From positions 32,001 through 96,000 of the IMG/VR virus record IMGVR_UViG_3300031555_004942: a DNA stretch of 64,000 nt. One strand, given 5' to 3'. The translations under genes and the position numbers were made by a program. The notes below the pieces were generated by a model. It had not been told where the DNA came from and ran no database searches. It saw only the letters and a list, made by a program, of their open reading frames with translations. Positions 1 to 64,000 of this stretch are shown piece after piece (positions within the stretch are counted from its first letter, which is position 1; each line of letters begins with the position of its first letter). The stretch comes from a virus. Taxonomy: Duplodnaviria > Caudoviricetes.

Positions 1-122
1 ATTTATCCTCCTCATCTTTTATTATATTTTTATTTTCACAAGAGAAAAAATCTTGTTCTAACATGCAATTTTCACAAGCTTCAAAATCTATTCCATTATT
101 AGGACAATCTTTGCAATTCATA

Positions 123-731
123 TCATTTATCCTCCTTATTTATGTTTTTTGATATTCTATCCAAAGCTATTTTAAATGGATCTATATCTTCTAAACATGA
201 ATGTAATAAATCCCAATTTGTTGTACCTATCCTATTCATTGTTTTATCCATATAAAAACCTAACATATGTTGAATAACTTCTGATGCAATAGATGCAGAT
301 AGTAAATATTGTTGAATATAATTATCATTTTCAGAAAATTCTTGAATCTTTTCAATATCTATTATCTCTTGTACTAACATAGGAAATATAAATTCCAAAT
401 GCATCATATCGAAGTCAATCATATGAGGTTTTACATCATAATCTTTACATACTTGTTGTACTTTTTTGGGGTCTAAATATTCTGCTGTTGGCACAAGATA
501 TAATGTTGAATAAATTTTATTGTTTAATTCTTTAATTTCTAAAATTTCGAGATGAAGAACTAAATGATAATCAAATTTCATAGCATCTTCTTCAAAATCA
601 TATTTATATATTTCTTTTGATTTAAATATAATTTCATCATCTGTAGTCCATTCGATTTCCCAATAATCTTTCCAATCAGTCCGATTATGCTTCTTTGGGG
701 TGATACTCCATACTGTTAGATAGTTATTCAT
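123..731 (-). CDS. hypothetical phage protein
   Basis: 202-aa ORF with AAGGAGG RBS; no recognised motif. Confidence 0.75.
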   Translation of the reverse strand: MNNYLTVWSITPKKHNRTDWKDYWEIEWTTDDEIIFKSKEIYKYDFEEDAMKFDYHLVLHLEILEIKELNNKIYSTLYLVPTAEYLDPKKVQQVCKDYDVKPHMIDFDMMHLEFIFPMLVQEIIDIEKIQEFSENDNYIQQYLLSASIASEVIQHMLGFYMDKTMNRIGTTNWDLLHSCLEDIDPFKIALDRISKNINKEDK

Positions 732-749
732 AATAAATTCCTCCTTATT

Positions 750-1151
750 TTATTTTATAACAATACCATATTTTTTACATTTATTTATTATTTCTTCAAT
801 AGTTTTTTTACCTAAATTTCTAATTTGCATCAAATCATATTTAGTTTTTCCTTCAAAATCTGAAAGATAGTAATATCCTCCTCTTGTGCAACAATTATAT
901 GCACGAACAGAAAGATCTAAATTTTCAATAGATAGATCTCGTTGTCCATAAATCATTGTTCCATCATAATATTTAACCGTCCATTTTAATCCTTCAATAA
1001 AAGCTTTTGCTTCCTCTTCTGTTTCAAATTCTGCTATTGTATTAGATGATGAAAAAATTCCATTTGCTTTTACTTTTTTATTATCTTGAAAAATTTCTAT
1101 TTTTTTATATCCTTTTATAAGAATAATATTTGTTAAAATTTTTTCATACAT
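750..1151 (-). CDS. protein with C-terminal RNA polymerase alpha-CTD-like domain
   Basis: C-terminus SIENLDLSVRAYNC...DLMQIRNLGKKTIEEI matches the alphaCTD signature (LELSVRxxNCL...NLGxKSLxEI). Confidence 0.85.
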   Translation of the reverse strand: MYEKILTNIILIKGYKKIEIFQDNKKVKANGIFSSSNTIAEFETEEEAKAFIEGLKWTVKYYDGTMIYGQRDLSIENLDLSVRAYNCCTRGGYYYLSDFEGKTKYDLMQIRNLGKKTIEEIINKCKKYGIVIK

Positions 1152-1157
1152 ATTATT

Positions 1158-1346
1158 TCACTCCTTATTTATAGCTTTTGAACATCTTTCTTTAAACTCT
1201 TTAAATATTTGTTCTTGTTTAAATTTAAATTCTTCTTCTGCCATTTTTATTTCTCTCATTGTATATCGTGAGCAAGTTTTAAGTCCACAAGTTTGTGTGT
1301 TATTTGTAGCATACCCACATGAACAATCATTAGCTATATATTTCAT
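1158..1346 (-). CDS. small Cys-rich hypothetical protein
   Basis: 62-aa ORF with AGGAGTGA RBS, tightly packed with neighbours. Confidence 0.6.
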   Translation of the reverse strand: MKYIANDCSCGYATNNTQTCGLKTCSRYTMREIKMAEEEFKFKQEQIFKEFKERCSKAINKE

Positions 1347-1360
1347 AGAACTTCACTCCT

Positions 1361-1705
1361 TTATAATAAATTATATAATTTATCTGCTGTTTCTTCAAGT
1401 GTTTTTTGTTTCCATTGGGCATCTTCAACTAAATCTACAACACTATTTGGAATTCCATTTTTACCTCGATTTTCAACATATACTTCAACTTCTTCATCTA
1501 TATCAAAATTACAAGCATATTTATAAAATTCTTGAATGAACCCATTGTTTGTTCCATCAAAGAATATTGTTATCCACCAATCTTCTCCTAATGGTGTTGA
1601 TTGATTAAGTTCAACAAGTATTCCATTACTTTGTTTTGTTATTTCTCCAACAACAAAATCATTATCTTCAAGAATTTTTACAATATCTTTTTTAAATTTT
1701 TTCAT
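1361..1705 (-). CDS. hypothetical phage protein
   Basis: 114-aa ORF, AGGAGG RBS. Confidence 0.75.
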   Translation of the reverse strand: MKKFKKDIVKILEDNDFVVGEITKQSNGILVELNQSTPLGEDWWITIFFDGTNNGFIQEFYKYACNFDIDEEVEVYVENRGKNGIPNSVVDLVEDAQWKQKTLEETADKLYNLL

Positions 1706-1717
1706 TTTTATTCCTCC

Positions 1718-2002
1718 TTAAATACGATATGAGATTGTGTAATCACAAACTTCAACATCTAGATTATTTATTTTCTTGTAATAACTATTAAGTTTTAAAT
1801 CTACAATATCACAATATTCTTTGCAGTCTTTAGCAAGTCTTGAACAAATCCATCTATGAATATCATAAATATCATTTCTTTCCAATCCCCATTCATGATT
1901 ACCTGATACTTGAACTACAATTGTTTTAATTCCATCATCAATGTTTTGACTTATTTTTTTCATGTCAACAGTTCCATATCCTTGCCAATGTTTTGCTTTC
2001 AT
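1718..2002 (-). CDS. hypothetical phage protein
   Basis: 94-aa ORF in packed operon. Confidence 0.7.
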   Translation of the reverse strand: MKAKHWQGYGTVDMKKISQNIDDGIKTIVVQVSGNHEWGLERNDIYDIHRWICSRLAKDCKEYCDIVDLKLNSYYKKINNLDVEVCDYTISYRI

Positions 2003-2004
2003 AA

Positions 2005-2289
2005 TTAAAACTCCTCTCCATCATAAACATAATCATACTTTAAACCATATAGTTTTTCATTTATTTGATCTCTGTGTAATTTATTCCAATCTAATATAAA
2101 TTCTCTTCTTTGATCAGGTTTATTCATTTTTTCATTATCATAAAATATATCAGGATTATTATTTAAAATATTATTAATGATAAACCTTTTTAATTTTTTT
2201 ATGGATGTTGTTGCCATACATATACCCATAGGTTGGTCTATTAAGTTACATTTTTGAACAATAAATATTTGTTTTTTACTTGTTTCCAT
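2005..2289 (-). CDS. hypothetical phage protein
   Basis: 94-aa ORF, AGGAG RBS. Confidence 0.7.
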   Translation of the reverse strand: METSKKQIFIVQKCNLIDQPMGICMATTSIKKLKRFIINNILNNNPDIFYDNEKMNKPDQRREFILDWNKLHRDQINEKLYGLKYDYVYDGEEF

Positions 2290-2335
2290 AATCGTAAATC
2301 TCCTTTAAAAAAGAGAGGAGAATTATCTCCTCTCC

Positions 2336-2827
2336 TTAATTTAATTCTATATCAATAATTGATTCTTCTTTATTTATTTGATAAATAGGTGGTAATGAAG
2401 GACATTGTTCCCATTTTATATACTTTGATAAATTTTTAGTTAAACTTATTTTTACTTTAACTATATACTCATCTGAATCAACATATCCTCCATTGTATGT
2501 TGTTTGTACTTCAACAAAGAGTTCATTATCATAAATTCTTTCAATTTCACAACATTGAAATATTATATCTTTAAATGTTTCAGTTGATGGTTTGCTATCT
2601 CCTATATATCTATAAAGATAAGATTCTCCAATAAATTTTCCTTCAATGTTTTTTTCTGTTATTGCAAACATTGTGACATATTTATTTTTTTCATTTTGTT
2701 GTTTATAATAATAATTATAATTTTTCCGAACTGGACATTTATCACAATTTGTTGCATTCATTACTATACAATTTAAACAAACTAAGTCCATAGCTTCTGT
2801 TAACTTGTTATATTCTTCTTGGTTCAT
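2336..2827 (-). CDS. hypothetical protein with N-terminal CxxC..CxxC
   Basis: 163-aa ORF; CLNC...CDKC. Confidence 0.7.
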   Translation of the reverse strand: MNQEEYNKLTEAMDLVCLNCIVMNATNCDKCPVRKNYNYYYKQQNEKNKYVTMFAITEKNIEGKFIGESYLYRYIGDSKPSTETFKDIIFQCCEIERIYDNELFVEVQTTYNGGYVDSDEYIVKVKISLTKNLSKYIKWEQCPSLPPIYQINKEESIIDIELN

Positions 2828-2865
2828 AATTTTACTCCTTTTTTATTATTTTTTAATTTTAAGAC

Positions 2866-2894
2866 TTGACAATTTTAAAATTATATGATATAAT
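2866..2894 (+). promoter_or_regulatory. sigmaA/sigma70 promoter, antisense to local genes
   Basis: TTGACA-17-TATAAT with extended -10 TG. Confidence 0.85.
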
Positions 2895-2900
2895 ATACAA

Positions 2901-3036
2901 AAGAGGAGATTTCTCTCCTCTGATGTATTAATTGTATGGAATAAAATCCAAATTAGGATTAAATCCCAAATTTATGTCAAATATAATATTTGACTCTGTA
3001 GAGACTATTTCATGGGGAGGAGTAGTCTCTTTTATT
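2901..3036 (+). ncRNA. putative cis-antisense small RNA (~135 nt)
   Basis: Consensus promoter upstream; ends in hairpin AGAGACTA/TAGTCTCT plus T tract; overlaps small ORF 2928-3053. Confidence 0.55.
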
Positions 3037-3053
3037 TGTTCATTATTATCCAT
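2928..3053 (-). CDS. 41-aa small protein MDNNEQIKETTPPHEIVSTESNIIFDINLGFNPNLDFIPYN
   Basis: Manual translation; GAAAGGAG RBS; not in supplied track. Confidence 0.55.
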   Translation of the reverse strand: MDNNEQIKETTPPHEIVSTESNIIFDINLGFNPNLDFIPYN

Positions 3054-3133
3054 ATATTTCAACTCCTTTCTATATTAAATTTTAAATAACTTAAATCATA
3101 AGCATCACTTCTTTCAAATATAATTTTATTATT

Positions 3134-4033
3134 TTATGCTGCGATTTTTGAATTAACCAACTGTATGAAATTCATCATTAGTCTTGGGTCAAATGTAACT
3201 GTTACAAATTTATTTTCTTCTGCTGTCGAAGTTTTTCTTGTTGGTTCTCTATGTGTTATATAATCTGAATATGCATTAATCATTCCCCACATTGAATTCC
3301 TAAAGTTACCATTGTCATTTACTTTATATGCTTGCATAAATTGTGTTCTTGCATTTTCCATACGTTCAATCTGATAATCTTTCATATCGTATTGTATAGG
3401 AAATAATTCATTAATAACTTTTTGAACCTCTATGTCAGAAACTAGTGTGGTTGCCCATCGTGTTGCTTGTTTATTAAGTTCCTGCATGTAATCTGCAGTT
3501 CCTTTAAGAACATGGAATGCTTCTTTAAGACGAACTTCTGCAAGAGAACTATGTCTAATTGTGATTGTATTTGGGGATTCTCTGAATGCAATGTTAAATT
3601 GATTTTGACATACAATTCTTAATGGACAAATTGTTGTCTGAAGCTGAAAACGTCCATTATGAGAATTTCTAAATATCAGATGAGGTTTAAATTCATCACC
3701 TAATATTTTAATAGGTTCTAAAGAAGCAATTAAATAAATCATGCCTCCTGATGTCTCCCCAATCTTTTCAAACTGAATATCATCTTTTAGATAATCTATA
3801 AATCCAAAAGCATCACGATTCTGAACAACATTATACTTATCTGATACAATTCCATAAACATGATTATCTGTATTTCTTACAGTTGCTTGATTTCCATCAA
3901 TTATTGTACCATCTGCAAGAAATATTGGTTTTTTATGAACTTCATAATCAAGCCCACCAATTCTCAATGCTTCATCTACTGTTGTTGCCCCTATTGTATT
4001 TGTTCCTAAATTTGTAAATGTGTTTGTTCTCAT
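3134..4033 (-). CDS. DUF932/TIGR03299-family phage/plasmid protein
   Basis: GIVSDKYNVVQNRDAF, NSHNG, PLRIVCQN and IRHS motifs. Confidence 0.8.
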   Translation of the reverse strand: MRTNTFTNLGTNTIGATTVDEALRIGGLDYEVHKKPIFLADGTIIDGNQATVRNTDNHVYGIVSDKYNVVQNRDAFGFIDYLKDDIQFEKIGETSGGMIYLIASLEPIKILGDEFKPHLIFRNSHNGRFQLQTTICPLRIVCQNQFNIAFRESPNTITIRHSSLAEVRLKEAFHVLKGTADYMQELNKQATRWATTLVSDIEVQKVINELFPIQYDMKDYQIERMENARTQFMQAYKVNDNGNFRNSMWGMINAYSDYITHREPTRKTSTAEENKFVTVTFDPRLMMNFIQLVNSKIAA

Positions 4034-4051
4034 AATATTTTCCTCCTATAA

Positions 4052-4261
4052 TTAAATATGTTTTTTAATATTGATTAAATCTACAATGTTTTCAAGAAGT
4101 TCAATTCTTTCACTATAACTCATAACTTCTTTATTTACTTGATAATCACCTGTAAGTCTTTCAATTATACTATCAAAAACTTCTTCTTTAGTTCTTCCTG
4201 AGATTGTATAAATTTTCTTTTGTGTATTACAGTTATTACAATAAGTGTCTTTTGGATGCAT
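4052..4261 (-). CDS. hypothetical protein
   Basis: ATG at 4261 follows AAAGGAG RBS. Confidence 0.6.
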   Translation of the reverse strand: MHPKDTYCNNCNTQKKIYTISGRTKEEVFDSIIERLTGDYQVNKEVMSYSERIELLENIVDLINIKKHI

Positions 4262-4302
4262 AATAATTTCTCCTTTTTTATAAAAAATTTTTAAAATAAT
4301 AC

Positions 4303-4331
4303 TTGACAATTTTATTTTTTTATGTTATAAT
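4303..4331 (+). promoter_or_regulatory. sigmaA promoter, antisense to local genes
   Basis: TTGACA-17-TATAAT with extended -10 TG. Confidence 0.85.
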
Positions 4332-4337
4332 GTAGAT

Positions 4338-4479
4338 ATAGAAGTAAAGTATAGGTTTACTTCTTGATATATTATCTACATATAGGTAGAATTAATTCTT
4401 CTACTTGTTCACTATAACAGCAGTTATAGGTTTTTGATGGAATGAACACAGGGTTGAATGCAGGGTTCATTCCTTTTTT
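4338..4479 (+). ncRNA. putative cis-antisense small RNA (~140 nt)
   Basis: Consensus promoter; terminator GGAATGAAC/GTTCATTCC plus TTTTTT; overlaps small ORF 4372-4530. Confidence 0.55.
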
Positions 4480-4530
4480 ACTATCAATAATAATCTTTTG
4501 ACCATTAGTAATAATATAATGATTATTCAT
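4372..4530 (-). CDS. 52-aa small protein MNNHYIITNGQKIIIDSKKGMNPAFNPVFIPSKTYNCCYSEQVEELILPICR
   Basis: Manual translation; AAAGGAG RBS; not in supplied track. Confidence 0.55.
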   Translation of the reverse strand: MNNHYIITNGQKIIIDSKKGMNPAFNPVFIPSKTYNCCYSEQVEELILPICR

Positions 4531-4621
4531 ATTATCATCTCCTTTACTTATATAATCTTAATTAAAGAATTCCTATACAATTCTTTTTTTATTAAATCAT
4601 AATACATCAACTCCCTTCATA

Positions 4622-5254
4622 TTAATCTAAATCTTCAGCTATATAATTTTCAATTTTATCAATTTCTTCAATTATTGGTTCTATCAAGTCTAATTCTCCT
4701 GTGTCTTTAAAATCATTCTTTAATTTGAATAGTTTGTTTAATGTTGTCATTAAATTATTATCAACAAATGTTTTAAATGATTCTAAACTTAGACGTTTTT
4801 TGTTATTTTCATTTATAAGTTTATTTATTTTATCATTTTGTACATTTATAATAAAATCTTCAATCTTATTACAAATTTCATCAAAATCTAATTCTAGAAT
4901 TACTGGATTGTCTACACAAAATTCTGTATAATATATTGAACTGTTAATTCCTTTTGATAAATCTATATTACGATTATCAAACAATAAATTCCATTTTTCA
5001 TGAGAATAATCAAATGTAATATGAACACTACTAACTCCTCTGTATTTAAGTGTATATGATTTTGAGGTTTGTATATTCATACCTGTTGATAATTCTTTCA
5101 AGATGGCAGTATAAATTCTTAAACGTGCATAGAGAGAACTTAATAATGTATTAGCTAATTGAATGCCATCATCTTTTATTTGTTCATTTAATTTTTTATT
5201 TTCTGCCTTTAATTCTTTTATTTGTTTCATGTTTTCTAAAATTTCTTTTTTCAT
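4622..5254 (-). CDS. hypothetical coiled-coil protein
   Basis: Likely start ATG 5254 after AAAGGAG. Confidence 0.7.
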   Translation of the reverse strand: MKKEILENMKQIKELKAENKKLNEQIKDDGIQLANTLLSSLYARLRIYTAILKELSTGMNIQTSKSYTLKYRGVSSVHITFDYSHEKWNLLFDNRNIDLSKGINSSIYYTEFCVDNPVILELDFDEICNKIEDFIINVQNDKINKLINENNKKRLSLESFKTFVDNNLMTTLNKLFKLKNDFKDTGELDLIEPIIEEIDKIENYIAEDLD

Positions 5255-5346
5255 AATATTTTCTCCTTTTATTAAAAAATTGTTAGACAGGTTATTTTGA
5301 GTGATTTTGTTACTGTAACACACTCTGCTTGAGTAACTGTGTATTA

Positions 5347-5478
5347 TTACATAGAACCTTCATCAAGTTCTATCTCTCGTTCTGCTTCAAATTCATCATC
5401 TGCAGAACACATGAACTCTCCATTCCTAAAGACTTCATAATGTCCTTTGTTTGGAATGATTTCATAATAATTTGACAT
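5347..5478 (-). CDS. 43-aa acidic small protein (MSNYYEIIPNKGHYEVFRNGEFMCSADDEFEAEREIELDEGSM)
   Basis: Manual translation; AAAGGAGG RBS. Confidence 0.65.
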   Translation of the reverse strand: MSNYYEIIPNKGHYEVFRNGEFMCSADDEFEAEREIELDEGSM

Positions 5479-5498
5479 TGTTTTACCTCCTTTCATAA

Positions 5499-5592
5499 TT
5501 TTGCTGAATTCAGAATATTTTACGTTAAAGAGTTATAAAATTGAAACTCAATAATCTTTATATTCTAAATTTTTTAGTTTTTTGAGGGCATA
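5499..5592. repeat. diverged intergenic repeat, copy 1 (core TTGCTGAATTCAGAATATTTT.CGTTAAAGA)
   Basis: Aligns by eye with 6456-6550. Confidence 0.8.
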
Positions 5593-5853
5593 AATCTGTA
5601 AAGTTCAGTGGATAGTTTTATTTAATTCTGGAACTTGTTTTTAAAATTCCTTGAATTGTTTTTTAAACTCATAGAACCTCTTTTAGAAATCCTATGAGTT
5701 ATTTGTTGTCCTTCCACATCACTATTTATCATTGGTATGTTGACCTCCTTTCTTGTGTATGTATGATACCCTCCGAGATGTAATAAAACATCTCTATAAG
5801 CCTACAATAAAATTATTATAAGCTTATAGAGACACTTTATCGTGTCTCTTTTT

Positions 5854-6234
5854 TTATAACCAATATTCTCCTTTCTTTCCCATAATACAAGGTATGTATT
5901 CTTTTACACCTTGTTTTATGGTTATTTTGATTCCTTTACTTCCATAAATGTATGGAATACGGACATCATCAAAACGAACTACATTAATGTCATAAAGTAA
6001 TTCATTTACTTTAGTTACATTAAATGCAACACAACGTATAAAATCCATAATATAAAACATTTCGTTATCCTCTATTTCAGATAGTAGTTGTTTTACGTTA
6101 ACATCATCTTCAAATAAATATGTAATATATCCATTTAAAGATTCTTTTGTCCGAAATTCCTCTGAATATTTTTGTGCCATCTTGTAAGTCTTGAAACCTA
6201 CATTAATTCTTGTCCTTAATCCTATTTTTGCCAT
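5854..6234 (-). CDS. hypothetical protein
   Basis: Likely start ATG 6234 after AAGGAGG. Confidence 0.7.
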   Translation of the reverse strand: MAKIGLRTRINVGFKTYKMAQKYSEEFRTKESLNGYITYLFEDDVNVKQLLSEIEDNEMFYIMDFIRCVAFNVTKVNELLYDINVVRFDDVRIPYIYGSKGIKITIKQGVKEYIPCIMGKKGEYWL

Positions 6235-6251
6235 TTGTTTGTTCCTCCTTT

Positions 6252-6437
6252 TTATCTTAACGTAGTTGCTGTCATTAACCCGTAAATCAGTAAAGTTTGA
6301 AAGCATATACAGATTAATACAAACAGTTTTATTTCAATAACCCGATTTTTTCTCCGAATTCTCTTTTTCCTATTTTGCTCCATTTTATAAAATCTTTTCG
6401 CTGTAGCATTTTCTGCCCAAGTTTTTGAATAATACAT
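6252..6437 (-). CDS. small membrane protein (basic N-terminus, C-terminal TM helix)
   Basis: Hydrophobic LFVLICICFQTLLIYGLM; paralog at 10325-10462. Confidence 0.7.
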   Translation of the reverse strand: MYYSKTWAENATAKRFYKMEQNRKKRIRRKNRVIEIKLFVLICICFQTLLIYGLMTATTLR

Positions 6438-6455
6438 ATTTTTTCTCCTTTCGTT

Positions 6456-6550
6456 TTTTGCTGAATTCAGAATATTTTTCGTTAAAGAATTATATAGTTA
6501 AAACTAAATACCATAAATATTTTAAATTCTCGGTTTTTTCGAGGGCGTAA
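6456..6550. repeat. diverged intergenic repeat, copy 2
   Basis: Aligns by eye with 5499-5592. Confidence 0.8.
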
Positions 6551-6832
6551 TCTTTTTTATCATGGTGGCTTTCTGTTATAATCTTTGCCAACTTGTTTAA
6601 ATCTGCAAGGATTATTTTTAAAAAGTTTTAAATTTTTGATTGATTTTACACCTTCCACAGTGACTTCCTCCTTTCTTCTTATGTATATCCCCCACCTACA
6701 TTGTAGGACTGAGGTATTCTTAGAATACCTCTATTAACCCATAATTAAATAAATAATTATGAGCTAATATAGGTACTCTATAAAAAACAAAAAAAAAGAA
6801 GAGGCTCTACAAGAGAGCCTCTCTATGACTAT

Positions 6833-7387
6833 TTAACTTCTTACATAATATGAATTTGTCCAAAGATAATCATATTTGTATTGTTGACAAATCAACAAAC
6901 ACATTCTCTGAAAGTCATAAGATGTAGAAATTATTATTCTTTTATCTCGATTCATATCATGATGGATATCGTGTTTCTGTTGAGATTGATGAATTAAACA
7001 AGTTTTAAATCCTGTTCTTTTATTAATCTCAACAAAGTTTTTAGCATCTTTATAATGAGAATAAGCAGACAAAATACTTATGATTTCTTCATTATTTTGA
7101 TGTCTTTTACGATAATGTTCCATTTCTTTTAAAAATAAATCCATTTCTTCTTTGTATTCTTTTGGTCTAATAATTGACCTTAAAACACAAAAGAATCTTT
7201 TATCACTTTCAACTATTGTATCCCATATATACATACTACATGGAATTAAACAACACATATTAATAATTAATATAATATTATTTGCCATATATGTATTTAA
7301 CATATATATGAAAAATAATAATATCAAAAGTGAAAATAATATTATTGAAATAAAAGATATTATGAATGCATTTAATGTTTTTTGCAT
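6833..7387 (-). CDS. membrane protein with two N-terminal TM helices
   Basis: Hydrophobic N-terminus; GAGGG RBS. Confidence 0.65.
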   Translation of the reverse strand: MQKTLNAFIISFISIILFSLLILLFFIYMLNTYMANNIILIINMCCLIPCSMYIWDTIVESDKRFFCVLRSIIRPKEYKEEMDLFLKEMEHYRKRHQNNEEIISILSAYSHYKDAKNFVEINKRTGFKTCLIHQSQQKHDIHHDMNRDKRIIISTSYDFQRMCLLICQQYKYDYLWTNSYYVRS

Positions 7388-7518
7388 ATTAAACTTCCCT
7401 CTTTTTGTTTTTTTTGTTTCTTACATAAGAAGAGTCCGAGGAATATTTTCAGGATTAAATTAATTATTTATCCTTATGCTATTATGTAAAATATTTTTAT
7501 TATTTTTTTAAAAATGTA

Positions 7519-7547
7519 TTGACAAATAATATCTTTTGTGCTATAAT
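7519..7547 (+). promoter_or_regulatory. sigmaA promoter, antisense to 7635-8006
   Basis: TTGACA-17-TATAAT with extended -10 TG. Confidence 0.85.
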
Positions 7548-7634
7548 ATGCATAAGCTCAAAGTAAATATCTTACTATAGCAATAGTTTATTAGAGAGAA
7601 ATATTTCTACTCCTCTCTTTGTCTTAACCTCTTA

Positions 7635-8006
7635 TCAAGAATAAGAGAACTGTATTTGTTCTGAATTACAAGAATAATTCAAAACATCTTTGTTTAGATA
7701 TCTTGGACGTATAGTGCATCCAGAATCTACATATGGAGCAACATTAGATGCAAAACAGCAAGCTACATCTAAATAGAAATATTTAGATTTTACTTTTAAT
7801 TCTGTTTTAACATCTTCTACAATTTCAGAAAGTTTTATTTTCTTACCATTGTATGTGATTGTTCCATCTTTACCTCCATGACAAATCAAAGTGGGATTTG
7901 ATTCGTCTTCTGGAAATATATAAGCATGGTCATTGATGCCTGAATTAAATTGAATTATACTTATATATTCCTTTTTACTGATAGGTATGTTTTCAAACAT
8001 ATACAC
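7635..8006 (-). CDS. hypothetical protein, possible caspase-fold His/Cys peptidase
   Basis: LICHG ... LDVACCFA pattern; AAAGGAGG RBS (start may be 8000). Confidence 0.55.
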   Translation of the reverse strand: MYMFENIPISKKEYISIIQFNSGINDHAYIFPEDESNPTLICHGGKDGTITYNGKKIKLSEIVEDVKTELKVKSKYFYLDVACCFASNVAPYVDSGCTIRPRYLNKDVLNYSCNSEQIQFSYS

Positions 8007-8226
8007 ACCTCCTTTCTATAAAATTTAAGAAGAATCGTTATACATAGATAACTCCTTTCTTTGTGTGTTTATCTTGCATTTTTGTTATTTAACACTAATA
8101 ACAGATGCTCTCAAACCTTGTTGTTTGTAGACCTACCTATTAGTAACGCTTTGAGCTTAACTACCTATTTATACTCGCTCAAACGAGTTTGAAAGAGAGA
8201 TATATTTCAATCTCTCTTTCTATAAC

Positions 8227-8481
8227 TCAAAGTAAATAGTATGGTAATTTACTACCAATGCTATATCTTTGAGCATTTGTCCTCTTATTAAGATAATAGT
8301 CTATTACTGCAATATAATCATCTATTATAGTACGATTATTATCTCTTTTATCTCTTTTTTCTAAAAGAATATTTTTATACTCTTTTAGTTCAGAAATAGA
8401 CATTTTTCTGCATTCCCATGCAATCCATTGTCTATCTCCAATAGAGATAAGAGGACAGCGTGTTCTCCATGTAGCTATCAT
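8227..8481 (-). CDS. hypothetical protein
   Basis: 84-aa ORF, AAGGAGG RBS. Confidence 0.7.
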   Translation of the reverse strand: MIATWRTRCPLISIGDRQWIAWECRKMSISELKEYKNILLEKRDKRDNNRTIIDDYIAVIDYYLNKRTNAQRYSIGSKLPYYLL

Positions 8482-8544
8482 AGGAACACCTCCTTTTAAT
8501 AAAATATTAAAGAACTCCCTATTATAGAGAGTCCTTTTTTTATT

Positions 8545-8838
8545 TTATGACCATAAAAGATTGTAATGAAGATATATATTATTTATTCTTTCATCATCAG
8601 GAGCATTATTTAAACATACTTTATTCTGAACTTCACCATATGAAATATCTATTTCTTTTTTTATTCCATATTCTACTCGATAATAAAGTTCATAATATTT
8701 TTTATCACAAACAAGAGCTTTATATAACTCCCTTATTGCTCCAAAAATATCAGTTTTTGCTATTGATATAGCTCTCCGAAAATGTTCATTTGAATATTTT
8801 TGAAGATTATTTAAATATCTTCTTGTTGTTTTTTTCAT
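8545..8838 (-). CDS. hypothetical protein
   Basis: 97-aa ORF, AGGAGG RBS. Confidence 0.7.
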   Translation of the reverse strand: MKKTTRRYLNNLQKYSNEHFRRAISIAKTDIFGAIRELYKALVCDKKYYELYYRVEYGIKKEIDISYGEVQNKVCLNNAPDDERINNIYLHYNLLWS

Positions 8839-8979
8839 CTATTTTTACCTCCTGTTATTAAAGAATATTTAATTCTTTTATAATTAAGAATTTTATTTTC
8901 ATATTCTTCTCTGCCTTGTATACTATAAGTTGCTCCTGACTTTATATTAGCAGCAACTTTTTTAATTTGGTCTGTTTTT

Positions 8980-9465
8980 TTATTTTCTTTTTCTTTTATT
9001 TCTTTTGTCATAGTATTCAGCTTCCTTTCTTCGAGATATTATGTTTTTTAATTTTTTTATACCTCTTTCTTTTCTTTTTTTAAGTACATTAAGATTTTCA
9101 TATGATAAGAATTTTTTTATTTCGCTCATAGAAAAACCCATATAATATAGCTTTAGAACTCCTTGATAATAAAAAGGAAGTTCATCTATATCTTGAAAGA
9201 TATTCTGAATATTTTCATATTCAATAATTATATCTTCTGGATTTATAAATATCCATTCAGATATATAAACTTCTTTTATGTTCATTTTAGATTTATCATA
9301 AAATTTAATACATAAATTTAAGAGATTGTCAAATGATAAATCATTTGTTTCTAAAGCTTCAAGATATGTCTCTTGGACAATATCTTCGGCTAACTGTATA
9401 GAACATCCTAATGATAAAATCATATTAATTAAAAATGTTCTTTCTTCTTCAGTAACTATATACAT
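8980..9465 (-). CDS. ECF-type sigma-factor-like protein
   Basis: Region 2 motif AEDIVQETYL; region 4-like IDELP..YQGVLKLYY.GFSMSEI; ATG 9465 after AAGGAG. Confidence 0.7.
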   Translation of the reverse strand: MYIVTEEERTFLINMILSLGCSIQLAEDIVQETYLEALETNDLSFDNLLNLCIKFYDKSKMNIKEVYISEWIFINPEDIIIEYENIQNIFQDIDELPFYYQGVLKLYYMGFSMSEIKKFLSYENLNVLKKRKERGIKKLKNIISRRKEAEYYDKRNKRKRK

Positions 9466-9466
9466 T

Positions 9467-9808
9467 TTAATATCTCCTTTTAATCTCTTGCAGATATGTT
9501 GAATCATCAACATGATCTTTTAATTCAATTTTTTGCAGATATTCTTTAGGATTTGATGCATTTACAGTATAATCCTGTTTATCAAATTTTAATTCATTAA
9601 AAGATACTTTTATAATAGTATCTTCTATATACTCTCCTGAATTGAGAGCATAAAAATCGTATGTTTCTCCATTTGGATGTAACACAGTTATTACTTTATC
9701 ATGTTCTTGAGTTACTCTACAATACCGAATTGTATGAGCTTTACTATACATTGCATAACTTAATCCTATTACTGCCACTAAACCTATAATTACTAAAATT
9801 TTTTTCAT
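9467..9808 (-). CDS. membrane-anchored or exported small protein
   Basis: MKK followed by hydrophobic signal-like N-terminus. Confidence 0.7.
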   Translation of the reverse strand: MKKILVIIGLVAVIGLSYAMYSKAHTIRYCRVTQEHDKVITVLHPNGETYDFYALNSGEYIEDTIIKVSFNELKFDKQDYTVNASNPKEYLQKIELKDHVDDSTYLQEIKRRY

Positions 9809-9944
9809 ATCAATTACCTACCTTTCTTTCTCTTTTGAGCATAAGAAGATATGAGTTTGAACTCATGCAGAGAATAAATATTTTTTAGAGTATAATTAAA
9901 TACTCAAAGAAAGAGAGAGGAATATTTCTATTCCTCTCTAACTT

Positions 9945-10175
9945 TCAGTATTTAACTGAATATTCCTCTTCAATGAAGTCTTCGACCATATCTTTAAAAT
10001 GGTCTGAATTAATAGAATCTGCTTTATTTAGTATATTGCAGAATTCATTAATTCTTTGCTCAGAAGAAGTTAAATCTTTATATTCTTCACTTCCTCTTTT
10101 TATCCCATACCGAAGATATGTATTACCTTCGATGGTAATATTATTTTTAATTACCTCAAATTTTTCTTTTGCCAT
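9945..10175 (-). CDS. small protein resembling DUF6514 family
   Basis: YGI...DLTS....INEFCNILN...I...HFKDMVEDF pattern. Confidence 0.55.
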   Translation of the reverse strand: MAKEKFEVIKNNITIEGNTYLRYGIKRGSEEYKDLTSSEQRINEFCNILNKADSINSDHFKDMVEDFIEEEYSVKY

Positions 10176-10324
10176 GATTTGTCATTCCTTTCGAACTTAC
10201 GTACCCATCTCGTAAGACTATGACATGACACATAGTTTTATTTTTTTCTTTTGGGTGTGAGATATTAAATATCTCTATAAAGATACAACTTATGTTATAC
10301 CTTTATAGAGGCATTTAAGCCTCT

Positions 10325-10462
10325 TTACCAATTTAATGTTGTTGCAGTCATAAGACCCCATATCAACATAAATTCAGTAGTAATAAATAAAAGAATAGAG
10401 ATTCTTATATTATCTCTTCTTTCTTTAGCTCTTTTTATTTTGTTAATTCTTATATTCGTCAT
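10325..10462 (-). CDS. 45-aa membrane peptide MTNIRINKIKRAKERRDNIRISILLFITTEFMLIWGLMTATTLNW
   Basis: Manual translation; GGAGG RBS; shares LIxGLMTATTL with 6252-6437. Confidence 0.7.
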   Translation of the reverse strand: MTNIRINKIKRAKERRDNIRISILLFITTEFMLIWGLMTATTLNW

Positions 10463-10495
10463 TGTTTTTTTCCTCCGTTTTAAGTTTTATTATAT

Positions 10496-10951
10496 TTATG
10501 CTACTGATTTTAATATATTTAAACTCTTTGTTAGTTCGTTAATGATTTGATTATTGTTAGAATATCTCAATATATTTCTTATTATCTTTTGTGCATATTT
10601 AATTTCAAAGCTTGTTGATTTGTTAGAAAAAGCATTATTAATAATTCTTTCGCCTATTGCATCAACATGAATATTTAAAGAATTTGCAGAATTAAGATAT
10701 TGTATAAGGTAAACTCTACCCCAATATAAAGAATTATCTTTGCCATTTGTCTTTTCGTTTATTTTTGAAGATGCTTTATAAATACGATTCATTTCAAGTG
10801 TTGATTTGATGGAGTTTTTGTTTCGATATTCGTTCATAACATTTAAAAAATTTTCAATGTCTGCTTTGTGGTTTTTAGTATTAAATTTTACTGACAATTT
10901 AATTGATATTGTCTTAATTGTGTTTACGATAATGTTGATGATTTTTTTCAT
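10496..10951 (-). CDS. basic hypothetical protein
   Basis: Likely start ATG 10951 after AAAGGA. Confidence 0.65.
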   Translation of the reverse strand: MKKIINIIVNTIKTISIKLSVKFNTKNHKADIENFLNVMNEYRNKNSIKSTLEMNRIYKASSKINEKTNGKDNSLYWGRVYLIQYLNSANSLNIHVDAIGERIINNAFSNKSTSFEIKYAQKIIRNILRYSNNNQIINELTKSLNILKSVA

Positions 10952-11277
10952 AATATTTCCTTTCTTTCTCTTTCGAGATGACAACTTTTTCATTAATTAG
11001 GTTGATGTCAAGCAACCATTTTTTTGTTTAATCATGAATACATAAACATTTAATTTACATATTCGTTTTTTATTTTTTTATATATAATATTAATATTGGG
11101 TTATTTTCCAACTCCAAAATTAAAAATTTAAAAAATTCAAAAAAATTTTTTCAGCAAAAAATCCAAAAACCCAAATTTCAAACTTAAAAAAAAAACAAAA
11201 AAATTTTTCACCCTATTCAAAGTGGTAACAAAAAAAAGAGACTCAAGTTTTCACTCAAGTCTCTCAAATCTTTAACT

Positions 11278-11907
11278 TTATTCTTCCTTTTCGAAATCAT
11301 TCATTACATTATCCTGATAATTATTAGGAATAGTATGAACTGAATTATTTTCAGCAGTTGTATAACCTGTAATTTTAATACCATACACCTCATTTTGTTT
11401 AAAACCAGTACTATTAGGATTATTAACAAGATTATTCACAACTAATTTCTTTTCAGTCTTAGGTTTTCTTTTAGCTTTTTTAGGTTTATCTTTTTCAACA
11501 GGTTTTAAAGAATCTAAGAATCTATCCAACATATAATAATCACCAGTAATTTCAGCTTTATAAATTTCTCTATTAATCAATTCTGAATATTCATTAATGA
11601 TACAAGGGTCATTATATTTTTCATTTTTTCTATTTTTAGCATAAAGTTGTCCATCAATAGAAGTAAGAAGATTAATGCCTTCATTCCAAAGTTTACTTCT
11701 TAGCATTTTAAATGCATAATGAGGGTGTGTATTTGTTTTAAATAAGTTTTCAAAATCAAGAAGTACAAAATAATCATTATCTGAAGATAAAGCACTTATT
11801 ATTTCATCAAAAATTTCATATTTACCATCAGTATACCATTGTTCATTAAACAATTCTTCAAAATCTTTTTCCATTTCTTTTTTAGTAATCAATTCATCTT
11901 TAAGCAT
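11278..11907 (-). CDS. hypothetical protein
   Basis: 209-aa ORF with its own promoter and RBS. Confidence 0.75.
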   Translation of the reverse strand: MLKDELITKKEMEKDFEELFNEQWYTDGKYEIFDEIISALSSDNDYFVLLDFENLFKTNTHPHYAFKMLRSKLWNEGINLLTSIDGQLYAKNRKNEKYNDPCIINEYSELINREIYKAEITGDYYMLDRFLDSLKPVEKDKPKKAKRKPKTEKKLVVNNLVNNPNSTGFKQNEVYGIKITGYTTAENNSVHTIPNNYQDNVMNDFEKEE

Positions 11908-11964
11908 ATGTATGCTCCTTTCTTTTTTAATATGTATAGTAAGATATATTTATATCTCAAAGTA

Positions 11965-11993
11965 ATTATAACATATAAAACAATAAATGTCAA
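11965..11993 (-). promoter_or_regulatory. sigmaA promoter for 11278-11907
   Basis: TTGACA-17-TATAAT on minus strand; nearly identical to 13010-13038. Confidence 0.85.
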
Positions 11994-12033
11994 TAGTTAT
12001 TTAAAATATTTTTATTTTTTATTCTTTTTATTT

Positions 12034-12741
12034 TTATTCTTTTAAATTGGTTTTCATAGAATCTATATAAGTTTTTAATAAATCTTCATTTATTGGTTGC
12101 AAAGTATAAATAAGGGGATAATTTTTTACTATTCCATTTTTAGTAATATAAGTCCCAAGGTTATAAGTATAAATCAAATTCATATCTTTAAGGATTGCGA
12201 TTGTATTTAAAATACTTTGTTTAGAGAGTTTAGAGTAATCATGTAAATTTTCTAAAGAAGGATAACCATAAGGGATATTTTCCTCATGAAAGTTCATAAA
12301 TTTTTTAATAATCAAATATAGATAGATAGTATTATCAATATAAGATTTTGTTTTAGATTTATTATTCAAATAATAATTTAAGATAGTATTAATTTCAGAA
12401 TCCTCAAGAATAACGAAATTAGATTTAAAATTTATACAAACAGGGATATTATTTTCTTTTATAAATTTAAGAGTATAAATAGATTGTTTATTATTAGAAT
12501 TTTCATTTATCAAAGAAATAGAATTATTAGTAATCATTTTATGTAAAGAAGATTTAAAAATAGTATTAATCCCATTTTCTTTAGTAGAAGGAGAATATCC
12601 ATAATATTTAACCAAATTATTAATATCAAGATATATATATCCATTTCTACATTCAGTAGCATAAAGATACCAAGTCAACATAATATCTTTTTTAGAATTA
12701 GGATTAGTCAAAGAAGATTTATCAATTTTAATATAAAACAC
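12034..12741 (-). CDS. winged-HTH DNA-binding / replication-initiator-like protein
   Basis: C-terminal YPSLENLHDYSKLSKQSILNTIAILKDMNLI resembles the HTH of phage replication initiators. Confidence 0.55.
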   Translation of the reverse strand: MFYIKIDKSSLTNPNSKKDIMLTWYLYATECRNGYIYLDINNLVKYYGYSPSTKENGINTIFKSSLHKMITNNSISLINENSNNKQSIYTLKFIKENNIPVCINFKSNFVILEDSEINTILNYYLNNKSKTKSYIDNTIYLYLIIKKFMNFHEENIPYGYPSLENLHDYSKLSKQSILNTIAILKDMNLIYTYNLGTYITKNGIVKNYPLIYTLQPINEDLLKTYIDSMKTNLKE

Positions 12742-12885
12742 AATAGCACCTCATTTATTTTTATTATTATTTTTATTTTGATTTTTAGAGATTAAACAAC
12801 TGACCTTTAAGCGAAGCGAAAGGTATTCATAATATTATTAAAGGATCTTTTATTATTAAATGGATCATATATATTATTACGGTCT

Positions 12886-13000
12886 AGTTTTACCCCAAAA
12901 AATCGGGAACTTTTTCAATGTTTTTAAAAAGATCCCTAAAAAAACAGGGAACTTTTTTTATTTTCGTAAAAAGTTACCCAAAAAAAACGGGAACTTTTTC
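12886..13000. repeat. three 42-bp-spaced palindromic direct repeats (iteron- or operator-like)
   Basis: CCC-A tract-GGGAACTTTTT with GGGAAC at 12905, 12947 and 12989. Confidence 0.8.
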
Positions 13001-13009
13001 ATTAAACAG

Positions 13010-13038
13010 ATTATAACATATAAAAAAACAAATGTCAA
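13010..13038 (-). promoter_or_regulatory. sigmaA promoter, leftward (HTH gene)
   Basis: TTGACA-17-TATAAT. Confidence 0.85.
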
Positions 13039-13078
13039 GTCTAAAAAAAATATTTTTTAAAAAATAAAACAAAAAGAC

Positions 13079-13107
13079 TTGACAAAAATACAAATAGATG
13101 ATATAAT
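13079..13107 (+). promoter_or_regulatory. sigmaA promoter, rightward (operon containing YonO-like RNAP)
   Basis: TTGACA-17-TATAAT with extended -10 TG. Confidence 0.85.
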
Positions 13108-13176
13108 AAAATCAGTTAATGATAAAGTAATATTATAATAATCATTAACAATGCAATAATGGAAGGAGGAGGGGTA

Positions 13177-13773
13177 ATGAATGAGGAATCTAACACAAGA
13201 CCAAACTTGTACATAGATATAGACAGTACAATCATAAATACAGCAGAGACATTTATAGATATGTATTGTAAGAAAAAAGGAATAAAAAAGAATTTTTATG
13301 ACCTAAAAGATTGGAAGTTCAGAAGTATAGATAGAAATATAAATGTAAAAGAATTTTTAAATTATATAGAAACAGAAGAATTTTTTAATAAAGTACAATT
13401 TTATGATGATTTTTTAAGATTTTATGTAAAATATGGAGACAAGTTTAATTTTATTTTTGTAACTATAGGAAGTAAAAAGAATTTAGAGTTAAAGAAAAAG
13501 TTTATATTTAGAAGTTTACCAACGATAGAAAATGTAAAATATATTGGATTAGAAAACAATAAAAATGATATAGATATGAGTAATGGAATACAAATAGATG
13601 ATAAATATGACAATTTAAATACTAATGCAAAGTTAAAGATATTACAAAAAAATAATATTGAAACAGATTATAATCAAGTAAAAGAATATAGAGATGATTT
13701 ATATATAATGCAAGATTGGAAACAAATTAGTGAAAGTTTAGAATTTATATTAAGAAACAAAGAATTATTTTAA
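13177..13773 (+). CDS. HAD-family 5'(3')-deoxyribonucleotidase-like protein
   Basis: YIDIDSTI (DxD motif I) and IDD (motif IV). Confidence 0.7.
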   Translation: MNEESNTRPNLYIDIDSTIINTAETFIDMYCKKKGIKKNFYDLKDWKFRSIDRNINVKEFLNYIETEEFFNKVQFYDDFLRFYVKYGDKFNFIFVTIGSKKNLELKKKFIFRSLPTIENVKYIGLENNKNDIDMSNGIQIDDKYDNLNTNAKLKILQKNNIETDYNQVKEYRDDLYIMQDWKQISESLEFILRNKELF

Positions 13774-13796
13774 TAAAAAAGAAAGGGTGAATTCAT

Positions 13797-14198
13797 ATGA
13801 ATAATGGATTAACACAATATCAGCAGTTAATGCAAATCAAGGGAATGAATAGAGCTGAAAAAAGAAAATTAGCAAAGAAGCTAAAAATGTCTTATACTGA
13901 TTTAGTAAATTCATTAAATTTTGAAATTGCGGATATAACTGTAGAAGAACTCCCAGAGGGAACGTTAGTAAAACTTAAAACAGATAGGATTTTAGATAAA
14001 AAACAAGAATTAAGTGAAACGTACATAAAATGGGTAGAAGATAATCGAGATAAAGTGTTTACATGTGAGAAAGATCCAAGTTTAGGAGATGATTCTAAGA
14101 GAGTTGTTCTCAAAGAAGATGAAACTGAACCAAAATGGATATTCCATGTTAGTGATTTAGAATTAGTGTTAGACGAGAAAGAAATATTCAATCAATAA
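13797..14198 (+). CDS. hypothetical protein (NRxExR motif)
   Basis: 133-aa ORF with RBS. Confidence 0.7.
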   Translation: MNNGLTQYQQLMQIKGMNRAEKRKLAKKLKMSYTDLVNSLNFEIADITVEELPEGTLVKLKTDRILDKKQELSETYIKWVEDNRDKVFTCEKDPSLGDDSKRVVLKEDETEPKWIFHVSDLELVLDEKEIFNQ

Positions 14199-14216
14199 AA
14201 GATTGGAGTGTATTTA

Positions 14217-17117
14217 ATGCCTAACAGATTATTTTATACAGCAAAATTTGATAGTGATTATATTATTTATTGTAAGTCTGATATAAGAGCAAATTTTTTT
14301 GAATTATTTAGGGCAGGAAATATTATATCTTTAGCAGATTCCCAGATGTTAAAAACCATAAGGCAACTTACAAATCATATTGTTGATTTAAATAAAATAG
14401 AACAGTGGTATGAAGAGCGAGATAGAATAAAAAAGAGAGCAAATTCAAAAGAAAATCGAGAGAGAATCAGAAAATTACAAAAAAATATATATGATATGAT
14501 GTATATCCCTGAATACATAACAGTTGTAATAAATAATGCTAAACATTATGAAAAATTTTTCAAAAAGGGATTTTATTTCAATGGAGAAAAGTATACGAGG
14601 TTTTCATGTTCTGCTTCACAAGCAAGAGTTTCTACTGTTGTATTTATAAAAGATAGTTTAAAAGAACAGATGAAGGAAATATTGGATAATGGAAGAAAAT
14701 TAGATAAAGCTATTGCACCGAGCAAATATAATGCATATTTTGGATTATATTCATCAGCAATAAAAGAAGTAACAGCTCCTAGATTTTGTATAATACCTGA
14801 TTTTTGTGAAACAGATAAAGTTATAGTTGATTATATTATTACAACAGATGATTATTCAGATGATATTGTAGAAGAAAGACAAATAGAAGTAGAATTTAAC
14901 AGATTTGATGGAGGAGGATTAATAACTCCTCAAATGGCTGAACAATGGAGTAAAGATATAGGAATTTATTTTCCTGAAGAAGAAAAAGAGGAAAAAAGAG
15001 GATATATTGCTTGTCAATTCTGTATAAGACAAAGTTTTGCAAAAGGTATGTTGAATGTTTTTGAAACAGAATTATTTTGTAGAGAAAAAAATAATGGAAA
15101 TTACATAGTAAAAGATATCTATGGGAAAGATGTAGATTTAAGAGAAATAGATGTTATTTTAACAGAAGGACAAGTTAAATTATGGGATTCTTTTGGATAT
15201 GAAGATGAAGAAGGTAATTGGATTCCTTCTCAGGAAGTATATGAAAACAATATAAAGAAAAATAATATTGTTTGGGGTGTAACCAGATTTACTCCAGAAG
15301 AAGATGATAAGACATTAATAACAAATTATCAATTTTTACAAACATTAAAAATGTCTGATGAAGATATAAAAGAGTTATGTCAAACTACTGTTGATTATAT
15401 TACAGGAGTTACTAATGAAGATTATAATTATGCTTTATTATTTATGCTTGGAGAAAGTATGAATGAGAGAAAGATGCAAAATTATATGAAATCAAGCGAT
15501 AATTATTGGTTAAAAAGTTTAATTTGTAATCCTGATTTATTTAATGATAAATACACTAAAGAGAAGATACGTGATTGTATAAAAAGAAGAATTGAACAAG
15601 CATGTATTGGTAAGATAATGGTTGAAGGAAACTTTCAAGTAATTATTCCTGACAGTTATGCTTTAATGGAATGGGTTTGTTATAGAGACTCAAATAGAGT
15701 TAAAGGATTATTAAGAGCAGGAGAATGTTATAGTAAGTTTTGGAAAGATAGAGATAGTAAGACCATATTATCTCAGAGAAGTCCATTAACACATTTTAGT
15801 GAATGTCATTTATTAAATGTTGTTTGGAATGAAGAAATTGAAAAATGGTTTAAATATAGTTATACTGGTTTTTATATTAATACTCATGATGATAGTACTA
15901 TGAGATGGGCGGGTGCGGATTTCGATTATGACATTGTTGCAAGTACTAATAATCCAGTAATGATTAGAAGTGTTTACAAAAACCAAAAACCAGTAACATA
16001 TGATATTCCAAAACCTTTTAAAAAAGTATTTACAGAAGAAGATTTATATATAGCAGATGTAAAGACATTTGGTTCATTAATAGGACCTTTAACAAATAGA
16101 GGTACAAGCATTGTTGCTTTAATTTCGGAATATAAACAACGATTTGATAAATCAGGATTAGATGGAGATAAGAAAAAATTAGAACTTTTACATAATCGTC
16201 TAAAAATGGTATGTGCAAGTCAGAGTAGGCAGATAGACAAAGCTAAGATTGGCAAAGAAGTAAAAGGAATTCCAAAAATTTGGACAAATTATCAGCATAT
16301 TAGTATAGAAGATTCTGATGAAGAGAAAAAAAATAAGGAATTTTATAATAGTCTTTTATGTGATAAGAAACCATATTTCTTTAAATATGTTTATAAAACA
16401 GAAAATAAAAAATACAATCAATATTGTAAAAAAGTTGATTTAAGATGTTATAGTTTGTTTGATATTACATTAAAAGAATTATTATCAAAAGAGGATAAAA
16501 CAGAAGCTCAAGAAGAATTTATCAGATCATTTAAGGATAAAAATGGATTTATAAATTCAGAATGTGAAATGAATAAAATATGTTGGTATATAGAAAATGT
16601 TTTTAAAGATATAAATAAAAAAGTAAGAGATGGTTCATCTTTTGATTATACATATTTTATAACTGATGAAATTGAATTTGATAAGCACAAATATAATCAA
16701 ATTAAAGAATTTTTAAACTTATGTTTAAGTAAAAAAAGAGACAGTATTGGTCAGAAAAACAAGAAAGTTTTTTCAGAAGAGAAACTTATAAATAATAATT
16801 CTGACAAATCTGATGATAAAAATACATGGGTACAAGATATAAAGAATGAATTATATCAAAAATATTGTTCTAATGGATATGAATTAACTAATTATTTAAT
16901 TAAATTTTTCTATGAAGATAAGAAGAATTTTAGCAAAAATACCTTATGGAAAATATGTGGAGATGTTTTATATAATATATCTTTAGAAAAAAGTAATGGA
17001 AATATAACAATACCTATCAAAGATCAAAATGGAGATATAGAATTTTGGTTTGATAAGTTTTCTGTACAAAACATTATTTTAGAAAAGGAGAAAGAATCAG
17101 ATGATAAAAATATTTGA
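14217..17117 (+). CDS. YonO-like single-subunit DNA-dependent RNA polymerase (two-barrel, RdRP-like)
   Basis: FDGGG, QFCIR..FAKG, QRSP, GADFDYD, IGPLTN and QIDKAK motifs; SPbeta-like gene context. Confidence 0.85.
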   Translation: MPNRLFYTAKFDSDYIIYCKSDIRANFFELFRAGNIISLADSQMLKTIRQLTNHIVDLNKIEQWYEERDRIKKRANSKENRERIRKLQKNIYDMMYIPEYITVVINNAKHYEKFFKKGFYFNGEKYTRFSCSASQARVSTVVFIKDSLKEQMKEILDNGRKLDKAIAPSKYNAYFGLYSSAIKEVTAPRFCIIPDFCETDKVIVDYIITTDDYSDDIVEERQIEVEFNRFDGGGLITPQMAEQWSKDIGIYFPEEEKEEKRGYIACQFCIRQSFAKGMLNVFETELFCREKNNGNYIVKDIYGKDVDLREIDVILTEGQVKLWDSFGYEDEEGNWIPSQEVYENNIKKNNIVWGVTRFTPEEDDKTLITNYQFLQTLKMSDEDIKELCQTTVDYITGVTNEDYNYALLFMLGESMNERKMQNYMKSSDNYWLKSLICNPDLFNDKYTKEKIRDCIKRRIEQACIGKIMVEGNFQVIIPDSYALMEWVCYRDSNRVKGLLRAGECYSKFWKDRDSKTILSQRSPLTHFSECHLLNVVWNEEIEKWFKYSYTGFYINTHDDSTMRWAGADFDYDIVASTNNPVMIRSVYKNQKPVTYDIPKPFKKVFTEEDLYIADVKTFGSLIGPLTNRGTSIVALISEYKQRFDKSGLDGDKKKLELLHNRLKMVCASQSRQIDKAKIGKEVKGIPKIWTNYQHISIEDSDEEKKNKEFYNSLLCDKKPYFFKYVYKTENKKYNQYCKKVDLRCYSLFDITLKELLSKEDKTEAQEEFIRSFKDKNGFINSECEMNKICWYIENVFKDINKKVRDGSSFDYTYFITDEIEFDKHKYNQIKEFLNLCLSKKRDSIGQKNKKVFSEEKLINNNSDKSDDKNTWVQDIKNELYQKYCSNGYELTNYLIKFFYEDKKNFSKNTLWKICGDVLYNISLEKSNGNITIPIKDQNGDIEFWFDKFSVQNIILEKEKESDDKNI

Positions 17118-18057
17118 TGAAAAAGCTTATATAGATATATATATAAAACAAGGGTTTAAAAATTTACATTCATGGACTAGAGATGCTATATTATATGTAA
17201 GATGGCTTAAACTTCCTTACGAACAAGGAGGTTGTGGTAGAGAGTTATCTAAAAAAGAATGTAAAGAAGAATTAATTAGAATTTGTAAAAAAAGTATTCC
17301 ATTATTTAATGAAATGTCAGATTATAAAAAAATTGAAAATATTATAAAAAAAGCATGGGCAAATAAAGAACCACTATTACAAGTAAAAAATATACGTATT
17401 AGTCATACATTATTTTCATGGTTTAAAAAACAAGGATTGAAAAAAAATGAATTAAAATTATTATTTACTTTATATGTGGGATATTTAATCAAGAAAAACA
17501 ATTTAAAGATTAAAGATGCTACATGGTTTGGGCAGATAACAGACAGGGAGTTTTTAAGAAGTAACTCAAACATATCAAGTAGTTTTTCTATTAAAAAAGC
17601 ATTAAATTCATTTAGGGATAAAGGGTTAATTGATTTAAGAGGAGAATATTTTTCTATAATTTTTATTAATCGTGAGGATTTTAAGGTTTGTGAAAATAAT
17701 GTTAGTAATTTAGAAACTCTAACAGGATATGATTTAGAAAACATAGGGGAAGCCTTATATAAATTTTATGACAATTATAGATATTGTGATGATTGTGGAA
17801 GATTAATTGATAAGACAAAATCCACGAATAAAAAATATTGTGAAGAATGTGCTAAGTTACATAAATATAAGCCTCAAGGGACTAAAGTTGTAACATGTAA
17901 AGATTGTGAACGTCAATTTGAAACATCTGCAAAAAACAATAAAGAAGAATACAGATGTGAAGAGTGTTACAAAAAACATAGACGAAAGAAAAAAGCTGAA
18001 ACTATGAGAAAATTACGAGAAAAAAAGCCTATGTGGTCAGGACAAATGGAAAGTTGA
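17101..18057 (+). CDS. Zn-ribbon protein overlapping the RNAP gene end (possible transcription factor)
   Basis: Four CxxC pairs at C-terminus; overlaps RNAP stop codon. Confidence 0.65.
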   Translation: MIKIFDEKAYIDIYIKQGFKNLHSWTRDAILYVRWLKLPYEQGGCGRELSKKECKEELIRICKKSIPLFNEMSDYKKIENIIKKAWANKEPLLQVKNIRISHTLFSWFKKQGLKKNELKLLFTLYVGYLIKKNNLKIKDATWFGQITDREFLRSNSNISSSFSIKKALNSFRDKGLIDLRGEYFSIIFINREDFKVCENNVSNLETLTGYDLENIGEALYKFYDNYRYCDDCGRLIDKTKSTNKKYCEECAKLHKYKPQGTKVVTCKDCERQFETSAKNNKEEYRCEECYKKHRRKKKAETMRKLREKKPMWSGQMES

Positions 18058-18272
18058 AATGATTTTTTATAAGGTTTTTTTGCTGATGTTTATTAGAAAA
18101 AAAGGGATCGAAAAAAATAAAAAGTCGAGATTTCATTTATGGAAGAGAATATAGTTCTCATAAATAAAATAATTAAGATAAATTATATATTTATCGAATG
18201 AAGCGTAACATTTCAACACTAAATAAAAAAAAATTATTAAAGGGACTTTATAAGTCGAAAGGAGAAATTAAA

Positions 18273-18542
18273 ATGAAAAGAGAAGATATGATTAGAAGAA
18301 TTGCTCAGAGAGCTAACATGACACAGAAGGAAATCCTTCCTATTTTGGAGGTAATTGAAGATGAAACACTTTTTGCGATTTCTAATGAAGAAGAAATGCC
18401 ATTTAAATTTGGAAAAATTGGTGGCAAGACAGTTCCTGCAAGAAATGGAGTAAATCCAAAGACAGGAGAAAAGATTAAGATTGAAGAAAAGAGAGGATAT
18501 CCTTATTTCAAGGCATCATCAAAAGCGAAAGGCAAGAACTAA
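18273..18542 (+). CDS. HU/IHF-family DNA-binding protein
   Basis: FGK...PARNGVNPKTGEKIKI...PYFKAS. Confidence 0.9.
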   Translation: MKREDMIRRIAQRANMTQKEILPILEVIEDETLFAISNEEEMPFKFGKIGGKTVPARNGVNPKTGEKIKIEEKRGYPYFKASSKAKGKN

Positions 18543-18580
18543 TTGATGATAGAGTGAAGGAGTTTAATCTCAGATAATTA

Positions 18581-18620
18581 GAATAAGATGAGAGGAAGTA
18601 AGACACTTCCTCTCTATTTA
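18581..18620 (+). terminator. hairpin, probable terminator after HU
   Basis: AGAGGAAGT/ACTTCCTCT stem. Confidence 0.5.
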
Positions 18621-18770
18621 TTATATTTTAAGTAATTAAAACAAGTATTATCTAATATTGTTTTTATAGTTTTTCATATACATCCTTTCTTTTTTACAAA
18701 TATAAATAGATAATGCTTGTTTTAATTATTTAAAATATGATAATAAAAATCAAATTTTATTATATAAAAA

Positions 18771-18817
18771 ATACAATATATAGTGTATTATATTTATATA
18801 TATACTATATATAGTGT
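18771..18817. promoter_or_regulatory. tandem NrdR-like boxes, site 1
   Basis: ATACAATATATAGTGT (18771) and ATACTATATATAGTGT (18802), 31 bp apart. Confidence 0.75.
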
Positions 18818-18854
18818 AAAAAAAAGTTATTAAAGGAAAGAAAGGAAAATAAAA

Positions 18855-19880
18855 ATGAGTGATAAAAAAATAATAGATATTATTATACCCGCATATAAAG
18901 CACAAGATAGTATTGAAAGAACAATTGCAAGTATTGCAATTCAATCAATTAAAAATCAAGTGAGAGTTACAATAGTTAATGATTGTGATGGTATTGGATA
19001 TAGTAAAATAATTAAAAGGTATTCTGATTTATTAGATATTAGAGAAATATGTTTGGATAAGAATGGTGGACCTGGTGTTGCTAGACAATATGGTATAGAC
19101 AATACTGAATTGCCTTATTTTACATGTATTGATGCTGATGATACTTTTGCAGGAGCATTTGCTTTAGAAACATTATATAGAAACTTAATATCAGATCCTG
19201 TTGGAGTATGTTGCGTAGGAGGGTTCTTAGAAGAACATGAAAATTTACAATTTGTACCACACCAAGGAGATTTAATTTGGATGTTTGGTAAATTGTATTT
19301 ACGTAAATTTATTGAAAAATATGAAATTAAATTTAATGATACTAGAGCTAATGAAGATAATGGGTTTAATACTTTGGTTAGACTATGTTCTGATGAATAT
19401 GAAAAGATTATATTTATACAAGATATCGTCTATTATTGGCATTTTAAAGAGGATAGTATAACTCGTATTAATAATTGTGAATATTCATATAATCAAAGTT
19501 TTCCAGGATATACAGAAAATATGATATATGCAATTAAGGAAGCTAAGAAAAAGAAGCCATTTAATGGATATATTAATTTATGGGCAACACAAGTTATGAT
19601 ACATTTATATGTGTATTGGTTAGAGACGTGTGAAAGAGACCCTAGATTTAAAGATCAGAATTTTAATAGTTGTGTAAAATTTTATAAAGAAGTATTTAAA
19701 GATATCTATAAAGAATTATCAGAAAAAATCTTTAAAGAAGTTTATAGTAATGTAATGATGACATCTGCTCAAGGAATGATTGGAGTTTGTCCTGAAGTTA
19801 CTATTTATCAATTTTTAGATATTTTAGAAGAAGAAATAACTGAGAAAAAAGAGGAGATAAAAAATGATAAAACAAAATAA
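18855..19880 (+). CDS. GT2-family glycosyltransferase
   Basis: IIIPAY, VNDCD, NGGPGVARQYG, IDADD and NED motifs. Confidence 0.9.
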   Translation: MSDKKIIDIIIPAYKAQDSIERTIASIAIQSIKNQVRVTIVNDCDGIGYSKIIKRYSDLLDIREICLDKNGGPGVARQYGIDNTELPYFTCIDADDTFAGAFALETLYRNLISDPVGVCCVGGFLEEHENLQFVPHQGDLIWMFGKLYLRKFIEKYEIKFNDTRANEDNGFNTLVRLCSDEYEKIIFIQDIVYYWHFKEDSITRINNCEYSYNQSFPGYTENMIYAIKEAKKKKPFNGYINLWATQVMIHLYVYWLETCERDPRFKDQNFNSCVKFYKEVFKDIYKELSEKIFKEVYSNVMMTSAQGMIGVCPEVTIYQFLDILEEEITEKKEEIKNDKTK

Positions 19881-21177
19881 TGAAACATTTTTACAATTCG
19901 CTAAAAGGTTATTAACAACAGATAATATAACTGAATATGGATTAGTTGAAATATATCGTATGTTATTTGGAGAAGTTGTATCATATGATAATGCTCAAAG
20001 ACAATTAAGAGGAATTACTCGTTTTATAAAACAATGTGATATAGAAGATATAAATAAAGCAGGAGAAGAAATTCAATCACATCAAATAGATATAAGTTTA
20101 AATAAAGATGGTAGTCAAACTAGAAATGCTTTATTATATTTATCTGAAGAACAGGTAAAGACACCTAAATTACTTTTAGAAGCACATGGATATGATCCTA
20201 ATGTTTTTGAATTAGTTAATAGTAAGAATTCAATGTGGCATCAAAAAAGTAATATTCATGGATTATCTACTTTATATTGTAGTAAGATTACAGTAAAACC
20301 AAGAACTGAGATTAGTTTAGAGCAAGTTGAGGAAATTTTTAAAAAACTAGATAGAGAAAAAACAGATGTATTGGTAAGATCAGATAATAATATATTAAGT
20401 ATTATTAATGATAGTGATGAATGTTTTGTATTAAATTTTTTTGATGTTCATTTTGCTAAATTAGCACATTCAGAAGAAACAGGTGAAGAATATAATTATA
20501 AAATTGCAAGAGATAGAATGATAAATTCTGTTATGGAATATAAAAATAGATTTAATAATAAAAGATTTGATTCTATTTATTTTGCAATAGGTCAGGATTA
20601 TTTCAATTCAGAGCCAACAGGTGCAACTGTGAATAACACAAAGCAAGATAATGATGTTAGATATTCTGTGATGTTTGAAAAAGGAGTGGAAGCTCTTATA
20701 GATGTTATAGAAATATTAAAAACTATGGGTAATATTATTTATATTCCTTTAGTTCAAGGTAATCATAGCACATATACTGAATATTATGCTGCACAGTTTT
20801 TAAAAGCATGGTATAGACATGAAAATAATGTAATTATAGATACATCAATACTTCCAAGAAAATATTATAGTTTTGGTGTTAATCTATTTGGATTCACTCA
20901 TAATAGTGAAGAAAAAAATAGGATATATACATTGATGCAAATAGAAGCTCCACAGTTATGGGCAGAAACGGAAGAAAGAACATGGTTTACTGGACATTTA
21001 CATAAAGAGGATGTAAAAGAAGATGGGGGAGTGTTTATTAGACAATCTCCTTCCATGTGTAGTACTGATTCATGGCATAAACAAAAAGGATATGTGGGGT
21101 CAATAAAAAGGACACAAGGGTTTGTATATAATTATTTAGAAGGATTAACTGAAAGTCATTATGTAAAAGTAAAATAA
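19864..21177 (+). CDS. calcineurin-like metallophosphoesterase
   Basis: DVH, GQD, GNH, TH and GHLH motifs. Confidence 0.85.
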   Translation: MIKQNNETFLQFAKRLLTTDNITEYGLVEIYRMLFGEVVSYDNAQRQLRGITRFIKQCDIEDINKAGEEIQSHQIDISLNKDGSQTRNALLYLSEEQVKTPKLLLEAHGYDPNVFELVNSKNSMWHQKSNIHGLSTLYCSKITVKPRTEISLEQVEEIFKKLDREKTDVLVRSDNNILSIINDSDECFVLNFFDVHFAKLAHSEETGEEYNYKIARDRMINSVMEYKNRFNNKRFDSIYFAIGQDYFNSEPTGATVNNTKQDNDVRYSVMFEKGVEALIDVIEILKTMGNIIYIPLVQGNHSTYTEYYAAQFLKAWYRHENNVIIDTSILPRKYYSFGVNLFGFTHNSEEKNRIYTLMQIEAPQLWAETEERTWFTGHLHKEDVKEDGGVFIRQSPSMCSTDSWHKQKGYVGSIKRTQGFVYNYLEGLTESHYVKVK

Positions 21178-21205
21178 AATATAATAAGAAAGGAGTTGAG
21201 ATAAA

Positions 21206-21532
21206 ATGCAAATAAGACAAAAATATATTATTTTTGACAAACCTACAAATACTCCTTTATCTTATGAAATAGATTTCACAAAATCTGATCTATTAAAAAT
21301 TCAGGTTAGTGGAGATGGAGAATGTGATATAAAGATTTATGGGAAGATACATCCTAAATCAGAGTATTCCCTAATGAGTATTATTAAAGATTTTGATTAT
21401 AATTTTATTAATACTATTAATTCAAAAGGTGTATATACAATATCTGCAACAGGATACGATAAACTTAAAATTGAAACAAATAATGCAGATAGCACTTTGA
21501 CTTGTGTGGCAAGTGAGGTGGTTGAAGTATGA
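21206..21532 (+). CDS. hypothetical beta-rich, probably virion-associated protein
   Basis: 108-aa ORF with RBS, precedes fibre genes. Confidence 0.65.
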   Translation: MQIRQKYIIFDKPTNTPLSYEIDFTKSDLLKIQVSGDGECDIKIYGKIHPKSEYSLMSIIKDFDYNFINTINSKGVYTISATGYDKLKIETNNADSTLTCVASEVVEV

Positions 21533-21777
21533 CAGATATTACAGCACGAGCATTAGCTATGCAAGCAATTAATATGAAAAATATAAATCAGTTTAGTTCA
21601 AAAGCTGAATTTCCAATTATTGGGCAAGAAGGTATTTTATATATAGATGAGATTAATAATCAATTGTATTATTGGAATTTAAATACTCAGAGTTATGCAT
21701 TATTAATTTCAGGGAATTTAGATATAGAAAATATCTTATCTGGAATAATATTAGATGGTGGTTCATCATCATCTTAA
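21529..21777 (+). CDS. small fibre-associated protein
   Basis: FPxxG...LYID....LYYWN motif typical of fibre modules. Confidence 0.6.
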   Translation: MTDITARALAMQAINMKNINQFSSKAEFPIIGQEGILYIDEINNQLYYWNLNTQSYALLISGNLDIENILSGIILDGGSSSS

Positions 21778-21801
21778 ATTAAAAATATAGGAGGGGGTTT
21801 T

Positions 21802-24800
21802 ATGATAAATGATTCATATAATCAAATTGATGTAAAAATAGTGCATAAAAATGATACTTATGAAAATTGGACAAAAAACAATCCTGTTTTATTAAATTCA
21901 GAGATTGGGTATGATACTACTAATAAAAAAATTAAAATAGGTGACGGTGCGACTAATTGGAATTCTTTACCTTATTATGATGAAGACTATATTAATGAAA
22001 AAATTGCAGAATTAGTTGATACAGCACCAGAAACTCTGAATACACTAAATGAACTTGCACGAGCTTTGGGAGATGACCCGAATTTTGCTACAACAATAGC
22101 AAACCAGATTGGTAACAAAGTAGATAAAATTGAGGGAATGGGTTTATCTGCTAATAATTTTACAAATTCAGAAAAAGAAAAACTTGCTAATTTATCAAAA
22201 ATTCCTATTAATAATGGTACTGGCAAAAATAGTATAGTTATAAATGATGGTGAGGCAAATGGAGAATATTCAGTTGCTGGGGGTGTTACAGATAAGAGTG
22301 TTATAGAGTCTCTTGTAGGTAGTGTTGCAGCTTCGTTAGTTAAGGTTGATAAAGCTAAAGCAAATGGAATTATGTCTTTATCTTATGGAGTAAATACAGA
22401 AACACAGACTTCAGGAAGTATGGCTCTGGGAGTTGATAATATTGTGGGTGTTAAAGGTTATTATTGGCACACAATAGATTTTATAAATAAAACAATAACT
22501 CTATCTACTAATAGACCAACGACATTATCAGGTTCTGTAAAAGCTCCTAGTAATTTAGATTGGGAAGTTGGTGACTACATATCAATTACCAATGAAAGTA
22601 ACTATCCATTCTGTACCAAGATTACCGCAATTACAGGCAATATTATTACTGTTGAATCATTGCCGTTTAAGAGTAATCCATATGATACAAAAAAAACAAT
22701 ACTTGGTCAAGAGGTAATAGTTTATCCTGCAGTATATGCCACTCCATACAATAGAACTATTTATGCAGTATATCGAGATGAATATATATCTGTTCTTGAT
22801 AAAACTATAGAACATTGGGCTTTTAGAAATGGTATTGTAGAGTTAGGTTTTGGTGGAACGGCTATTGGTGCTTTAAATAAAGTGTCTGGATTGGTGGCAT
22901 CTGCAAAAGGCTTTGAAAACTTTGCAGTTGGAGACTATTCTGAAGTTTCTGGATCACATAATATTGCTGGAGAATATGCTTCTGCAAGAGGATTTTGGAC
23001 TAAAGCATTAGGTCGATTTTCAACAACTGATGGTAGAGGTACTGAAGCTTTGGGAGAAGCTCAATATGTTCATGGTAAGTATAATATCCTTGATCCAAGC
23101 AATAAATATATCGAGATTGCTGGTAATGGTAAAAATGAAGATAATCGTTCTAATGCTTATACATTAGATTGGAATGGTAATGCATGGTATGCAGGAAATG
23201 TTGATGCTACAGATGGTAATTTTTCTGGTAATGTATCTGGTACAAACGCAAATTTTAGTGGATATGTAACTGATGGCTCTGGTAATAGACTAATAGATTC
23301 AAATACTGCAATAAATAATGCGGCTAAATGTTTTGGAGAAGAAGTTTTAATTAATGGCGATAATTATGTAGAGTATTTTAATGCTCTTGGCATTAAAGAT
23401 TATTCTATTACAGGAAATGGAGCTGTGACTACTTATGATGAATCTACAAATTCTTATTACCTGCCTATAACTTGTGGAGTTAAAGAAAATATAAAAGCTG
23501 TTGATGGAGATAAATATTTATTGATTGAGTCTCCTACTGCCGCTATAGCACATCGCTTTATTCATTTATTACGAAATGATAATACAAATATAGTAGAGAT
23601 AGGTCATTCGTATACTTTTACTGCATGGTGTAAGACAAAGAAAGGCACTAATACTGTTAAAACACATATTAGTTCATCAGCATTAAGTACAAATACAATT
23701 ATGCCAACTCAAACAAAAGCTTCAGCCGTAACTATCAATAGTAATGAATGGACAAAAGTTATTGGAACTTTTAATATTATAGAGGCAACTGGAGATAAAA
23801 CTCAAAATAATGGATTTCATTTAGGAGTTGAATTTACATCTTCTAATTTTAGTGATATATATATAGATAATTATTGTCTTGTAGATAATGAAAATCCTGA
23901 TGTGAATTTGCTTGAACATAGTATTGCTAAAACTAACAGTAAATATGTAAAGTGTGATTATATGTTTGAAGGCATTAATGGGACTATAGATGGACTAGTT
24001 AATGGTACTGCTTCTTTTGTAGAAGGTGGTACTGCTGATTATATTCCATCTTCTGTTACAGTTAATATTCCTGTAGATGCGGAGACTTTTACAGGCACAT
24101 TAAATTATGTTAACGATAGTTTGCCTGAATTACCCGCATTTTTTGGATATACATCTACGTATACACTGGAAACAACATCTGACGTAATATTTGATCTAGT
24201 ATGCTACAGTAAGATAAATTCCCCTACAAAAGTATCCCAGCTTGAAAATGACATAGGCTATCTTACAGAGCATCAGGACATATCGGGAAAAGCTGATGTA
24301 AACCATAAGCACCCTGAGTATTTAACCGAACATCAAGATATATCAATAAAAGCTGATATAGACCATACTCATACAGGGGAGCAGGTAAATGTGACATTGG
24401 AAATACTTGATGATAACAGAGAACCTACAGGCGAATCATCAACAATATCTTTGAACGAATTTGTAAATCAGGTGGTTTTATTAGAGGGTAGAACTATTAT
24501 TGAAGGTATAATCAATGAGATTGACATCATAAATACCGATAAAGTGAACAAGTCAGAGTTGGAGACAAAGGCAGACAAGACTATCATACAAACTGATACC
24601 GAAGCGACAGAATATGCATTTGACTTTTCTGATATGTATAACAAGGAAATGAGATTGCAATCAGCATCTTCTATAAGTATTAAATTTGCAGACAATGAGT
24701 ATGCGAATGACTATATCTCAGGGTTGAGCTTTAACAGTGGTGAAACACCTACAGGATTTGATTATGCTGATAGTGGTATCATAAATTGGGTGGGAACAGA

Positions 24801-24939
24801 TTGTGTAAAGAATGGAGATCTCTCTATATTCCAACCGTCTGCCAATACTCATTATGACATTGTGTTTTATTTTAATGGTGTGCAGTTTATAGGACTAGTA
24901 AACGGCTTTGTACCTGCAATAGGAAATGAGGCGGTATAA
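21802..24939 (+). CDS. tail-fibre/adhesin-like protein (Mtd-N-like domain, fibre motif, YadA-like repeats, possible CBM)
   Basis: NPVLLNSEIGY...KIGDG..WNSLPY; APETLNTLNELARALGDDPNFATT; A.G..S.A.G repeats; YLTEHQDIS twice. Confidence 0.75.
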   Translation: MINDSYNQIDVKIVHKNDTYENWTKNNPVLLNSEIGYDTTNKKIKIGDGATNWNSLPYYDEDYINEKIAELVDTAPETLNTLNELARALGDDPNFATTIANQIGNKVDKIEGMGLSANNFTNSEKEKLANLSKIPINNGTGKNSIVINDGEANGEYSVAGGVTDKSVIESLVGSVAASLVKVDKAKANGIMSLSYGVNTETQTSGSMALGVDNIVGVKGYYWHTIDFINKTITLSTNRPTTLSGSVKAPSNLDWEVGDYISITNESNYPFCTKITAITGNIITVESLPFKSNPYDTKKTILGQEVIVYPAVYATPYNRTIYAVYRDEYISVLDKTIEHWAFRNGIVELGFGGTAIGALNKVSGLVASAKGFENFAVGDYSEVSGSHNIAGEYASARGFWTKALGRFSTTDGRGTEALGEAQYVHGKYNILDPSNKYIEIAGNGKNEDNRSNAYTLDWNGNAWYAGNVDATDGNFSGNVSGTNANFSGYVTDGSGNRLIDSNTAINNAAKCFGEEVLINGDNYVEYFNALGIKDYSITGNGAVTTYDESTNSYYLPITCGVKENIKAVDGDKYLLIESPTAAIAHRFIHLLRNDNTNIVEIGHSYTFTAWCKTKKGTNTVKTHISSSALSTNTIMPTQTKASAVTINSNEWTKVIGTFNIIEATGDKTQNNGFHLGVEFTSSNFSDIYIDNYCLVDNENPDVNLLEHSIAKTNSKYVKCDYMFEGINGTIDGLVNGTASFVEGGTADYIPSSVTVNIPVDAETFTGTLNYVNDSLPELPAFFGYTSTYTLETTSDVIFDLVCYSKINSPTKVSQLENDIGYLTEHQDISGKADVNHKHPEYLTEHQDISIKADIDHTHTGEQVNVTLEILDDNREPTGESSTISLNEFVNQVVLLEGRTIIEGIINEIDIINTDKVNKSELETKADKTIIQTDTEATEYAFDFSDMYNKEMRLQSASSISIKFADNEYANDYISGLSFNSGETPTGFDYADSGIINWVGTDCVKNGDLSIFQPSANTHYDIVFYFNGVQFIGLVNGFVPAIGNEAV

Positions 24940-26546
24940 TGACATATTTACAGAAAAAGAAACTTGCCTTTATGAGTATAGTAAATCAGATTAAAGGCTT
25001 TGTAAGAACTGTATCAGGAGTACCCCCTTTGATATTGTCTGATTGTGTAGATAATGACAGCCTTATCAATTACACAATAGACGGAAACAGCATACAAAAC
25101 GGAACTCCCACACCTGATACTCCTGTTGAGGTTGAGAGTGTGGGAGAAAAGACAAAGAATATAGTTAGAGATTATGTATATGTAGACCAAACGACACGTT
25201 ATAACTCACCTTTACATGCGAAAAATTCGTTTACACTTAAGCAAGGGGTAACGTATACTATTTCATTTGATACTCCTAATACTATGAAGAATGTAGCATA
25301 CGCACAATATGCGTATACTGAAGAAGGGTTGAAAACAGTATTATTAAATGGCACAAGGCAGTCAATAACTGTAACACCTACAAAAGATATGACATCAGCA
25401 ACAATACTTGTAGTAACATCTGTCGTTTCTGAAGGTGACAGTACAGGATTGTGTAGTAATTGCATGATTGAAGAAGGTAGTACCGCTACCGATTATGAGC
25501 CATACGGATACAAAATCCCTGTTGTATGTAGTGGTAAGAATTTGTTTGATAAAGATAATTTTACTCCTAGCATGACTAATGGCACACGTACAAAAAACGG
25601 CTACGATTATACAGTTATAGGCAATAAAGGGAATGAGGCATCAGCATCATCTGGAAGTTTTAATGTAAGATTCTCTGAAGGTATTATAACACCAACTAAA
25701 AACCTCACTGTATCAGTCTATATAACAATGTTAGAATATGGTGGCATTGGCGACAAAATAAGATTATGGACGGTTAGCGGTAGTTCGGCAAAACAACATA
25801 CTTTTGCTTCAAAAACTGTTTCTTTAAATGAGAGACTTCGACTATCTTGGACTTATACGAATGTTGACTATGAGATTGATGCATTATGGTTTTATGTCAA
25901 TGGTAATAAGTTATTAATCGAAATGGACACCCTACAGATTGAAACAAATGATGTTATGACCGATTATGAGCCTTATTACCTGCCTATTACAACTAACATC
26001 TATCTTGATGAACCCCTTCGTAAAATCGGTGACTATGCGGACTATGTTGATTTTGAAAATCGGAAGGTTGTAAAAAATGTATCCGAAACAATTTTGAAAG
26101 GCACAGAGGATTGTTATTCATCAGGGATAGGAAGTACAAATGAAAGGATAATTTATGATTTATCTGTATTCAACGGGTTAAAAGGGAATGGAAATACACC
26201 AAGCTTATGTACACACACAAAAACCACAATTGATGCAAATGTTGGTTGGGCAGGCACAAAATTTGTAATGCAGGTAGCTAATGCAGATGTCCGTTTCTAT
26301 CGTCCTTTTTATTGTGAAATAACTGAATTTACTGAGAAAACACCTTTTGAATGGAAACAATACCTTGCACGATTGTACGCTGAAGGAAATCCTTTCAAGG
26401 TTTATAGTGTACGAAGTGAAACCTCAGAGGAAACCATTAACTTACCCAAACTACCCTCATTTAAAGGCACAACCGTCTACACAATCAAAACAAGTGTGCA
26501 ACCATCAGAAATGAGTGCGACATATTATGCTATGAATAAGGAGTGA
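24939..26546 (+). CDS. BppU/receptor-binding-like structural protein
   Basis: GNSIQNGTPTPDTPVEV, GKNLF and TDYEPY (twice) motifs. Confidence 0.65.
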   Translation: MTYLQKKKLAFMSIVNQIKGFVRTVSGVPPLILSDCVDNDSLINYTIDGNSIQNGTPTPDTPVEVESVGEKTKNIVRDYVYVDQTTRYNSPLHAKNSFTLKQGVTYTISFDTPNTMKNVAYAQYAYTEEGLKTVLLNGTRQSITVTPTKDMTSATILVVTSVVSEGDSTGLCSNCMIEEGSTATDYEPYGYKIPVVCSGKNLFDKDNFTPSMTNGTRTKNGYDYTVIGNKGNEASASSGSFNVRFSEGIITPTKNLTVSVYITMLEYGGIGDKIRLWTVSGSSAKQHTFASKTVSLNERLRLSWTYTNVDYEIDALWFYVNGNKLLIEMDTLQIETNDVMTDYEPYYLPITTNIYLDEPLRKIGDYADYVDFENRKVVKNVSETILKGTEDCYSSGIGSTNERIIYDLSVFNGLKGNGNTPSLCTHTKTTIDANVGWAGTKFVMQVANADVRFYRPFYCEITEFTEKTPFEWKQYLARLYAEGNPFKVYSVRSETSEETINLPKLPSFKGTTVYTIKTSVQPSEMSATYYAMNKE

Positions 26547-26551
26547 TATAA

Positions 26552-26815
26552 ATGGAACTTTATAAGTTTATAAGCGAAACAGAGATTAAGAAGTATAAAG
26601 GTGGATTTGTTGTTGTAGATAATACAATATACACAAATCCCAAAGAAGAAATAATAAGGATGGCAGGATATAAAGAATTAATTGATACACCTATCCCTGA
26701 ATATAATCCTGAAATAGAATATATTGTATTAACATATCAGGATGGTGAAAAAATTACTCCTTGTTATACTGTAAATCAAATAGAGTTCATGGAAGAATTA
26801 GAAGTAATAGAATAA
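26552..26815 (+). CDS. small fibre-assembly-like protein
   Basis: TNP......AGYK...P.YNPE motif; follows fibre genes. Confidence 0.55.
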   Translation: MELYKFISETEIKKYKGGFVVVDNTIYTNPKEEIIRMAGYKELIDTPIPEYNPEIEYIVLTYQDGEKITPCYTVNQIEFMEELEVIE

Positions 26816-26843
26816 TAAAAACTGAATTTTATTGTATAATATA

Positions 26844-26891
26844 GCACAACATATAGTGTATGATTTTATTTTCATACACTATATATAGTTG
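26844..26891. promoter_or_regulatory. tandem NrdR-like boxes, site 2
   Basis: GCACAACATATAGTGT (26844) and ACACTATATATAGTTG (26876), 32 bp apart. Confidence 0.75.
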
Positions 26892-26930
26892 TGATTTTGA
26901 AATGTTTTAAAGGAGAAAGAGGTGAAAAAT

Positions 26931-28223
26931 ATGCCTAAAAAAAGTCAAAAAGTAGAAACAGTTGGAATAAATGAAGTAAAACGAAAGTTAGGACCAATGG
27001 GGAAAAAAATAAAAGAATTTTATAGAAACCAAGATGATGTTATTGGGACATATTTTTCTCCACAATCAGAAAAAATAAAAGAAGATAGAAAAATATGTAC
27101 TATGTGTAATAAACCTTTACCTGCAGGTGATTTTTGGCAAAGTTTTTCATATATTAATTCTGCAAGAACAGATATTGATAGTAAGATGCATTTACCTGTA
27201 TGTAAAGCATGTTCTCAGAAGTTATTTGATTATTATTACGAAAAAGTACATCATAAATCCTATGTAAAAGCAATGGAACATGTATGTTGTGATTTGAATT
27301 TATATTGGGATATAGATATATTCAATGCTTGTAAAGAAGTGTATGAGCATAACCAGAGAAAACTACATATATTGTCTGAGTATGTAGGTGCTTTAAGTAG
27401 AAGAAGTGCTAATTTTATCGGACAGACTTATTGGGATAGTCCTACAATAGTGAATAGAAATATAACTATTGTTCAAGGACAGAATCAAGATTTTGAAAAA
27501 AAACTCATTAATCCTGAGGATAATCCTGAATTATTAAAGGATGGATGGGATACCCCTTTAGATTGGGAAAGGGAAGATGCAGAAAATAGAAAAAAAATTA
27601 TACGTGTATATAGATATGATCCGTTTGAATATGAAACGGACGAAGATAAAAAATCACTTTATAGGGATTTAGCAGCAATGTTAGATGATGCAATGGAAGA
27701 TGATTTTGTTAAATCTAGAGGTGCTTTAGAAGTAGTTAGAGGTTTTAATAGAATAGAAAAATTAGGTAAAAAAATAGCAATATTAGAAAAAGAAGAAGCT
27801 GAGGCAAATGTTATTCAAAGATATGTTGATATGAAAACTAAAGAACGTGCTTCCATTACAGCATATTGTAAAGATAATGGTTTTGCTGCAAGCTATGGAA
27901 CAAAAAAAGCAAAAGGTGCAGGAACATTATCAGGAATTATGAATGAAATGAATGAAAAACAATATGAAAGAGGTATTTTAAATAGGTTTGATGTTAAAAC
28001 AAGTGAAAGTATTCAACAAGCAGCTAATGCATCTGTAAGAGCTATTTTTGACCAATTAAATATTGGAGGTAATGAACAATATACTATTATTCAACAGCAA
28101 AGAGATTTGATTTCAAGTTTGCAAAAAAAACTAGATAATGCTGAAGAAGATTTAAGAAAAGCTGAATGTAAAATAGTTGAATTAAAATTAAATAAACAAT
28201 TGGAGGAATCTGAAGATGATTAA
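26931..28223 (+). CDS. putative terminase small subunit (Zn finger)
   Basis: CTMC...VCKAC; overlaps start of the large terminase gene. Confidence 0.6.
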   Translation: MPKKSQKVETVGINEVKRKLGPMGKKIKEFYRNQDDVIGTYFSPQSEKIKEDRKICTMCNKPLPAGDFWQSFSYINSARTDIDSKMHLPVCKACSQKLFDYYYEKVHHKSYVKAMEHVCCDLNLYWDIDIFNACKEVYEHNQRKLHILSEYVGALSRRSANFIGQTYWDSPTIVNRNITIVQGQNQDFEKKLINPEDNPELLKDGWDTPLDWEREDAENRKKIIRVYRYDPFEYETDEDKKSLYRDLAAMLDDAMEDDFVKSRGALEVVRGFNRIEKLGKKIAILEKEEAEANVIQRYVDMKTKERASITAYCKDNGFAASYGTKKAKGAGTLSGIMNEMNEKQYERGILNRFDVKTSESIQQAANASVRAIFDQLNIGGNEQYTIIQQQRDLISSLQKKLDNAEEDLRKAECKIVELKLNKQLEESEDD

Positions 28224-30537
28224 TGTTATTTTTAATAAGACAGATTATGAGATTTCTCAAAGAAAAATTGATATGTTTGAAAAATATAATAAAGTTATTC
28301 AATGGGGACGTAGAGAACCAGTTAAATTTATGGAAAAATTTTTTGGACTTCAGTTTACAGACCATCAGAGATATGTATTGTTATCTACATGGAATGCTAC
28401 ATACGCAGTATGGCTTATGTCGAGAAATAGTGGCAAAGCTTGTGAACTTTCAACAAAAATATGGACACCAGATAATAATTTTTTGTGCATGAACGACATA
28501 CATGTAGGAGATTATGTTTTAGATTATGAAGGCAATCCAACAAAGGTAATAGCTGAAAGTGAAATATTTATGAATGATACATATGATGTATATTTTTCTG
28601 ATGGAGATATTGTTACAGTAAATGATAATCATACATGGTGGATAGGGATAGATGATATTAATTCATTTATACTATGTGATACAAAAAATTTATATGAAAT
28701 TCTAAAAGATGAAAAACATATAATTTTTAATATAGATAAAAAAAGAATTATAGGTGTAAAAAGAGTTCCGACAGCTCCTACTAAATGTATTGAGGTTGAT
28801 AATGAAACTCATACATATTTATGTGGAGAAAAAAAAACAGCTACTCATAATTCATATCTTTCAGCACCATATATGATGGCAAGAAGTATTTTAATACCAA
28901 ATCATAAAAGTTACATAATGTGTCCGTCTGGTAATCAGGCACAACAAACATTTAGTAAAATAGAAGACTTAGCTAAAAATAAAATTGCTTCTGTACAAGG
29001 TGCAACATCTGTATTCATTAATGAATTAATGAAGGCTAACTCTGGAACTGATGGATTTGTTCATGATAAACATTCTCATTATTGTGAATTATTTAATGGT
29101 AGTTCAATTAGTACTTTGAATAGTATTGCAAAAAATGTTGTGGGTTTTCGTTCTCATCTTAATTTTTATGATGAGGCAGGAAAAGTCGAAAGAGATTTCT
29201 TTGATTTAACAGAACCATTCTGTACTCAGGATAGAGACTTTATAACTGGTGCTAATTTTAATATAAAGTGTATGCCAAAACAAATGCCTAACCAAATGAT
29301 TTATGCAAGTTCTGCAGAAGGTGTTGATAGTAGACTATATGATATTTATAAAGAGAGTGCTTTAAGAATGATTGGTGGAGATATGTCATATTTTTGTTGT
29401 GATATAACTTGTGAATTAAGTCTACATCCATATTTAGATGGTAAACCTTATAGACCATTGTTATCACAAGATGTAATTGATAATGCCTTAAAAATGAATG
29501 AATTTAGGGCAAATCGTGAATATTTCAATAAATTTGATTTATCTGGGGGACAAGATGCATTAGTAAAAAGAACAACTATTATAGCAAATAGTTATGCATA
29601 TCATCCTATCTATAGGAATGATACTAATGAACGTATCTTTTTAATTGCATATGACCCTGCTACAAAGATAGATAACAGTATGATTGGTATAGCAGAACTT
29701 ATAGAGGATGCTGAAAAAGGATTAATGTTAAAAATGGCTAATTTAATTAATTTAATAGAAATTTTGCCGAATGGTGACAAGAAAACTATTCAGAAACCAG
29801 AACAGGTAGAAATATTAAAATCTTTAATTTTAAAATATAATGGACAAGTTCCTGATTATGAAAATCTTAGTTCTTTAACAATAGATGCAGGTTCTGGAGG
29901 AGGAGGTTTTGATATTGCTCAATATCTACTTCGAGATTGGACAGGACCTGATGGAAGAAAACATATTGGTTTTATTGATTTAAATGATAAATATTTAAAA
30001 TTAGAAAGAGATAAATTTCCAGGAGCTTCAGATAAATTAACCATGGCTAATTTTACAGGACAAAAAGTAGAAATGTATCAAGCTTGTCAAGATATGATAA
30101 ACCAAGGATTAGTAATGTTTCCAAAAAGTTTAAATTTAAAATTAGAAATGGAATTTGAAGAAGTTAAAGAAGATGGAACTGTTAATATTACTTGTGAAAG
30201 AATGAGTTCTGAAGAGGTAAAAACAATAGTGGAATTTGATATGATGAAAGAAGAACTTGTTGCTATGCAAAAAATTAAACAAGGAAATAATATAAAATTT
30301 GATTTATTGCCAAGTAAAAAAGCAGAATCTATGCATGATGACCGCAGTGACGTATGTGCTATGCTCTGTTGGCAATTATCAAAATTAAGAAAAAATGAAT
30401 TATTAAATGTAGAAACAAAAACAGATGGATTTCAAAAATTATTTAATCATGGATTTAAAAAACAATCAACTCCATTTGATTCTCAAACAAATCCTTTTTT
30501 AAATGACAGTAAAAGAAATCCATTTTTAATGAGGTAG
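28216..30537 (+). CDS. terL: terminase large subunit containing an intein
   Basis: Walker A SRNSGK|S (split by intein), Walker B FYDEAG, ASSA, AYDPA, HDDRSD. Confidence 0.9.
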   Translation: MINVIFNKTDYEISQRKIDMFEKYNKVIQWGRREPVKFMEKFFGLQFTDHQRYVLLSTWNATYAVWLMSRNSGKACELSTKIWTPDNNFLCMNDIHVGDYVLDYEGNPTKVIAESEIFMNDTYDVYFSDGDIVTVNDNHTWWIGIDDINSFILCDTKNLYEILKDEKHIIFNIDKKRIIGVKRVPTAPTKCIEVDNETHTYLCGEKKTATHNSYLSAPYMMARSILIPNHKSYIMCPSGNQAQQTFSKIEDLAKNKIASVQGATSVFINELMKANSGTDGFVHDKHSHYCELFNGSSISTLNSIAKNVVGFRSHLNFYDEAGKVERDFFDLTEPFCTQDRDFITGANFNIKCMPKQMPNQMIYASSAEGVDSRLYDIYKESALRMIGGDMSYFCCDITCELSLHPYLDGKPYRPLLSQDVIDNALKMNEFRANREYFNKFDLSGGQDALVKRTTIIANSYAYHPIYRNDTNERIFLIAYDPATKIDNSMIGIAELIEDAEKGLMLKMANLINLIEILPNGDKKTIQKPEQVEILKSLILKYNGQVPDYENLSSLTIDAGSGGGGFDIAQYLLRDWTGPDGRKHIGFIDLNDKYLKLERDKFPGASDKLTMANFTGQKVEMYQACQDMINQGLVMFPKSLNLKLEMEFEEVKEDGTVNITCERMSSEEVKTIVEFDMMKEELVAMQKIKQGNNIKFDLLPSKKAESMHDDRSDVCAMLCWQLSKLRKNELLNVETKTDGFQKLFNHGFKKQSTPFDSQTNPFLNDSKRNPFLMR
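28438..28851 (+). mobile_element. 138-aa class 3 mini-intein in the TerL Walker A motif
   Basis: Ala1 start, block B HTW, block F TKCIEV, terminal THN followed by Ser; no endonuclease domain. Confidence 0.85.
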
Positions 30538-30541
30538 TAAT

Positions 30542-30901
30542 ATGATATATAAAATTATAATGGAATTTAAGGATTTAGATATTTTGATTAATAAATTATC
30601 TAAAGACTTTAATATTTTATTTTATAACAATTGTTTATACATATGTTCAAAAAATTTTAAAAAAAAATCTTTAAAGACAATCAAGAGTATTTTAAAAACA
30701 GATAATGTTTTTTTAGTAGATATTAATGAAAGTAATTTGAAGAATGAAAGTGATTACATTCAAAGCTGGTGTAAAAATTATTTCATAGAAAAAGACATTA
30801 AAGAGTTTGAACAAAAAGAACAAGAATTATTAAAACAATATATGTTATGTTTAGATGATTGTGAAAAACAAATTCAAGAAATGATAAAGAAAGGAGGATA
30901 A
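30542..30901 (+). CDS. hypothetical protein
   Basis: 119-aa ORF between terL and portal. Confidence 0.65.
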   Translation: MIYKIIMEFKDLDILINKLSKDFNILFYNNCLYICSKNFKKKSLKTIKSILKTDNVFLVDINESNLKNESDYIQSWCKNYFIEKDIKEFEQKEQELLKQYMLCLDDCEKQIQEMIKKGG

Positions 30902-30904
30902 AAT

Positions 30905-32785
30905 ATGGAAAAGACAAAAGGTAGACCAACTATTGAAAAAGATACTACTAATGAAGAAAAAAAAGAAGTATTAATGGAGAAAATATCTGTTCAAGAACCA
31001 TATATAAGAATGTCTCAGATGTTTTCACAATATCAACAACAAGGACTTAATAGTAGTCAATTTTTAACAGCATTAGGTTCATCTTTTAAAAATAATCCAT
31101 TTATACAAAATTCTCGATTAAAAAGAATTAATTCTCCTATAACATCAACAAATAAAAGCGAATTAGATAAAGCGATTAAAATTCCTGAAAATAATGAAGA
31201 TCTTTTTTGTTCTGAATCTCAAAGTTTGTATTTTCAGAATTATGTATATAGTAATTTATTAAAAATTAATCGTGAAACACCTCAATATTTTTATTATGCT
31301 ATTCCTGTTGATGTATCATCTAAAGATTGTGTCAAAGATGATTTTAAAAAAGAAATGCATCTTGTGAATGAATTATTAGATAAACTTAACATTCGTAAAG
31401 TAGGTAAAGATATTGCTATGGATATAAGTTTGGAAGGAAAAAGGTCTTATATTTTTAGACATAGTTGTTCAAAAAATAAAGGACAAGTTGATTTTGCTTT
31501 ATTTCAAAAAATACCATCTCGTTGGATTAAATATACAAATATAGGAAGCACAACAGATTATGTAACATCTTTAGATTTTATGATGTTTTTACAACCAGGG
31601 GAATCATTGGATTTTTATCCACCATTCTTTACAGAAATTTGGAATGAATTAATTGAAAATGAAATTTTTGTAGATGATAAACAAGGAAATAAAACTTTAA
31701 ATATAAATGCTATTAATAATAATCAAAGGAATGATATTTTAGAATATGCGAATGGTAGATACATGTATTGGGTACAATTACCACAAAATGAAGTATTTGA
31801 ATTTGGTTCAGATAATAGCCACACATTAAGACTTCCTGAATATATGGGGTTATTTAGTGATTTAAGGGGATTAGATGATTATAAATGGCTTCAAAATCAA
31901 TTATTATCTAGATCTGTAAATAGTGTTATGGTTGGTACAGTTCCACTTATAAAAGATCATAATCTTGCAGGAGGAGATCAAACAGCTATTTCTATGGATT
32001 CAATTATTGGTTTTAGTGATATGTTTACCAATGCTGTTAGTAGTAACATTATGCCATTCTTTGCTCCATTTACAGATTATAAATTATTATCTTTACCATC
32101 TCCTCCAGATGCTAAAGAAATCAATAATACAGCATTAAAAAATTTAATTAACACGTCAGGTATGGGTGCATTGATTTCTACCACTGATAAACCTAGTATT
32201 ATTAGTGTAAAAACAGCTCAAAAATTAGCAGAAGCTAAATCTGAGTATATAATGTTACAAATACAAGATTGTTTAAATTATATTGTTAATAATAAATTAG
32301 GATTAAAATATAAATTTAAAATTACTTTATGGGGTGGATTGTTTAATGCTGAAAATGATATTAAAATAATGAAAGAAATGGCAATTGCAGGATATACTGC
32401 TGTTATTCCTCGTTTAATGAGTGGGTTTAATTTAAATATGGAGGATTGTGTTTCTATTGGGAATTATTTAGAGTCTATAGATTTTTATAAACATTGTAAA
32501 TCTATGGCTTCTTTAGGTAAAGAAGATGAAAAAATAGGAGAAACAAAAAAAGTAGGAAGAAAACCAGTTGGTAATGATTTAGAAAATGATAATACAGAAA
32601 TTTCTATATCTCAGGGAAATAACGTTTCTGATATAAAAGAATTTTCAGGTATTTCTCGTTGTTTAAAATGTGGAGAACCTGTTGAAAATGGAGAGTTTTT
32701 GTGTGATGATTGTTTAGAAGAGGAATATGAAATAAGATTACAAGAAGTAATGTCTTTTATTAAACAAGATAATATACAAGGATAA
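30905..32785 (+). CDS. putative portal protein with C-terminal Zn ribbon
   Basis: Size and position after terL; GRKP tail; CLKC..CDDC. Confidence 0.7.
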   Translation: MEKTKGRPTIEKDTTNEEKKEVLMEKISVQEPYIRMSQMFSQYQQQGLNSSQFLTALGSSFKNNPFIQNSRLKRINSPITSTNKSELDKAIKIPENNEDLFCSESQSLYFQNYVYSNLLKINRETPQYFYYAIPVDVSSKDCVKDDFKKEMHLVNELLDKLNIRKVGKDIAMDISLEGKRSYIFRHSCSKNKGQVDFALFQKIPSRWIKYTNIGSTTDYVTSLDFMMFLQPGESLDFYPPFFTEIWNELIENEIFVDDKQGNKTLNINAINNNQRNDILEYANGRYMYWVQLPQNEVFEFGSDNSHTLRLPEYMGLFSDLRGLDDYKWLQNQLLSRSVNSVMVGTVPLIKDHNLAGGDQTAISMDSIIGFSDMFTNAVSSNIMPFFAPFTDYKLLSLPSPPDAKEINNTALKNLINTSGMGALISTTDKPSIISVKTAQKLAEAKSEYIMLQIQDCLNYIVNNKLGLKYKFKITLWGGLFNAENDIKIMKEMAIAGYTAVIPRLMSGFNLNMEDCVSIGNYLESIDFYKHCKSMASLGKEDEKIGETKKVGRKPVGNDLENDNTEISISQGNNVSDIKEFSGISRCLKCGEPVENGEFLCDDCLEEEYEIRLQEVMSFIKQDNIQG

Positions 32786-32801
32786 AAAAAGGGGAATAAA
32801 A

Positions 32802-32960
32802 ATGAATAAAGGAAAAAAAGAAAAAGAAAAAATATGTAATCATAATCCTAAAGATGTAAAAACAACGTTAAAAAAAATAGAACGAAAAACTATGGTTTTT
32901 CCTGCTGTTGATGAGTATTGTTGTAAAACATGCCATGAGTTTTTTGTTTTTGAAAAATGA
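32802..32960 (+). CDS. 52-aa Cys/His-containing small protein
   Basis: Manual translation; GGGG RBS; CNH...CCKTCH. Confidence 0.5.
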   Translation: MNKGKKEKEKICNHNPKDVKTTLKKIERKTMVFPAVDEYCCKTCHEFFVFEK

Positions 32961-33027
32961 TATGATTATATGTTTCACTCTTTATGTTTTATAAAGGTTA
33001 AATACTTTTAGAAAGGAGTGAATATTT

Positions 33028-33660
33028 TTGAAAGAATTAATAGCAACATTAAATTTAGATTTTCGCAGTATAATTACAACAATTTTTGTAATAATGTCAG
33101 GAGTTGTTTTTGCTTATCAACTTATTGGAAAATTTTCAGAAATTTTAGGAAAACCATTTAAATGGTATACTAGTAGAAATAAAGATCATGAAGAGTTAAA
33201 AAATTTAGTTGGAGAATTAAAAACACATAAAGAAAACAATGATAAGGTAGAAGAAGTGTTTGTTAAATTTATGAATGAGATGAAAGCAGAAATGCAAAAA
33301 TATAATGATAATAGAATTCATGATCGTCAACAATCATTTGATATTCAGAGACAACTCACATCAACTATGGATAAAATGGCTGAATCTGCAGGAAAAAATA
33401 AAGTATTAATTGATGCTTTATTAGCGGCACAGAAAGAAATGATGGCTGAAAAAATCAATGAGAAATATAAGAATTATATTGCTATGGATGGTATCCCAGA
33501 AGATGAATATGATGAATTTGTTGCTCTACACGCTGCTTATAATGGGGTTGGAGGAAATCATCATGGAGATGCTAAGTATAATTATTGTATTAATAATTTA
33601 AAAGTTAAACCAGTAGAAATTAAAGTAGTAACAAGGGAAATTAAGAAACAAGGTGAATAA
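33028..33660 (+). CDS. membrane protein (holin-like or phage DUF)
   Basis: N-terminal TM helix, coiled coil, AYNGVGGNH motif. Confidence 0.55.
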   Translation: MKELIATLNLDFRSIITTIFVIMSGVVFAYQLIGKFSEILGKPFKWYTSRNKDHEELKNLVGELKTHKENNDKVEEVFVKFMNEMKAEMQKYNDNRIHDRQQSFDIQRQLTSTMDKMAESAGKNKVLIDALLAAQKEMMAEKINEKYKNYIAMDGIPEDEYDEFVALHAAYNGVGGNHHGDAKYNYCINNLKVKPVEIKVVTREIKKQGE

Positions 33661-33972
33661 ATGATATATTTTATCACAGATACAAGGAATATAAAAATAG
33701 GATATACAAAAGGAAAAATCGAAAAAAGATTACAACAATTACAAACTAGTTGTGCTGATAATTTGTATATTTTAGGATGGATTGATGGAAATATAAAAAT
33801 GGAAAAACAATTACATGTTAAATTCAATTCAAGTAAAACAAGATCGAATGGTGAGTGGTTTTATCCCACAGAAGATTTATTAGAATATATAAATTCTAAT
33901 AATCAAAGAAATAATACATATGTAGATTTTGTAGATGGTAAATTAATGGCTTTATTAAAAATATCTACTTAA
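33661..33972 (+). CDS. GIY-YIG (T5orf172/MUG113-like) nuclease domain protein
   Basis: IYFI...IKIGYT...RL..LQT...EKQLH..F...GEWF. Confidence 0.85.
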   Translation: MIYFITDTRNIKIGYTKGKIEKRLQQLQTSCADNLYILGWIDGNIKMEKQLHVKFNSSKTRSNGEWFYPTEDLLEYINSNNQRNNTYVDFVDGKLMALLKIST

Positions 33973-34023
33973 ATCAATAATTTTTATTATTTTTTATATT
34001 ACTGAGGGGAGGTGACAGAGGTA

Positions 34024-35943
34024 ATGGCTAAAAAAACAATGTGTTTTGATTTAAGCTCTTCTTCTATAAAAATAAAAGAATTAATGCAAACAAAGGATTT
34101 TATAATGATTGAATTATGGGCAATATCTGATGAATATCCTAATAATAATAAGAGTCATTTTCCTTATAATACAATGAAATCCAATGTAAAAAATAAAGTA
34201 TTTTTTAATAAACCTATTTTGGGTAAATTTAATAATATAACATTAAATTATGAAGTTCATAATAGTCAAAATAAGTATGACCCTGAATATGATTTAGAAT
34301 ATAAAGATTATGAAAATGGTGAAAGACCATTAGGTGTTATTCGAGAAAGTGACAATGTTAGAATCGAAATAGATGAAAATGGATTGCATTGGATTGTTTT
34401 TACTGCAATTTTGTGGGTAAAATATAATTATCAGGGTGTAAAAAAAATATTAAAATCTAAGACTAGCAAAGTATCTGTCGAGGTGACTGTTACAAAGTCG
34501 CATTTAGATGAAAATAAAATAGAAATTTTTGATGAATGGATGTTTGATGGTGTAACTATTTTAGGATATAGACCTAATACAAAGATAGTTGCAAAAGAGG
34601 GAATAAATAATGCTCATTTAACAATCTTGGAGAAAATGGGACAAAGTGAATTTTCTCATCAAATTAGATCTTTGCAGTTTGCATATGATGAATTTGATAA
34701 AAATAATGATATAAAAGAGAATGATTCTCGTTTATATATAGAAAAAAATGAAGAAGAGGGGGGAATCAAATTGCTTACATATGAACAAAAAATTGGGTTG
34801 CTTCAGGAAAAATTACATTCTTTTTTAGATTTAGATAAAGAATGGGGGTATGTTTGTGACTTAGATGATAATAATGTATATTTCAGAATAGGTGATGTAA
34901 CATATCGTACATCATATTCTTTTAATGAAGATGAAACAGAATGTACTCTTGACTTTGATCAAAAAATACGTGTAATTAATACATGGAAAGATTTTGAAAC
35001 AGAAATGTCAGAATCTGAGAATGAACAACAATCATTTGAAGAAAATGAATTTAAAGAAGATTCTTGTGAAAAAGATGGTTCTAAGGAAGAAAATACGTCT
35101 GAAGAAAAAGTTGAATCAAAAGATGATTGTAATGATGACAAAAACGATAAAGATGATTGTGATGATTGCGATAATAAAGATGATGAGGAAAAAGACGTAG
35201 AAGAGAAATGTGAAAAACAAGAAAGTGAATCTAATTCTGATGGTTTTGTTTCTGAATCTGAGTTTAAAGATGATGAAGAAAAAGATGATCCTGAACAACA
35301 AGAAAATGAATCTAATTCTGATGATGAATCTGATAAAGTGAAAGAAAAAGAAGAATCGTCTGATTTAGATGGAGAAGCATTTGAAGATACAGATAACAAT
35401 GTTGAAGAATCTGAAAAAGATTCTGAAGAGAAAAATGAAGATTGTTGTGTAAAATCAACAATGGAAGCAGAACAGATGTTTGTAATAGAAGAAACACAAT
35501 GTACTGCTAATGAGGTATATGATAAATATATATCATTAAAACAAACTTTTGATAATCTTGAAAAAGATTATAATGATTTATCAGCAAAGTTTGATAATTG
35601 TCAAAAACAATGTGATGAATTTTCAAGTGAATTAAAGAAAATTGAATATGAAAAAATGAGTGTTGAAGTAAAAGAATTAGCAACTAAAGCAAAATTCTCT
35701 AAAGAGGAAATTGATGATTATGTCAATAGATGTAAAAATGGAGAATTTTCAACAATTGAAGAGGCTACTAAAGAAATTGCATATAAGGCATTTATGAATA
35801 GTGATGCTGATGATAATAATGCAAATACAGAAACACAGGTTGAATTTTCTGCAAAAGCAGATGTTCGTAAACAAGTTATATCAAATATGTCAAAGACAAA
35901 AATAAGTCCTATTGACAATTTAAAACAATATATTAATAAATAA
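34024..35943 (+). CDS. prohead protease / scaffold fusion
   Basis: Protease-like N-terminus (H; VSVE), acidic low-complexity linker and coiled coil; precedes capsid genes. Confidence 0.7.
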   Translation: MAKKTMCFDLSSSSIKIKELMQTKDFIMIELWAISDEYPNNNKSHFPYNTMKSNVKNKVFFNKPILGKFNNITLNYEVHNSQNKYDPEYDLEYKDYENGERPLGVIRESDNVRIEIDENGLHWIVFTAILWVKYNYQGVKKILKSKTSKVSVEVTVTKSHLDENKIEIFDEWMFDGVTILGYRPNTKIVAKEGINNAHLTILEKMGQSEFSHQIRSLQFAYDEFDKNNDIKENDSRLYIEKNEEEGGIKLLTYEQKIGLLQEKLHSFLDLDKEWGYVCDLDDNNVYFRIGDVTYRTSYSFNEDETECTLDFDQKIRVINTWKDFETEMSESENEQQSFEENEFKEDSCEKDGSKEENTSEEKVESKDDCNDDKNDKDDCDDCDNKDDEEKDVEEKCEKQESESNSDGFVSESEFKDDEEKDDPEQQENESNSDDESDKVKEKEESSDLDGEAFEDTDNNVEESEKDSEEKNEDCCVKSTMEAEQMFVIEETQCTANEVYDKYISLKQTFDNLEKDYNDLSAKFDNCQKQCDEFSSELKKIEYEKMSVEVKELATKAKFSKEEIDDYVNRCKNGEFSTIEEATKEIAYKAFMNSDADDNNANTETQVEFSAKADVRKQVISNMSKTKISPIDNLKQYINK

Positions 35944-35956
35944 GGAGGAATAAAAA

Positions 35957-36517
35957 ATGGCTAAGAAATTATTTTGGAAAAATCAAATGGCATCAGAAGA
36001 TGTAAATTCTCTTTTAGTAAGTGGAAGATATTATGATACTGATGGCAAAATAGCAGAAATTCATGATGGTGCAATTGTTGTAATTGGAGATTTAGAAAAT
36101 CATGCAATATATGAGGGAGTTAAAGATCTTAATGTGAGAAAGATTACAGCTCCTGAGGCAAGCACAGATGCAATTGCAATTGTTGACATTGCAAATGTAA
36201 GTGAGGGTGAAATTAAAGGTGTTGTTTACAGAGAAGGTATTAAAACTACTGATATGACACAAGAAGCAGGAGTTCCTGTTCGTGTTAGAATGCTTAAGAA
36301 AATAGATAGTTTTAATATTGGTGCAGGTAACATCGAAGGAACACCAGTTGTTGGTGAATATCTTATTCCACAAGCTGGTAGCACATTGTTAGCTCCTTCA
36401 GCTACAAAAGTAGAAGGTACAACATGTTTTAAAGTAGAAGCAAAATTAAATTTAACAGAGGGTGTTATAGATACTGATGTTAAGTATTTATGTACTGCTG
36501 TTTCTGTAGTAGAATAA
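35957..36517 (+). CDS. head decoration/stabilisation-like protein
   Basis: Position between scaffold and capsid genes; strong RBS. Confidence 0.55.
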   Translation: MAKKLFWKNQMASEDVNSLLVSGRYYDTDGKIAEIHDGAIVVIGDLENHAIYEGVKDLNVRKITAPEASTDAIAIVDIANVSEGEIKGVVYREGIKTTDMTQEAGVPVRVRMLKKIDSFNIGAGNIEGTPVVGEYLIPQAGSTLLAPSATKVEGTTCFKVEAKLNLTEGVIDTDVKYLCTAVSVVE

Positions 36518-36535
36518 TAAAGGAGGTAGAATATA

Positions 36536-37642
36536 ATGAGTAGATTATTTACATACAATAATGAGGGTCAAAATAAAACTTTAGATGATATTGTTAGCGT
36601 TTTTTCATCTCTTGTAGAACAGAGAGCATCTAAAGATTTTGTCAACAATGATGATTATAAAGAAGCTAATAGAGTATTTAGTGAATCTTTAATTAAATTT
36701 GTTTTTGAGCAAAATAATCAAGAATTTGAAAGTCTTGATTGTTTGAAAAATCCTATGATAACAGGTAGAACTTCTTTTAAAGAAACTTTCGATACTGTTA
36801 TTGCTCAAATGATTACACCAGTTATGCCAAAATTAACATCTGAAAGATATAATACTCTTTATGATGTAGCACAAGTTGGTTTTGGTGATAATGCGAAATA
36901 TGAAGTTGAGTCTAATGAGTTATTTATTATCAATGAATTTGCTGAAGGTATAGCTCGTGGTGGAATTCAAACACTTTACAACGAAGAATACACTGTAAAA
37001 GCAACAAAGAGAACAGTTACAGTTGGTGTTGACTGGTTTCATGTTGCAAGTAATAAACATGACTGGGGAAGATGGGGCATGAAGATTGCTAAATCTTTTG
37101 AGGCTTATATTAATGCTGCTGTTATTAAAGCTCTTACAAATGTAATAGCTACAGAAGATAATATGAAAGCACATGGTATTGGTGGATACTATGCAAATGG
37201 TATTGATGATACTAACTGGTTGACTGTTTCTAAGAACGTATCTCTTGCAAATGGTGGTGTTCCAGTATATGCTCTTGGAACAAATATTGCTTTATCAGAA
37301 GTGCTTCCAGAAGCAACAGAAGGTTTCAGATTTAATAGTAATGATGATGTTGTAGTAACAGGTTATCTTCCACATTATAAAAAAGTACCTCTTATTGAGA
37401 TTGATAATGCTTTAGTTCCTAACACAATTAATAATACTCCAAAATCAATTGTAAGTGATGATTATATTTATATGATTGCTATGGGTTCACATAAACCTGT
37501 AAAAGTTGTATTTGAGGGTAATACTGTAAGTGTGCATAACGATGCATCAGAAACAAAAGATAGAACATATGCATTAACAATTGATATGTGGATTGGTATT
37601 GATGTAATTGTAGGTTCAAAATTCGGTGTAATTTTGAAATAA
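36536..37642 (+). CDS. major capsid protein
   Basis: 368 aa; canonical position; codon usage typical of high expression. Confidence 0.75.
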   Translation: MSRLFTYNNEGQNKTLDDIVSVFSSLVEQRASKDFVNNDDYKEANRVFSESLIKFVFEQNNQEFESLDCLKNPMITGRTSFKETFDTVIAQMITPVMPKLTSERYNTLYDVAQVGFGDNAKYEVESNELFIINEFAEGIARGGIQTLYNEEYTVKATKRTVTVGVDWFHVASNKHDWGRWGMKIAKSFEAYINAAVIKALTNVIATEDNMKAHGIGGYYANGIDDTNWLTVSKNVSLANGGVPVYALGTNIALSEVLPEATEGFRFNSNDDVVVTGYLPHYKKVPLIEIDNALVPNTINNTPKSIVSDDYIYMIAMGSHKPVKVVFEGNTVSVHNDASETKDRTYALTIDMWIGIDVIVGSKFGVILK

Positions 37643-37685
37643 TTTTAATAAGTATTTAAAGGTTTTTAAAGGAGGACAATAAAAT

Positions 37686-38444
37686 ATGGCAAACACAAAG
37701 AAAACTACTAAAGTAGAAGCAACTGAAAAAGTCAATGAAGTACCATCTCAAGATATTAGTAAAATTCTTGAGATGGTCCAAGTCATGCAAGAACAACTTA
37801 GTTCTTTACAAGCAGAAAATCAAAAATTGAAAGAAGATATTGAGAATACTCATCATTTAGAAATAGAAGAAGGTGTTATTGTAGATAGTGTAGCTCCTGT
37901 TGTTGAAGTTATGGATTCTACTTCTTCTAAAATAGTTGTATATCATATGCAGGAATTGATGGGTAATTTAGGGACAGTAATTAAGCTCACTAACGCAAAG
38001 AGAAGACCTACTAAGATGGGGCAACGTATGACTTTTAATTTAGATGAGTTTGAAGAGCTTATTGATGTATATAGAAATTATTTCGATAAAGGAATCTTAG
38101 CATTAGATGCAGCTCATTTAAATTATGCAGAAATGTACGATTTGCCTATTTATGATTCAAAAACAAAAGCTCAATATAATTCAAAAATTTTAAAAGATGT
38201 AGTGTCTTATAATTATGAACAACTACAAAAATTTTATAATAATTTATCAGAAAATAATAAGAGTGCTTTTTTAACCTATTGGTTAGGACAAGTTTATGAG
38301 AAGAAAGATGGTTATTATAATATGGAAAAAATGAGATGGTTGAATACTATTTCTAACACACAAACATTTGGAGCGATTCTTACAGAGATGGAAAATGCGG
38401 AGCGTAGAAAAGTTAATACAAGAATTGATGCAGATAAAATTTAA
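37686..38444 (+). CDS. head-associated hypothetical protein
   Basis: Follows capsid gene; N-terminal coiled coil. Confidence 0.55.
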   Translation: MANTKKTTKVEATEKVNEVPSQDISKILEMVQVMQEQLSSLQAENQKLKEDIENTHHLEIEEGVIVDSVAPVVEVMDSTSSKIVVYHMQELMGNLGTVIKLTNAKRRPTKMGQRMTFNLDEFEELIDVYRNYFDKGILALDAAHLNYAEMYDLPIYDSKTKAQYNSKILKDVVSYNYEQLQKFYNNLSENNKSAFLTYWLGQVYEKKDGYYNMEKMRWLNTISNTQTFGAILTEMENAERRKVNTRIDADKI

Positions 38445-38470
38445 TAAAATATTAGAGAGGAGAGGTAAAA

Positions 38471-39166
38471 ATGATTTTTTTTAATGAAATATATAAGCAA
38501 GCTATAAGTTTATTTGATGATCCTGATATAACTATGGCTTATGATAATAATAAGATACAATTTTATAAAATGATGTATCCTTTTTTAAATTCATCATTAT
38601 CATTATTTACTAACCCCTCTATGATAGGTAGAATGCTGTCCGATTATATAGAGCCAAAAGGAACTATGGAGATTTTTGAATCAGATGGAAAAACAAATGA
38701 ATTTGAATTATCTTTTACTCCTGAATATAATTGTTTATTTGATTGTTTAGCTGATGGTAAAAAAATTGATTATACATATGATAATAAATCAAATAAAATT
38801 ATATTTTCAGAAATAATTGATATAGGTAAAATATATAGTGTTGAATGTTATTCTATAGGTTATTTTAATACATCATTAAATGTTACTAACAATAATAGTA
38901 TAGACAAAGACATAAAAAACAAAACTATAAGTATTTTAGCTAGGTTATTGGTTTTAGCATGGGGAGAAAAAACAAAAAATTTTTTATTAGACATTGAAAA
39001 TATTTTGACGGATACTGATTTTAGTTTACATCCTGCAAGCAATGCGTTAAATTCAAAAATTGCTTTTGTGAAACAAATTACAGAAGAAACGTACCAACTT
39101 CAAAATAAATTAAGTCATATTATTCGATTTGCCAGCAATGCAGATTGGGGAAGGAGGTACAACTAA
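38471..39166 (+). CDS. putative head-tail adaptor
   Basis: Position; ILARLL..AW...L...DF...PAS pattern. Confidence 0.5.
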   Translation: MIFFNEIYKQAISLFDDPDITMAYDNNKIQFYKMMYPFLNSSLSLFTNPSMIGRMLSDYIEPKGTMEIFESDGKTNEFELSFTPEYNCLFDCLADGKKIDYTYDNKSNKIIFSEIIDIGKIYSVECYSIGYFNTSLNVTNNNSIDKDIKNKTISILARLLVLAWGEKTKNFLLDIENILTDTDFSLHPASNALNSKIAFVKQITEETYQLQNKLSHIIRFASNADWGRRYN

Positions 39167-39492
39167 TGGATTTTAAATTAAAAGTTGAGCTTACAAAAGA
39201 AGAAAAAGATATTTGTTTAAAAGATATTAGACGTAGAATTGTTCGTAGTATATATGTATATGAACAGTCGTTTATAGAAGATAGTGGTTATGATTATAAA
39301 ATTTATGTTCATAGTCTTATGTTGTATATATCAAGTTCTAATTATTTATTTGATGGAGAATTAGTTAGTTTAATTGTATATTTAAATAGTATTTTATTAA
39401 ATGATTTTGATAAAAAACAATTTAAGAAGATAATATTTGAATGTAAAAACTATATTGATTATCTATTAAAAGAAGGTGAATCCAATGGGTAA
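39166..39492 (+). CDS. hypothetical protein
   Basis: ATG 39166 after AAGGAGG. Confidence 0.6.
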   Translation: MDFKLKVELTKEEKDICLKDIRRRIVRSIYVYEQSFIEDSGYDYKIYVHSLMLYISSSNYLFDGELVSLIVYLNSILLNDFDKKQFKKIIFECKNYIDYLLKEGESNG

Positions 39493-40678
39493 AGTTATTG
39501 ATACTACAGATATTATTGATAGCTCTATGAGTTTAAATGCAAGGATTCCAAAAAATATGTCAATGAATAATTATTATTTAGATGCAAAACAAAAAAAAAT
39601 AAACAGAGAATGGAAATACAGATATAATGTTGTAGATATAGAGGAAGAAAATATTTTTGGAAGTGAAAAATTTGATCCAGTCGAGGTTGTAATTCAAACT
39701 GTTTATGATATAAATCAAAAAACAGTATCTTCTGATGATTGGAAAAAATTAATTTTTAAAGATATACAACATCCAGTTACAACAGGTAAAAGATATAGAT
39801 TTTCAACAGATTATTTTGGTCCAAATGTAAAAGATATTGATAAAAGTATATGGTTAACAATTAATACAAATAAAACTGCACCAACTCAAGGTATTTTGGT
39901 TAGGAAATGTGATAGTTTTTTTACTATACCTTCCATTGATGGTTCTGATATTCATTATGAACCAGTTGCTCTAGATGCAGATTTTAAATATATTAATTTT
40001 TATTCAGATATGAGCATTACTGTTCCTCAAGCGGAGATATATGCTGTAATGCAATATAATCAATATACAAAAAATATAAAAATTAATCATAGATTTTTAA
40101 TAGGTCCAGCTAACACTGAAGATAAAGAGGATAATTTAATATTTAAAGTAAAAGCAGTAAGAAAATTTCAGGCTGAATCTACTTATGATTTAAATTCTAT
40201 CCCTTTGGTGTTTCTTGCTTTGGAACGAAGTTCAGTAGACCCAAATGATGATTTTGAAACAAGAATTATGTCACAAAATTCAACATATAAATTTGATAAA
40301 GATGTTAATCAAAAAGATGATACTACTGAAGATATTATAGATGATAATAATATAATTCATGATTATTATATTAAATTAATATCGGATGAGAATTTAATCA
40401 ATGATCGTATTTTATTAAATTCAAAATGTAATTTTTCTTGTTTTGTTTATGATGGTTCAAATAAAAATATAAATGTTCCTATTGATATAAAGTTGGAATT
40501 ATTATCAACAGATAAAGATTCTTATTATTATGATTATATCAGAGAAGATAATAATAATTTTTCAATTTTTAATAAAAAGGCTTATATAAAAAACAAACTT
40601 CAAATTATGTGTACAGCAGAAATAAATGATAAAATAATATCATATGAAACTTTTATTGAATTAGGAGGAAACACATAA
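39485..40678 (+). CDS. putative head-closure/neck protein
   Basis: Position in the neck gene block. Confidence 0.5.
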   Translation: MGKVIDTTDIIDSSMSLNARIPKNMSMNNYYLDAKQKKINREWKYRYNVVDIEEENIFGSEKFDPVEVVIQTVYDINQKTVSSDDWKKLIFKDIQHPVTTGKRYRFSTDYFGPNVKDIDKSIWLTINTNKTAPTQGILVRKCDSFFTIPSIDGSDIHYEPVALDADFKYINFYSDMSITVPQAEIYAVMQYNQYTKNIKINHRFLIGPANTEDKEDNLIFKVKAVRKFQAESTYDLNSIPLVFLALERSSVDPNDDFETRIMSQNSTYKFDKDVNQKDDTTEDIIDDNNIIHDYYIKLISDENLINDRILLNSKCNFSCFVYDGSNKNINVPIDIKLELLSTDKDSYYYDYIREDNNNFSIFNKKAYIKNKLQIMCTAEINDKIISYETFIELGGNT

Positions 40679-41331
40679 TGAGAATAAGTTCTGATGAAGT
40701 TAGTTTAGTAGCTAAACAAAAATTTAATAGATTTACTAATTTAGATTCTATTGAAGAAAGAATTATAAACTATTTAATAAAATCAGATTCAATATATGCA
40801 AATAGAATATGGAAACTATTAAAATATGCAGACTCAAAAGCTTTATTGAATGATAATCTTACAAAAAAACAAAAAGCAGAATTAGTGGATAATGATTCTG
40901 AAACACAAACAAAGAAACGAGTATTTAGATATCCATTTATAGAAGATGCTTTTACTGAACAATGTAGTATTTTAAGAGTATATATAGATAGTATTATTCC
41001 TATAGATCATTTAAAAAGCATTGTAAATGTAGGTATGGATTTAATAACTCATAATAAGATTAATAATGTATATAATGATTCAGGAGATGAAATAGAAGCT
41101 CCTGAAAATTATAATCCTACAGAAAATGAAATTGTTATAAAATCAAGAAAAAGTGTTTTTTTAAAAAATATTTTAGCTGAGTTTAATGGAGTAGATATAG
41201 AGGGAGTTGGTCAACTTCAATTTAATAGAGATTTATCTTCTTTTTCTCAAGCAAAACTAGGTTTATTTAACAATAGAGATTATACAGGATATAAAGTTAT
41301 TTTTAGTTGTTTACAATCAGGAGTTGAATAA
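40678..41331 (+). CDS. putative tail-terminator/neck protein
   Basis: Position; GVGQLQF motif. Confidence 0.5.
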   Translation: MRISSDEVSLVAKQKFNRFTNLDSIEERIINYLIKSDSIYANRIWKLLKYADSKALLNDNLTKKQKAELVDNDSETQTKKRVFRYPFIEDAFTEQCSILRVYIDSIIPIDHLKSIVNVGMDLITHNKINNVYNDSGDEIEAPENYNPTENEIVIKSRKSVFLKNILAEFNGVDIEGVGQLQFNRDLSSFSQAKLGLFNNRDYTGYKVIFSCLQSGVE

Positions 41332-41333
41332 AA

Positions 41334-42284
41334 ATGGCTAAAAAAATTAAACGAGAAGAATTATTAAATTTAATAAAGTATTATGAACAGGCTTTTTTTA
41401 CAAATGATTTGCCTATTCCTTTTAAATATAATTTAACGATATATCCCATTCTTGTAGAAAATTATTATAAATTTTATGCGAGTATAGGATGTTTTAAAAT
41501 AAATAAAAATGAAGATATAAAAGGTGTAGGTATGTCGAATTTAGATTATGTTCTTTATTTATCTGAACAAGAAGATGGTAAAAGATTTTTCTTTCAGTTA
41601 ATCTCATTATTAGAATTAATATTTCATATAAAAAATGGAATTATTTGTCCTGAGTGTGGAAAGGTAATTTCATATGAGGAAATAAATGAAAAAATTGATA
41701 AAATAAAATTGATAGAAAATGAAAATGAACGTAATAATACAATGCAATTATATATTGAACAAATAGAATATTGCGATTGTAATAAAGATAATAAAATAAA
41801 AAGAGAGCCTGTTATACAGTATAGTCGTGAGAAAGGTAATAAATATATTTCTATTAATGGAATAAAAATAAATCCAGAAGAATATGATTTATTGCGTAAT
41901 ATTGTTTTATATTATAATATTCCAGATTATGATGATGAATATATTGATCCTGAATTAAAAGCAGAATTAGAAGAAGTTGCAAGATTAAAAAATCCTAATA
42001 ATGTGCAACCTTCTTTAGAAAAACAAATGTCTTGTATTGTATCGGCAGGTGTGTCATATACTTATGAGACAATAAAACAATTATCTATTCGTAAAATGGT
42101 ATTGTTGCTTCGAACAATTGATGCAAGATTGCATTATTTTGCTTATAGACAAGCAGAGGCTAGTGGTTTTGTATCTTTTAAAAATGAATTAACACATTGG
42201 ATATATGGAGTAGATAAGAAAGATAAATTCTCGGATGTTATGACAATGGATGCATTAAGAGATAAATTAAAAGATGTAATTTAA
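41334..42284 (+). CDS. putative tail assembly protein
   Basis: Position before tail tube gene; C-terminal THW motif. Confidence 0.5.
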   Translation: MAKKIKREELLNLIKYYEQAFFTNDLPIPFKYNLTIYPILVENYYKFYASIGCFKINKNEDIKGVGMSNLDYVLYLSEQEDGKRFFFQLISLLELIFHIKNGIICPECGKVISYEEINEKIDKIKLIENENERNNTMQLYIEQIEYCDCNKDNKIKREPVIQYSREKGNKYISINGIKINPEEYDLLRNIVLYYNIPDYDDEYIDPELKAELEEVARLKNPNNVQPSLEKQMSCIVSAGVSYTYETIKQLSIRKMVLLLRTIDARLHYFAYRQAEASGFVSFKNELTHWIYGVDKKDKFSDVMTMDALRDKLKDVI

Positions 42285-42351
42285 TAAAAAAAATAGATAG
42301 AAATATCTATTTAATATAAAAAATAATATAAAATTTAAGGAGGAAAAAATT

Positions 42352-43413
42352 ATGGTATTTTTAGCTGGTGTTGCAAATGCGGAAATTTTTAAAAATAATG
42401 ATCTTTTTGCTACTGCAAAAACATTAATTGATAGTTCAATCACAATCGGAGTATCTGCAGAAGATATTCGTGCAGGTCAAGGTGCAAAATTGTATGGTAA
42501 GTATTTCCACACAAGTACTTTTGATCTTAAAATGACAGATGCTATGTTTAAACTTGAGTACATAGCTGCAAACGTTGGTGCTGATTTAACTCTTGGTGGT
42601 GACGTATTCACAGAAGAGGAGCATATAATTGAAGCAGGTGGAGCATTTGAACTTGCACATGCTGTTGTTCCTATGCAAGAAGGTGCATCTAGATTTATTT
42701 ATTATAAGAAATCAGATGACAGTTTCTACAGAACTCTTAAGCTTAATGACGAAAATTATAAAGATGGTAAAGTAACAATTACAGGTATTGAAGCAGGTAC
42801 ATGGTGCGTTAAGTATTTATATACTAATGATTCTGCACGTAAGTTAGTTGTAAGTGCAAACTTTACACCTGATACACTTTCTGTATATCTTACAGCAAAT
42901 CTTTATGCAGGTGATGATGCAAATCCTTCAACTGGTACAAAAATTGGTACAGTAACAATTAAAGTACCTCGTTTCTTACTTTCTGGTTCACAAGAACTTA
43001 GCATGTCTATGACAGGTGCTTCAAATACAGCATTTGAAGGTTCTGCATTGGCTTCAAAAGGTAAGGGATGTGATAGTGATGGTGTTTATGCTGAAATTAT
43101 CGAAGTTGTAACAGGTAGAACATATGCTGATTTAGTTGCTCTTGCTATTGATGGTGAGGCTGATGGTCTTTCTTTAGCAATTGGCGAATCAGAGGAACTT
43201 GTTGTATATGGCAGATATGAAGACACAGCTCCTGCAATTGTTGATAATTCAAAAGTAAAATTTGAAGCAACTGGAGAGGCTGTAACTGTTGATACAAATG
43301 GTGTTATTACAGCAGCTTCAGCAGGAACAGCTACTGTAACTGTTTCTATTAAAGATAGAGATGGTAAAGATGTTTCTTCAACAATTGAAGTAACAGTACC
43401 TGCTGCTGAATAA
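42352..43413 (+). CDS. major tail protein with C-terminal Ig-like (Big_2) domain
   Basis: VTVDTNGVITAASAGTATVTVS Ig motif; position. Confidence 0.75.
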   Translation: MVFLAGVANAEIFKNNDLFATAKTLIDSSITIGVSAEDIRAGQGAKLYGKYFHTSTFDLKMTDAMFKLEYIAANVGADLTLGGDVFTEEEHIIEAGGAFELAHAVVPMQEGASRFIYYKKSDDSFYRTLKLNDENYKDGKVTITGIEAGTWCVKYLYTNDSARKLVVSANFTPDTLSVYLTANLYAGDDANPSTGTKIGTVTIKVPRFLLSGSQELSMSMTGASNTAFEGSALASKGKGCDSDGVYAEIIEVVTGRTYADLVALAIDGEADGLSLAIGESEELVVYGRYEDTAPAIVDNSKVKFEATGEAVTVDTNGVITAASAGTATVTVSIKDRDGKDVSSTIEVTVPAAE

Positions 43414-43784
43414 TGAGTGGAAATCTTTGTCCTTATAGTAATAGGGTAGGGCGAGAATTAAAATGCACACTTGGCGAAAGTCAAGTGTGCAAATATGTTA
43501 GATATTGTACTATTGATTCAAAATGGTGGAATTCTAATAATTTTACTTCTTGTGAAAGGAGGAAACAAGAAATGTCTAAGAATAAAAACAGAAATTATGA
43601 AAATTTTGAAAGAAAAAATGAAAATATTGTAATTGCTAAAGAACAAGAAATTGTAGCAACTGAAGATATTAAAGAGGATGTTTCAATTGAGGTTGAAGCT
43701 ATAAAAGAGCCTAAGAAAGAAAAAGCTGTGAAAGTATCAATTCCTCAAGTGCCAAAAAGATCAAGAAGAAGGACTTTATATTAA
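43413..43784 (+). CDS. hypothetical Cys-rich protein
   Basis: 123-aa ORF overlapping the tail gene stop. Confidence 0.55.
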   Translation: MSGNLCPYSNRVGRELKCTLGESQVCKYVRYCTIDSKWWNSNNFTSCERRKQEMSKNKNRNYENFERKNENIVIAKEQEIVATEDIKEDVSIEVEAIKEPKKEKAVKVSIPQVPKRSRRRTLY

Positions 43785-43879
43785 TAAAAAATTTATCAAA
43801 AGGAAGATAAGCTACAAGAGTAGTTTATCTTTTTTTTGCATAAAAATGTAATAAAATTATTTTTTTATCGTATATTTTA

Positions 43880-43927
43880 CCACAATATATAGTATTACAT
43901 ATATGATGCCTATACAATATATTGTGT
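43880..43927. promoter_or_regulatory. tandem NrdR-like boxes, site 3
   Basis: CCACAATATATAGTAT (43880) and ATACAATATATTGTGT (43912), 32 bp apart. Confidence 0.75.
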
Positions 43928-43965
43928 TTAAAAATTATTATAAAATATGATTGGCAGGTATTGTT

Positions 43966-45390
43966 ATGAGCAAAAAAAAAGAAAAAATAAAAATTAATTT
44001 TATAGGAGCTAACGCTGATCAGGTTACAGGTTCTTGTACTCATATTGTAATGAATAATAAACAAATTTTATTAGAATGTGGGTTAATGCAAGGAGGTAAA
44101 ACTATATTAGAAGATTATAGAAATAATGTAAAAAAATTTAGTTTTAATGCCTCTCAGATTGATTATGTTTTTGTAGGGCATGCACATGCAGATCATTGTG
44201 CTATGATTCCTAGATTGATAAAAGAGGGATTTGAAGGTAAGATAATTGTTCCTAAAGGAAGTAGTTCAATAATTTATGAAATATGTAAAGATTGTGCTTT
44301 TATTATGTTTAAGGATTGTGAATCATTAAGAAAAAAATATAAAGATAAACAATTTTTACCTGCGTATACTGAAGAACATGTAAATTTAATGATGGACCAT
44401 ATATATGAATATGAAATGGAAACTAATTATTGTTTAGACGATAATGTTTCTTTTACTTTTTACAATAGTCAACATATTGTATGTTCTGCTCAAATTATGC
44501 TTTGGTTAACGCAAAACAATCATACAAAAAAAATTATATATACAAGTGATTTAGGTAATATTTCTGTAGAAAATAATTATGTTCAAGAAATTACAAAACT
44601 TCAAAAAGCAAATCTTTTGATTGGAGAAGCAACGTATTGTGAACATTCTAAACCACTTACACATAAACATAGAAAAAAAGATTTAGAAAAAATAAAATGT
44701 GTAATAGACCAATGTGTAGAAAATAATTCGTCTTGTTTAATCCCAACTTTTTCTTTGCATAGAACACAAGAAATGATAACAGAAATATATAAAATATATA
44801 AAAACAATAATGTAAATATTGATTTTATTATTGCTTCTCCTTTAGCAAATAAAATTTGTGATATTTTTTTACAGATTTTAAAAGGAGAACAATTAAAACT
44901 TTTTACAGAGGTTATGAACTGGAGTAAATTAAAAAGAGTAAGAGATTATGATAAAGTAAATGAGTTATTAAATGATAAAAAGCCACATGTATGGTTGGCT
45001 TCTTCAGGATTTATGACTGCAGGATATTCTCGCAGTATTTGTTCTTATTTATTAGGTAATTCAAAAAATACAATTATTTTATCAGGATATGCTCCAGAGG
45101 GTTCTTTAGCTTATAAGATAAAAAATGGAACAACAAAAACGATTACTATAGATGATAAGGTTTGCAAAAATTTAGCAACTGCTGTAATTCTTAAAAGTTT
45201 TTCAAGTCATATGCAATATTATGATTTATTAAAATATTATTCAGATAGTTTTGTTGAAAAAATTTGTATTGTTCATGCAGATAAAAAACATAAGATAGAT
45301 TTTTGTAAAACTTTACAAAGTGAAATAAATAATAAAAATAAAACGCAAAGAGTAGTATGTGTCACTAATGGTACATCTATTAATTTATAA
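43966..45390 (+). CDS. metallo-beta-lactamase / beta-CASP family nuclease
   Basis: VTGSC, LECG, HAHADH, TSD, EATY, FSSH and VH motifs. Confidence 0.9.
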   Translation: MSKKKEKIKINFIGANADQVTGSCTHIVMNNKQILLECGLMQGGKTILEDYRNNVKKFSFNASQIDYVFVGHAHADHCAMIPRLIKEGFEGKIIVPKGSSSIIYEICKDCAFIMFKDCESLRKKYKDKQFLPAYTEEHVNLMMDHIYEYEMETNYCLDDNVSFTFYNSQHIVCSAQIMLWLTQNNHTKKIIYTSDLGNISVENNYVQEITKLQKANLLIGEATYCEHSKPLTHKHRKKDLEKIKCVIDQCVENNSSCLIPTFSLHRTQEMITEIYKIYKNNNVNIDFIIASPLANKICDIFLQILKGEQLKLFTEVMNWSKLKRVRDYDKVNELLNDKKPHVWLASSGFMTAGYSRSICSYLLGNSKNTIILSGYAPEGSLAYKIKNGTTKTITIDDKVCKNLATAVILKSFSSHMQYYDLLKYYSDSFVEKICIVHADKKHKIDFCKTLQSEINNKNKTQRVVCVTNGTSINL

Positions 45391-45407
45391 TAAAGGAGAA
45401 AAACGAT

Positions 45408-46061
45408 ATGAAATATAATAAAGGTTTTGAAGACGTTATTACTTTTTTAACTCCTCAGGTGGAAGAGTTTGCAAATTTTAAAATCCCTTCTGTTGAATCA
45501 TTAGAAGAATGGAATGATTTTAAAAATAGAAAAATTTATCTTGATTTTGAAATAGGTGATTATTTAATTACAATTTCAAAACGTATTATTTCATGGAATA
45601 GCGAAGATAAAGATATTCCAAAAAATGAAAGAAAACCAATAACAATATATATTAATTCCCCTGGTGGAAGTTTACAATCATGTATGACATTTATAGATGT
45701 ATTAAAAATGTCAACAACTCCTATTAATTTAATTTGTATTAATGGAGCGTATTCCGCAGCAGGGATGATTTTTATGTGCAAAGGAGAAAACATTGTTAGA
45801 TCTATTGTCCCACATGGAAAAGTTTTGATTCATCAAGGTAGTTTAGGTATGGGTCAGGTTCAAACACATCAATTTTTAGATTTAGCTTCAGATGTACAAA
45901 AAGATGAAAAAAAAGTAAAAGATTATATTTTAGAAAATACAAAAATTACATCTCGTATGTATGATAAAAAGAAGAAAGATGAATGGACTTTAAATGCTGA
46001 AGAATGTATTCTATATGGAGTATGTGATAAAATAATTGAAGATATTTCAGAATTATTTTAA
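45408..46061 (+). CDS. clpP: ClpP-like serine protease
   Basis: YINSPGG, AYSAA, IHQ, YGVCDKI. Confidence 0.85.
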   Translation: MKYNKGFEDVITFLTPQVEEFANFKIPSVESLEEWNDFKNRKIYLDFEIGDYLITISKRIISWNSEDKDIPKNERKPITIYINSPGGSLQSCMTFIDVLKMSTTPINLICINGAYSAAGMIFMCKGENIVRSIVPHGKVLIHQGSLGMGQVQTHQFLDLASDVQKDEKKVKDYILENTKITSRMYDKKKKDEWTLNAEECILYGVCDKIIEDISELF

Positions 46062-46072
46062 AGGGAGATATA

Positions 46073-46339
46073 GTGATGAAAAATACTAATAGAGATTATA
46101 ATCAATCTAAAAAAATAAATAATTTTAAAAAAAATAATTTTAATAATTATTATAAAGATGAAGATGAAGAAAGTCAAGTTTTTTATAAAAAAAAACAAAC
46201 TAAAAAGAAATCAGACATTGAATCTAATGAGTTTGTTTTACAGTGTTTAGAAAAAGAAAAAAACAATGAACGTAGAAAGTTCAAAGAAAAAGAAAAAAAT
46301 AGAAGAAGTAAAAAAGATCGTATTTATGAAGATGATTAA
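46073..46339 (+). CDS. charged low-complexity hypothetical protein
   Basis: 88-aa ORF with RBS. Confidence 0.5.
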   Translation: MMKNTNRDYNQSKKINNFKKNNFNNYYKDEDEESQVFYKKKQTKKKSDIESNEFVLQCLEKEKNNERRKFKEKEKNRRSKKDRIYEDD

Positions 46340-46356
46340 TTAAAGGAGGGTTTTAT

Positions 46357-46722
46357 ATGAGTACAATGAATTTAGTATTAGAATATATAACACAGTATGG
46401 AGCAATTGTAGGAATTATTATTCTTGTTGTTGTAGGATTCATATTAAAAATTCAGCAAATTGTTAATGGAAATCTTGTTGAGTGGCTTGTTGATAAAGTT
46501 GCTTATGCTGAAGCTTATTTAGGATCAGGTACAGGGCAGATGAAATTAAGATATGTGTATGATTTGTTTGTACAAAAAAGAACAATATTAGCTTCTTTAA
46601 TTTCATTTGATAAATTTTCAAAATTGGTTGATTTAGCTTTAGATAAATTTGAAACAATGCTTAAGAATAATAAAGCAATCAAAGAGTGGTTTGAAAAATT
46701 ACAAGAAGAAAAAAATAAATAA
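46357..46722 (+). CDS. putative holin (LL-H-like)
   Basis: N-terminal TM helix; AE..LGSGTG.MKL.YV. Confidence 0.7.
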   Translation: MSTMNLVLEYITQYGAIVGIIILVVVGFILKIQQIVNGNLVEWLVDKVAYAEAYLGSGTGQMKLRYVYDLFVQKRTILASLISFDKFSKLVDLALDKFETMLKNNKAIKEWFEKLQEEKNK

Positions 46723-46818
46723 TATATAGAGCAATTTTATATTGCTCTTAAAAGTATATTATTTATTATAAAATAATGTGTTTTTAAGAACAATATAAAA
46801 GATAAGGAGAATAAAATA

Positions 46819-47367
46819 ATGAATAAAACATCATTGGGAAAAAAATTTGAAAAAAATTTTGGAGATTCTGCGAAACAAGATGGTATTTTTACACATAGGT
46901 TAAAAGATACTGATTTATCATATAATGGTAATTCTGTTTCAAGTTTTACTCCGTCAAATAAATGTGATTATTATTTTTTAGGTAATGTAAAAGATGGTAG
47001 AGGAACTTTATTTGGTGTTGAATGTAAAAGTACTAAATATTCATCTATAGGAATTCAAACATCCCCAGAAGATCCAGAAAAAATGATAAAATATAAACAA
47101 ATTCAAAGTTTGATTGAATTAAGTATGTATGAAGGTATAAAATCAGGTTTTGTATTAAATTTTAGAGATGATGATACAAATATGGAAGATACATATTATA
47201 TTTCTATAGAAGATTTTTCTACGTTTTTAAATGAAACGCATAAAAAATCTATTAATAAAGCTGATTGTGAATTAAGAGGTCTATCTGTGGAATCAAAATT
47301 AAAAAGAACAAACTATAAATATAATGTAAAAAAAATGTTAGAAGATATAATTAGAAAGGAGAGTTAA
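46819..47367 (+). CDS. RecU-like Holliday junction resolvase
   Basis: GKKFE, CDY, ECKST and Q..L motifs. Confidence 0.8.
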   Translation: MNKTSLGKKFEKNFGDSAKQDGIFTHRLKDTDLSYNGNSVSSFTPSNKCDYYFLGNVKDGRGTLFGVECKSTKYSSIGIQTSPEDPEKMIKYKQIQSLIELSMYEGIKSGFVLNFRDDDTNMEDTYYISIEDFSTFLNETHKKSINKADCELRGLSVESKLKRTNYKYNVKKMLEDIIRKES

Positions 47368-47368
47368 T

Positions 47369-48409
47369 ATGGCAAGAGAAACTTTTAAAAAACAGTTTAC
47401 TACTCCTGATATTATAAAACAGATTAATCCTAAAAATGTAAAATTAATGAATTTATATTTAAAAGATAAGAGTAGAAAATGTAGTGATGCTACAATGAAA
47501 GTGTATGCATCTAATTTAAATATATTTTTTTGTTGGAATGTTATATATAATGATAATAAATATTATCCAGAAATTAAAAAAGTAGAATTAAGTGAATTTT
47601 TTGATTTTTTAGTTAATGAATTAAAAATACAAGGAAAAAGGTTTGCTCACTATCGTTCTGTTTTGAGTACCTTATCTGACATTGTAATAAAATATTATGA
47701 TGATGATTATCCTACTTTTAAAAATATTGTAAATACAATTATTGAACCCATTCCAAAAGATGCAGTAAGAAAAAAAACAATTTTAACAGATGAAGAAGTA
47801 GAACTTATTTTTGAAGTTTTGATTGCAAAGGATAGAATACAAGAAGCCTGTTGTTTTGCTCTTGCTGTATATTCTGGAATGAGAATTGCAGAGATTGAAC
47901 AAATGAAAGTCGATATGATTGATAGAGAAAATAGTTTATCGTTTGGAGGAGTTTCTTTACAAACTACTGAAAAAATAAGAACAAAAGGATTTGGAAAACA
48001 AGGAAAGGTTATTTATAAACATATCATTAAAGATTTATTTTTACCTTATTTTGATAATTGGTTAGTAGAAAGAAATAGGATTATTGAAGAGTTAGGAATT
48101 GAAGACCATGGATATCTTTTTATAAAAAGAAATGGTCAAAAAGCTACACAACATGTTATTCGTAATTGGGCAGATAAATGGAGTAAAATTGTAGGTAAAG
48201 ATGTATATCTCCATTGTTTAAGACATAACTTAGTTACATATTTAACAAAATTAGGATTAGGTAGTGATTTTATTATTGCTTTTATGGGATGGTCCTCGGC
48301 TGATATGTACAAAATCTATAATGACCTTGAGGATTCTGAACTTGATTGGAAAGATAGTAAAAAATTACAAGAAATTATCAATAAAAAATTATTAGAAGAA
48401 GATGAATGA
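47369..48409 (+). CDS. tyrosine recombinase/integrase
   Basis: SGMR, K, HCLRH, GW and catalytic Y. Confidence 0.9.
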   Translation: MARETFKKQFTTPDIIKQINPKNVKLMNLYLKDKSRKCSDATMKVYASNLNIFFCWNVIYNDNKYYPEIKKVELSEFFDFLVNELKIQGKRFAHYRSVLSTLSDIVIKYYDDDYPTFKNIVNTIIEPIPKDAVRKKTILTDEEVELIFEVLIAKDRIQEACCFALAVYSGMRIAEIEQMKVDMIDRENSLSFGGVSLQTTEKIRTKGFGKQGKVIYKHIIKDLFLPYFDNWLVERNRIIEELGIEDHGYLFIKRNGQKATQHVIRNWADKWSKIVGKDVYLHCLRHNLVTYLTKLGLGSDFIIAFMGWSSADMYKIYNDLEDSELDWKDSKKLQEIINKKLLEEDE

Positions 48410-48434
48410 TTGTAAGCTTATAGGAGGTGAATAT

Positions 48435-48641
48435 ATGTCTGTAAAAATAAAATTTAAAACAGGAGAAGGTATTCCTAATAAATTAGAGGTGGGAGAACCT
48501 GCTTTTGATACAAAATATAATATTGTATATATTGGTGATCAAAATGGAAATCCTATTTCTTTAAATTCTGTTAATACAGATAAAATTACTCAAGGTGATT
48601 TAATTCTAATTTTAAATGGTGGTACTTCAGAAAATGAATAA
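48435..48641 (+). CDS. small Mtd-N-like fibre-associated protein
   Basis: LEVGEPAFD....YIGD motif. Confidence 0.55.
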   Translation: MSVKIKFKTGEGIPNKLEVGEPAFDTKYNIVYIGDQNGNPISLNSVNTDKITQGDLILILNGGTSENE

Positions 48642-48706
48642 ATATTTACACATAAGATAATATCGAAAAAGATTTTTAAATAGTATTTATTTAAGGAGTG
48701 AAATAT

Positions 48707-49582
48707 ATGAAAAATATAGAAAAATTAATTAACTATGCTTTAACATGGGTTGGATATTGTGAGAAAAAATCAGCACAACATCTTGATGATTTTTCAAAGA
48801 ATGCAGGAAGTGGTAATTATACTTGTTTTGCAAGAGATTATAAAAAACATTCTGGTATTGATGTTCAGGGGCAACCATGGTGTGATGTTTATGTAGATGA
48901 ATGTTTTATAAATGTGTTTGGTGTAGAAAAAGCAAAAGACCTTTTACATGGATTTTCTGCTTATACTCCAACTTCTGCAGATAATTTTAAAAAACATAAA
49001 GAATGGTACAATAAACCTCAAATTGGAGATGTGATTTTTTTTAAAAATTCAACTCGTATTTGTCATACAGGAATTGTTTATAATGTAACAAAAGATAGAG
49101 TGTATACAACAGAAGGGAACACATCAGGAGGAACAGAACTTGAGGCTAATGGAGGATGTGTTGCTAAGAAAAATTATCCATTATCTTATAGTAAGATTGC
49201 AGGATATGGTAGACCTAATTATGAGAAATATGAACAAAAAGAAGTAGTTGTAGAGGAATATATTGATAATGAACCTATAATTTGGGAGCTTCAGAATAGA
49301 AAAATTATTACTAATGTGAATTTATGGAGAAAGAAAATTCAAGAAGATCAGAACATATATTGGCTTTGCAGAAAAGCAATTCAATACATAAGAACTAAAC
49401 AAACTACAGAATATGCCGATGTTGTATATACAAACAAAGATGAGATTTTGTGGGAGTTAAAAAATAGAAAAATAATAACGGATGTTGATTTGTGGAGAAA
49501 ATATATGATTGAGGATCAAAATGTTTATTGGCTTTGTCATAATCTTGTACACTATATGAGGACTCAAAAGAAGGAAGTGTGA
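48707..49582 (+). CDS. endolysin (CHAP domain plus duplicated C-terminal module)
   Basis: PWCD, HTGIV, EGNTS, GYGRP; 56-aa-period repeat. Confidence 0.85.
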   Translation: MKNIEKLINYALTWVGYCEKKSAQHLDDFSKNAGSGNYTCFARDYKKHSGIDVQGQPWCDVYVDECFINVFGVEKAKDLLHGFSAYTPTSADNFKKHKEWYNKPQIGDVIFFKNSTRICHTGIVYNVTKDRVYTTEGNTSGGTELEANGGCVAKKNYPLSYSKIAGYGRPNYEKYEQKEVVVEEYIDNEPIIWELQNRKIITNVNLWRKKIQEDQNIYWLCRKAIQYIRTKQTTEYADVVYTNKDEILWELKNRKIITDVDLWRKYMIEDQNVYWLCHNLVHYMRTQKKEV

Positions 49583-49585
49583 GTT

Positions 49586-49972
49586 ATGTTTTATCTTGAT
49601 AAATCAGAGTATAATAAAAAGTTAAAAAAAATAAAAAAGCAAAATGAAAGTTTTTTGAGAAAACAAGAATTAGCAGAGATGCGATTAAAGACCAAAAAAG
49701 AAAAAAGCAAAAAAACAACTACTAAAATAGTGATGTTTTATTTATTTACTGTTTTAAATTTAGTTCTTATTTATTCTTTGATTGCAATGTGGCATTTTGA
49801 AGATTTGACTCATTTAGGGGTTTTAATTACTGATATTATTGGACAAATTATTGTTTTTTTAGTATATTGTTTAAAATCAGCTAAAGAGAATTCTCAGGGT
49901 GGAATTGTTTATGAACAGGCGATACATAATAATTTAAATTATGAAGATGATAGTTTATTAAAAGATAAATAA
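49586..49972 (+). CDS. two-TM membrane protein (holin-like)
   Basis: Two hydrophobic helices followed by Y..KS..EN. Confidence 0.6.
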   Translation: MFYLDKSEYNKKLKKIKKQNESFLRKQELAEMRLKTKKEKSKKTTTKIVMFYLFTVLNLVLIYSLIAMWHFEDLTHLGVLITDIIGQIIVFLVYCLKSAKENSQGGIVYEQAIHNNLNYEDDSLLKDK

Positions 49973-49997
49973 AATTTCAATTTTATTGTATATTTAA

Positions 49998-50045
49998 CCA
50001 CAATATATTGTGGTTTTGTTATTATATGTATACAATATATTGTAT
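49998..50045. promoter_or_regulatory. tandem NrdR-like boxes, site 4
   Basis: Perfect palindromes CCACAATATATTGTGG (49998) and ATACAATATATTGTAT (50030), 32 bp apart. Confidence 0.75.
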
Positions 50046-50072
50046 AAAAAAGTTATTAAAGGAGAAAAAATT

Positions 50073-50678
50073 ATGAATAAAATGAAATTAAGTGAAGTTA
50101 TTAAATTACACCAAAGTTATCAAATGAATGAAATGACTCATGATGCATTTGTAGAGGCTTTAAATAATGTTTATGTGAAGAGTTATATTACAATTAGAGA
50201 AAAAATTGCTGGTGTGATTAATGTTTTGTTTGGATGTGAGTATGATGAAGAAAGTATTGTCGAAAGATATGCTCAGTTAGAAATGAATAAGTTTTGGTAT
50301 ATTATGATGCTTTATACTGATATTGAAATGGAAGAAGAGTATATTAATGAAGATAATTATGAACTTTTATATCCTACATTAAGTACTGCTATATATACAT
50401 ATGCAATGAATGACTTTAGTGTGACTTTAAGAATTATGGAGCAAATTATTAATGATAACAGATATGGTGAGATGATAGAAATATTTGAATCAATTTCTGG
50501 TACTAATTTTGATGAATTAATTCAAAAAGATAATGAAGTGATGAATGCTTTAAAGGGAGATAAAGAGTTTATAAATAATCTTGTACAGTTATTTAATCAT
50601 ACAGATCCTGCGATTGGTAAAATAAATAAAGAAATTGAAAAATCAGTTGCAAAAGAAATCAAAAAAACAAAAGAATAA
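50073..50678 (+). CDS. hypothetical protein (possible tail chaperone)
   Basis: ATG 50073 after AAAGGAG; upstream of the tape-measure gene. Confidence 0.65.
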   Translation: MNKMKLSEVIKLHQSYQMNEMTHDAFVEALNNVYVKSYITIREKIAGVINVLFGCEYDEESIVERYAQLEMNKFWYIMMLYTDIEMEEEYINEDNYELLYPTLSTAIYTYAMNDFSVTLRIMEQIINDNRYGEMIEIFESISGTNFDELIQKDNEVMNALKGDKEFINNLVQLFNHTDPAIGKINKEIEKSVAKEIKKTKE

Positions 50679-50770
50679 AGTTGTGTGTAAAATAATATTA
50701 TATACAATGATAAGAAGTCATGCTTATGCATGGCTTCTTTTTTTATCTTTTAGGAGGGAGGAATAAAAAT

Positions 50771-51319
50771 ATGGATAATCAAAAAAGATGGCAAGAAATT
50801 AGATCACAATTAGATAAAGCAACAAAGGATTTAGTTCCTAAAAATAGGTTTAAAATTAATGATACAATTATGAAAAAAGCACAAAATATAATGACTAAAA
50901 AATCTTTAAGTTTAATTTATGATGATTATGGAAATCAACTTTATGAAAAAACTTCGGATGTACAAAATTTTATATCATGTAAAAAAACAGGAAGCACATT
51001 TATTCTTGTTAAAGATGATAACAAATTGATAGAAACACAAAACAAAAATGATGAATTTAATACTGACTTTATCTCTTATGATTCTTTAGAAGAAGTTCAT
51101 AAAGATAATGTTAAGTTTGATATGAGTATAGATGAAAATACAGGATTTAAGCGAAATACTGATTATCTATATTTGCAACAAGAAAAAGATAAGAAAAAAG
51201 ATGATGTTATGAGTCAAGGAATTGATGAAATAAAAGATTATATAAATAGAACAGGAAGAAGAGAACTTAATAAAATTGATATAAATTTTGTAGGTTCTAT
51301 TACAGAAAGGGGTATATAA
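50771..51319 (+). CDS. hypothetical protein
   Basis: ATG 50771 after GGAGG. Confidence 0.65.
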   Translation: MDNQKRWQEIRSQLDKATKDLVPKNRFKINDTIMKKAQNIMTKKSLSLIYDDYGNQLYEKTSDVQNFISCKKTGSTFILVKDDNKLIETQNKNDEFNTDFISYDSLEEVHKDNVKFDMSIDENTGFKRNTDYLYLQQEKDKKKDDVMSQGIDEIKDYINRTGRRELNKIDINFVGSITERGI

Positions 51320-51323
51320 TATT

Positions 51324-54300
51324 ATGGATAAAGATATTAAAAAAAATGAAACAACTGGTTTCTGGGATACAAAAAAATGGAGAAATTTTCTTTCAGATAT
51401 GCAAAGAAATGCAGGTTCTTTAGGAATAAATAGTGAAGTAAGTGAATTGATGAAAAAAACTCTTTCAGATAATGCTTTTAAAGCAGATTTTAAAGGAGTT
51501 CAGAAACTTTTTGGGCAAATTCAAGATTTGCAAGGTGGGTTAGATGCTCTTAAAACAATAAAAAATAGTTCTACTAATTTATATAAAGATTTTGTACATA
51601 ATCTTTATGGAACTACTTCAGGAAGTGATTATCTTAAGGAATATACATCTCAACAAATAAAACGATTAAATCAAGTAAAATCTATTGTGAGTGGTCAAGA
51701 AAAAGAATTGACATGGGCAACTAAAATGATAGAAAATGGAACTATTATTGCAGAGGGATATAATCTTGCAGGTAATAAAGTAAGACGTAGAGAATATACT
51801 CAAGGTAAAAGCAAACCTGTTTTTTCTAAAGGTGTTGATTATGATAGAAGTGGTAAAATTTCGGCTTCTTATTCTCCTTATAGATATAATGATGTTAATA
51901 GTAGGGGAGATGTTGTATCAAGAGGGGGTATGTTGAAAACACATTATGATAAAAATGGAACTGTTGTAAATCAAGATATTGTAGATTATAGAACCTCTAA
52001 ATCTATCACTCAACCTGTATCTAAAACATATAGACCAAATCAAGTTCTTAAATCAACATATAAAGGAGTAGGTCCTACAAATAATGATATTTTTATTATG
52101 GGAAATCAGAGATATTCTAAGTTTGTATCAAATAGTCCTATTCAATTAGATAATCAAAAAGATAAATTTGGAAGATACAATGGTGCATTAGAAAGGTTGA
52201 GACAAGGAATTGATGAATCAATTGCTAACATTGTAAATCAAGGAACACAAGCTATTGATAAAATGTCTGTTAGTACTGTAAAAGGAAGTAATTCAAGGAA
52301 GATAAGTACATCTTCTTTTAAAGGAATAGATCCTAAGAAAATGAATTATTTTGATTTTGAAACAATTGGTCAATTAGGTCTTGGCAATTTTATGCCTACT
52401 CAATTTTCTGTTAGACACCAAGATGGTAAAGTTGATAGTAAAGTTTTAAAAATGTCTCAAAAAGGACAGGAGTATATAAGTGGGATTTTAAAAGATTTAA
52501 AATCAGGAAATTGGGGAAATTTGAATAATGATAAACTTAGGGATTTAACACATATGGCAGATTTCTCTGTAATTAACGGAAAGATTGCTACAAAACACGA
52601 AAATTTTTCTGGAATTCGTCCAGATCAAATTACTGGTAATTTATTAGCTAATATAGAATCTGGTTTTGAGATTTTAAAAAATGCTGAAAAATATACTAAT
52701 GGTACTGCCGATGCAAAAAGTGCTATAGAAAATATGTTAAAATCAACTAAAGGGACTATGGTTGGACATAATATTAGATCTTTTGACAATGAAGTATTTA
52801 AGCAATTAGGTGTTGATTTTTCAGATTTTAAATTTTTAGATACTTTAGAAATGGCTAAAAAATATTATAATTATGGAGATATGAGACAACATATTAGTGG
52901 AGGAAAATCAGTACATAAACGATTGATGGGATTTAGTCAATCTCATCTTCAGGATTTCTTCAATATTGATATGAGTGATTTATTAAAACAAGGTATTAAT
53001 CAACATACTGCAGAATATGATACGGAATTAAATAAAAGAATTGCTGAAGCAATGTTTAAAGAAATAAATTCAAATCAAGTAAAAAATCGCTATGTGGGAG
53101 GAAAAGTTGGTTCAGTAAAAGTTGGACAGGTTGGAACAGCAACTAAAGGGCATTTCAGACAACATGCATATGATTTTAAAACAGATGCAATGGGAAAAGT
53201 TTTAAGAAAAAGTGAAAATGAGTGGAATGATTTATTGATGAGAAGTGGTGGGCAATATGCCTATGAAGGAAAAACATCAATAACTGATACTAAAGGTGTG
53301 GCTCGTAATTTTGCTAAATTCTTTGATTTAAATAGTGGTGAATCTGTTTATAAATATGTTGCTGATGATGTTGACCTTGGAAAATTTATGAGTGATATTT
53401 TTAATGGACATTTTTCAACAATAAAAGATACAACAACATCTGCAAAAGCTTCGATTTTTAGAGGAGATACAGGTTATGCTAATTTATCTGCATTAATGTC
53501 TGCATTACAAGGCAATTCTGTTTCTCAGAGACAACAATATAGAGCCAATATGCTTAAAGAAGCAGATGGTGGTAAATTTATTACAATGGCTCAACAAATC
53601 TATAAAGGTTTAGAGGGCAGTGGGTTATCAGATATTCAAAAAAGTTTAGCTTTAGAATTAATGGGTTCAAAAATGGGAATGTCTCAACAAAAAATGTTTT
53701 CTATGAATAATATTAGAGATTTAATTTCTTTAAGTTCTGGAGGTACTGTTAATGGGACAGTTTCTGCTTTGAAAACATTTTTAGGAAAAAATAAACAGTT
53801 CTTTGCGAATTCATTAGAGTATAGTAGTTTGTTTGAAGATATTGATATAGCATCAAGAGGTATGTCAGATTCAGCTATGGGAACGTCAGGAGATAATTTT
53901 TATGGAATTTATCAACGAATTGCTGAACAACTAAGAGGAAGTGATTTTGCAAAACAATATGAATCACAACTTAAATTTAATAAAGATGTGTATAAAAATG
54001 GATATGATATTAATAGTATAGTAAAAAAATCAATTGAAGACGTAAATAAATTTGTTAGTAATACTGGAGAAGATGCTTTGGAAAGAATTTATTCAAGTTC
54101 ATCCAGCGAAATAAAATCAGCTCTTGATGGAAAGTCATTAAATAAAAGATTGGGAAATCTACAAAAATTAGGTGTATTAAAAGATACGTCTATGGTTGCG
54201 ACAAAAAGTATTTCAGAACAATTATCAAAAAGTATAAAAGGGTTACAAGAAAGTGGTATTGGAACACGAATTAGTCTTTCTGGAGATGGTACTGGATTGA

Positions 54301-57300
54301 ATTTAAGCTTATTCGATAGTGCTGATTCAAAAAGTATATCATTTAATTCAGAAGGAAAGATGATATTAGATCCTAATAGATCTGCTTCTGTGTATATTCC
54401 ATTAGATAAAGGAAATGGAATATTAGATGATAATGGAATGTTAAAAACAAATATGATGACTACAACTTATGATGGAGAATCAGGTTTTAAATTAACAACA
54501 TTACAAGATAAAATGATTGAATCTATTACAAGAGTTTTAGATTCAGGTAGTATTAGAAAAAATATGTCGGAGGGTAAATTTTCTGCTATAAATAGTGCTT
54601 TATTTCATGCGAAACAAAATGCGTTGAATTTATCTCCATCGGCAGGTACTTATAAACAAGGTTCTATTTGGAATGACTATGAAGATTCTTTTAAAGTTGG
54701 GGCATCTCCTGAACAAATGGCAATAAGAACAAGTATGGTAAATTTAACAGATGGTATTGTTAATTTGTTAGATCAAAATTATGATATTACTCCAAACAAT
54801 ACAGAATCATATAATTATAGTCAAGCTATTCAACATGTTATGGATTATGCAGCCTTATTATCAAAAGGAATTCCGAATATAAATGATATGATTTCAGGAG
54901 AAAACTCACCATATTCATGGATGATAAAAAATGGTAAAGAAGGAGCTTTTGAAAAAACAACATCTCATTTACAAAAATTAGTATCTAATTTACCTATGAA
55001 TTTAAGTGCAATAAAAGAAGCAGCTTATTTAAATCAAACTTATGGCTTATTAGGGACTGGAGGTTTTGCTCCAGGATTTGAATGGCATCCAGAAGACCAA
55101 AGAAATATTGCTCAATCACATAATAGACTTAAATTGAAAAAAGCAACAGGATATGCTAAAGAGGCTATGAAAAAAGATGTATTTACATCAGACGTTGCAA
55201 AAATTTTTGGTTTTACTCCTCAAGATACTGTTGAAGCAGGATTAGTTACAGAACAGCATGTTTATGAAGGATATAAAAAAATGTATGAAGCTCAAATGCG
55301 AGATGAGGGTAAAATTAAACCTGAAACAGATGCATGGAATAAAGAATTAAAAAGGAGAATGTCTTCATCTCCTATGTTGTCGGTAGAAAATGATAGTGGT
55401 ATTATAGCTAAAGATTTTGCAGATAGTGCTTTTTATTCCATGGAAAAATCTATGACCGTAAATGAAGAAGATTTTTATAAAATTTTAAATGGTAAAACAA
55501 TTCAAAATATTGAAAAATCGGGGTTACATGTATTAGACAAAGGATATAATCTTAGTCAAATGTCTATTGGAAATAAAACTATTCATGATGGAGATATTTT
55601 AAAATCAGTAACAAATAATGGGGATGGCACATATTTCTTAAAAATGGAAGAAATATTGAATATGGGTAAAAATGCTCATTCAAAGGCAATTTCTGGATCT
55701 GGAAATAGATTTACTGTAGGTTTGGCAAATAGTGATTTAATGAAGTATATAGCTGAAGCAGCAGGATTAAGTTCTGTTCCTACAATGTTTTTAAAGAAAA
55801 AGTTAGAGCCAAGTGAAGATGAAAATGGTAATAAAGTATATAAAAATGAGCTTAAACAAAAAGATATTGCAGGAGCATGGAATGAAAGACTTCAAAAAAT
55901 ATTTTCTGATTATTTATCTCAGGGTGGAGATAATAATATACAGAGTTTATATAACAGTTTGCCAAAACAAATGCAAAAATATTTTTCTATATCTGATGGG
56001 CAATTAAAAGGTAGTAGTTATTTTGATGGGACTTCATGGAAAATAAAGGGTTCTAATGAGGAATTATTTGAGAATGAATCAGATATGAAGCATTTCTTTG
56101 ATTTAAATCAAACAGGATTAATTGCACAAACAGCAAAAAATTTAGGTGTAACATATGACCCAAATATGATAAGAACTGCTGTTAATATGGCAAATGAGTA
56201 TTCTTATTTTTCTGGATTTGGATATAATCCAGATGAGGCTGAATTTGATAGTAAACATAAAGTAACTATGAAAGAACAAGATGCTGTTCGTAGAAAAATA
56301 GGAGCATTAAAAACAAAAGATAATACGTTTGAAACATTTTCTAAACATATGGCTGATTATATTACTAAATCAGAGTTACAACTACAACCCTTACGACAAA
56401 AAGCTACGAGAATTGATAAAATAGTAAGCACAGCGGCTAATGCTAACGCAAGTGAAGCAAAAAAAGCTATTGCTTTAGGGGAACGTACTCTTAAAGTTGT
56501 TGATAGATCAATAAATAGTGAATTAGCTGATGATGAAATTAGTTTACATTCATTAGGAAATCATAGAGGAATTACAAAAGATGGTAAAATATCTGAAAAT
56601 GCATGGAAAAATACTTCTGCAGGTATTTTTGCAGAAAGAGCTAAAAAATTAGGATGGGGAGAAGATTATCAGATTGTTTATGAAGGACAACCTGTACAAA
56701 TTACGACAGGTGAAGGTCATGTAATGCAAGGAAGTACTATGGTTTTTGGCAATCATGGTTCAGAAATAAAAAAAGGAAAAGTTGCTCCTTCTTCTTTAGA
56801 TTCGTCTGCGGATAGAGTTTGGAATGCTTTAAAAGCTATAAAGACAGGAACATATCAGGGAGATATCCCCGCTGATGAATATGTTGCAAATCTTTATAGT
56901 TCTTATTTAAAAGATACTTATGATATGACTCATAGTAAAGAGAGTCCTTTATTTCAAGAATTAAATTCTAAAAGATTAACAAATGCGACAGCAGGAAAAG
57001 CTGCAGGTACGAACTATGTTCAAATGAGAGCAGATTTTGGGAATGCATATAGTAATGCAGTTATGGTAAACCCAGAGCATTTAAAAGAAATGCTTTCTAT
57101 TGATAAAAAAAATGTGTCTAAAGAAGATTATAATGCATATAAACAAAACCTACAATGGATGTATGAAGATTTAGTCCCTCAAAATAATCGTATAAAAAAT
57201 ATGAATAGCGTATCTTCTTTAATTGATGGAATTGTTAATGCTGTGACAATTGAAAATTCAACATCTGGACCATTAACAAAAGGATTAGAATCAATGTTCC

Positions 57301-60300
57301 ATCGTTTCCCATCAACTAATGGATTGGATGAGTATTTTGGACAATTATTTGTTTCTAAAGGATTACAAAAAGGAAACATATCTGTAGGAGCAGGTCTTGC
57401 GTTAAGAGAAAACTTAGACTTTGATGGTGATGTTCAATATGCCGCATTATTGGGATTAAATAATAAATTTAAAGATAAAAATGAATGGAATAAATTTAGA
57501 AAAGAAAATACTAAAATAAGAACATGGGATGAGAATATTTCAAAAAAACTACAAGCAAAAGTTCTTAGTGAAGCTAATGTAGAAAATAGTGATGTATATG
57601 ATTCAGAAAATGTTGTAAAAGCATTGCAACAATATAATGAAACAGTGTCAACTCCTGTATTTTCTAAAAAGAATTTTGGAAAAATAGGTGGATTATCTAA
57701 CTTCTCTACTGCTGTTAGAAATAAAATGAAAAATGCAGGTATTGATGAAACTTCAAGTTCTGCAACTATAGAGCAAAAAGCAAATGCAATAATGACACGT
57801 TCTGTATTTGAACTATTTGAACAAGATGCTATAAGTTCTAAAAAAGTTGCTCAACGTATGCTTTCAAAATCAGAAGGAAATGAAAAAGCACTTATTGATG
57901 ATTTAGATAATTTTTATAAAATGTTAAGTAGTATGGATTATTCATCAAAAGGGGCAAAATGGAGTTCTGTATTTGCAGAAGCAGAAAGATTAGGTATTTT
58001 TGGGAAAGATGGAGTTTTTGATACCAGACAAGCTCATAATGCTGTTTCTACTATAGAAGAACTTGGTAGATATCATGGTTATGGTGGTTTAAAAGGTGGA
58101 GTTGCAGGTAGAGCCTTATTAGAAAAAGTATTTGGAAAAGGCACTGTTGGTAGTTTTTATGATGAAAAGGGGAATCTTTTATCTGGAGATGTATTAAAAA
58201 CAGCAGGTGTTGTATCTCGTGATGCTTATTTGAAAGCAGTAACAGCTATTGATGAAAGTTTAGGAAAAGATTCTTTAAGTTCTGCGATATATGATGAAAA
58301 AAATGTTATTGGTCGTGCTTCTCAAAAATCTTATGAAAAAGCTGTAAGAGAATATATGAAAACGTTCTCTAAAAACCATGGTATGGGAAAAATGACAAAT
58401 AAGGACATTTATGCATCGGGAATTAATGGTACAACACTTATTGATAATTTATCGCAAGAGAGTGGACAAACAGTTATTCCTGAGGTTCAACAACAAGGAG
58501 GTCAAGCAGGACTTGCATTATCTCAGGATGCAGTTGCAATAATTGAAGCTATTACAAATGCATTAAATGGACAGACTGCAGCATGGAAAGAAAATGGAAT
58601 GGCTGTAGGAAATGCTATAAAAAATACAAATGCAATGACTGTAGCTCAAAGAAAAAATGCAGAATTAATGAAAAATCCTGTTAATGCAAGAAAGGCAGGG
58701 TTAAATGTTCTTCCTGGTGAAAACATTATGGAAAATTATGATAATATTGTTCATTCTGCATTAAGTGGCTCAGGTCAATCTATGTTTACTGATGAACTTA
58801 TGTTTAGAAATATAAGAAAAGCAGAATTAGACCAAGAAACTCATAAATATTTTGTTGATGGTAAACAGCAAAATATTGATTTCTCATTATCTCAAGCAGG
58901 AATTTTAGGAAGAGAAAATAAAACTTTTACTGAATCTTTTGCGACTTCAGAAAGAAAACAGTTATTTAAACAATATTTAAATGGTGAAGATATAAAAATT
59001 AGAAATTCTTTATCTGATATGCCTACTGTTTATTCTAGTGCTAATGGCAATCAAATTAGAGATTTAAGAGATTTAGAAGATAAGGCAGGATATTATTTCC
59101 AAGATATCGCTGCAACTGAAAGAGGTAGAATATTAGGTGATGTTACTCATGATATGTTAGATCATTATTCTCAGTTGAGTAATACTCGACTTAAAAGTAT
59201 GACTCCTGATAGTTTTATTTCTCAATATTTCGCAGGAAATGTTGCAGGTACTAAACTTAATGATTTATCAAAAGAATGGAGTTTAGCTGGAGGAACAGGT
59301 TCTTTGTTAGAAAATCTTCAAGGAATTTCAGGAAATACTTTTAAGGCTATAAATGATCTTAGTATTGTAGGTATTGATAAATTATTTAAAGATGCAAGTA
59401 AAAATAATTTATTGTCTCAATCCGAACAATCTTTTGTGGGTGAAATATATGATCCAGTTACAGGAGCTTTAAAAACATTTGGTGGTACATTTGATGCTAT
59501 TTTAAAAAATATGGTAGTAGACTATAAAACTGCTAAAAATCCTGATGTAAATAAATTTGCTGTACAATTGGAAATGTTATTAAGGACTATTGAATCCTAT
59601 GCAGGTTCTGGATTAAATGATAGTGCAGTGCAAGAATTATACTCGCAGATATCTAAAGCAGGTATTGCAATTCATAATACTCAAACAGGTAATACTTCTG
59701 CAATACAATTAACAAGACCAAGTAATGCTGCTTTGGCAAAAACAATGAATTATATTCAATATAGTCAATCTTTGCAAGATATGTCTGAAATTAGAGATCC
59801 TAATTTTGTAGATCTTGTATGGACAAAAGGAGATCTTAGAAGATTTTCAAATAATAAATTACAAAATGCATATAGAAATATTAGTGAATTCTTATATCAA
59901 GGGTCTACATCTGGTGGCACATCTGAAGAGAATTTTCAAAAATTTTTATCTGGTTTTGCAAAAGATGGATTAACTTTCAAAAAGAATAAAGGAACTTCGG
60001 AAAGTAATAAAGGAACTTCTTCTTGGTTTGTAGATGATAATGGACAACGTATGGTTATGAGCGTAGATTTTGCTAATGGTAGAGTGTCAAGTCCAAGTTC
60101 ATTAAAAGTTAGAGAGCTTATTTCTGATGAAAAAGGAAAATATTTAAGTGATGAACAAACATACTCTCATTATTTAAATGAATATTTAAAAGCATATCAA
60201 AGATATAATGATTTCAGTTTGTCAGATGAGGAACAAAGACACGCTACAGCTAATTTTAATAAAATGCGTGAAAAACTTTTCAACTTTGAACAACAAGGAT

Positions 60301-63300
60301 TTTTAACACCTGAAAAAATCAATGAATTAAGACAAGCTCATTTAGATAGTCCTGAAGCAGAAAAGATGTTGAAAGCAATAGGAGAACCTCCAAAAGAAGC
60401 ATCTCAAAGGAATTATGTAAGTGCATATCAGAGATTATCAGAAGCTCAAAATAAAATAAGATATCAGGAAAGTTTACCTACAGCTTTAAGAGATTCAAAA
60501 GTTTATGATACAGAGATAATGAATGCTCAAAAAGCACAAGCTGATTTAGATAAAGCTCGTCTTGAATTGTATTCAAAAGAAGGTGGTGGAGTTAGAAGTG
60601 ATGTAGAAGTACAACAATTGCAACAAAGATTGCAAGATTATGTTAATTTCCATCCTTCAATGTTAGGAAAAATAATTCCTCAAGAAGCATCTTATGAAGA
60701 TATTACAAGATTAGCAAATGATGATAGTAAAAGTGCAGGATATAATAAAATTTTATCTGACAGATTAGCAATAATAAAACAACTTGTTTCTGCACAAAAT
60801 GAATTAAATTCTCTTGTTAATAGTGGAGACAAAAAAGCTATTACTAATGCAACAGCAAAAAGAAATCAAGCACGAGCAGAACTTGACAATATAAATAAAA
60901 TTATTGGTGAATTAAATCCTTATTTAATAGATGCAAATAAACAAATTGTTTCTGATACAATGCAAGAACAAGATAAAATATTATCAGGCGAATCAGCAAA
61001 TCTTGAAAAAGGTACAAAAGAGTATGAGCAAAGAAAGCATATGGTTGAAGATTTTAAAAAATATAATAAAGAAATATTAGATTTGCAAGAAAAACAACAT
61101 GCTATTCAAACTAAAATGAAACAAGGAAAAGCAACAACTGATGATTATGCTCAACTTCAACATATACAAAAACAAATTTCTGATACTCAGGCAATTATGC
61201 CTACACTTGATAAAGATGGTTTTATTTCTGATAAAACAGGAGCTAAGTTTAAAACAACTGAAGCTCAACAAGCTGATATTCATCATACATTCGCTCAACA
61301 AGAAAGAGATTATAATAAGCGTATAGCTGAACAAACTATGCTTGCAAGTGGTAAAAAAGGGCTTGGAAATTATTTAAAGAATTTAGGCAAACAAACAATT
61401 GGATATTTTAGTATGTCGATGTCCTATAAAATTATAGGTATGATTACTCAAATCTTCTCTAGTATAATTCAGAAAACAAAAGAATTTAATAAAACAATGA
61501 TTGATATTCAAATTGTTACGAGAAAATCATCTAATGAGGTTGGAGATTTAGTTAAAGAGTATAACGGATATGCTAAAGAATTAGGGGTAACAACACAGGC
61601 TGTAGCAACTTCTGCAAACCAATTTTTACGTATGGGTTATAATGCTCAAGAAACTGCAAAGTTAATTGAAAGTTCAATGAAATTATCTAAATTGGGTATG
61701 ATCGAAGCAGGTCAAGCGGCTGAATATCTTACATCTGCAATAAAAGGATATCAATTATCTGCTCAAGAATCTGAGAAAGTTGTTGATATGGCTACAACTC
61801 TTGATATGAGTTATGCAGTCGATGCAGGATATATTTTATCAGCAATGTCAAGAACAGCTACTTCTGCTAAATTAGCAAAAGTTGAAATGTCTGAATTACA
61901 ATCAATGATTGCAGTTATTGGTGAAACAACTCAGAAAGATGCATCTGTTGTTGGTGAGAGTTTAAAAACTGCATTTGCAAGATATGGTAATGTAAAAGCA
62001 GGTGTTGCAGCAAAAACTAATTTATCTGATTTAGATGAACAAAGTAAAGATGAATTAGAAGCTGTAAATGATATTGAAAGAGTATTAACTACATATAACA
62101 TAGATGTTAGAGAATCCGATAATAAAACATGGAGAAGTTATTCTAACATAATGAAAGATATTAATGAGCAATGGGCAAAATATTCTGATTATGAAAAGAA
62201 TGCGATTGCTACTGCTATGTTTGGTACAAGACAGAGAGAAAATGGATTAGTTGTTCTTGAAAAATATAATGAAGTATTAAAAGCAAATGAGAAGGCTATA
62301 AATTCTGAAGGAACAGCAAATAAAAAATATGAAACATATCTTACAGGTGTAGAAGCTGCTCAAAATAGATTTACTGCGACATGGGAAAAATTCATCAATA
62401 ATATTAATGGTAGTGATGGATTAAAAGTATGGTATAATCTTTTAACACAGATTGTTGAAATGATGAATCATTGGAAATTAATCTTAGGAGTAATTGTTGC
62501 AATGAAAGCTCCACAGATCTTTACTGCCTTTGGTAAGTTTTCTAATTCTTTTGGTGGATTTTTTACTGGTGCAAAAAAGACATGGGGATCTGCAACTTCT
62601 GGTTTTAAAGAAAAAGGATGGTCTGGAGTTTGGCAAGGAACAAAACAAGCTTTTAAAGATAGTTGGGGCGACATTGAGACCGATGCTAAAAATAAATTGA
62701 GTTTAAAAGCTGAAGTTCATGAAGCTAATAACCTTTTAGCACAAATATTACAAACACTTCAAGGAAAAGATATTGATGGGGATAATGATTCAAATACTAC
62801 ACAATCTGCAGGTTCAAAATCTTCAACACAAAATAATTTAAATAATCAAAATGTTCCTATTTCATTATTAGGTAATGGTCAATCAAATCCAAGACCAAGT
62901 GGGGGAGTTAATATAATTCCATCAGACGGAAGTGTTATTCCAATGGGTGGAACTGTAAAAAATGTTCTTTCTTATGGAAATAATCCAATATTATTAGGAA
63001 ATGGCTTTGTTCCTCAACCTGTAGGAAATGGTATTATGTCATTACCTCAAGGTAATATTATAACAGATCCATCATTAATGTTACCTCCTGCAATAAGTGG
63101 AGGTCCTGTAGGTAAAGCTATTTTACTACCAAAAACAGCAGGGGGAGTTAATGTAATTCCATCAGATGGAAGTGTTATTCCGATGGGTGGAACTGTTGGT
63201 AGTGTTATTGATAAAAAGAAAAAAACAACCAATAAAAAAGAAAAAGCAGAAGCAAGAGCTAAAAGAGAACAAGAAAAACAAAAAATTAAAGATGCACAAA

Positions 63301-64000
63301 AAAGAAATAAAAAAGCAGAAAATGCTCGTAAAGAATATAATAGAACAATAGATAAAGGTGGACCTTTTACAGAAAAAGATAGGGGATTTTTTAAAAACAA
63401 AAGAGAAACAATTAAAAACATGCCACATACTTCTTTGTCTTCTACCTTAAGAAAAACAACTATTGATGCTGATATTGCAAGAGTAGAAGATAATATTGAT
63501 TCTATGTTTATTGGTAGTCATCATAAAAGACAACAAAGATATAATGAGTTATTTCATGCAAAACGATATAGTAAACGTAGTTTTAAACCAACAAAAATAA
63601 AAAATGTTCAGAGAAATGCTTTAATTCCAACAACAGGGATAGCTGTTAGTGAAAATACCAACATTCCTAACAAACAAGGATGGTTTAGTCAAAAATGGCA
63701 TGGATTTAAAGACAGATTAAGAGAAGAAATTGCTTTTCGTGAAGCACGAGGAGAATACAGAGTCGGAAAATTAAGACAAAAAATAAATAATCGTTTTGGG
63801 CATAATAAAGGATTTACAGATATTCCATGGACTAATGATCCTTCATTAATGTTACCTCTTGGACAAAATACTAATAACATTCCTCAAAAACAGGGATGGT
63901 TAAAAAAAGGTTGGAATAAAACAAAATCCGCTATTTTAAAGCCATATAAATTTTTAGACAATAAAGTAAAAAATAGTCAGGCGGCTGCAAATATGGCATC
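51324..64000 (+). CDS. giant (>4,200 aa, 3'-truncated) tape-measure polyprotein: DEDDh exonuclease + two-barrel RNA polymerase + PD-(D/E)xK nuclease + tape-measure domain
   Basis: One frame from ATG 51324, open at every point translated and at the window end; absence from the track fits a missing stop. Motifs DFETIG/GHN..FD/HTAEYD; RFP...NLDFDGD; GTFD/DYKT/QL; AKELGVTT..VA.SA..F.RMG. Confidence 0.85.
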   Translation, partial: MDKDIKKNETTGFWDTKKWRNFLSDMQRNAGSLGINSEVSELMKKTLSDNAFKADFKGVQKLFGQIQDLQGGLDALKTIKNSSTNLYKDFVHNLYGTTSGSDYLKEYTSQQIKRLNQVKSIVSGQEKELTWATKMIENGTIIAEGYNLAGNKVRRREYTQGKSKPVFSKGVDYDRSGKISASYSPYRYNDVNSRGDVVSRGGMLKTHYDKNGTVVNQDIVDYRTSKSITQPVSKTYRPNQVLKSTYKGVGPTNNDIFIMGNQRYSKFVSNSPIQLDNQKDKFGRYNGALERLRQGIDESIANIVNQGTQAIDKMSVSTVKGSNSRKISTSSFKGIDPKKMNYFDFETIGQLGLGNFMPTQFSVRHQDGKVDSKVLKMSQKGQEYISGILKDLKSGNWGNLNNDKLRDLTHMADFSVINGKIATKHENFSGIRPDQITGNLLANIESGFEILKNAEKYTNGTADAKSAIENMLKSTKGTMVGHNIRSFDNEVFKQLGVDFSDFKFLDTLEMAKKYYNYGDMRQHISGGKSVHKRLMGFSQSHLQDFFNIDMSDLLKQGINQHTAEYDTELNKRIAEAMFKEINSNQVKNRYVGGKVGSVKVGQVGTATKGHFRQHAYDFKTDAMGKVLRKSENEWNDLLMRSGGQYAYEGKTSITDTKGVARNFAKFFDLNSGESVYKYVADDVDLGKFMSDIFNGHFSTIKDTTTSAKASIFRGDTGYANLSALMSALQGNSVSQRQQYRANMLKEADGGKFITMAQQIYKGLEGSGLSDIQKSLALELMGSKMGMSQQKMFSMNNIRDLISLSSGGTVNGTVSALKTFLGKNKQFFANSLEYSSLFEDIDIASRGMSDSAMGTSGDNFYGIYQRIAEQLRGSDFAKQYESQLKFNKDVYKNGYDINSIVKKSIEDVNKFVSNTGEDALERIYSSSSSEIKSALDGKSLNKRLGNLQKLGVLKDTSMVATKSISEQLSKSIKGLQESGIGTRISLSGDGTGLNLSLFDSADSKSISFNSEGKMILDPNRSASVYIPLDKGNGILDDNGMLKTNMMTTTYDGESGFKLTTLQDKMIESITRVLDSGSIRKNMSEGKFSAINSALFHAKQNALNLSPSAGTYKQGSIWNDYEDSFKVGASPEQMAIRTSMVNLTDGIVNLLDQNYDITPNNTESYNYSQAIQHVMDYAALLSKGIPNINDMISGENSPYSWMIKNGKEGAFEKTTSHLQKLVSNLPMNLSAIKEAAYLNQTYGLLGTGGFAPGFEWHPEDQRNIAQSHNRLKLKKATGYAKEAMKKDVFTSDVAKIFGFTPQDTVEAGLVTEQHVYEGYKKMYEAQMRDEGKIKPETDAWNKELKRRMSSSPMLSVENDSGIIAKDFADSAFYSMEKSMTVNEEDFYKILNGKTIQNIEKSGLHVLDKGYNLSQMSIGNKTIHDGDILKSVTNNGDGTYFLKMEEILNMGKNAHSKAISGSGNRFTVGLANSDLMKYIAEAAGLSSVPTMFLKKKLEPSEDENGNKVYKNELKQKDIAGAWNERLQKIFSDYLSQGGDNNIQSLYNSLPKQMQKYFSISDGQLKGSSYFDGTSWKIKGSNEELFENESDMKHFFDLNQTGLIAQTAKNLGVTYDPNMIRTAVNMANEYSYFSGFGYNPDEAEFDSKHKVTMKEQDAVRRKIGALKTKDNTFETFSKHMADYITKSELQLQPLRQKATRIDKIVSTAANANASEAKKAIALGERTLKVVDRSINSELADDEISLHSLGNHRGITKDGKISENAWKNTSAGIFAERAKKLGWGEDYQIVYEGQPVQITTGEGHVMQGSTMVFGNHGSEIKKGKVAPSSLDSSADRVWNALKAIKTGTYQGDIPADEYVANLYSSYLKDTYDMTHSKESPLFQELNSKRLTNATAGKAAGTNYVQMRADFGNAYSNAVMVNPEHLKEMLSIDKKNVSKEDYNAYKQNLQWMYEDLVPQNNRIKNMNSVSSLIDGIVNAVTIENSTSGPLTKGLESMFHRFPSTNGLDEYFGQLFVSKGLQKGNISVGAGLALRENLDFDGDVQYAALLGLNNKFKDKNEWNKFRKENTKIRTWDENISKKLQAKVLSEANVENSDVYDSENVVKALQQYNETVSTPVFSKKNFGKIGGLSNFSTAVRNKMKNAGIDETSSSATIEQKANAIMTRSVFELFEQDAISSKKVAQRMLSKSEGNEKALIDDLDNFYKMLSSMDYSSKGAKWSSVFAEAERLGIFGKDGVFDTRQAHNAVSTIEELGRYHGYGGLKGGVAGRALLEKVFGKGTVGSFYDEKGNLLSGDVLKTAGVVSRDAYLKAVTAIDESLGKDSLSSAIYDEKNVIGRASQKSYEKAVREYMKTFSKNHGMGKMTNKDIYASGINGTTLIDNLSQESGQTVIPEVQQQGGQAGLALSQDAVAIIEAITNALNGQTAAWKENGMAVGNAIKNTNAMTVAQRKNAELMKNPVNARKAGLNVLPGENIMENYDNIVHSALSGSGQSMFTDELMFRNIRKAELDQETHKYFVDGKQQNIDFSLSQAGILGRENKTFTESFATSERKQLFKQYLNGEDIKIRNSLSDMPTVYSSANGNQIRDLRDLEDKAGYYFQDIAATERGRILGDVTHDMLDHYSQLSNTRLKSMTPDSFISQYFAGNVAGTKLNDLSKEWSLAGGTGSLLENLQGISGNTFKAINDLSIVGIDKLFKDASKNNLLSQSEQSFVGEIYDPVTGALKTFGGTFDAILKNMVVDYKTAKNPDVNKFAVQLEMLLRTIESYAGSGLNDSAVQELYSQISKAGIAIHNTQTGNTSAIQLTRPSNAALAKTMNYIQYSQSLQDMSEIRDPNFVDLVWTKGDLRRFSNNKLQNAYRNISEFLYQGSTSGGTSEENFQKFLSGFAKDGLTFKKNKGTSESNKGTSSWFVDDNGQRMVMSVDFANGRVSSPSSLKVRELISDEKGKYLSDEQTYSHYLNEYLKAYQRYNDFSLSDEEQRHATANFNKMREKLFNFEQQGFLTPEKINELRQAHLDSPEAEKMLKAIGEPPKEASQRNYVSAYQRLSEAQNKIRYQESLPTALRDSKVYDTEIMNAQKAQADLDKARLELYSKEGGGVRSDVEVQQLQQRLQDYVNFHPSMLGKIIPQEASYEDITRLANDDSKSAGYNKILSDRLAIIKQLVSAQNELNSLVNSGDKKAITNATAKRNQARAELDNINKIIGELNPYLIDANKQIVSDTMQEQDKILSGESANLEKGTKEYEQRKHMVEDFKKYNKEILDLQEKQHAIQTKMKQGKATTDDYAQLQHIQKQISDTQAIMPTLDKDGFISDKTGAKFKTTEAQQADIHHTFAQQERDYNKRIAEQTMLASGKKGLGNYLKNLGKQTIGYFSMSMSYKIIGMITQIFSSIIQKTKEFNKTMIDIQIVTRKSSNEVGDLVKEYNGYAKELGVTTQAVATSANQFLRMGYNAQETAKLIESSMKLSKLGMIEAGQAAEYLTSAIKGYQLSAQESEKVVDMATTLDMSYAVDAGYILSAMSRTATSAKLAKVEMSELQSMIAVIGETTQKDASVVGESLKTAFARYGNVKAGVAAKTNLSDLDEQSKDELEAVNDIERVLTTYNIDVRESDNKTWRSYSNIMKDINEQWAKYSDYEKNAIATAMFGTRQRENGLVVLEKYNEVLKANEKAINSEGTANKKYETYLTGVEAAQNRFTATWEKFINNINGSDGLKVWYNLLTQIVEMMNHWKLILGVIVAMKAPQIFTAFGKFSNSFGGFFTGAKKTWGSATSGFKEKGWSGVWQGTKQAFKDSWGDIETDAKNKLSLKAEVHEANNLLAQILQTLQGKDIDGDNDSNTTQSAGSKSSTQNNLNNQNVPISLLGNGQSNPRPSGGVNIIPSDGSVIPMGGTVKNVLSYGNNPILLGNGFVPQPVGNGIMSLPQGNIITDPSLMLPPAISGGPVGKAILLPKTAGGVNVIPSDGSVIPMGGTVGSVIDKKKKTTNKKEKAEARAKREQEKQKIKDAQKRNKKAENARKEYNRTIDKGGPFTEKDRGFFKNKRETIKNMPHTSLSSTLRKTTIDADIARVEDNIDSMFIGSHHKRQQRYNELFHAKRYSKRSFKPTKIKNVQRNALIPTTGIAVSENTNIPNKQGWFSQKWHGFKDRLREEIAFREARGEYRVGKLRQKINNRFGHNKGFTDIPWTNDPSLMLPLGQNTNNIPQKQGWLKKGWNKTKSAILKPYKFLDNKVKNSQAAANMA
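62901..63196 (+). repeat. 56-bp direct repeat, two copies (GGVNxIPSDGSVIPMGGTV), inside the giant ORF
   Basis: 62901-62956 versus 63141-63196, three mismatches. Confidence 0.85.

Follow-up and report, generated by a model that had tools for sequence, protein, structure and literature searches.

A YonO-like two-barrel RNA polymerase with a DFDYD metal loop, encoded behind a consensus sigmaA promoter, as a candidate late-gene polymerase of an uncultured phage

A gene of an uncultured phage (117 kb, low GC) encodes a two-barrel RNA polymerase whose metal loop carries a tyrosine at the usual place of a glycine. Two questions are raised by this locus: whether such an enzyme is competent, and which polymerase reads the late genes of the phage. 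The analysis covered a stretch of 64,000 nucleotides of this genome (the window), to which all coordinates refer. The reading that we favour, with moderate confidence, is that an active YonO-type polymerase is made early by the host enzyme and transcribes the late genes from four repeated elements, with a zinc-ribbon protein as its partner. The polymerase and its signatures are as follows.

14217..17117, + strand: YonO/RdRP-family single-subunit two-barrel RNA polymerase, 966 aa (PF05183, YonO homology, AF2, Foldseek)
14901..15047, + strand: beta-like barrel signature RFDGGG (D231)...CIRQSFAKG (R271, K276) (invariant columns in 99 homologues)
15774..15932, + strand: beta-prime-like barrel signature QRSPLT (R521, P523), then the metal loop D568-F-D-Y-D572 (homologue conservation)

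The reading frame is open from 14208 (GTG) to 17117, and the ATG at 14217, with GGAG 8 nt upstream, is the likelier start. The protein matched the Pfam RdRP family PF05183 (E 2e-13, 50.4 bits; cut-off 23.8 bits) and phrog_8308 (E 2.5e-144), and was aligned by blastp with SPbeta YonO (6e-31; 26% identity over ~530 aa). Its AF2 model (pLDDT 90.5, pTM 0.86) had RDR2 (E 1e-16) and QDE-1 (3e-13) as Foldseek neighbours, followed more weakly by crAss gp66 (6e-5) and P74-26 gp62 (4e-4). No variation was found among 99 homologues at D231, R271, K276, R521, P523, D568, D570 and D572, and the profile aligned the beta-like barrel stretch with the Arabidopsis RDR2 motif DG.G.IS...Q.R....KG. These data support the assignment of the ORF as a second, non-virion, YonO-like two-barrel polymerase with an intact triad. 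The polymerase type (YonO/QDE-1) is already known. The eukaryotic RdRPs QDE-1 and RDR2 (PDB 2J7N, 7W82, 7EU0), the best structural matches, belong to the same Pfam family, align along almost the full chain and also have the DPBB-A motif DG.G...R....KG and a loop of DbDGD type at the same position. They differ in having Gly at loop position 4 and in their function, silencing, in which they act on RNA or single-stranded DNA; for such a function the window gives no hint.

The polymerase gene lies in an operon that is bounded by clear signals.

13079..13107, + strand: extended sigmaA-type consensus promoter of the polymerase operon, TTGACA-17-TGaTATAAT (12/12, TG correctly spaced)
13010..13038, - strand: divergent perfect sigmaA-type promoter for the leftward wHTH/early genes (12/12 with TG)
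11965-11993, - strand: second perfect leftward sigmaA promoter (promoter scan)
13177..13773, + strand: NT5C-like HAD-family protein, first operon gene (Pfam NT5C E 0.0017, below cut-off; phrog_420 E 3e-14)
13797..14198, + strand: 133-aa protein (ORF)
18198..18542, + strand: HU-family DNA-binding protein, positional equivalent of SPbeta YonN (PF00216 E 1e-15)
18590..18614, + strand: strong intrinsic terminator ending the polymerase-HU operon (10-11 bp stem, 5 GC pairs, T-run)

The consensus sigmaA promoter that the original prediction had placed upstream of the polymerase was recovered in full, with TTGACA at 13079-13084, a 17-nt spacer, TG at 13099-13100 and TATAAT at 13102-13107. An equivalent promoter precedes the operon in the relatives read (L008, L009, L010, L012, L015). 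The promoter is perfect and is conserved in all of these relatives, and transcription of the operon therefore very probably falls to the host sigmaA holoenzyme, as had been proposed. Perfect extended sigmaA promoters numbered 12 genome-wide, against 0.025 expected from shuffles, and all of them (12/12) keep TGnTATAAT; the genome scan found no consensus sigmaA promoter from 13.1 kb to 79 kb in window coordinates. The NT5C-like ORF opens at 13159, with ATG 13177 following a strong SD (GGAAGGAGGAGGGG), and its homologue is located immediately 5' of the polymerase in 8/8 metagenomic relatives. The 133-aa protein gave no family match in Pfam/PHROG searches and has homologues in the closest relatives only (L008, L009, L013). 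Gene order through HU is common to SPbeta, BUCT082, PMBT24, c-st, TR-TP1 and the metagenomic loci.

Directly downstream of the polymerase, the predicted overlap with a four-CxxC zinc-ribbon gene was found.

17101..18057, + strand: polymerase-linked protein, 318 aa (CxxC pairs, AF2, homologues downstream of polymerase)

This gene overlaps the polymerase stop by 17 nt. The protein consists of an N-terminal helical domain, a winged helix (~aa 100-225), two Zn ribbons (nt 17785-17967) formed by CxxC at aa 229, 247, 266 and 286, and a basic C-terminal helix (AF2 pLDDT 84). All eight cysteines are invariant in 21 homologues. A sequence homologue was found downstream of the polymerase in each of the 12 other loci read, overlapping it in 10. 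The 839-aa YonO itself bears at its C-terminus, fused as a single copy, a homologous CxxC-N14-CxxC ribbon with a basic tail (E 1e-5 to 7e-5), whereas here the ribbon is duplicated and is carried by a separate protein, which also has an N-terminal domain and a winged helix. The conserved winged-helix and zinc-ribbon neighbour, and its relation to the YonO C-terminus, are new here. This protein may be the DNA-binding partner of the polymerase, that is, the missing start factor for initiation or specificity, in which case it would be expected to bind the enzyme physically. The structural matches of its winged helix were middling (Z 5.3-7.1), which counts against the preferred reading.

Four further elements lie in the late region.

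18742..18820, + strand: late element 1, AATAAAA-N6-TTTTATTATATA and two 16-bp palindromic boxes, candidate late promoter with operator (motif and position)
26814..26895, + strand: late element 2, 5' of a 433-aa ORF, then the terminase large subunit and portal genes (exact 14-mer AATTTTATTGTATA)
43850..43930, + strand: late element 3, before ORF 43951-45390 (motif)
49968..50048, + strand: late element 4, before 50010-51319 and the giant tape-measure ORF (exact 14-mer AATTTTATTGTATA)

Just four copies of TTTTATYRTATA occur in the window, all on the + strand and each before a late block. That the 14-mer AATTTTATTGTATA heads late blocks is also new here; its exact form stands in the same place, directly after the HU terminator, in two relatives, L008 (polymerase 88% identical) and L011 (49%). 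Late element 1 sits after the HU gene and ahead of the late operon. In SPbeta, whose late genes are transcribed by YonO, the YonO-dependent start site has the same place, between yonN (HU) and yonK (PMC5467207). The motif was absent after the HU gene in L009, L014, L015, BUCT082 and SPbeta, which counts against the preferred reading, and no 14-mer-like sequence was present in the SPbeta region read.

The following programme is proposed. The host sigmaA holoenzyme would make the polymerase early from the promoter at 13079, on a five-gene transcript (NT5C-like protein, 133-aa protein, polymerase, winged-helix/zinc-ribbon protein and HU) that would stop at the terminator at 18590. The product would be an active, non-virion, DNA-dependent YonO-type enzyme, and would transcribe the late region (tail fibre, terminase, portal, giant tape measure). 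Its most likely starts would be the four AATTTTATYRTATA elements, each overlaid by a pair of the 16-bp palindromic operators, and the translationally coupled winged-helix/zinc-ribbon protein would serve as its DNA-binding initiation or specificity factor. We infer the late role, as had been predicted, because of the SPbeta precedent (PMC5467207), the same gene order, and a late region devoid of consensus sigmaA promoters but furnished with four special elements. YonO is a single-peptide DNA-dependent RNAP (PMC5467207), to which the present enzyme is related by PF05183 membership, sequence homology and the Asp triad; both phages have a divergent regulator gene, then polymerase, HU-like gene and late operon, and the two enzymes probably share a late-gene role. 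The loop differs, being DNDGD (Gly) in YonO.

The motif WAGADFDYDIVAS, in which GADFDYD had been read in place of DFDGD, was present as described, DFDYD being aa 568-572 (nt 15918-15932). The loop was surveyed in 118 full-length family representatives, with identity down to 29%. The Asp triad was invariant (118/118). Position 4, Tyr571 in this phage, was G in 80, Y in 12, F in 9, S in 9, L in 3, M in 2, T in 2 and A in 1. A bulky hydrophobic residue (Tyr/Phe/Met/Leu) occupies it in 16 of the 17 representatives of the polymerase's own clade, which spans 40-88% identity. As to the clade specificity of DFDYD, the Gly-less loop is typical of the clade and also recurs elsewhere in the family; starred tree branches force at least nine independent replacements of Gly. 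Judged from these sequences, DFDYD appears to be a clade-typical, tolerated and recurrent spelling of the metal loop, with no lesion and no sign of inactivity.

That the protein is instead a catalytically impaired or non-transcribing relative, such as an RNA-dependent polymerase or a structural remnant, with Gly loss reflecting relaxed or altered function, is very improbable. Gly was at position 4 in every RNAP studied before crAss gp66 (bioRxiv 10.1101/2020.03.07.982082), and QDE-1 relatives are able to copy RNA (PMC9508822). Against this, no catalytic residue, in the triad or outside it, varies across hundreds of homologues, the Gly-less state has been gained repeatedly and persists through the clade, the ORFs are kept full-length with coupled partners, and YonO is strictly DNA-dependent (PMC5467207). 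[quoted passage not shown] It differs in being a 2180-aa virion protein of Bacteroidota podophages. All crAss-like phages have Ile or Val at position 4, a beta-branched aliphatic residue of independent origin, against an aromatic one here; the gp66 loop crystallised in a non-catalytic conformation, which was counted against an active enzyme. A more serious rival concerns the late elements. The 14-mer resembles the downstream half of the phage's sigmaA promoters (TTTTATGATATAAT) without a -35, and its motif includes TATAAT, TATATT or TATAAA, like a spacer with a -10 half. Host core polymerase acting with a phage factor is therefore a live rival: it could read the late genes from four -35-less -10-type elements, redirected by a sigma-like, alpha-CTD or winged-helix/zinc-ribbon protein and gated by NrdR, while the YonO-like enzyme kept a narrower task (one transcript class, non-coding RNA or primer synthesis). 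At a distance of 31-32 bp, the boxes of a pair agree with the host NrdR consensus, which also counts against the preferred reading; the normal targets of the NrdR repressor are host-polymerase promoters. Two candidate factors are encoded upstream.

750-1151, - strand: alpha-CTD protein (PF03118 E 4e-17)
8980-9513, - strand: sigma-like protein (phrog_1740 E 2.5e-5; Pfam Sigma70_r2 13 bits, below cut-off)

The alpha-CTD protein is as originally predicted; the sigma-like protein has its PHROG match but falls short of the Pfam cut-off. Middle and late genes of P23-45 are read by host polymerase (PMC10770324). We nevertheless consider this account unlikely: late genes stay silent in SPbeta when YonO is missing (PMC5467207), and the TG of the late elements is one base out of the extended -10 register kept by the true sigmaA promoters. 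A full relay, in which an injected tape-measure RNAP reads the early genes, host polymerase only the YonO-like operon and the YonO-like enzyme the late genes, is doubtful, somewhat less so than the host-polymerase account. The giant ORF contains HRFPS and, 38 aa further on, NLDFDGD at aa 2032, together with a tape-measure core (PF10145 E 5e-25, phrog_4211) and a DEDD-type exonuclease domain (phrog_192 E 5e-9), and the window has no minus-strand consensus sigmaA promoter left of 11.9 kb. The tape-measure-fused virion RNAP gp96 of P23-45 is proven and is likewise invisible to sequence searches (PMC10770324). The RNAP claimed in the giant ORF has these motifs, but searches of the region gave no match to a family, homologue, PDB entry or profile. 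Its proposed use for early genes is not supported: two perfect sigmaA promoters (13038 and 11993, -) head the leftward genes beside the operon, so at least these can be initiated by host polymerase. Support for the three-layer programme is only partial.

Thermus phage P23-45 (PMC10770324; PDB 8H2M, 8F72) is also a siphophage with a giant DFDGD-bearing tape measure (gp96), a second, free-standing, non-virion two-barrel polymerase (gp64) and staged transcription that also uses host polymerase; both its structures are weak Foldseek neighbours of our model. There, the small pre-early set transcribed by the virion enzyme includes the second-polymerase gene, and the host enzyme reads the late genes, whereas in this phage the gene of the second polymerase lies behind a host promoter and its product is the expected late-gene reader, the tape-measure polymerase being putative. 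The closest cultured relative is the polymerase of Bacillus phage BUCT082 (UAW07825.1; 41% identity, full length). BUCT082 gave no match to the giant-ORF polymerase region, and has a 515-aa gene upstream of its polymerase where this phage has the NT5C-like gene. It shares the DFDYD loop, the HU gene and the downstream zinc-ribbon gene, with one ribbon against two here, and its polymerase is annotated as a hypothetical protein only.

The polymerase ORF comprises 969 codons from a GTG at 14208; the ATG at 14217, preceded 8 nt upstream by GGAG, is the likelier start. Profile, homology, fold and catalytic residues all place the protein in the YonO/RdRP family. It matched the Pfam RdRP profile PF05183 over amino acids 112-697 (E 2e-13; 50.4 bits, cut-off 23.8) and phrog_8308 (E 2.5e-144), and it was 26% identical to YonO over 535 amino acids (blastp, 6e-31). 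Using tblastn, 41 GenBank phage records were matched. The best match was Bacillus phage BUCT082 (41% identity, full length), followed by Enterocloster phages, Clostridium phage c-st and Thomasclavelia phages; all SPbeta-group yonO genes were 25-26% identical (E about 1e-21). To our knowledge, YonO is the only characterised bacterial-virus member of this family, from which the RNA-silencing polymerases of eukaryotes also arose. The gene order around the polymerase is the same in SPbeta as in the window. In c-st, the YonO-like polymerase (3887-6996) is annotated as two ORFs about 370 nt apart, CST179 and CST178, and may be split or interrupted.

A PDB search with the single polymerase sequence gave no match, and a search with the polymerase profile gave a weak match to RDR2 only (E 0.14); it was the fold search that tied the polymerase to solved structures. 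The AlphaFold (AF2) model, based on an alignment of 99 homologues, had a pLDDT of 90.5 and a pTM of 0.86. Its top Foldseek neighbours were RDR2 (7w82, E 1e-16) and QDE-1 (2j7n, E 3e-13), with probability 1.00, and a two double-psi beta-barrel fold like theirs is predicted. Further neighbours were, in order, crAss-like gp66, P74-26 gp62 with P23-45 gp64, and P23-45 gp96. Eight residues are common to two-barrel RNA polymerases: the Asp triad and R-x-P in the beta-prime-like barrel, and an Asp and two basic residues in the beta-like barrel (PMC2919709). All of them (D231, R271, K276, R521, P523, D568, D570 and D572) are present in the polymerase and lie in invariant columns of the 99 homologues. 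The first basic residue of the beta-like set is Arg, as in RDR2.

The metal loop, D568-F-D-Y-D572 (nt 15918-15932), is the DFDYD of the original prediction, with all three aspartates kept. Tyr571 occupies position 4, where the canonical DxDGD loop has Gly. The closest 120 database proteins (identity at least 40%) had D[FYW]D[YFM]D throughout and never Gly. An exhaustive HMMER search gave 1,531 family members at E <= 0.001 among 50%-identity representatives. The loop was aligned in 118 full-length sequences, namely 113 representatives, YonO, the window protein and its counterparts in BUCT082, PMBT24 and TR-TP1. The three aspartates were invariant. Position 4 was Gly in 80 sequences, Tyr in 12, Phe in 9, Ser in 9, Leu in 3, Met in 2, Thr in 2 and Ala in 1. 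Gly was thus missing in 38/118 representatives, and the loop glycine, the one textbook feature that the window protein does not have, does not define membership in the family. The loop is DNDGD in YonO, DFDGD in PMBT24 and TR-TP1, and DFDYD in BUCT082. Well-supported branches of the FastTree phylogeny require that a bulky residue was gained at position 4 nine or more times independently, and that about nine changes led to Ser, Thr or Ala. The window clade contained 17 representatives, of which 16 had a bulky hydrophobic residue at this position and one had reverted to Gly. Alignment with YonO homologues, proposed earlier as a check of clade-specificity, thus gave a mixed answer: the variant is typical of the window clade and also recurrent across the family.

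Loop position 2 was aromatic in all 26 bulky-residue loops, versus 42 of the 80 Gly loops. Independent contrasts did not confirm a coupling of positions 2 and 4 (median p 0.25), which is suggestive only. [quoted passage not shown] That the window protein is a working enzyme is argued by the strict conservation of all else and by the persistence of the loop variant through deep divergence, also in a cultured phage. The recurrent D-aromatic-D-hydrophobic-D loop without glycine, documented here in the YonO/RdRP family, appears to be new. It provides a testable natural series in which a glycine long treated as universal was replaced many times.

The gene of the partner protein (17101-18057, +) overlaps the polymerase stop by 17 nt, with AAGGAG 8 nt before its ATG. 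Its CxxC motifs, at residues 229, 247, 266 and 286, make up two ribbons followed by a basic helix, in agreement with the four-CxxC zinc-ribbon gene originally described as overlapping the polymerase gene. The eight Cys were invariant in 21 homologues. A partner homologue was found 3' of the polymerase in all 12 other loci examined (BUCT082, PMBT24, c-st, TR-TP1 and the metagenomic relatives L008-L015), and the genes overlap in 10 of the 12. The TR-TP1 partner starts 3 nt past the polymerase stop, and five small ORFs separate the two genes in L011. Ribbons are absent from the TR-TP1 partner, single in those of BUCT082, c-st and PMBT24, and paired in the window subclade. SPbeta differs in having no separate partner gene; the last 45 residues of its YonO consist of a CxxC-N14-CxxC ribbon and a basic tail. 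This ribbon is homologous to the partner ribbons of c-st (E 1e-5) and BUCT082 (E 7e-5) and, judging from these matches, is a gene-fusion link between partner and polymerase. In L010 (logan SRR27608074 contig, 7001-10820), the polymerase is 48% identical to that of the window, and the locus reads through only with TAG=Q. The L010 partner gene alone has ten in-frame TAG codons, so this member of the lineage is a phage with a recoded stop codon.

The AlphaFold model of the partner had a pLDDT of 84, and Foldseek gave no PDB match for it at E <= 0.001. In an all-against-representatives structure search, residues 100-225 aligned to winged-helix domains with middling scores (Z 5.3-7.1), including those of ORC2, Nse1, MCM8 and the CAP/FNR DNA-binding domain; for a winged helix in this segment, this is fold-class evidence only. 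From N to C terminus, the predicted parts are a helical domain, a winged helix, zinc ribbons and a basic tail. TFE-like initiation factors also have a winged helix followed by a Cys4 zinc ribbon, an analogy of architecture only, since no homology of the partner to TFE or TFB was seen. The architecture suits a DNA-binding partner of the polymerase, and we propose that the protein is a putative initiation or specificity factor. The identity of YonO promoters and the need for a factor were left open in the 2017 YonO paper (PMC5467207). The universal linkage of a winged-helix/zinc-ribbon partner to the polymerase, together with the fusion of its ribbon in YonO, appears to be new. It gives a testable item: a conserved partner with DNA-binding-type domains, partly fused to YonO itself.

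The window spans bases 32001-96000 of a source record of 117,109 bp, for which CheckV gives a completeness estimate of 67%; the GC content is about 26%. Strand polarity flips near 12.8 kb of the window, with minus-strand genes to the left of the switch and plus-strand genes from 13.1 kb rightwards. No tRNA was found in the window, and a megablast of the 13-21 kb segment against phages gave no match. The signals around the polymerase operon are as follows.

11993-11965, minus strand: third perfect promoter
13038-13010, minus strand: equally perfect leftward promoter, back to back with the one at 13079
13079-13107, plus strand: perfect TTGACA-17-TGaTATAAT promoter preceding the polymerase operon
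18590-18614, plus strand: strong terminator closing the operon

The operon contains, in order, the genes for an NT5C-like HAD protein, a 133-aa protein, the polymerase, the 318-aa zinc-ribbon partner and an HU protein (PF00216, E 1e-15), all five of which would be transcribed from the rightward promoter. The consensus sigmaA promoter placed upstream of the polymerase by the original prediction was thus recovered as a perfect match. Perfect extended promoters number 12 in the genome, versus 0.025 expected from shuffles, and none lies between 13.1 kb and 79 kb in window coordinates. A consensus sigmaA-type promoter also precedes the operon in L008, L009, L010, L012 and L015. The first reading had proposed a three-layer programme: a virion polymerase for early genes, the host enzyme for this operon and the YonO-like enzyme for late genes. 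Predicted host transcription of the operon is the best-supported part of this scheme, in view of the perfect promoter and its retention in relatives. The programme as a whole is partly supported, and the order of its relay remains a proposal.

The NT5C-like gene (13159-13773) is directly 5' of the polymerase in 8/8 metagenomic loci with DNA and so belongs to the core polymerase operon. Eight of the 12 perfect promoters point rightwards in the leftward early region (window 2866, 4303 and 7519, +; genome 6965-23847, +), antisense to the minus-strand early genes; the only leftward ones are those at 11993 and 13038. Three direct repeats CCC-A7-CGGGAACTTTTT, with a spacing of 42 bp, lie at 12880-13000 between the leftward promoter and an HTH_36 gene (12034-12741). 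They look like iterons or operators, since similar AAAAAAATCGGAAACTTT repeats are at the same place in L008 and L013. A Pistol ribozyme (Rfam RF02679) was matched over the full model length at 8127-8188 (-), scoring 59.6 bits (E 3e-8; gathering score 34.5). It adjoins ORF 7635-8006 in the minus-strand early region.

To the right of the operon, TTTTATYRTATA occurs four times in the window, versus 0.73 expected. All four copies are intergenic and on the plus strand, and they align over about 90 bp, consisting of AATAAAA, a gap, the T-rich 12-mer and two 16-bp palindromes 31-32 bp apart. They are listed here with the main late genes.

18755, plus strand: late copy 1, before glycosyltransferase, phosphoesterase and tail-fibre genes; palindromes 18772-18818
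21802-24939, plus strand: tail-fibre gene
26827, plus strand: late copy 2, before an unassigned 433-aa ORF, then terminase and portal; palindromes 26845-26892
28216-30537, plus strand: terminase large subunit
30905-32785, plus strand: portal
43863, plus strand: late copy 3, before ORF 43951-45390; palindromes 43881-43928
49981, plus strand: late copy 4, before the tape-measure block; palindromes 49999-50046
51324 onwards, plus strand: giant ORF (>4,225 codons) containing the tape-measure core

The palindromes are CACAATATATWGTG-like (16 bp, n=8 in four pairs) and occur nowhere else in the 117-kb genome. Late copy 1 is just past the HU terminator, at the position that in SPbeta, between yonN and yonK, carries the YonO-dependent start. 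Late copies 2 and 4 share the exact 14-mer AATTTTATTGTATA. Two relatives, L008 (polymerase 88% identical to that of the window) and L011 (49%), have the same 14-mer directly behind their HU terminator and lack the palindromes. An exact AT-rich 14-mer was estimated to occur by chance in a 17-kb locus with a probability of about 0.01, before the requirement for the same position. Because these two loci keep the 14-mer, which is improbable by chance, and have no palindromes, the 14-mer is read as a candidate core late promoter and the palindromes as a putative operator added in this phage. The composite promoter-plus-box pattern had no other exact occurrence in IMG/VR. A late region without perfect sigmaA promoters and a gene order as in SPbeta form the context for a putative role as a YonO-type, DNA-dependent late-gene polymerase. 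The conserved candidate late promoter appears to be new, and conservation of the 14-mer where the late operon should begin makes it testable.

The 14-mer may be used either by the phage enzyme or by the host polymerase with a helper. Pointing to the host polymerase, it looks like the 3' half of the sigmaA promoters of this phage, and in L013 a sigmaA-like spelling, TTTTATGATAT, stands in its place. The paired palindromes at the late copies also fit the pattern of host NrdR boxes, and the 14-mer was missing behind the HU gene in L009, L014, L015, BUCT082 and SPbeta. Pointing to the phage enzyme, the TG of the 14-mer is shifted by one base from the register of an extended -10, the 14-mer is co-conserved with the polymerase, and SPbeta offers a precedent. 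With the phage enzyme as user, the observations can be joined in a single reading, which we consider rather unlikely to hold as a whole. The partner would be the missing promoter-specificity/initiation factor of YonO-type polymerases, of which SPbeta keeps only the ribbon, fused to YonO. The class would have its first defined promoter in AATTTTATTGTATA, placed here under a host dNTP-sensing repressor through NrdR-type boxes, and the 'universal' glycine could be replaced by a pair of hydrophobic residues at positions 2 and 4 of the loop.

Upstream of yonK, SPbeta (L003, 8009-8074) and BUCT082 (L001, 8632-8697) have a DUF3800-VIII RNA (Rfam RF03075, 47.5 bits), within the long non-coding stretch crossed by the YonO-dependent late transcript. 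A tyrosine-integrase-like gene (47369-48409; phrog_1, E 5e-31) lies in the middle of the plus-strand late block of the window.

The giant ORF contains FHRFPS, 38 residues and then NLDFDGD at residue 2032, so that R-x-P and DFDGD stand as far apart as in beta-prime-type barrels. It also carries a DEDD-type exonuclease domain (phrog_192, E 5e-9) and the tape-measure core (PF10145, E 5e-25). A polymerase of the P23-45 tape-measure type is suggested here by motifs. Amino acids 1150-2250 gave no word-index homologue, no viral-contig locus, no match in the BUCT082, PMBT24 and TR-TP1 genomes, no tblastn match in GenBank phages, no PDB sequence match and no hhalign match to the YonO-like profile; sub-regions gave no polymerase match in Pfam or PHROGs. 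The ESM Atlas returned viral clusters, with an RdRP cluster at 0.76, as a lead only. The gp96 protein of P23-45 demonstrates that a tape-measure-fused polymerase exists and can be invisible to sequence searches (PMC10770324). A putative second polymerase in the giant ORF is thus plausible, and we lean slightly towards its presence.

According to the survey in the P23-45 paper, many phages encode two such enzymes (PMC10770324), and the combination of a tape-measure-fused polymerase and a free one in one phage is already an established pattern in P23-45. This tempers the first reading of the window. The gene of the non-virion polymerase in P23-45 is in the pre-early set, read by the virion enzyme. 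The window gene appears to differ in this respect, because it is behind a perfect sigmaA promoter conserved in relatives. As for the accessory transcription proteins announced with the two polymerases, the sigma-like protein had weak matches to phrog_1740 (E 2.5e-5) and Sigma70_r2 (13 bits) and lacked region 4, with no Sigma70_r4 match in the genome. The alpha-CTD protein was confirmed by PF03118 (E 4e-17).

Follow-up and report, generated by a model that had tools for sequence, protein, structure and literature searches.

Introduction

The NrdR tetramer binds DNA only when it is loaded with ATP and dATP. Six positions of the NrdR box are highly conserved (C4, A6, A8, T9, T11 and G13), with C4 and G13 being critical for binding (PMC13584703). 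The linker between paired boxes has its optimum at 15–16 bp, as measured for four NrdR proteins, which reflects the geometry of the tetramer; linkers of 14–17 bp are tolerated and a second optimum lies at 24–27 bp (PMC12051234). On consensus boxes, Listeria monocytogenes NrdR (LmoNrdR) binds at 1–3 nM (PMC12051234), and published NrdR boxes overlap the transcription start site (PMC9110341). Targets other than reductase genes include Pseudomonas aeruginosa topA (PMC4409342) and the S. pneumoniae SPD_1594-1595 operon (PMC6755750). During lytic infection by the pneumophage SpSL1, the host NrdR regulon is strongly derepressed (PMC6755750). The promoter sequence of YonO, the polymerase of SPbeta late transcription, is still undefined (PMC5467207). 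In the literature, we found no paper describing NrdR-type sites on phage late operons.

Here we describe four predicted NrdR sites, each within a composite regulatory cassette that heads a late gene block, in a window of 64,000 nucleotides (the whole stretch of DNA analysed). The window belongs to a 117-kb contig of an uncultured, SPbeta-like phage with a CheckV completeness of 67%, about one third of the genome (33%) being unseen. From strong Shine-Dalgarno sites and consensus sigma-A early promoters only, we infer a Bacillota-like host.

Results

Four cassettes at the heads of the late gene blocks

The features of the locus are as follows.

14208..17117, + strand: YonO-type single-chain RNA polymerase (Pfam RdRP PF05183, E 2e-13)
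17101..18057, + strand: zinc-ribbon protein of 318 aa, carrying a basic tail and, at the C terminus, two CxxC...CxxC ribbons
18198..18542, + strand: HU-like DNA-binding protein (Pfam Bac_DNA_binding, E 1.3e-15), in the yonN position
18743..18817, + strand: cassette 1, with palindrome 18743-18760, −10-like TATATAAA, box 1 18771-18786, 15-bp linker, box 2 18802-18817
18855..26815, + strand: late block 1, with a GT2 glycosyltransferase, a fibre-like Mtd_N/CBM protein of 1045 aa, and others
26815..26891, + strand: cassette 2, with palindrome 26815-26832, TGTATAAT, box 1 26844-26859, 16-bp linker, box 2 26876-26891
26922..43784, + strand: late block 2, with terminase large subunit and portal, then head and tail proteins ending with an Ig-domain tail protein
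28216-30537, in late block 2: terminase large subunit
30905-32785, in late block 2: portal
43851..43927, + strand: cassette 3, with palindrome 43851-43868, CGTATATT, box 1 43880-43895, 16-bp linker, box 2 43912-43927
43951..49972, + strand: late block 3, with a beta-CASP nuclease, ClpP-family protease, integrase-family protein and CHAP lysin, as well as a RecU-like protein (weak match) and a small membrane-type ORF
49969..50045, + strand: cassette 4, with palindrome 49969-49986, TGTATATT, box 1 49998-50013, 16-bp linker, box 2 50030-50045
50073..64000, + strand: late block 4, with two ORFs of ~200 aa and a giant tape-measure ORF running off the window

All four elements lie where the original prediction had placed them, and the blocks downstream carry the gene content it had described: fibre and glycosyltransferase, terminase and portal, beta-CASP/ClpP/CHAP, and an ORF with a PhageMin_Tail domain (residues 3416-3634 of the giant tape-measure ORF). 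Each cassette comprises, in order, an 18-bp palindrome (ATAAAA-N6-TTTTAT), a −10-like word (TRTATAWW), the two boxes and a ribosome-binding site. The motif first noticed upstream of the boxes is thus present but extends further than had been recognised, the full palindrome being invariant at all four sites, 10–11 nt upstream of the box pair. TTTTATYRTATA stands upstream of every pair, and the + strand of the contig holds only two further copies, both without boxes. The AAAAAGTTATTAAAGGA leader, 17 nt long, is indeed common to sites 1 and 4. Box 1 starts 2–3 nt past the −10-like word, and the pairs lie ~20–40 nt upstream of the ribosome-binding site of the late block. All four cassettes agree in orientation and in how the boxes are spaced from the −10-like word and from the ribosome-binding site. 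None of the four contains a −35 element; the early promoters of the phage, by contrast, are perfect sigma-A promoters.

The distance from the end of box 2 to the start codon is 27–59 nt, varying with the site and the start codon chosen. Cassette 1 is followed by the glycosyltransferase start codon at 18855, cassette 2 by the first gene of the terminase-portal-head-tail block at 26922 (GTG) or 26931 (ATG), cassette 3 by the beta-CASP gene at 43951 (TTG) or 43987 (ATG), and cassette 4 by an ATG at 50073 and then by the tape-measure ORF from 51324. In cassettes 2 and 4, the palindrome and the stop codon of the ORF before it overlap. A weak hairpin with a T-run lies directly upstream of cassette 3, at ~43806-43835.

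The paired boxes resemble NrdR operators

As the criterion for NrdR boxes we used the partially palindromic 16-bp consensus acaCwAtATaTwGtgt. A search with ACACWATATATWGTGT allowing up to three mismatches returned 16 matches, compared with 3.2 ± 1.9 in shuffled sequences (0/100 shuffles reached 16). Eight matches had at most two mismatches (observed, 1–2), and these are exactly the four tandem pairs, starting at 18771/18802, 26844/26876, 43880/43912 and 49998/50030. The boxes agree with the consensus at 14–15 of 16 positions, close to the 13–15 initially estimated, and C4, A6, A8, T9, T11 and G13 are filled at 48/48 positions across the eight boxes. Start-to-start distances are 31, 32, 32 and 32 bp, as anticipated, leaving linkers of 15, 16, 16 and 16 bp. 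A weight-matrix scan of the whole 117-kb contig, proposed beforehand, singled out the same eight boxes (18.7–23.5 bits; next best site, 13.8 bits).

Judged by sequence, the four elements have every testable property of a high-affinity NrdR site. NrdR boxes are expected upstream of reductase genes or nrdR; late genes follow the four cassettes instead. Indeed, no gene for NrdR, an ATP-cone protein or ribonucleotide reductase was found in the 117-kb contig, in line with the original prediction that the boxes do not serve nrd genes here.

The cassette and its boxes recur in other viral contigs

The layout of palindrome plus boxes also occurs in L124/L207, L213, L211, L212/L123 and L322, which have almost no proteins in common with this phage. 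Nine cassettes, from at least five phages with almost no shared proteins, have identical half-sites but differ in their linkers and spacers. Invariant half-sites with variable linkers are a sequence signature of protein–DNA recognition. The element is a short regulatory cassette, repeated at module junctions (four copies here) and shared by phages with different genes.

We also scanned viral contigs for box pairs with C4 and G13 left unconstrained, taking linkers of 15–16 bp as in phase and linkers of 20–21 bp as an out-of-phase control. C4 and G13 were both present in 99/118 sites with the in-phase linker versus 1/90 control sites. Of these 99 in-phase sites, 88 (89%) were intergenic, compared with 42/90 control sites, and they adjoin gene starts. 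More than 60 unrelated clusters of these contigs obey both the box consensus and the linker rule. Only a minority of the sites lead into reductase genes; genes for portal, ligase and anti-repressor are found downstream repeatedly. The same search pattern detects boxes before phage genes for NrdB with an ATP-cone, a class II enzyme and NrdD, and before nrdI-nrdE-nrdF of an SPbeta-like prophage. An independent phage, L055, has a consensus host promoter (TTGACA-17-TACAAT) immediately in front of its portal gene, and both boxes are interleaved with it.

The phage polymerase and the search for its promoter

The RNA polymerase gene of the original prediction encodes a YonO-type enzyme (tblastn to SPbeta yonO, E 1e-21; 41% identity to the homologue of Bacillus phage BUCT082), which is a candidate for late transcription. 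The zinc-ribbon gene is translationally coupled to it, and its product is a candidate DNA-binding partner of the polymerase; no similarity of this protein to NrdR or to any solved structure was found. The HU-like gene follows, directly upstream of cassette 1, and the order of yonO, HU (yonN) and late genes agrees with that in SPbeta and BUCT082.

The TTTTATTGTATA core had been proposed as the late promoter of this polymerase. This assignment found no support in the form proposed: the word is absent near the late genes of ~80 phages with related polymerases, two of them at 75% identity. In 80 related loci (1.5 Mb), the sequence that follows the polymerase gene contains neither TTTATTGTATA nor ATAAAA-N6-TTTTATTGTATA, with one possible exception (L009), and the proposed promoter word is absent from the yonN-yonK gaps of SPbeta and BUCT082. 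In a 75% relative, a single cassette copy keeps the palindrome and the boxes but has a differing 11-nt word between them. The conserved upstream part of the cassette is the palindrome ATAAAA-N6-TTTTAT.

Phages with a 75%-identical polymerase lack boxes at the equivalent late junctions, indicating that late transcription of this type can do without the cassette arrangement.

Discussion

The best explanation, which we consider probable by a modest measure, is that host NrdR gates late transcription according to the dATP/ATP state. Host NrdR, assumed to be present and loaded with ATP and dATP, would occupy both boxes. Because the boxes start 2–3 nt past the −10-like word, the bound protein would lie over the start site together with the first ~45 transcribed nt, and all four late blocks would be blocked at initiation or in early elongation. 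NrdR would leave once dATP is drained by phage DNA replication, or once there are more replicating genomes than repressor molecules; that it does leave DNA while a phage replicates follows from the derepressed NrdR regulon in SpSL1 infection (PMC6755750). The fibre, packaging-head-tail, lysis and tape-measure genes would then be switched on together, and late expression would thus be coupled to replication and dNTP state. As predicted NrdR sites precede all four late blocks, virion production is probably tied to the dNTP or replication state. The promoters might be fired by the YonO-type enzyme, by the host polymerase together with a phage factor, or by some other polymerase. To our knowledge, NrdR repression of promoters fired by a phage polymerase is without precedent. 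Counting against gating by NrdR, the cassettes of L211 and L123 are antisense to the adjoining ORFs, the two boxes can also pair with one another in RNA, phages with a 75%-identical polymerase do without boxes at the matching late junctions, and the unseen part of the genome could encode a binder of its own.

It is also conceivable, if unlikely, that the boxes mainly titrate scarce host NrdR as genomes replicate, derepressing host reductase operons. Such a decoy would supply dNTPs to a phage lacking a reductase, its position at late-gene heads being secondary, and could coexist with gating. Four near-consensus copies per genome and the failure to find a reductase or ATP-cone gene in 117 kb fit this idea, as does derepression of the NrdR regulon in phage infection (PMC6755750); the boxes are probably of high affinity, because they are near-consensus and LmoNrdR binds consensus boxes at nanomolar concentrations (PMC12051234). 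A pure decoy could sit anywhere, yet the four pairs share orientation and register, from −10-like word to ribosome-binding site, and stand at operon heads. Further against it, the L055 boxes are interleaved with a promoter, the in-phase viral-contig sites are largely intergenic and adjoin gene starts, and a reductase may be encoded in the unseen third of the genome, as one is in the related fragment L124.

We regard as distinctly unlikely a phage-encoded binder that acts independently of host NrdR, with the boxes belonging to a late promoter or activator site of the phage itself and resembling NrdR boxes by coincidence or mimicry. The zinc-ribbon protein, which is of DNA-binding type and encoded beside the polymerase just upstream of cassette 1, is one candidate; the missing 33% of the genome could encode another. 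A phage factor would be needed anyway, because the cassettes, unlike the sigma-A early promoters, have no −35 element. However, a lineage-specific factor would be expected to use a lineage-specific site, and the same consensus and linker rule are found in the >60 unrelated clusters, some of them before reductase genes. Moreover, no such boxes lie near the late genes of relatives in which the pair of polymerase and zinc-ribbon protein is retained (75% and 38–50% identity), the zinc-ribbon protein is not similar to NrdR, and the 15–16-bp linker mirrors the geometry of the NrdR tetramer (PMC12051234).

Very unlikely, finally, is that the palindromes are nucleic-acid structures or recombination sites rather than a repressor operator. 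A 5'-leader hairpin of box 1 paired with box 2, which would stabilise, process or attenuate late mRNAs, appears in predicted RNA folds of site 1 (z −4.5) and site 2 (z −5.2), and a terminator-like hairpin is scored at box 1 of site 4. Alternatively, the whole cassette could be a mobile junction element through which phage tyrosine recombinases exchange modules, which would accord with the ten copies of the palindrome in the contig (six without boxes) versus 0–1 for other spacer lengths, with the same cassette at different junctions of unrelated phages and with integrase-family genes nearby; the leader common to sites 1 and 4 is a further point in favour. Yet the folds of sites 3 and 4 do not beat shuffled sequences (z −0.9 and −1.4), three boxes have non-complementary bases at positions 5 and 12, conservation is of the sequence and not of the pairing, neither a hairpin nor a recombinase site explains the restricted linker or the identity with boxes at reductase genes, and mobility is compatible with operator function, as in the PeSL cassettes of T4-type phages (PMC2839356).

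Comparison with known systems

Bacterial NrdR operators of reductase genes (L. monocytogenes nrdDG and nrdAB, S. coelicolor nrdRJ, E. coli nrdHIEF; PMC12051234, PMC9110341, PMC13584703) share with the phage cassettes two partially palindromic 16-bp boxes with the six conserved positions, the 15–16-bp linker, and a location at a −10-like element or slightly past it, near the start codon. Unlike them, the cassettes have phage late genes as putative targets, occur four times in one phage genome, lack a −35 element and carry a fixed 18-bp palindrome 10–11 nt upstream; the polymerase using them may be a phage enzyme, and NrdR binding here is predicted from sequence. topA and SPD_1594-1595 show that NrdR boxes can control non-reductase genes. 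Both are chromosomal, however, and neither represents a virus or a set of operons; topA, moreover, has only one box, and NrdR activates it.

In SPbeta, as here, a YonO-type polymerase gene and an HU-like gene are followed by the late genes, with the late promoter, here a putative one, just past the HU-like gene (PMC5467207). SPbeta differs in having one late start site, upstream of yonK and behind a 1.7-kb non-coding stretch, in which both NrdR-type boxes and the TTTTATTGTATA word are absent. The promoter-early stem-loops (PeSLs) of T4-type phages are likewise short promoter-plus-palindrome repeats at module junctions of phages with different genes (PMC2839356). Unlike the cassettes, PeSLs combine strong sigma-70 promoters with terminator stem-loops and contain no repressor operator.

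Late transcription of phage T4 is coupled to replication through the sliding clamp gp45 with gp55/gp33. The logic proposed here is the same, as late genes fire only after DNA replication begins. T4 senses the replication fork via the clamp, whereas in the phage a host repressor is proposed to read the dATP/ATP state as the signal.

RESULTS

Four pairs of NrdR-type boxes head the late blocks

The IMG/VR virus contig of 117,109 bases, of which the window spans bases 32001–96000, has a G+C content of 26% and an estimated completeness of 67%. The original prediction had described four intergenic elements carrying tandem boxes for NrdR, a bacterial repressor that binds DNA once it carries ATP and dATP, and all four were present where it had placed them. 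Searching the window with ACACWATATATWGTGT at up to 3 mismatches gave 16 matches, compared with 3.2 ± 1.9 in dinucleotide shuffles, and 0 of 100 shuffles reached 16. The eight matches with 1–2 mismatches make up exactly four pairs. These were further borne out by a weight-matrix scan of the whole contig (matrix built from the boxes), in which the eight boxes scored 18.7–23.5 bits and the next best site 13.8 bits. Each pair belongs to a cassette that also holds an upstream palindrome and a −10-like word, and each cassette, as had been proposed, heads one late block:

Cassette 1, boxes at 18771/18802: glycosyltransferase/fibre block
Cassette 2, boxes at 26844/26876: terminase-portal-head-tail block
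Cassette 3, boxes at 43880/43912: beta-CASP/ClpP/integrase-family/CHAP-lysin block
Cassette 4, boxes at 49998/50030: block that ends with a giant ORF carrying a tape-measure domain

The box starts are 31, 32, 32 and 32 bp apart at sites 1–4, and the linkers are therefore 15, 16, 16 and 16 bp. In the literature, an NrdR site is a pair of partly palindromic boxes, each 16 bp long, separated by a linker of 15–16 bp. Four NrdR proteins bound best at linkers of ~15–17 bp, with a second optimum at 24–27 bp (PMC12051234). The window linkers lie at the NrdR optimum, and all six highly conserved positions (C4, A6, A8, T9, T11 and G13) are present in 8/8 boxes. The leader AAAAAGTTATTAAAGGA is indeed common to sites 1 and 4. 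Three weaker single box-like sites (12.5–13.8 bits) fall within coding sequence at 26714–26729, 20267–20282 and 38826–38841, the first of them 130 bp upstream of cassette 2; they are probably chance matches.

Cassettes 2 and 4 start on the stop codon of the gene that precedes them, and a weak hairpin followed by a T-run lies upstream of cassette 3. The claim that the boxes are not at nrd genes also held, as the contig encodes no class I/II or class III reductase, ATP-cone or NrdR; for NrdR (TIGR00244), none was found in the 117,109 bases even at E values up to 10. A megablast search with 20 kb of the window found no match among known phages, and tblastn with the portal retrieved only one distant faecal phage and thus gave no clue to the host. 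Blastn of cassette 4 against known phages returned weak matches, and those to Prevotella Lak phages were rejected as chance AT-rich similarity, having no boxes.

The polymerase module before cassette 1

Cassette 1 follows a module that begins with an RNA polymerase gene:

14208–17117: RNA polymerase ORF, matching Pfam RdRP

Tblastn matched this ORF to the yonO gene of Bacillus phage SPbeta (E 1e-21) and to the BUCT082 homologue (41% identity). Next come, in order, the gene of a 318-aa protein whose C terminus carries two zinc ribbons, an HU-like gene and cassette 1. The order of the polymerase and HU-like genes is the yonO-yonN order of SPbeta and BUCT082. No zinc-ribbon cysteine motifs (CxxC) occur in the 133-aa ORF preceding the polymerase.

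Directly before the module, a gene at 13159–13773 resembles 5'(3')-deoxyribonucleotidase (NT5C; weak Pfam match). Its product is the sole protein clearly common to the window and the low-G+C phage fragments L124/L207 (31% identity). In closest relatives (L007:12046–13590, also L008), ~1.5 kb with a 325-aa ORF interrupts the YonO-type polymerase gene, and looks like an intron or intein-type insertion.

The boxes are joined to a palindrome

The word TTTTATYRTATA, noted earlier as a core shared by the cassettes, is real, but it is only the right half of a longer element. The full element, ATAAAA-N6-TTTTAT, is a palindrome of 18 bp whose centre varies; TRTATAWW follows it, with box 1 beginning 10–11 nt past the palindrome. 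The palindrome occurs 10 times in the contig, against 0–1 for spacers of 3–9 nt, and boxes accompany 4/10 copies:

Palindrome starts, window: 13282, 18743, 26815, 43851, 49969
Palindrome starts, contig: 65, 1309, 29566, 105240, 115487

The same layout was found in low-G+C contigs, namely L124 (the contig of L220), its closely related fragment L207, L213/L206, L211 and L212/L123, which by blastp have almost no proteins in common with the window phage. In an alignment of nine cassettes, the half-sites are invariant and the spacers variable. L123 carries one palindrome copy with TGTATA and no boxes. The palindrome constitutes a separate element.

The closest relative, L322, whose polymerase is 75% identical, has a single tandem pair in 102 kb (G002:C1:27337–27380), located 11 nt from a palindrome, with TAGGTCTTTAA rather than TGTATA between palindrome and boxes. 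This cassette lies ~50 kb from the polymerase gene, ahead of a small gene without assigned function, indicating that the same cassette occupies different junctions in related phages. The related low-G+C phage fragment L124 carries a gene for a class II ribonucleotide reductase with ATP-cone and intein/homing-endonuclease domains (L124:3816–8147); the NrdR-type cassette of this fragment is downstream of that gene, before a 166-aa ORF and a Xer-like integrase.

The cassettes lack a −35 element

That the core word is the late promoter of the phage polymerase, as the original prediction suggested, was not supported. In two phages with a 75%-identical polymerase, the HU gene is followed by a sigma-A-like promoter without boxes, and 80 related-polymerase loci (1.5 Mb) contain essentially no tandem boxes and do not conserve the word downstream of the polymerase gene. 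In SPbeta, late transcription starts upstream of yonK, from a promoter that is undefined (PMC5467207); the yonN-yonK gaps of SPbeta and BUCT082 contain neither boxes nor the TTTTATTGTATA word.

The early-region promoters of the contig are perfect sigma-A promoters (TTGACA-N17-TGnTATAAT), lying inside and outside the window, for example:

Window 2886, 4323, 7539, 13099 (+ strand): early promoters
Window 11973, 13018 (− strand): early promoters

Several are directly followed by GAGAGG...CCTCTC or GTATAGG-loop hairpins. Unlike these promoters, the cassettes have no −35 element, which probably means that a phage factor or the phage polymerase is needed. A sigma-70 scan of the late region was not above chance and placed no promoter on the cassettes. 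We also considered that the phage had copied a host nrd promoter. Searching metagenome contigs for the composite turned up no bacterial nrd promoter in which the upstream word recurs, leaving this idea without support.

Complete box pairs in viral DNA occur at NrdR spacing

We searched viral contigs with a pattern in which the inner box halves alone were fixed (ATATATWGT ... ACWATATAT). A linker of 15–16 bp gave at least 112 loci with 118 sites, and an out-of-phase control linker of 20–21 bp gave 92 loci, a complete list. We then counted the bases that the pattern left free:

Unconstrained features of tandem box sites by linker length, among the matches listed for 15–16 bp
C4 of box 1: 105/118 sites (15–16 bp), 6/90 (20–21 bp)
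G13 of box 2: 103/118 sites (15–16 bp), 14/90 (20–21 bp)
Both C4 and G13: 99/118 sites (15–16 bp), 1/90 (20–21 bp)
Outside ORFs of ≥100 aa: 88/99 complete pairs (15–16 bp), 42/90 (20–21 bp)

Among the matches listed, complete tandem boxes in viral DNA thus occur almost only at NrdR spacing, and together with the intergenic counts this indicates that complete pairs behave like regulatory sites. Pairs with a linker of 26 bp, which matches the second NrdR optimum, occur upstream of the polymerase region in non-coding stretches of two phages with YonO-type polymerases (L158:5163–5220 and L171:2086–2143); in L171, a TTGACT-TGgTATAAT promoter lies ~40 nt beyond the pair.

To describe the genes downstream, long ORFs within 5 kb were tallied, with simple ORF calls, for 62 clusters of complete pairs among the matches listed. 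The same pattern also finds boxes in their usual setting, before phage reductase genes: one NrdB with ATP-cone and one class II enzyme directly downstream, and two NrdD genes and one NrdE gene within 5 kb among the matches listed. In L020, an SPbeta-like prophage whose contig also has a YonO-type polymerase, the boxes lie upstream of an nrdI-nrdE(intein)-nrdF operon. Reductase genes are a minority, with 3 reductase large subunits among the 62 clusters listed. The same clusters include 4 NAD-dependent ligases, 3 SPP1-type portals and 1 T7-type portal, together with capsid, prohead protease, terminase and primase-helicase genes. When the tally covered two ORFs within 1.2 kb of the boxes, integrase and Ant/Bro anti-repressor genes were found repeatedly (IMG/VR loci L011–L122, among the matches listed). 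These recurrences hint at a link between dNTP state and prophage induction and packaging in many phages.

In a siphovirus-type contig (L055:2015–2095), a terminase-like ORF and an SPP1-type portal gene flank two boxes that are interleaved with a consensus promoter: the linker contains TTGACA, and TACAAT follows at 17 nt, immediately past box 2. Such boxes at other phage genes indicate that the window arrangement is one instance of something broader. The viral-contig survey, among the matches listed, suggests that the phenomenon is broad and not confined to one genome.

DISCUSSION

Judging from sequence, we tentatively propose that many unrelated phages, the window phage being one, have co-opted the host dNTP sensor NrdR as a replication-coupled switch of their own genes, above all those for packaging, head and lysis. 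We give somewhat less than an even chance to this reading, in which the switch would be a general, so far undescribed solution to late-gene control, taking the form in SPbeta-like phages of portable cassettes joined to the ATAAAA-N6-TTTTAT palindrome. Box 1 starts 2–3 nt past the −10-like word, and a bound NrdR tetramer would cover the start site and approximately the first 45 nt. Most likely, high dATP would keep the late blocks of the window phage off, and they would be switched on once phage replication depletes dATP or there are more genome copies than repressor molecules. In line with such a release, the NrdR regulon of the host is strongly derepressed when pneumophage SpSL1 infects lytically (PMC6755750).

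The boxes may also act as a decoy that derepresses host reductases for a phage without its own. This is compatible with gating of the late blocks and the two could coexist, and only as a sole role is it disfavoured by the fixed register at operon heads. Alternatively, a phage-encoded protein may bind the boxes in place of host NrdR. The contig lacks a third of the genome, and the zinc-ribbon protein is encoded beside the polymerase gene; this protein, however, has no likeness to NrdR, relatives retaining it have no boxes near late genes, and a host factor better fits unrelated viruses that share an identical consensus and spacing. For sites 1 and 2, folding predicts an RNA hairpin pairing box 1 with box 2 (z −4.5 and −5.2, respectively), but it predicts none for sites 3 and 4, and three boxes have non-complementary bases at positions 5 and 12. 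The linker rule is left unexplained by a purely recombinational role.

If NrdR does gate the late blocks, a host metabolic sensor would be the timer of virion assembly and lysis, and the dATP/ATP ratio would be a simple chemical link from genome replication to late gene expression. Phage timing and burst size should then shift under drugs or conditions that alter dNTP pools, and altered phage development would be expected in nrdR mutants. In our literature search, no paper turned up that describes NrdR boxes on phage late genes. The repressor is considered almost specific to reductase genes. Its known targets outside them are topA of P. aeruginosa, with a single box (PMC4409342), and an additional operon of S. 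pneumoniae (PMC6755750).

Follow-up and report, generated by a model that had tools for sequence, protein, structure and literature searches.

A single gene in the 64,000-nucleotide stretch analyzed here (the window), which comes from an uncultured gut phage, encodes a giant tail protein that carries, as shown by computation on its predicted structure and its sequence, an RNA polymerase (RNAP) fold whose catalytic triad is intact. We consider it fairly probable, by analogy with gp96 of the Thermus phage P23-45, that the enzyme is a virion RNAP which reaches the cell within the tape measure; because the RNAP lies ahead of the ruler part, the phage probably brings an enzyme of its own for transcription into the cell. 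The open reading frame (ORF) begins at 51324 on the plus strand, preceded by the ribosome-binding-site-like AGAAAGGGG, and meets no stop before the window ends, which bears out the single frame of more than 4,200 aa reported in an earlier note on this DNA. Positions 51324–64000 encode aa 1–4225 of 7,175; the remaining 2,950 aa (8.85 kb) lie past the window edge, and the whole gene (G000:C1:83324–104851) ends at window-equivalent position 72851. From N- to C-terminus, the protein comprises a DEDDh exonuclease, the RNAP, a PD-(D/E)XK nuclease, a tape-measure core of the SPbeta YomI type, and a lysozyme. The source record is a linear viral sequence of 117,109 bp, with 27% GC and about 67% completeness. 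The window DNA was found in animal faecal metagenomes, and no RNA dataset carrying it was present among the matches listed.

The RNAP core spans aa ~1117–2232. When an AlphaFold2 model of aa 1100–2290 (pLDDT 77, pTM 0.81) was compared with 48,161 chains, the top nine matches were β/Rpb2-type subunits aligning to model residues 18–582 with Z-scores of 10.4–12.1 (among them Pol I/III/IV, plastid, AR9, phiKZ, ASFV, vaccinia, and Xanthomonas β-type chains), and the next five were β′/Rpb1-type subunits aligning to model residues 606 to 1133 with Z-scores of 7.7–8.3. A second structural comparison gave Z-scores of up to 14.0, for an archaeal-type β chain. All PDB matches listed by Foldseek were RNAP subunits, a double-psi β-barrel (DPBB) being predicted at the motifs as the earlier note had proposed to check, and the best viral model match was an unannotated "minor tail protein" (E 3e-32).

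The β/Rpb2-like half (aa ~1117–1681; 54672–56366, plus strand, as are all RNAP features given here), delimited by the matches to β-type chains (Z 10.4–14.0) and by secondary structure, carries R1260/Q1264, E1355/D1357, and K1454/R1462. Its motifs in the translated ORF are FEWHPEDQRNIAQS (aa 1252; 55077), ENDSG (aa 1355; 55386), and SKAISGSGNR (aa 1453; 55680, with the lysine at 55683 and the arginine at 55707). The model places a β-rich insert in this half where cellular enzymes carry the flap, and, taken with the sequence, it places a second, β-type barrel bearing two basic residues N-terminal to the catalytic barrel. Between the barrels is a clamp-like connector (aa ~1683–1874; 56370–56945) that is devoid of cysteines and matches the clamp of archaeal RNAP (3qqc) over model residues 584–775 with a moderate score (Z 6.4, rmsd 5.2, 150 aa); the alignments to Rpb1/β′ chains begin at chain residues 13–21, which are N-terminal clamp residues. 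The predicted catalytic DPBB (aa ~1887–2043; 56982–57452) contains R1994-x-P1996, within HRFP (aa 1993; 57300, with the arginine at 57303), followed by N2030-x-D2032-F-D2034-G-D2036, within NLDFDGD (aa 2030; 57411). A DxDxD triad preceded by R.P is what defines the two-barrel superfamily; isolated DPBB structures align to model residues 788–944 with an rmsd of 2.0–2.4, and the catalytic block (model residues 891–970) has a pLDDT of 84–94. The helical region after the barrel (57453–58019), within which the β′/Rpb1 alignments reach model residue 1133, carries IGGLSN (aa 2121) and EQDAISSKK (aa 2166).

The motifs cited in the earlier note were all found, either exactly where it placed them or no more than a few codons away, and its parallel between HRFP followed by NLDFDGD and the NRAP...NADFDGD of β′ held across the family, in which R.P and N.DFDGD are kept at a median RNAP identity of 18%. 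The pattern R.P-(30–45)-N.D[FY]DGD is expected about 1e-5 times by chance in a protein of such composition, so the RNAP motif is more than chance. In an alignment of 13 homologues (~20% identity), R..Q, K...R, K, R.P, D.DGD, G..SN, and Q.[AS]IS[SA]KK are invariant or near-invariant, K1454 and R1462, eight apart, being nearly invariant; judged by sequence, these are the positions expected for an RNAP active centre. DMTHSKESP (aa 1867; 56922), which had been compared with β′, is present but is conserved in the family at its lysine alone. IGGLSN and EQDAISSKK, described as bridge-helix- and trigger-loop-like, lie in conserved helices inside the β′ alignments, and from sequence and model the G..SN and QDAISSKK helices may be the equivalents of the bridge and trigger helices. 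The description of the enzyme as apparently complete applies to a core that stretches between the fork region of β and the C-terminal end portion of β′; for the β N-terminal lobe and protrusion, aa 600–1100, where these could lie, gave at best a weak β match (E 0.09).

A profile built from 31 family sequences matched vaccinia Rpo147 (E 5e-7), phiKZ β′ (E 2e-5), AR9 β′ (E 0.01), and also bacterial β′ chains, all at the catalytic barrel, and four of 13 RNAP family members matched PHROG 2987 ("RNA polymerase beta subunit"; best E 1.9e-5). The RNAP region of the window alone had no match in phmmer, Pfam, PHROG, or PDB sequence searches; a word-indexed homologue search and a single-sequence viral scan with it returned no relatives, and its ESM Atlas feature matches (0.89–0.91, to unnamed viral clusters) fell below the recognition threshold. 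Fold, profile, and family conservation agree with the central claim of the earlier note, that a two-barrel RNAP in β-then-β′ order is fused to a tape-measure core.

An exhaustive phmmer search with the RNAP region yielded 26 relatives, and profile-led scans added 19 further viral loci, 4 proteins, and 4 MAG contigs; the RNAP lineage is present in near-complete phage genomes of ~120–220 kb. The fusion was counted in 30 proteins gathered by the RNAP region alone, the query included. In 27 of these the tape-measure core is in frame with the RNAP (several read TAG as Gln), which argues that the fusion is not an assembly artefact. The three exceptions are L006 and L017, with internal stops or a frameshift, and L012, with a free exonuclease-RNAP ORF. 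The stop or frameshift between the RNAP and tape-measure parts that the earlier note had named as the sign of a false fusion is absent from the window, and independent contigs agree. These contigs are identical to pieces of the giant gene, none spanning all of it; a variant strain, ~95% identical, shows compensating indels at 58394–58416, and elsewhere there are only low-depth indels in single contigs. In this variant strain, 21 of the 30 listed substitutions in the β half fall at third codon positions. Distances between family members in the RNAP and in the tape-measure protein correlate (Mantel r 0.45, p 0.0005), and the two trees share several clades, not all; this is consistent with long co-inheritance and is proof of nothing more.

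Several features of the relatives stand apart from these counts. L006 has an in-frame TGA (L006:13786–13788) near the clamp/barrel boundary, where the window genome has Gly, and L017 an in-frame TAA in the RNAP connector (L017:6467–6469); these may be errors, pseudogenes, or true splits. In L012 (L012:4023–26574), the free exonuclease-RNAP ORF (2,305 aa) lies between giant ORFs of 1,986 and 3,213 aa that are without Pfam match, and it may represent the same enzyme in an unfused state, serving as an ejection protein. The tape-measure gene is often interrupted inside PhageMin_Tail (L008, L009, L011, L013, L014, L015, L026, L027, and others), with DUF7487 or HNH ORFs filling the gap in several cases; from sequence, these interruptions are probably self-splicing introns in an essential structural gene. 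TAG is a sense codon (code 15-like) in L011, L018, L019, L024, L026–L028, and L030–L036, and others in the family, the window gene included, are open under code 11. Among cultured phages, tblastn with four family members gave no significant match (best RP31/RP12, E 0.6), and the family profile, run without a positive control, gave none to Phass-1, PMBT24, TR-TP1, MT835481, or BUCT082. A literature search of incomplete coverage found no report of this RNAP-tape-measure family.

The RNAP is flanked by two predicted nucleases, neither of which the earlier note remarked on. The first, a DEDDh (DnaQ-like) 3′-5′ exonuclease domain (aa 338–591; 52335–53096, plus strand), combines a predicted DnaQ fold with the ExoI/II/III residues, all of the catalytic residues (D344, E346, D488, H561, D566) being present and the motifs invariant in four homologues. 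Its model matches Exonuclease X (Z 14.9, rmsd 2.4, 152 aa), a DNA polymerase exonuclease domain (Z 14.0), and epsilon (Z 13.9); a PDB profile search with the domain gave no significant match, the assignment being settled by the fold comparison. The second (aa ~2550–2810; 58974–59753, plus strand) is a predicted PD-(D/E)XK nuclease of the RecB/AdnB/Cas4-like kind with D2724, D2733, and K2735. Here the assignment is made at the family level from sequence: PF12705 is matched by six of nine aligned members (best E 1e-8), the D and D.K are invariant in the aligned family, and the family profile matches UvrD-type helicase-nuclease chains (E 0.005), the window's own copy giving no direct Pfam match. 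Both nucleases are patchy across the family, undetected in many members, and the RNAP is constant.

Downstream lies the tape-measure core (61266–62582, plus strand), identified by Pfam PhageMin_Tail (PF10145; aa 3416–3634, E 4.6e-25), PHROG 4211 (aa 3315–3753, E 1.9e-37), and tblastn, whose matches in cultured phages, SPbeta YomI among them, belong to the tape measures of Bacillota phages that are SPbeta-like or related to these; the TP901/SPbeta-type domain that the earlier note placed after the RNAP is confirmed. The core ends in a hydrophobic segment at aa 3719, and another occurs at aa 4255. Between them, aa 3820–4220 (~62770–63800) are of low complexity, rich in Pro/Gly and Lys/Arg with short internal repeats. 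Beyond the window, aa 5849–6031 form a VgrG3-like lysozyme-type domain (L001:8868–9416; PF21277, E 4.5e-36), which, by its family, is presumably muralytic; NlpC/P60-like and SH3-like segments suspected in the C-terminal part had no Pfam support. The giant gene is preceded on the same strand by an SPbeta-like tail module (42352–51319) with a probable tail tube, an integrase-fold gene, a CHAP protein, and two ORFs in the tail-chaperone position; the gene order is that of L007 and L014, in which the corresponding genes bear YomX/YomW/YomU Pfam labels. The module also contains, at 43951–46061, a nuclease of the β-CASP metallo-β-lactamase fold followed by an ORF at the position of the relatives' Clp-type protease. 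By sequence, then, the protein has the core, gene position, hydrophobic segments, and wall hydrolase of a TP901/YomI-type tape measure.

The genome encodes a second RNAP, of the YonO/QDE-1 type (14208–17117, plus strand; 969 aa, with GADFDYD; PF05183 E 2e-13), whose product matches SPbeta-like phage and c-st proteins and whose gene was found in all five relatives tested. It has no detectable similarity to the fused RNAP. YonO transcribes SPbeta late genes (PMC5467207); by analogy, the YonO-type RNAP is presumably the non-virion enzyme for late genes, which leaves an early role for the fused RNAP. The need for a virion enzyme is weakened by the promoters. Twelve perfect TTGACA-17-TATAAT promoters occur in the genome, two heading the leftward small-gene run and one directly before the operon with the YonO-type RNAP (a sigma-A-type consensus match at 13079–13107, plus strand), such that host RNAP could start early transcription there unaided and is probably able to start some of it. 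No dedicated promoter motif for the virion RNAP was found in this ~67%-complete genome, the missing third of which may hold the pre-early region. We infer a low-GC member of the Bacillota as host from the promoters, the SPbeta-like module, and three of four MAG bins.

Other elements were noted in the same regions. In the leftward run, six perfect sigma-A promoters point backward (2866, 4303, and 7519 in the window; 14176, 15906, and 23847 in G000:C1; all plus strand), each sitting behind the start of a leftward gene, at a distance of ~40 nt (132 nt for 7519), and reading into a hairpin. A short ORF is faced by five of the six (~41–73 aa; two sequence families), and the units are, from their sequence, probably antisense-RNA/small-peptide cassettes; a similar geometry occurs in the relative G005. 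We rejected them as promoters of the virion RNAP, since five of the six fit such cassettes and the arrangement is not a general feature of the family. A ~90-bp intergenic element, made up of TTTTAT..TATA and then two similar ~16-bp boxes, occurs four times (18745–18860, 26815–26925, 43850–43960, 49970–50075), each time before a late gene block and once directly 5′ of the chaperone/tape-measure genes; the element is a candidate late-gene promoter or operator. Three 28-nt direct repeats with 42-nt spacing (12890–13001), immediately past the leftward promoter in the divergent pair 13038/13079, are a possible operator or origin iterons.

In the mechanism that we propose, the giant gene codes for an SPbeta-like siphophage tape measure whose N-terminus is extended by a single-chain β-β′ RNAP between two nucleases. 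The virion would contain the whole protein, its C-terminal part acting as the ruler and its N-terminal 3,300 aa lying toward the head. Upon infection, the C-terminal lysozyme would open the wall, the hydrophobic segments would anchor or line a DNA channel in the membrane, and the RNAP, which with its clamp-like region would be too large when folded, would pass the tail tube at least partly unfolded and then refold. It would transcribe the genes that enter first, whether on its own or together with host RNAP, and the YonO-type enzyme would later transcribe the structural genes. The computation shows the fold, the fusion, and the second RNAP, whereas packaging, ejection, activity, and targets are all drawn by analogy from gp96 of P23-45. 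Besides the host-type promoters, the free exonuclease-RNAP ORF of L012 and the in-frame stops in L006 and L017 weigh against this reading. More speculatively, the optional nucleases might cut back the transcript or the end of the incoming DNA, or be directed against the DNA of the host or of competitors. The fullest form of the proposal is one that we consider doubtful: a widespread family of gut Bacillota-type siphophages would have independently evolved a tail-threaded, sigma-less, clamp-bearing β-β′ RNAP that refolds on the cytoplasmic side, with the fused nucleases preparing the genome end as template, so that one polypeptide measures the tail, pierces the wall, processes DNA, and starts transcription.

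Tape measures are often processed, and the RNAP could be active with the fusion serving as a device for co-translation or packaging: the N-terminal part would be cleaved, then act as a head ejection protein or, unpackaged, in middle or late transcription in the same cell. The free exonuclease-RNAP ORF beside other giant ORFs in L012 fits such an arrangement, as do the Clp-type protease gene in the relatives' tail module and the tail of ~1 micrometre that a 7,175-aa ruler would imply at an inferred ~0.15 nm per residue. Against these stand the RNAP held within full-size gp96 in P23-45 virions, the non-virion YonO-type RNAP that the phage already has, and the retention of the fusion in 27 of 30 homologues, and we regard cleavage or non-packaging as unlikely. 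Less likely again is that the domain descends from an RNAP but serves something other than early-gene expression: drawing DNA into the cell, priming replication, or joining the nucleases in acting upon genome ends or host nucleic acid, for instance. Host-type promoters already cover the early operons, no specific promoter motif was found, and the flanking nucleases point to DNA processing, but these nucleases go undetected in many members in which the RNAP is constant, and the core retains what transcribing enzymes have: both barrels, conserved acidic and basic residues, and a clamp-like region. A chance motif, a dead relic, or an assembly chimera of two genes, to which the lack of a direct Pfam, PHROG, or PDB sequence match for the window's RNAP region and of a single independent contig across the whole gene might point, is effectively refuted by the confident fold and structural matches, by ~30 independent homologues with the same fusion, and by independent contigs that reproduce pieces of the gene with compensating or low-depth indels only. 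Delivery within the tape measure remains the most likely reading. If true, it shows that tape measures can act as delivery vehicles for large enzymes. Through this family, the minimal single-chain β-β′ RNAPs also gain a lineage that had gone unannotated, being unrecognized by Pfam and recorded as "minor tail protein", and a soluble fragment of aa ~870–2330 offers a possible test of sigma-less initiation by a cellular-type core.

Among known enzymes, the best structural and profile matches are the multisubunit β/β′ RNAPs (cellular, vaccinia/ASFV, phiKZ, AR9), with which the window RNAP shares the β-then-β′ order and the R.P...N.DFDGD spacing. Unlike them, it is one chain of ~1,100–1,400 aa within a tail protein, lacks Zn-binding cysteines, and has a short stretch between the catalytic loop and the G..SN helix, with no alpha, omega, or sigma seen. 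The crAss-like phage enzyme phi14:2 gp66, which the earlier note had put forward for comparison, is also a large virion-associated single-chain two-barrel RNAP, but it is a podovirus ejection protein unfused to a tape measure, and its structural match is weak (Z 4.9), the multisubunit chains being closest instead. Nor is the fused RNAP of the YonO/QDE-1 type, as it has no PF05183 match and a β-rich insert and matches QDE-1 (Z 7.1) less well than β chains. SPbeta itself has the same tape-measure core (YomI), orders its tail module alike, and likewise encodes a YonO-type RNAP ahead of its virion genes; the cultured SPbeta-like phages tested had no match to the fused RNAP in searches of limited sensitivity.

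The closest parallel is gp96. The earlier note knew of no description of an RNAP within a tape measure, but Chaban et al. 2024 have already shown that the N-terminus of the 5,002-aa P23-45 tape measure gp96 is an active RNAP that sits in virions within full-length gp96 and occupies pre-early genes (PMC10770324; PDB 8H2M/8H2N). The fusion also occurs in P74-26, G20c, and TSP4, and the flat, clamp-less shape of gp96 was proposed to be an adaptation for tail passage (PMC10770324). Published only for P23-45-like Thermus phages, the principle is thus known; the RNAP lineage described here, its clamp-like region, and its flanking nucleases appear to be undescribed. Both proteins are giants with a single-chain two-barrel RNAP bearing DFDGD N-terminal to the tape measure, a hydrolase domain and hydrophobic segments downstream, and a second, non-virion RNAP in the genome. 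In sequence, however, hhalign gave a probability of 2% over 57 columns, covering the catalytic loop only, and hmmsearch was not significant; in structure, gp96 scores Z 6.1/5.9 against the window RNAP, compared with 10–14 for β chains. Whereas gp96 is clamp-less with a short connector, the window RNAP is modeled with a ~190-aa clamp-like connector and a β-rich insert in its β barrel; the window protein further differs in its SPbeta YomI-type tape-measure core and two extra nucleases, and the P23-45 RNAP pair arose by duplication, unlike the two dissimilar RNAPs here. By both sequence and model, the window protein is not a detectable homologue of gp96, and it is predicted to depart from the clamp-less form. 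From the absence of detectable homology, the lower structural Z-score, the clamp-like connector, the other type of tape measure, and the dissimilar second RNAP, we judge it quite likely that the fusion arose independently of gp96, the divergence being extreme; two apparently unrelated families, this one with a predicted clamp, would then have converged on the strategy, and the implication would be that the enzyme makes the passage in an unfolded state.
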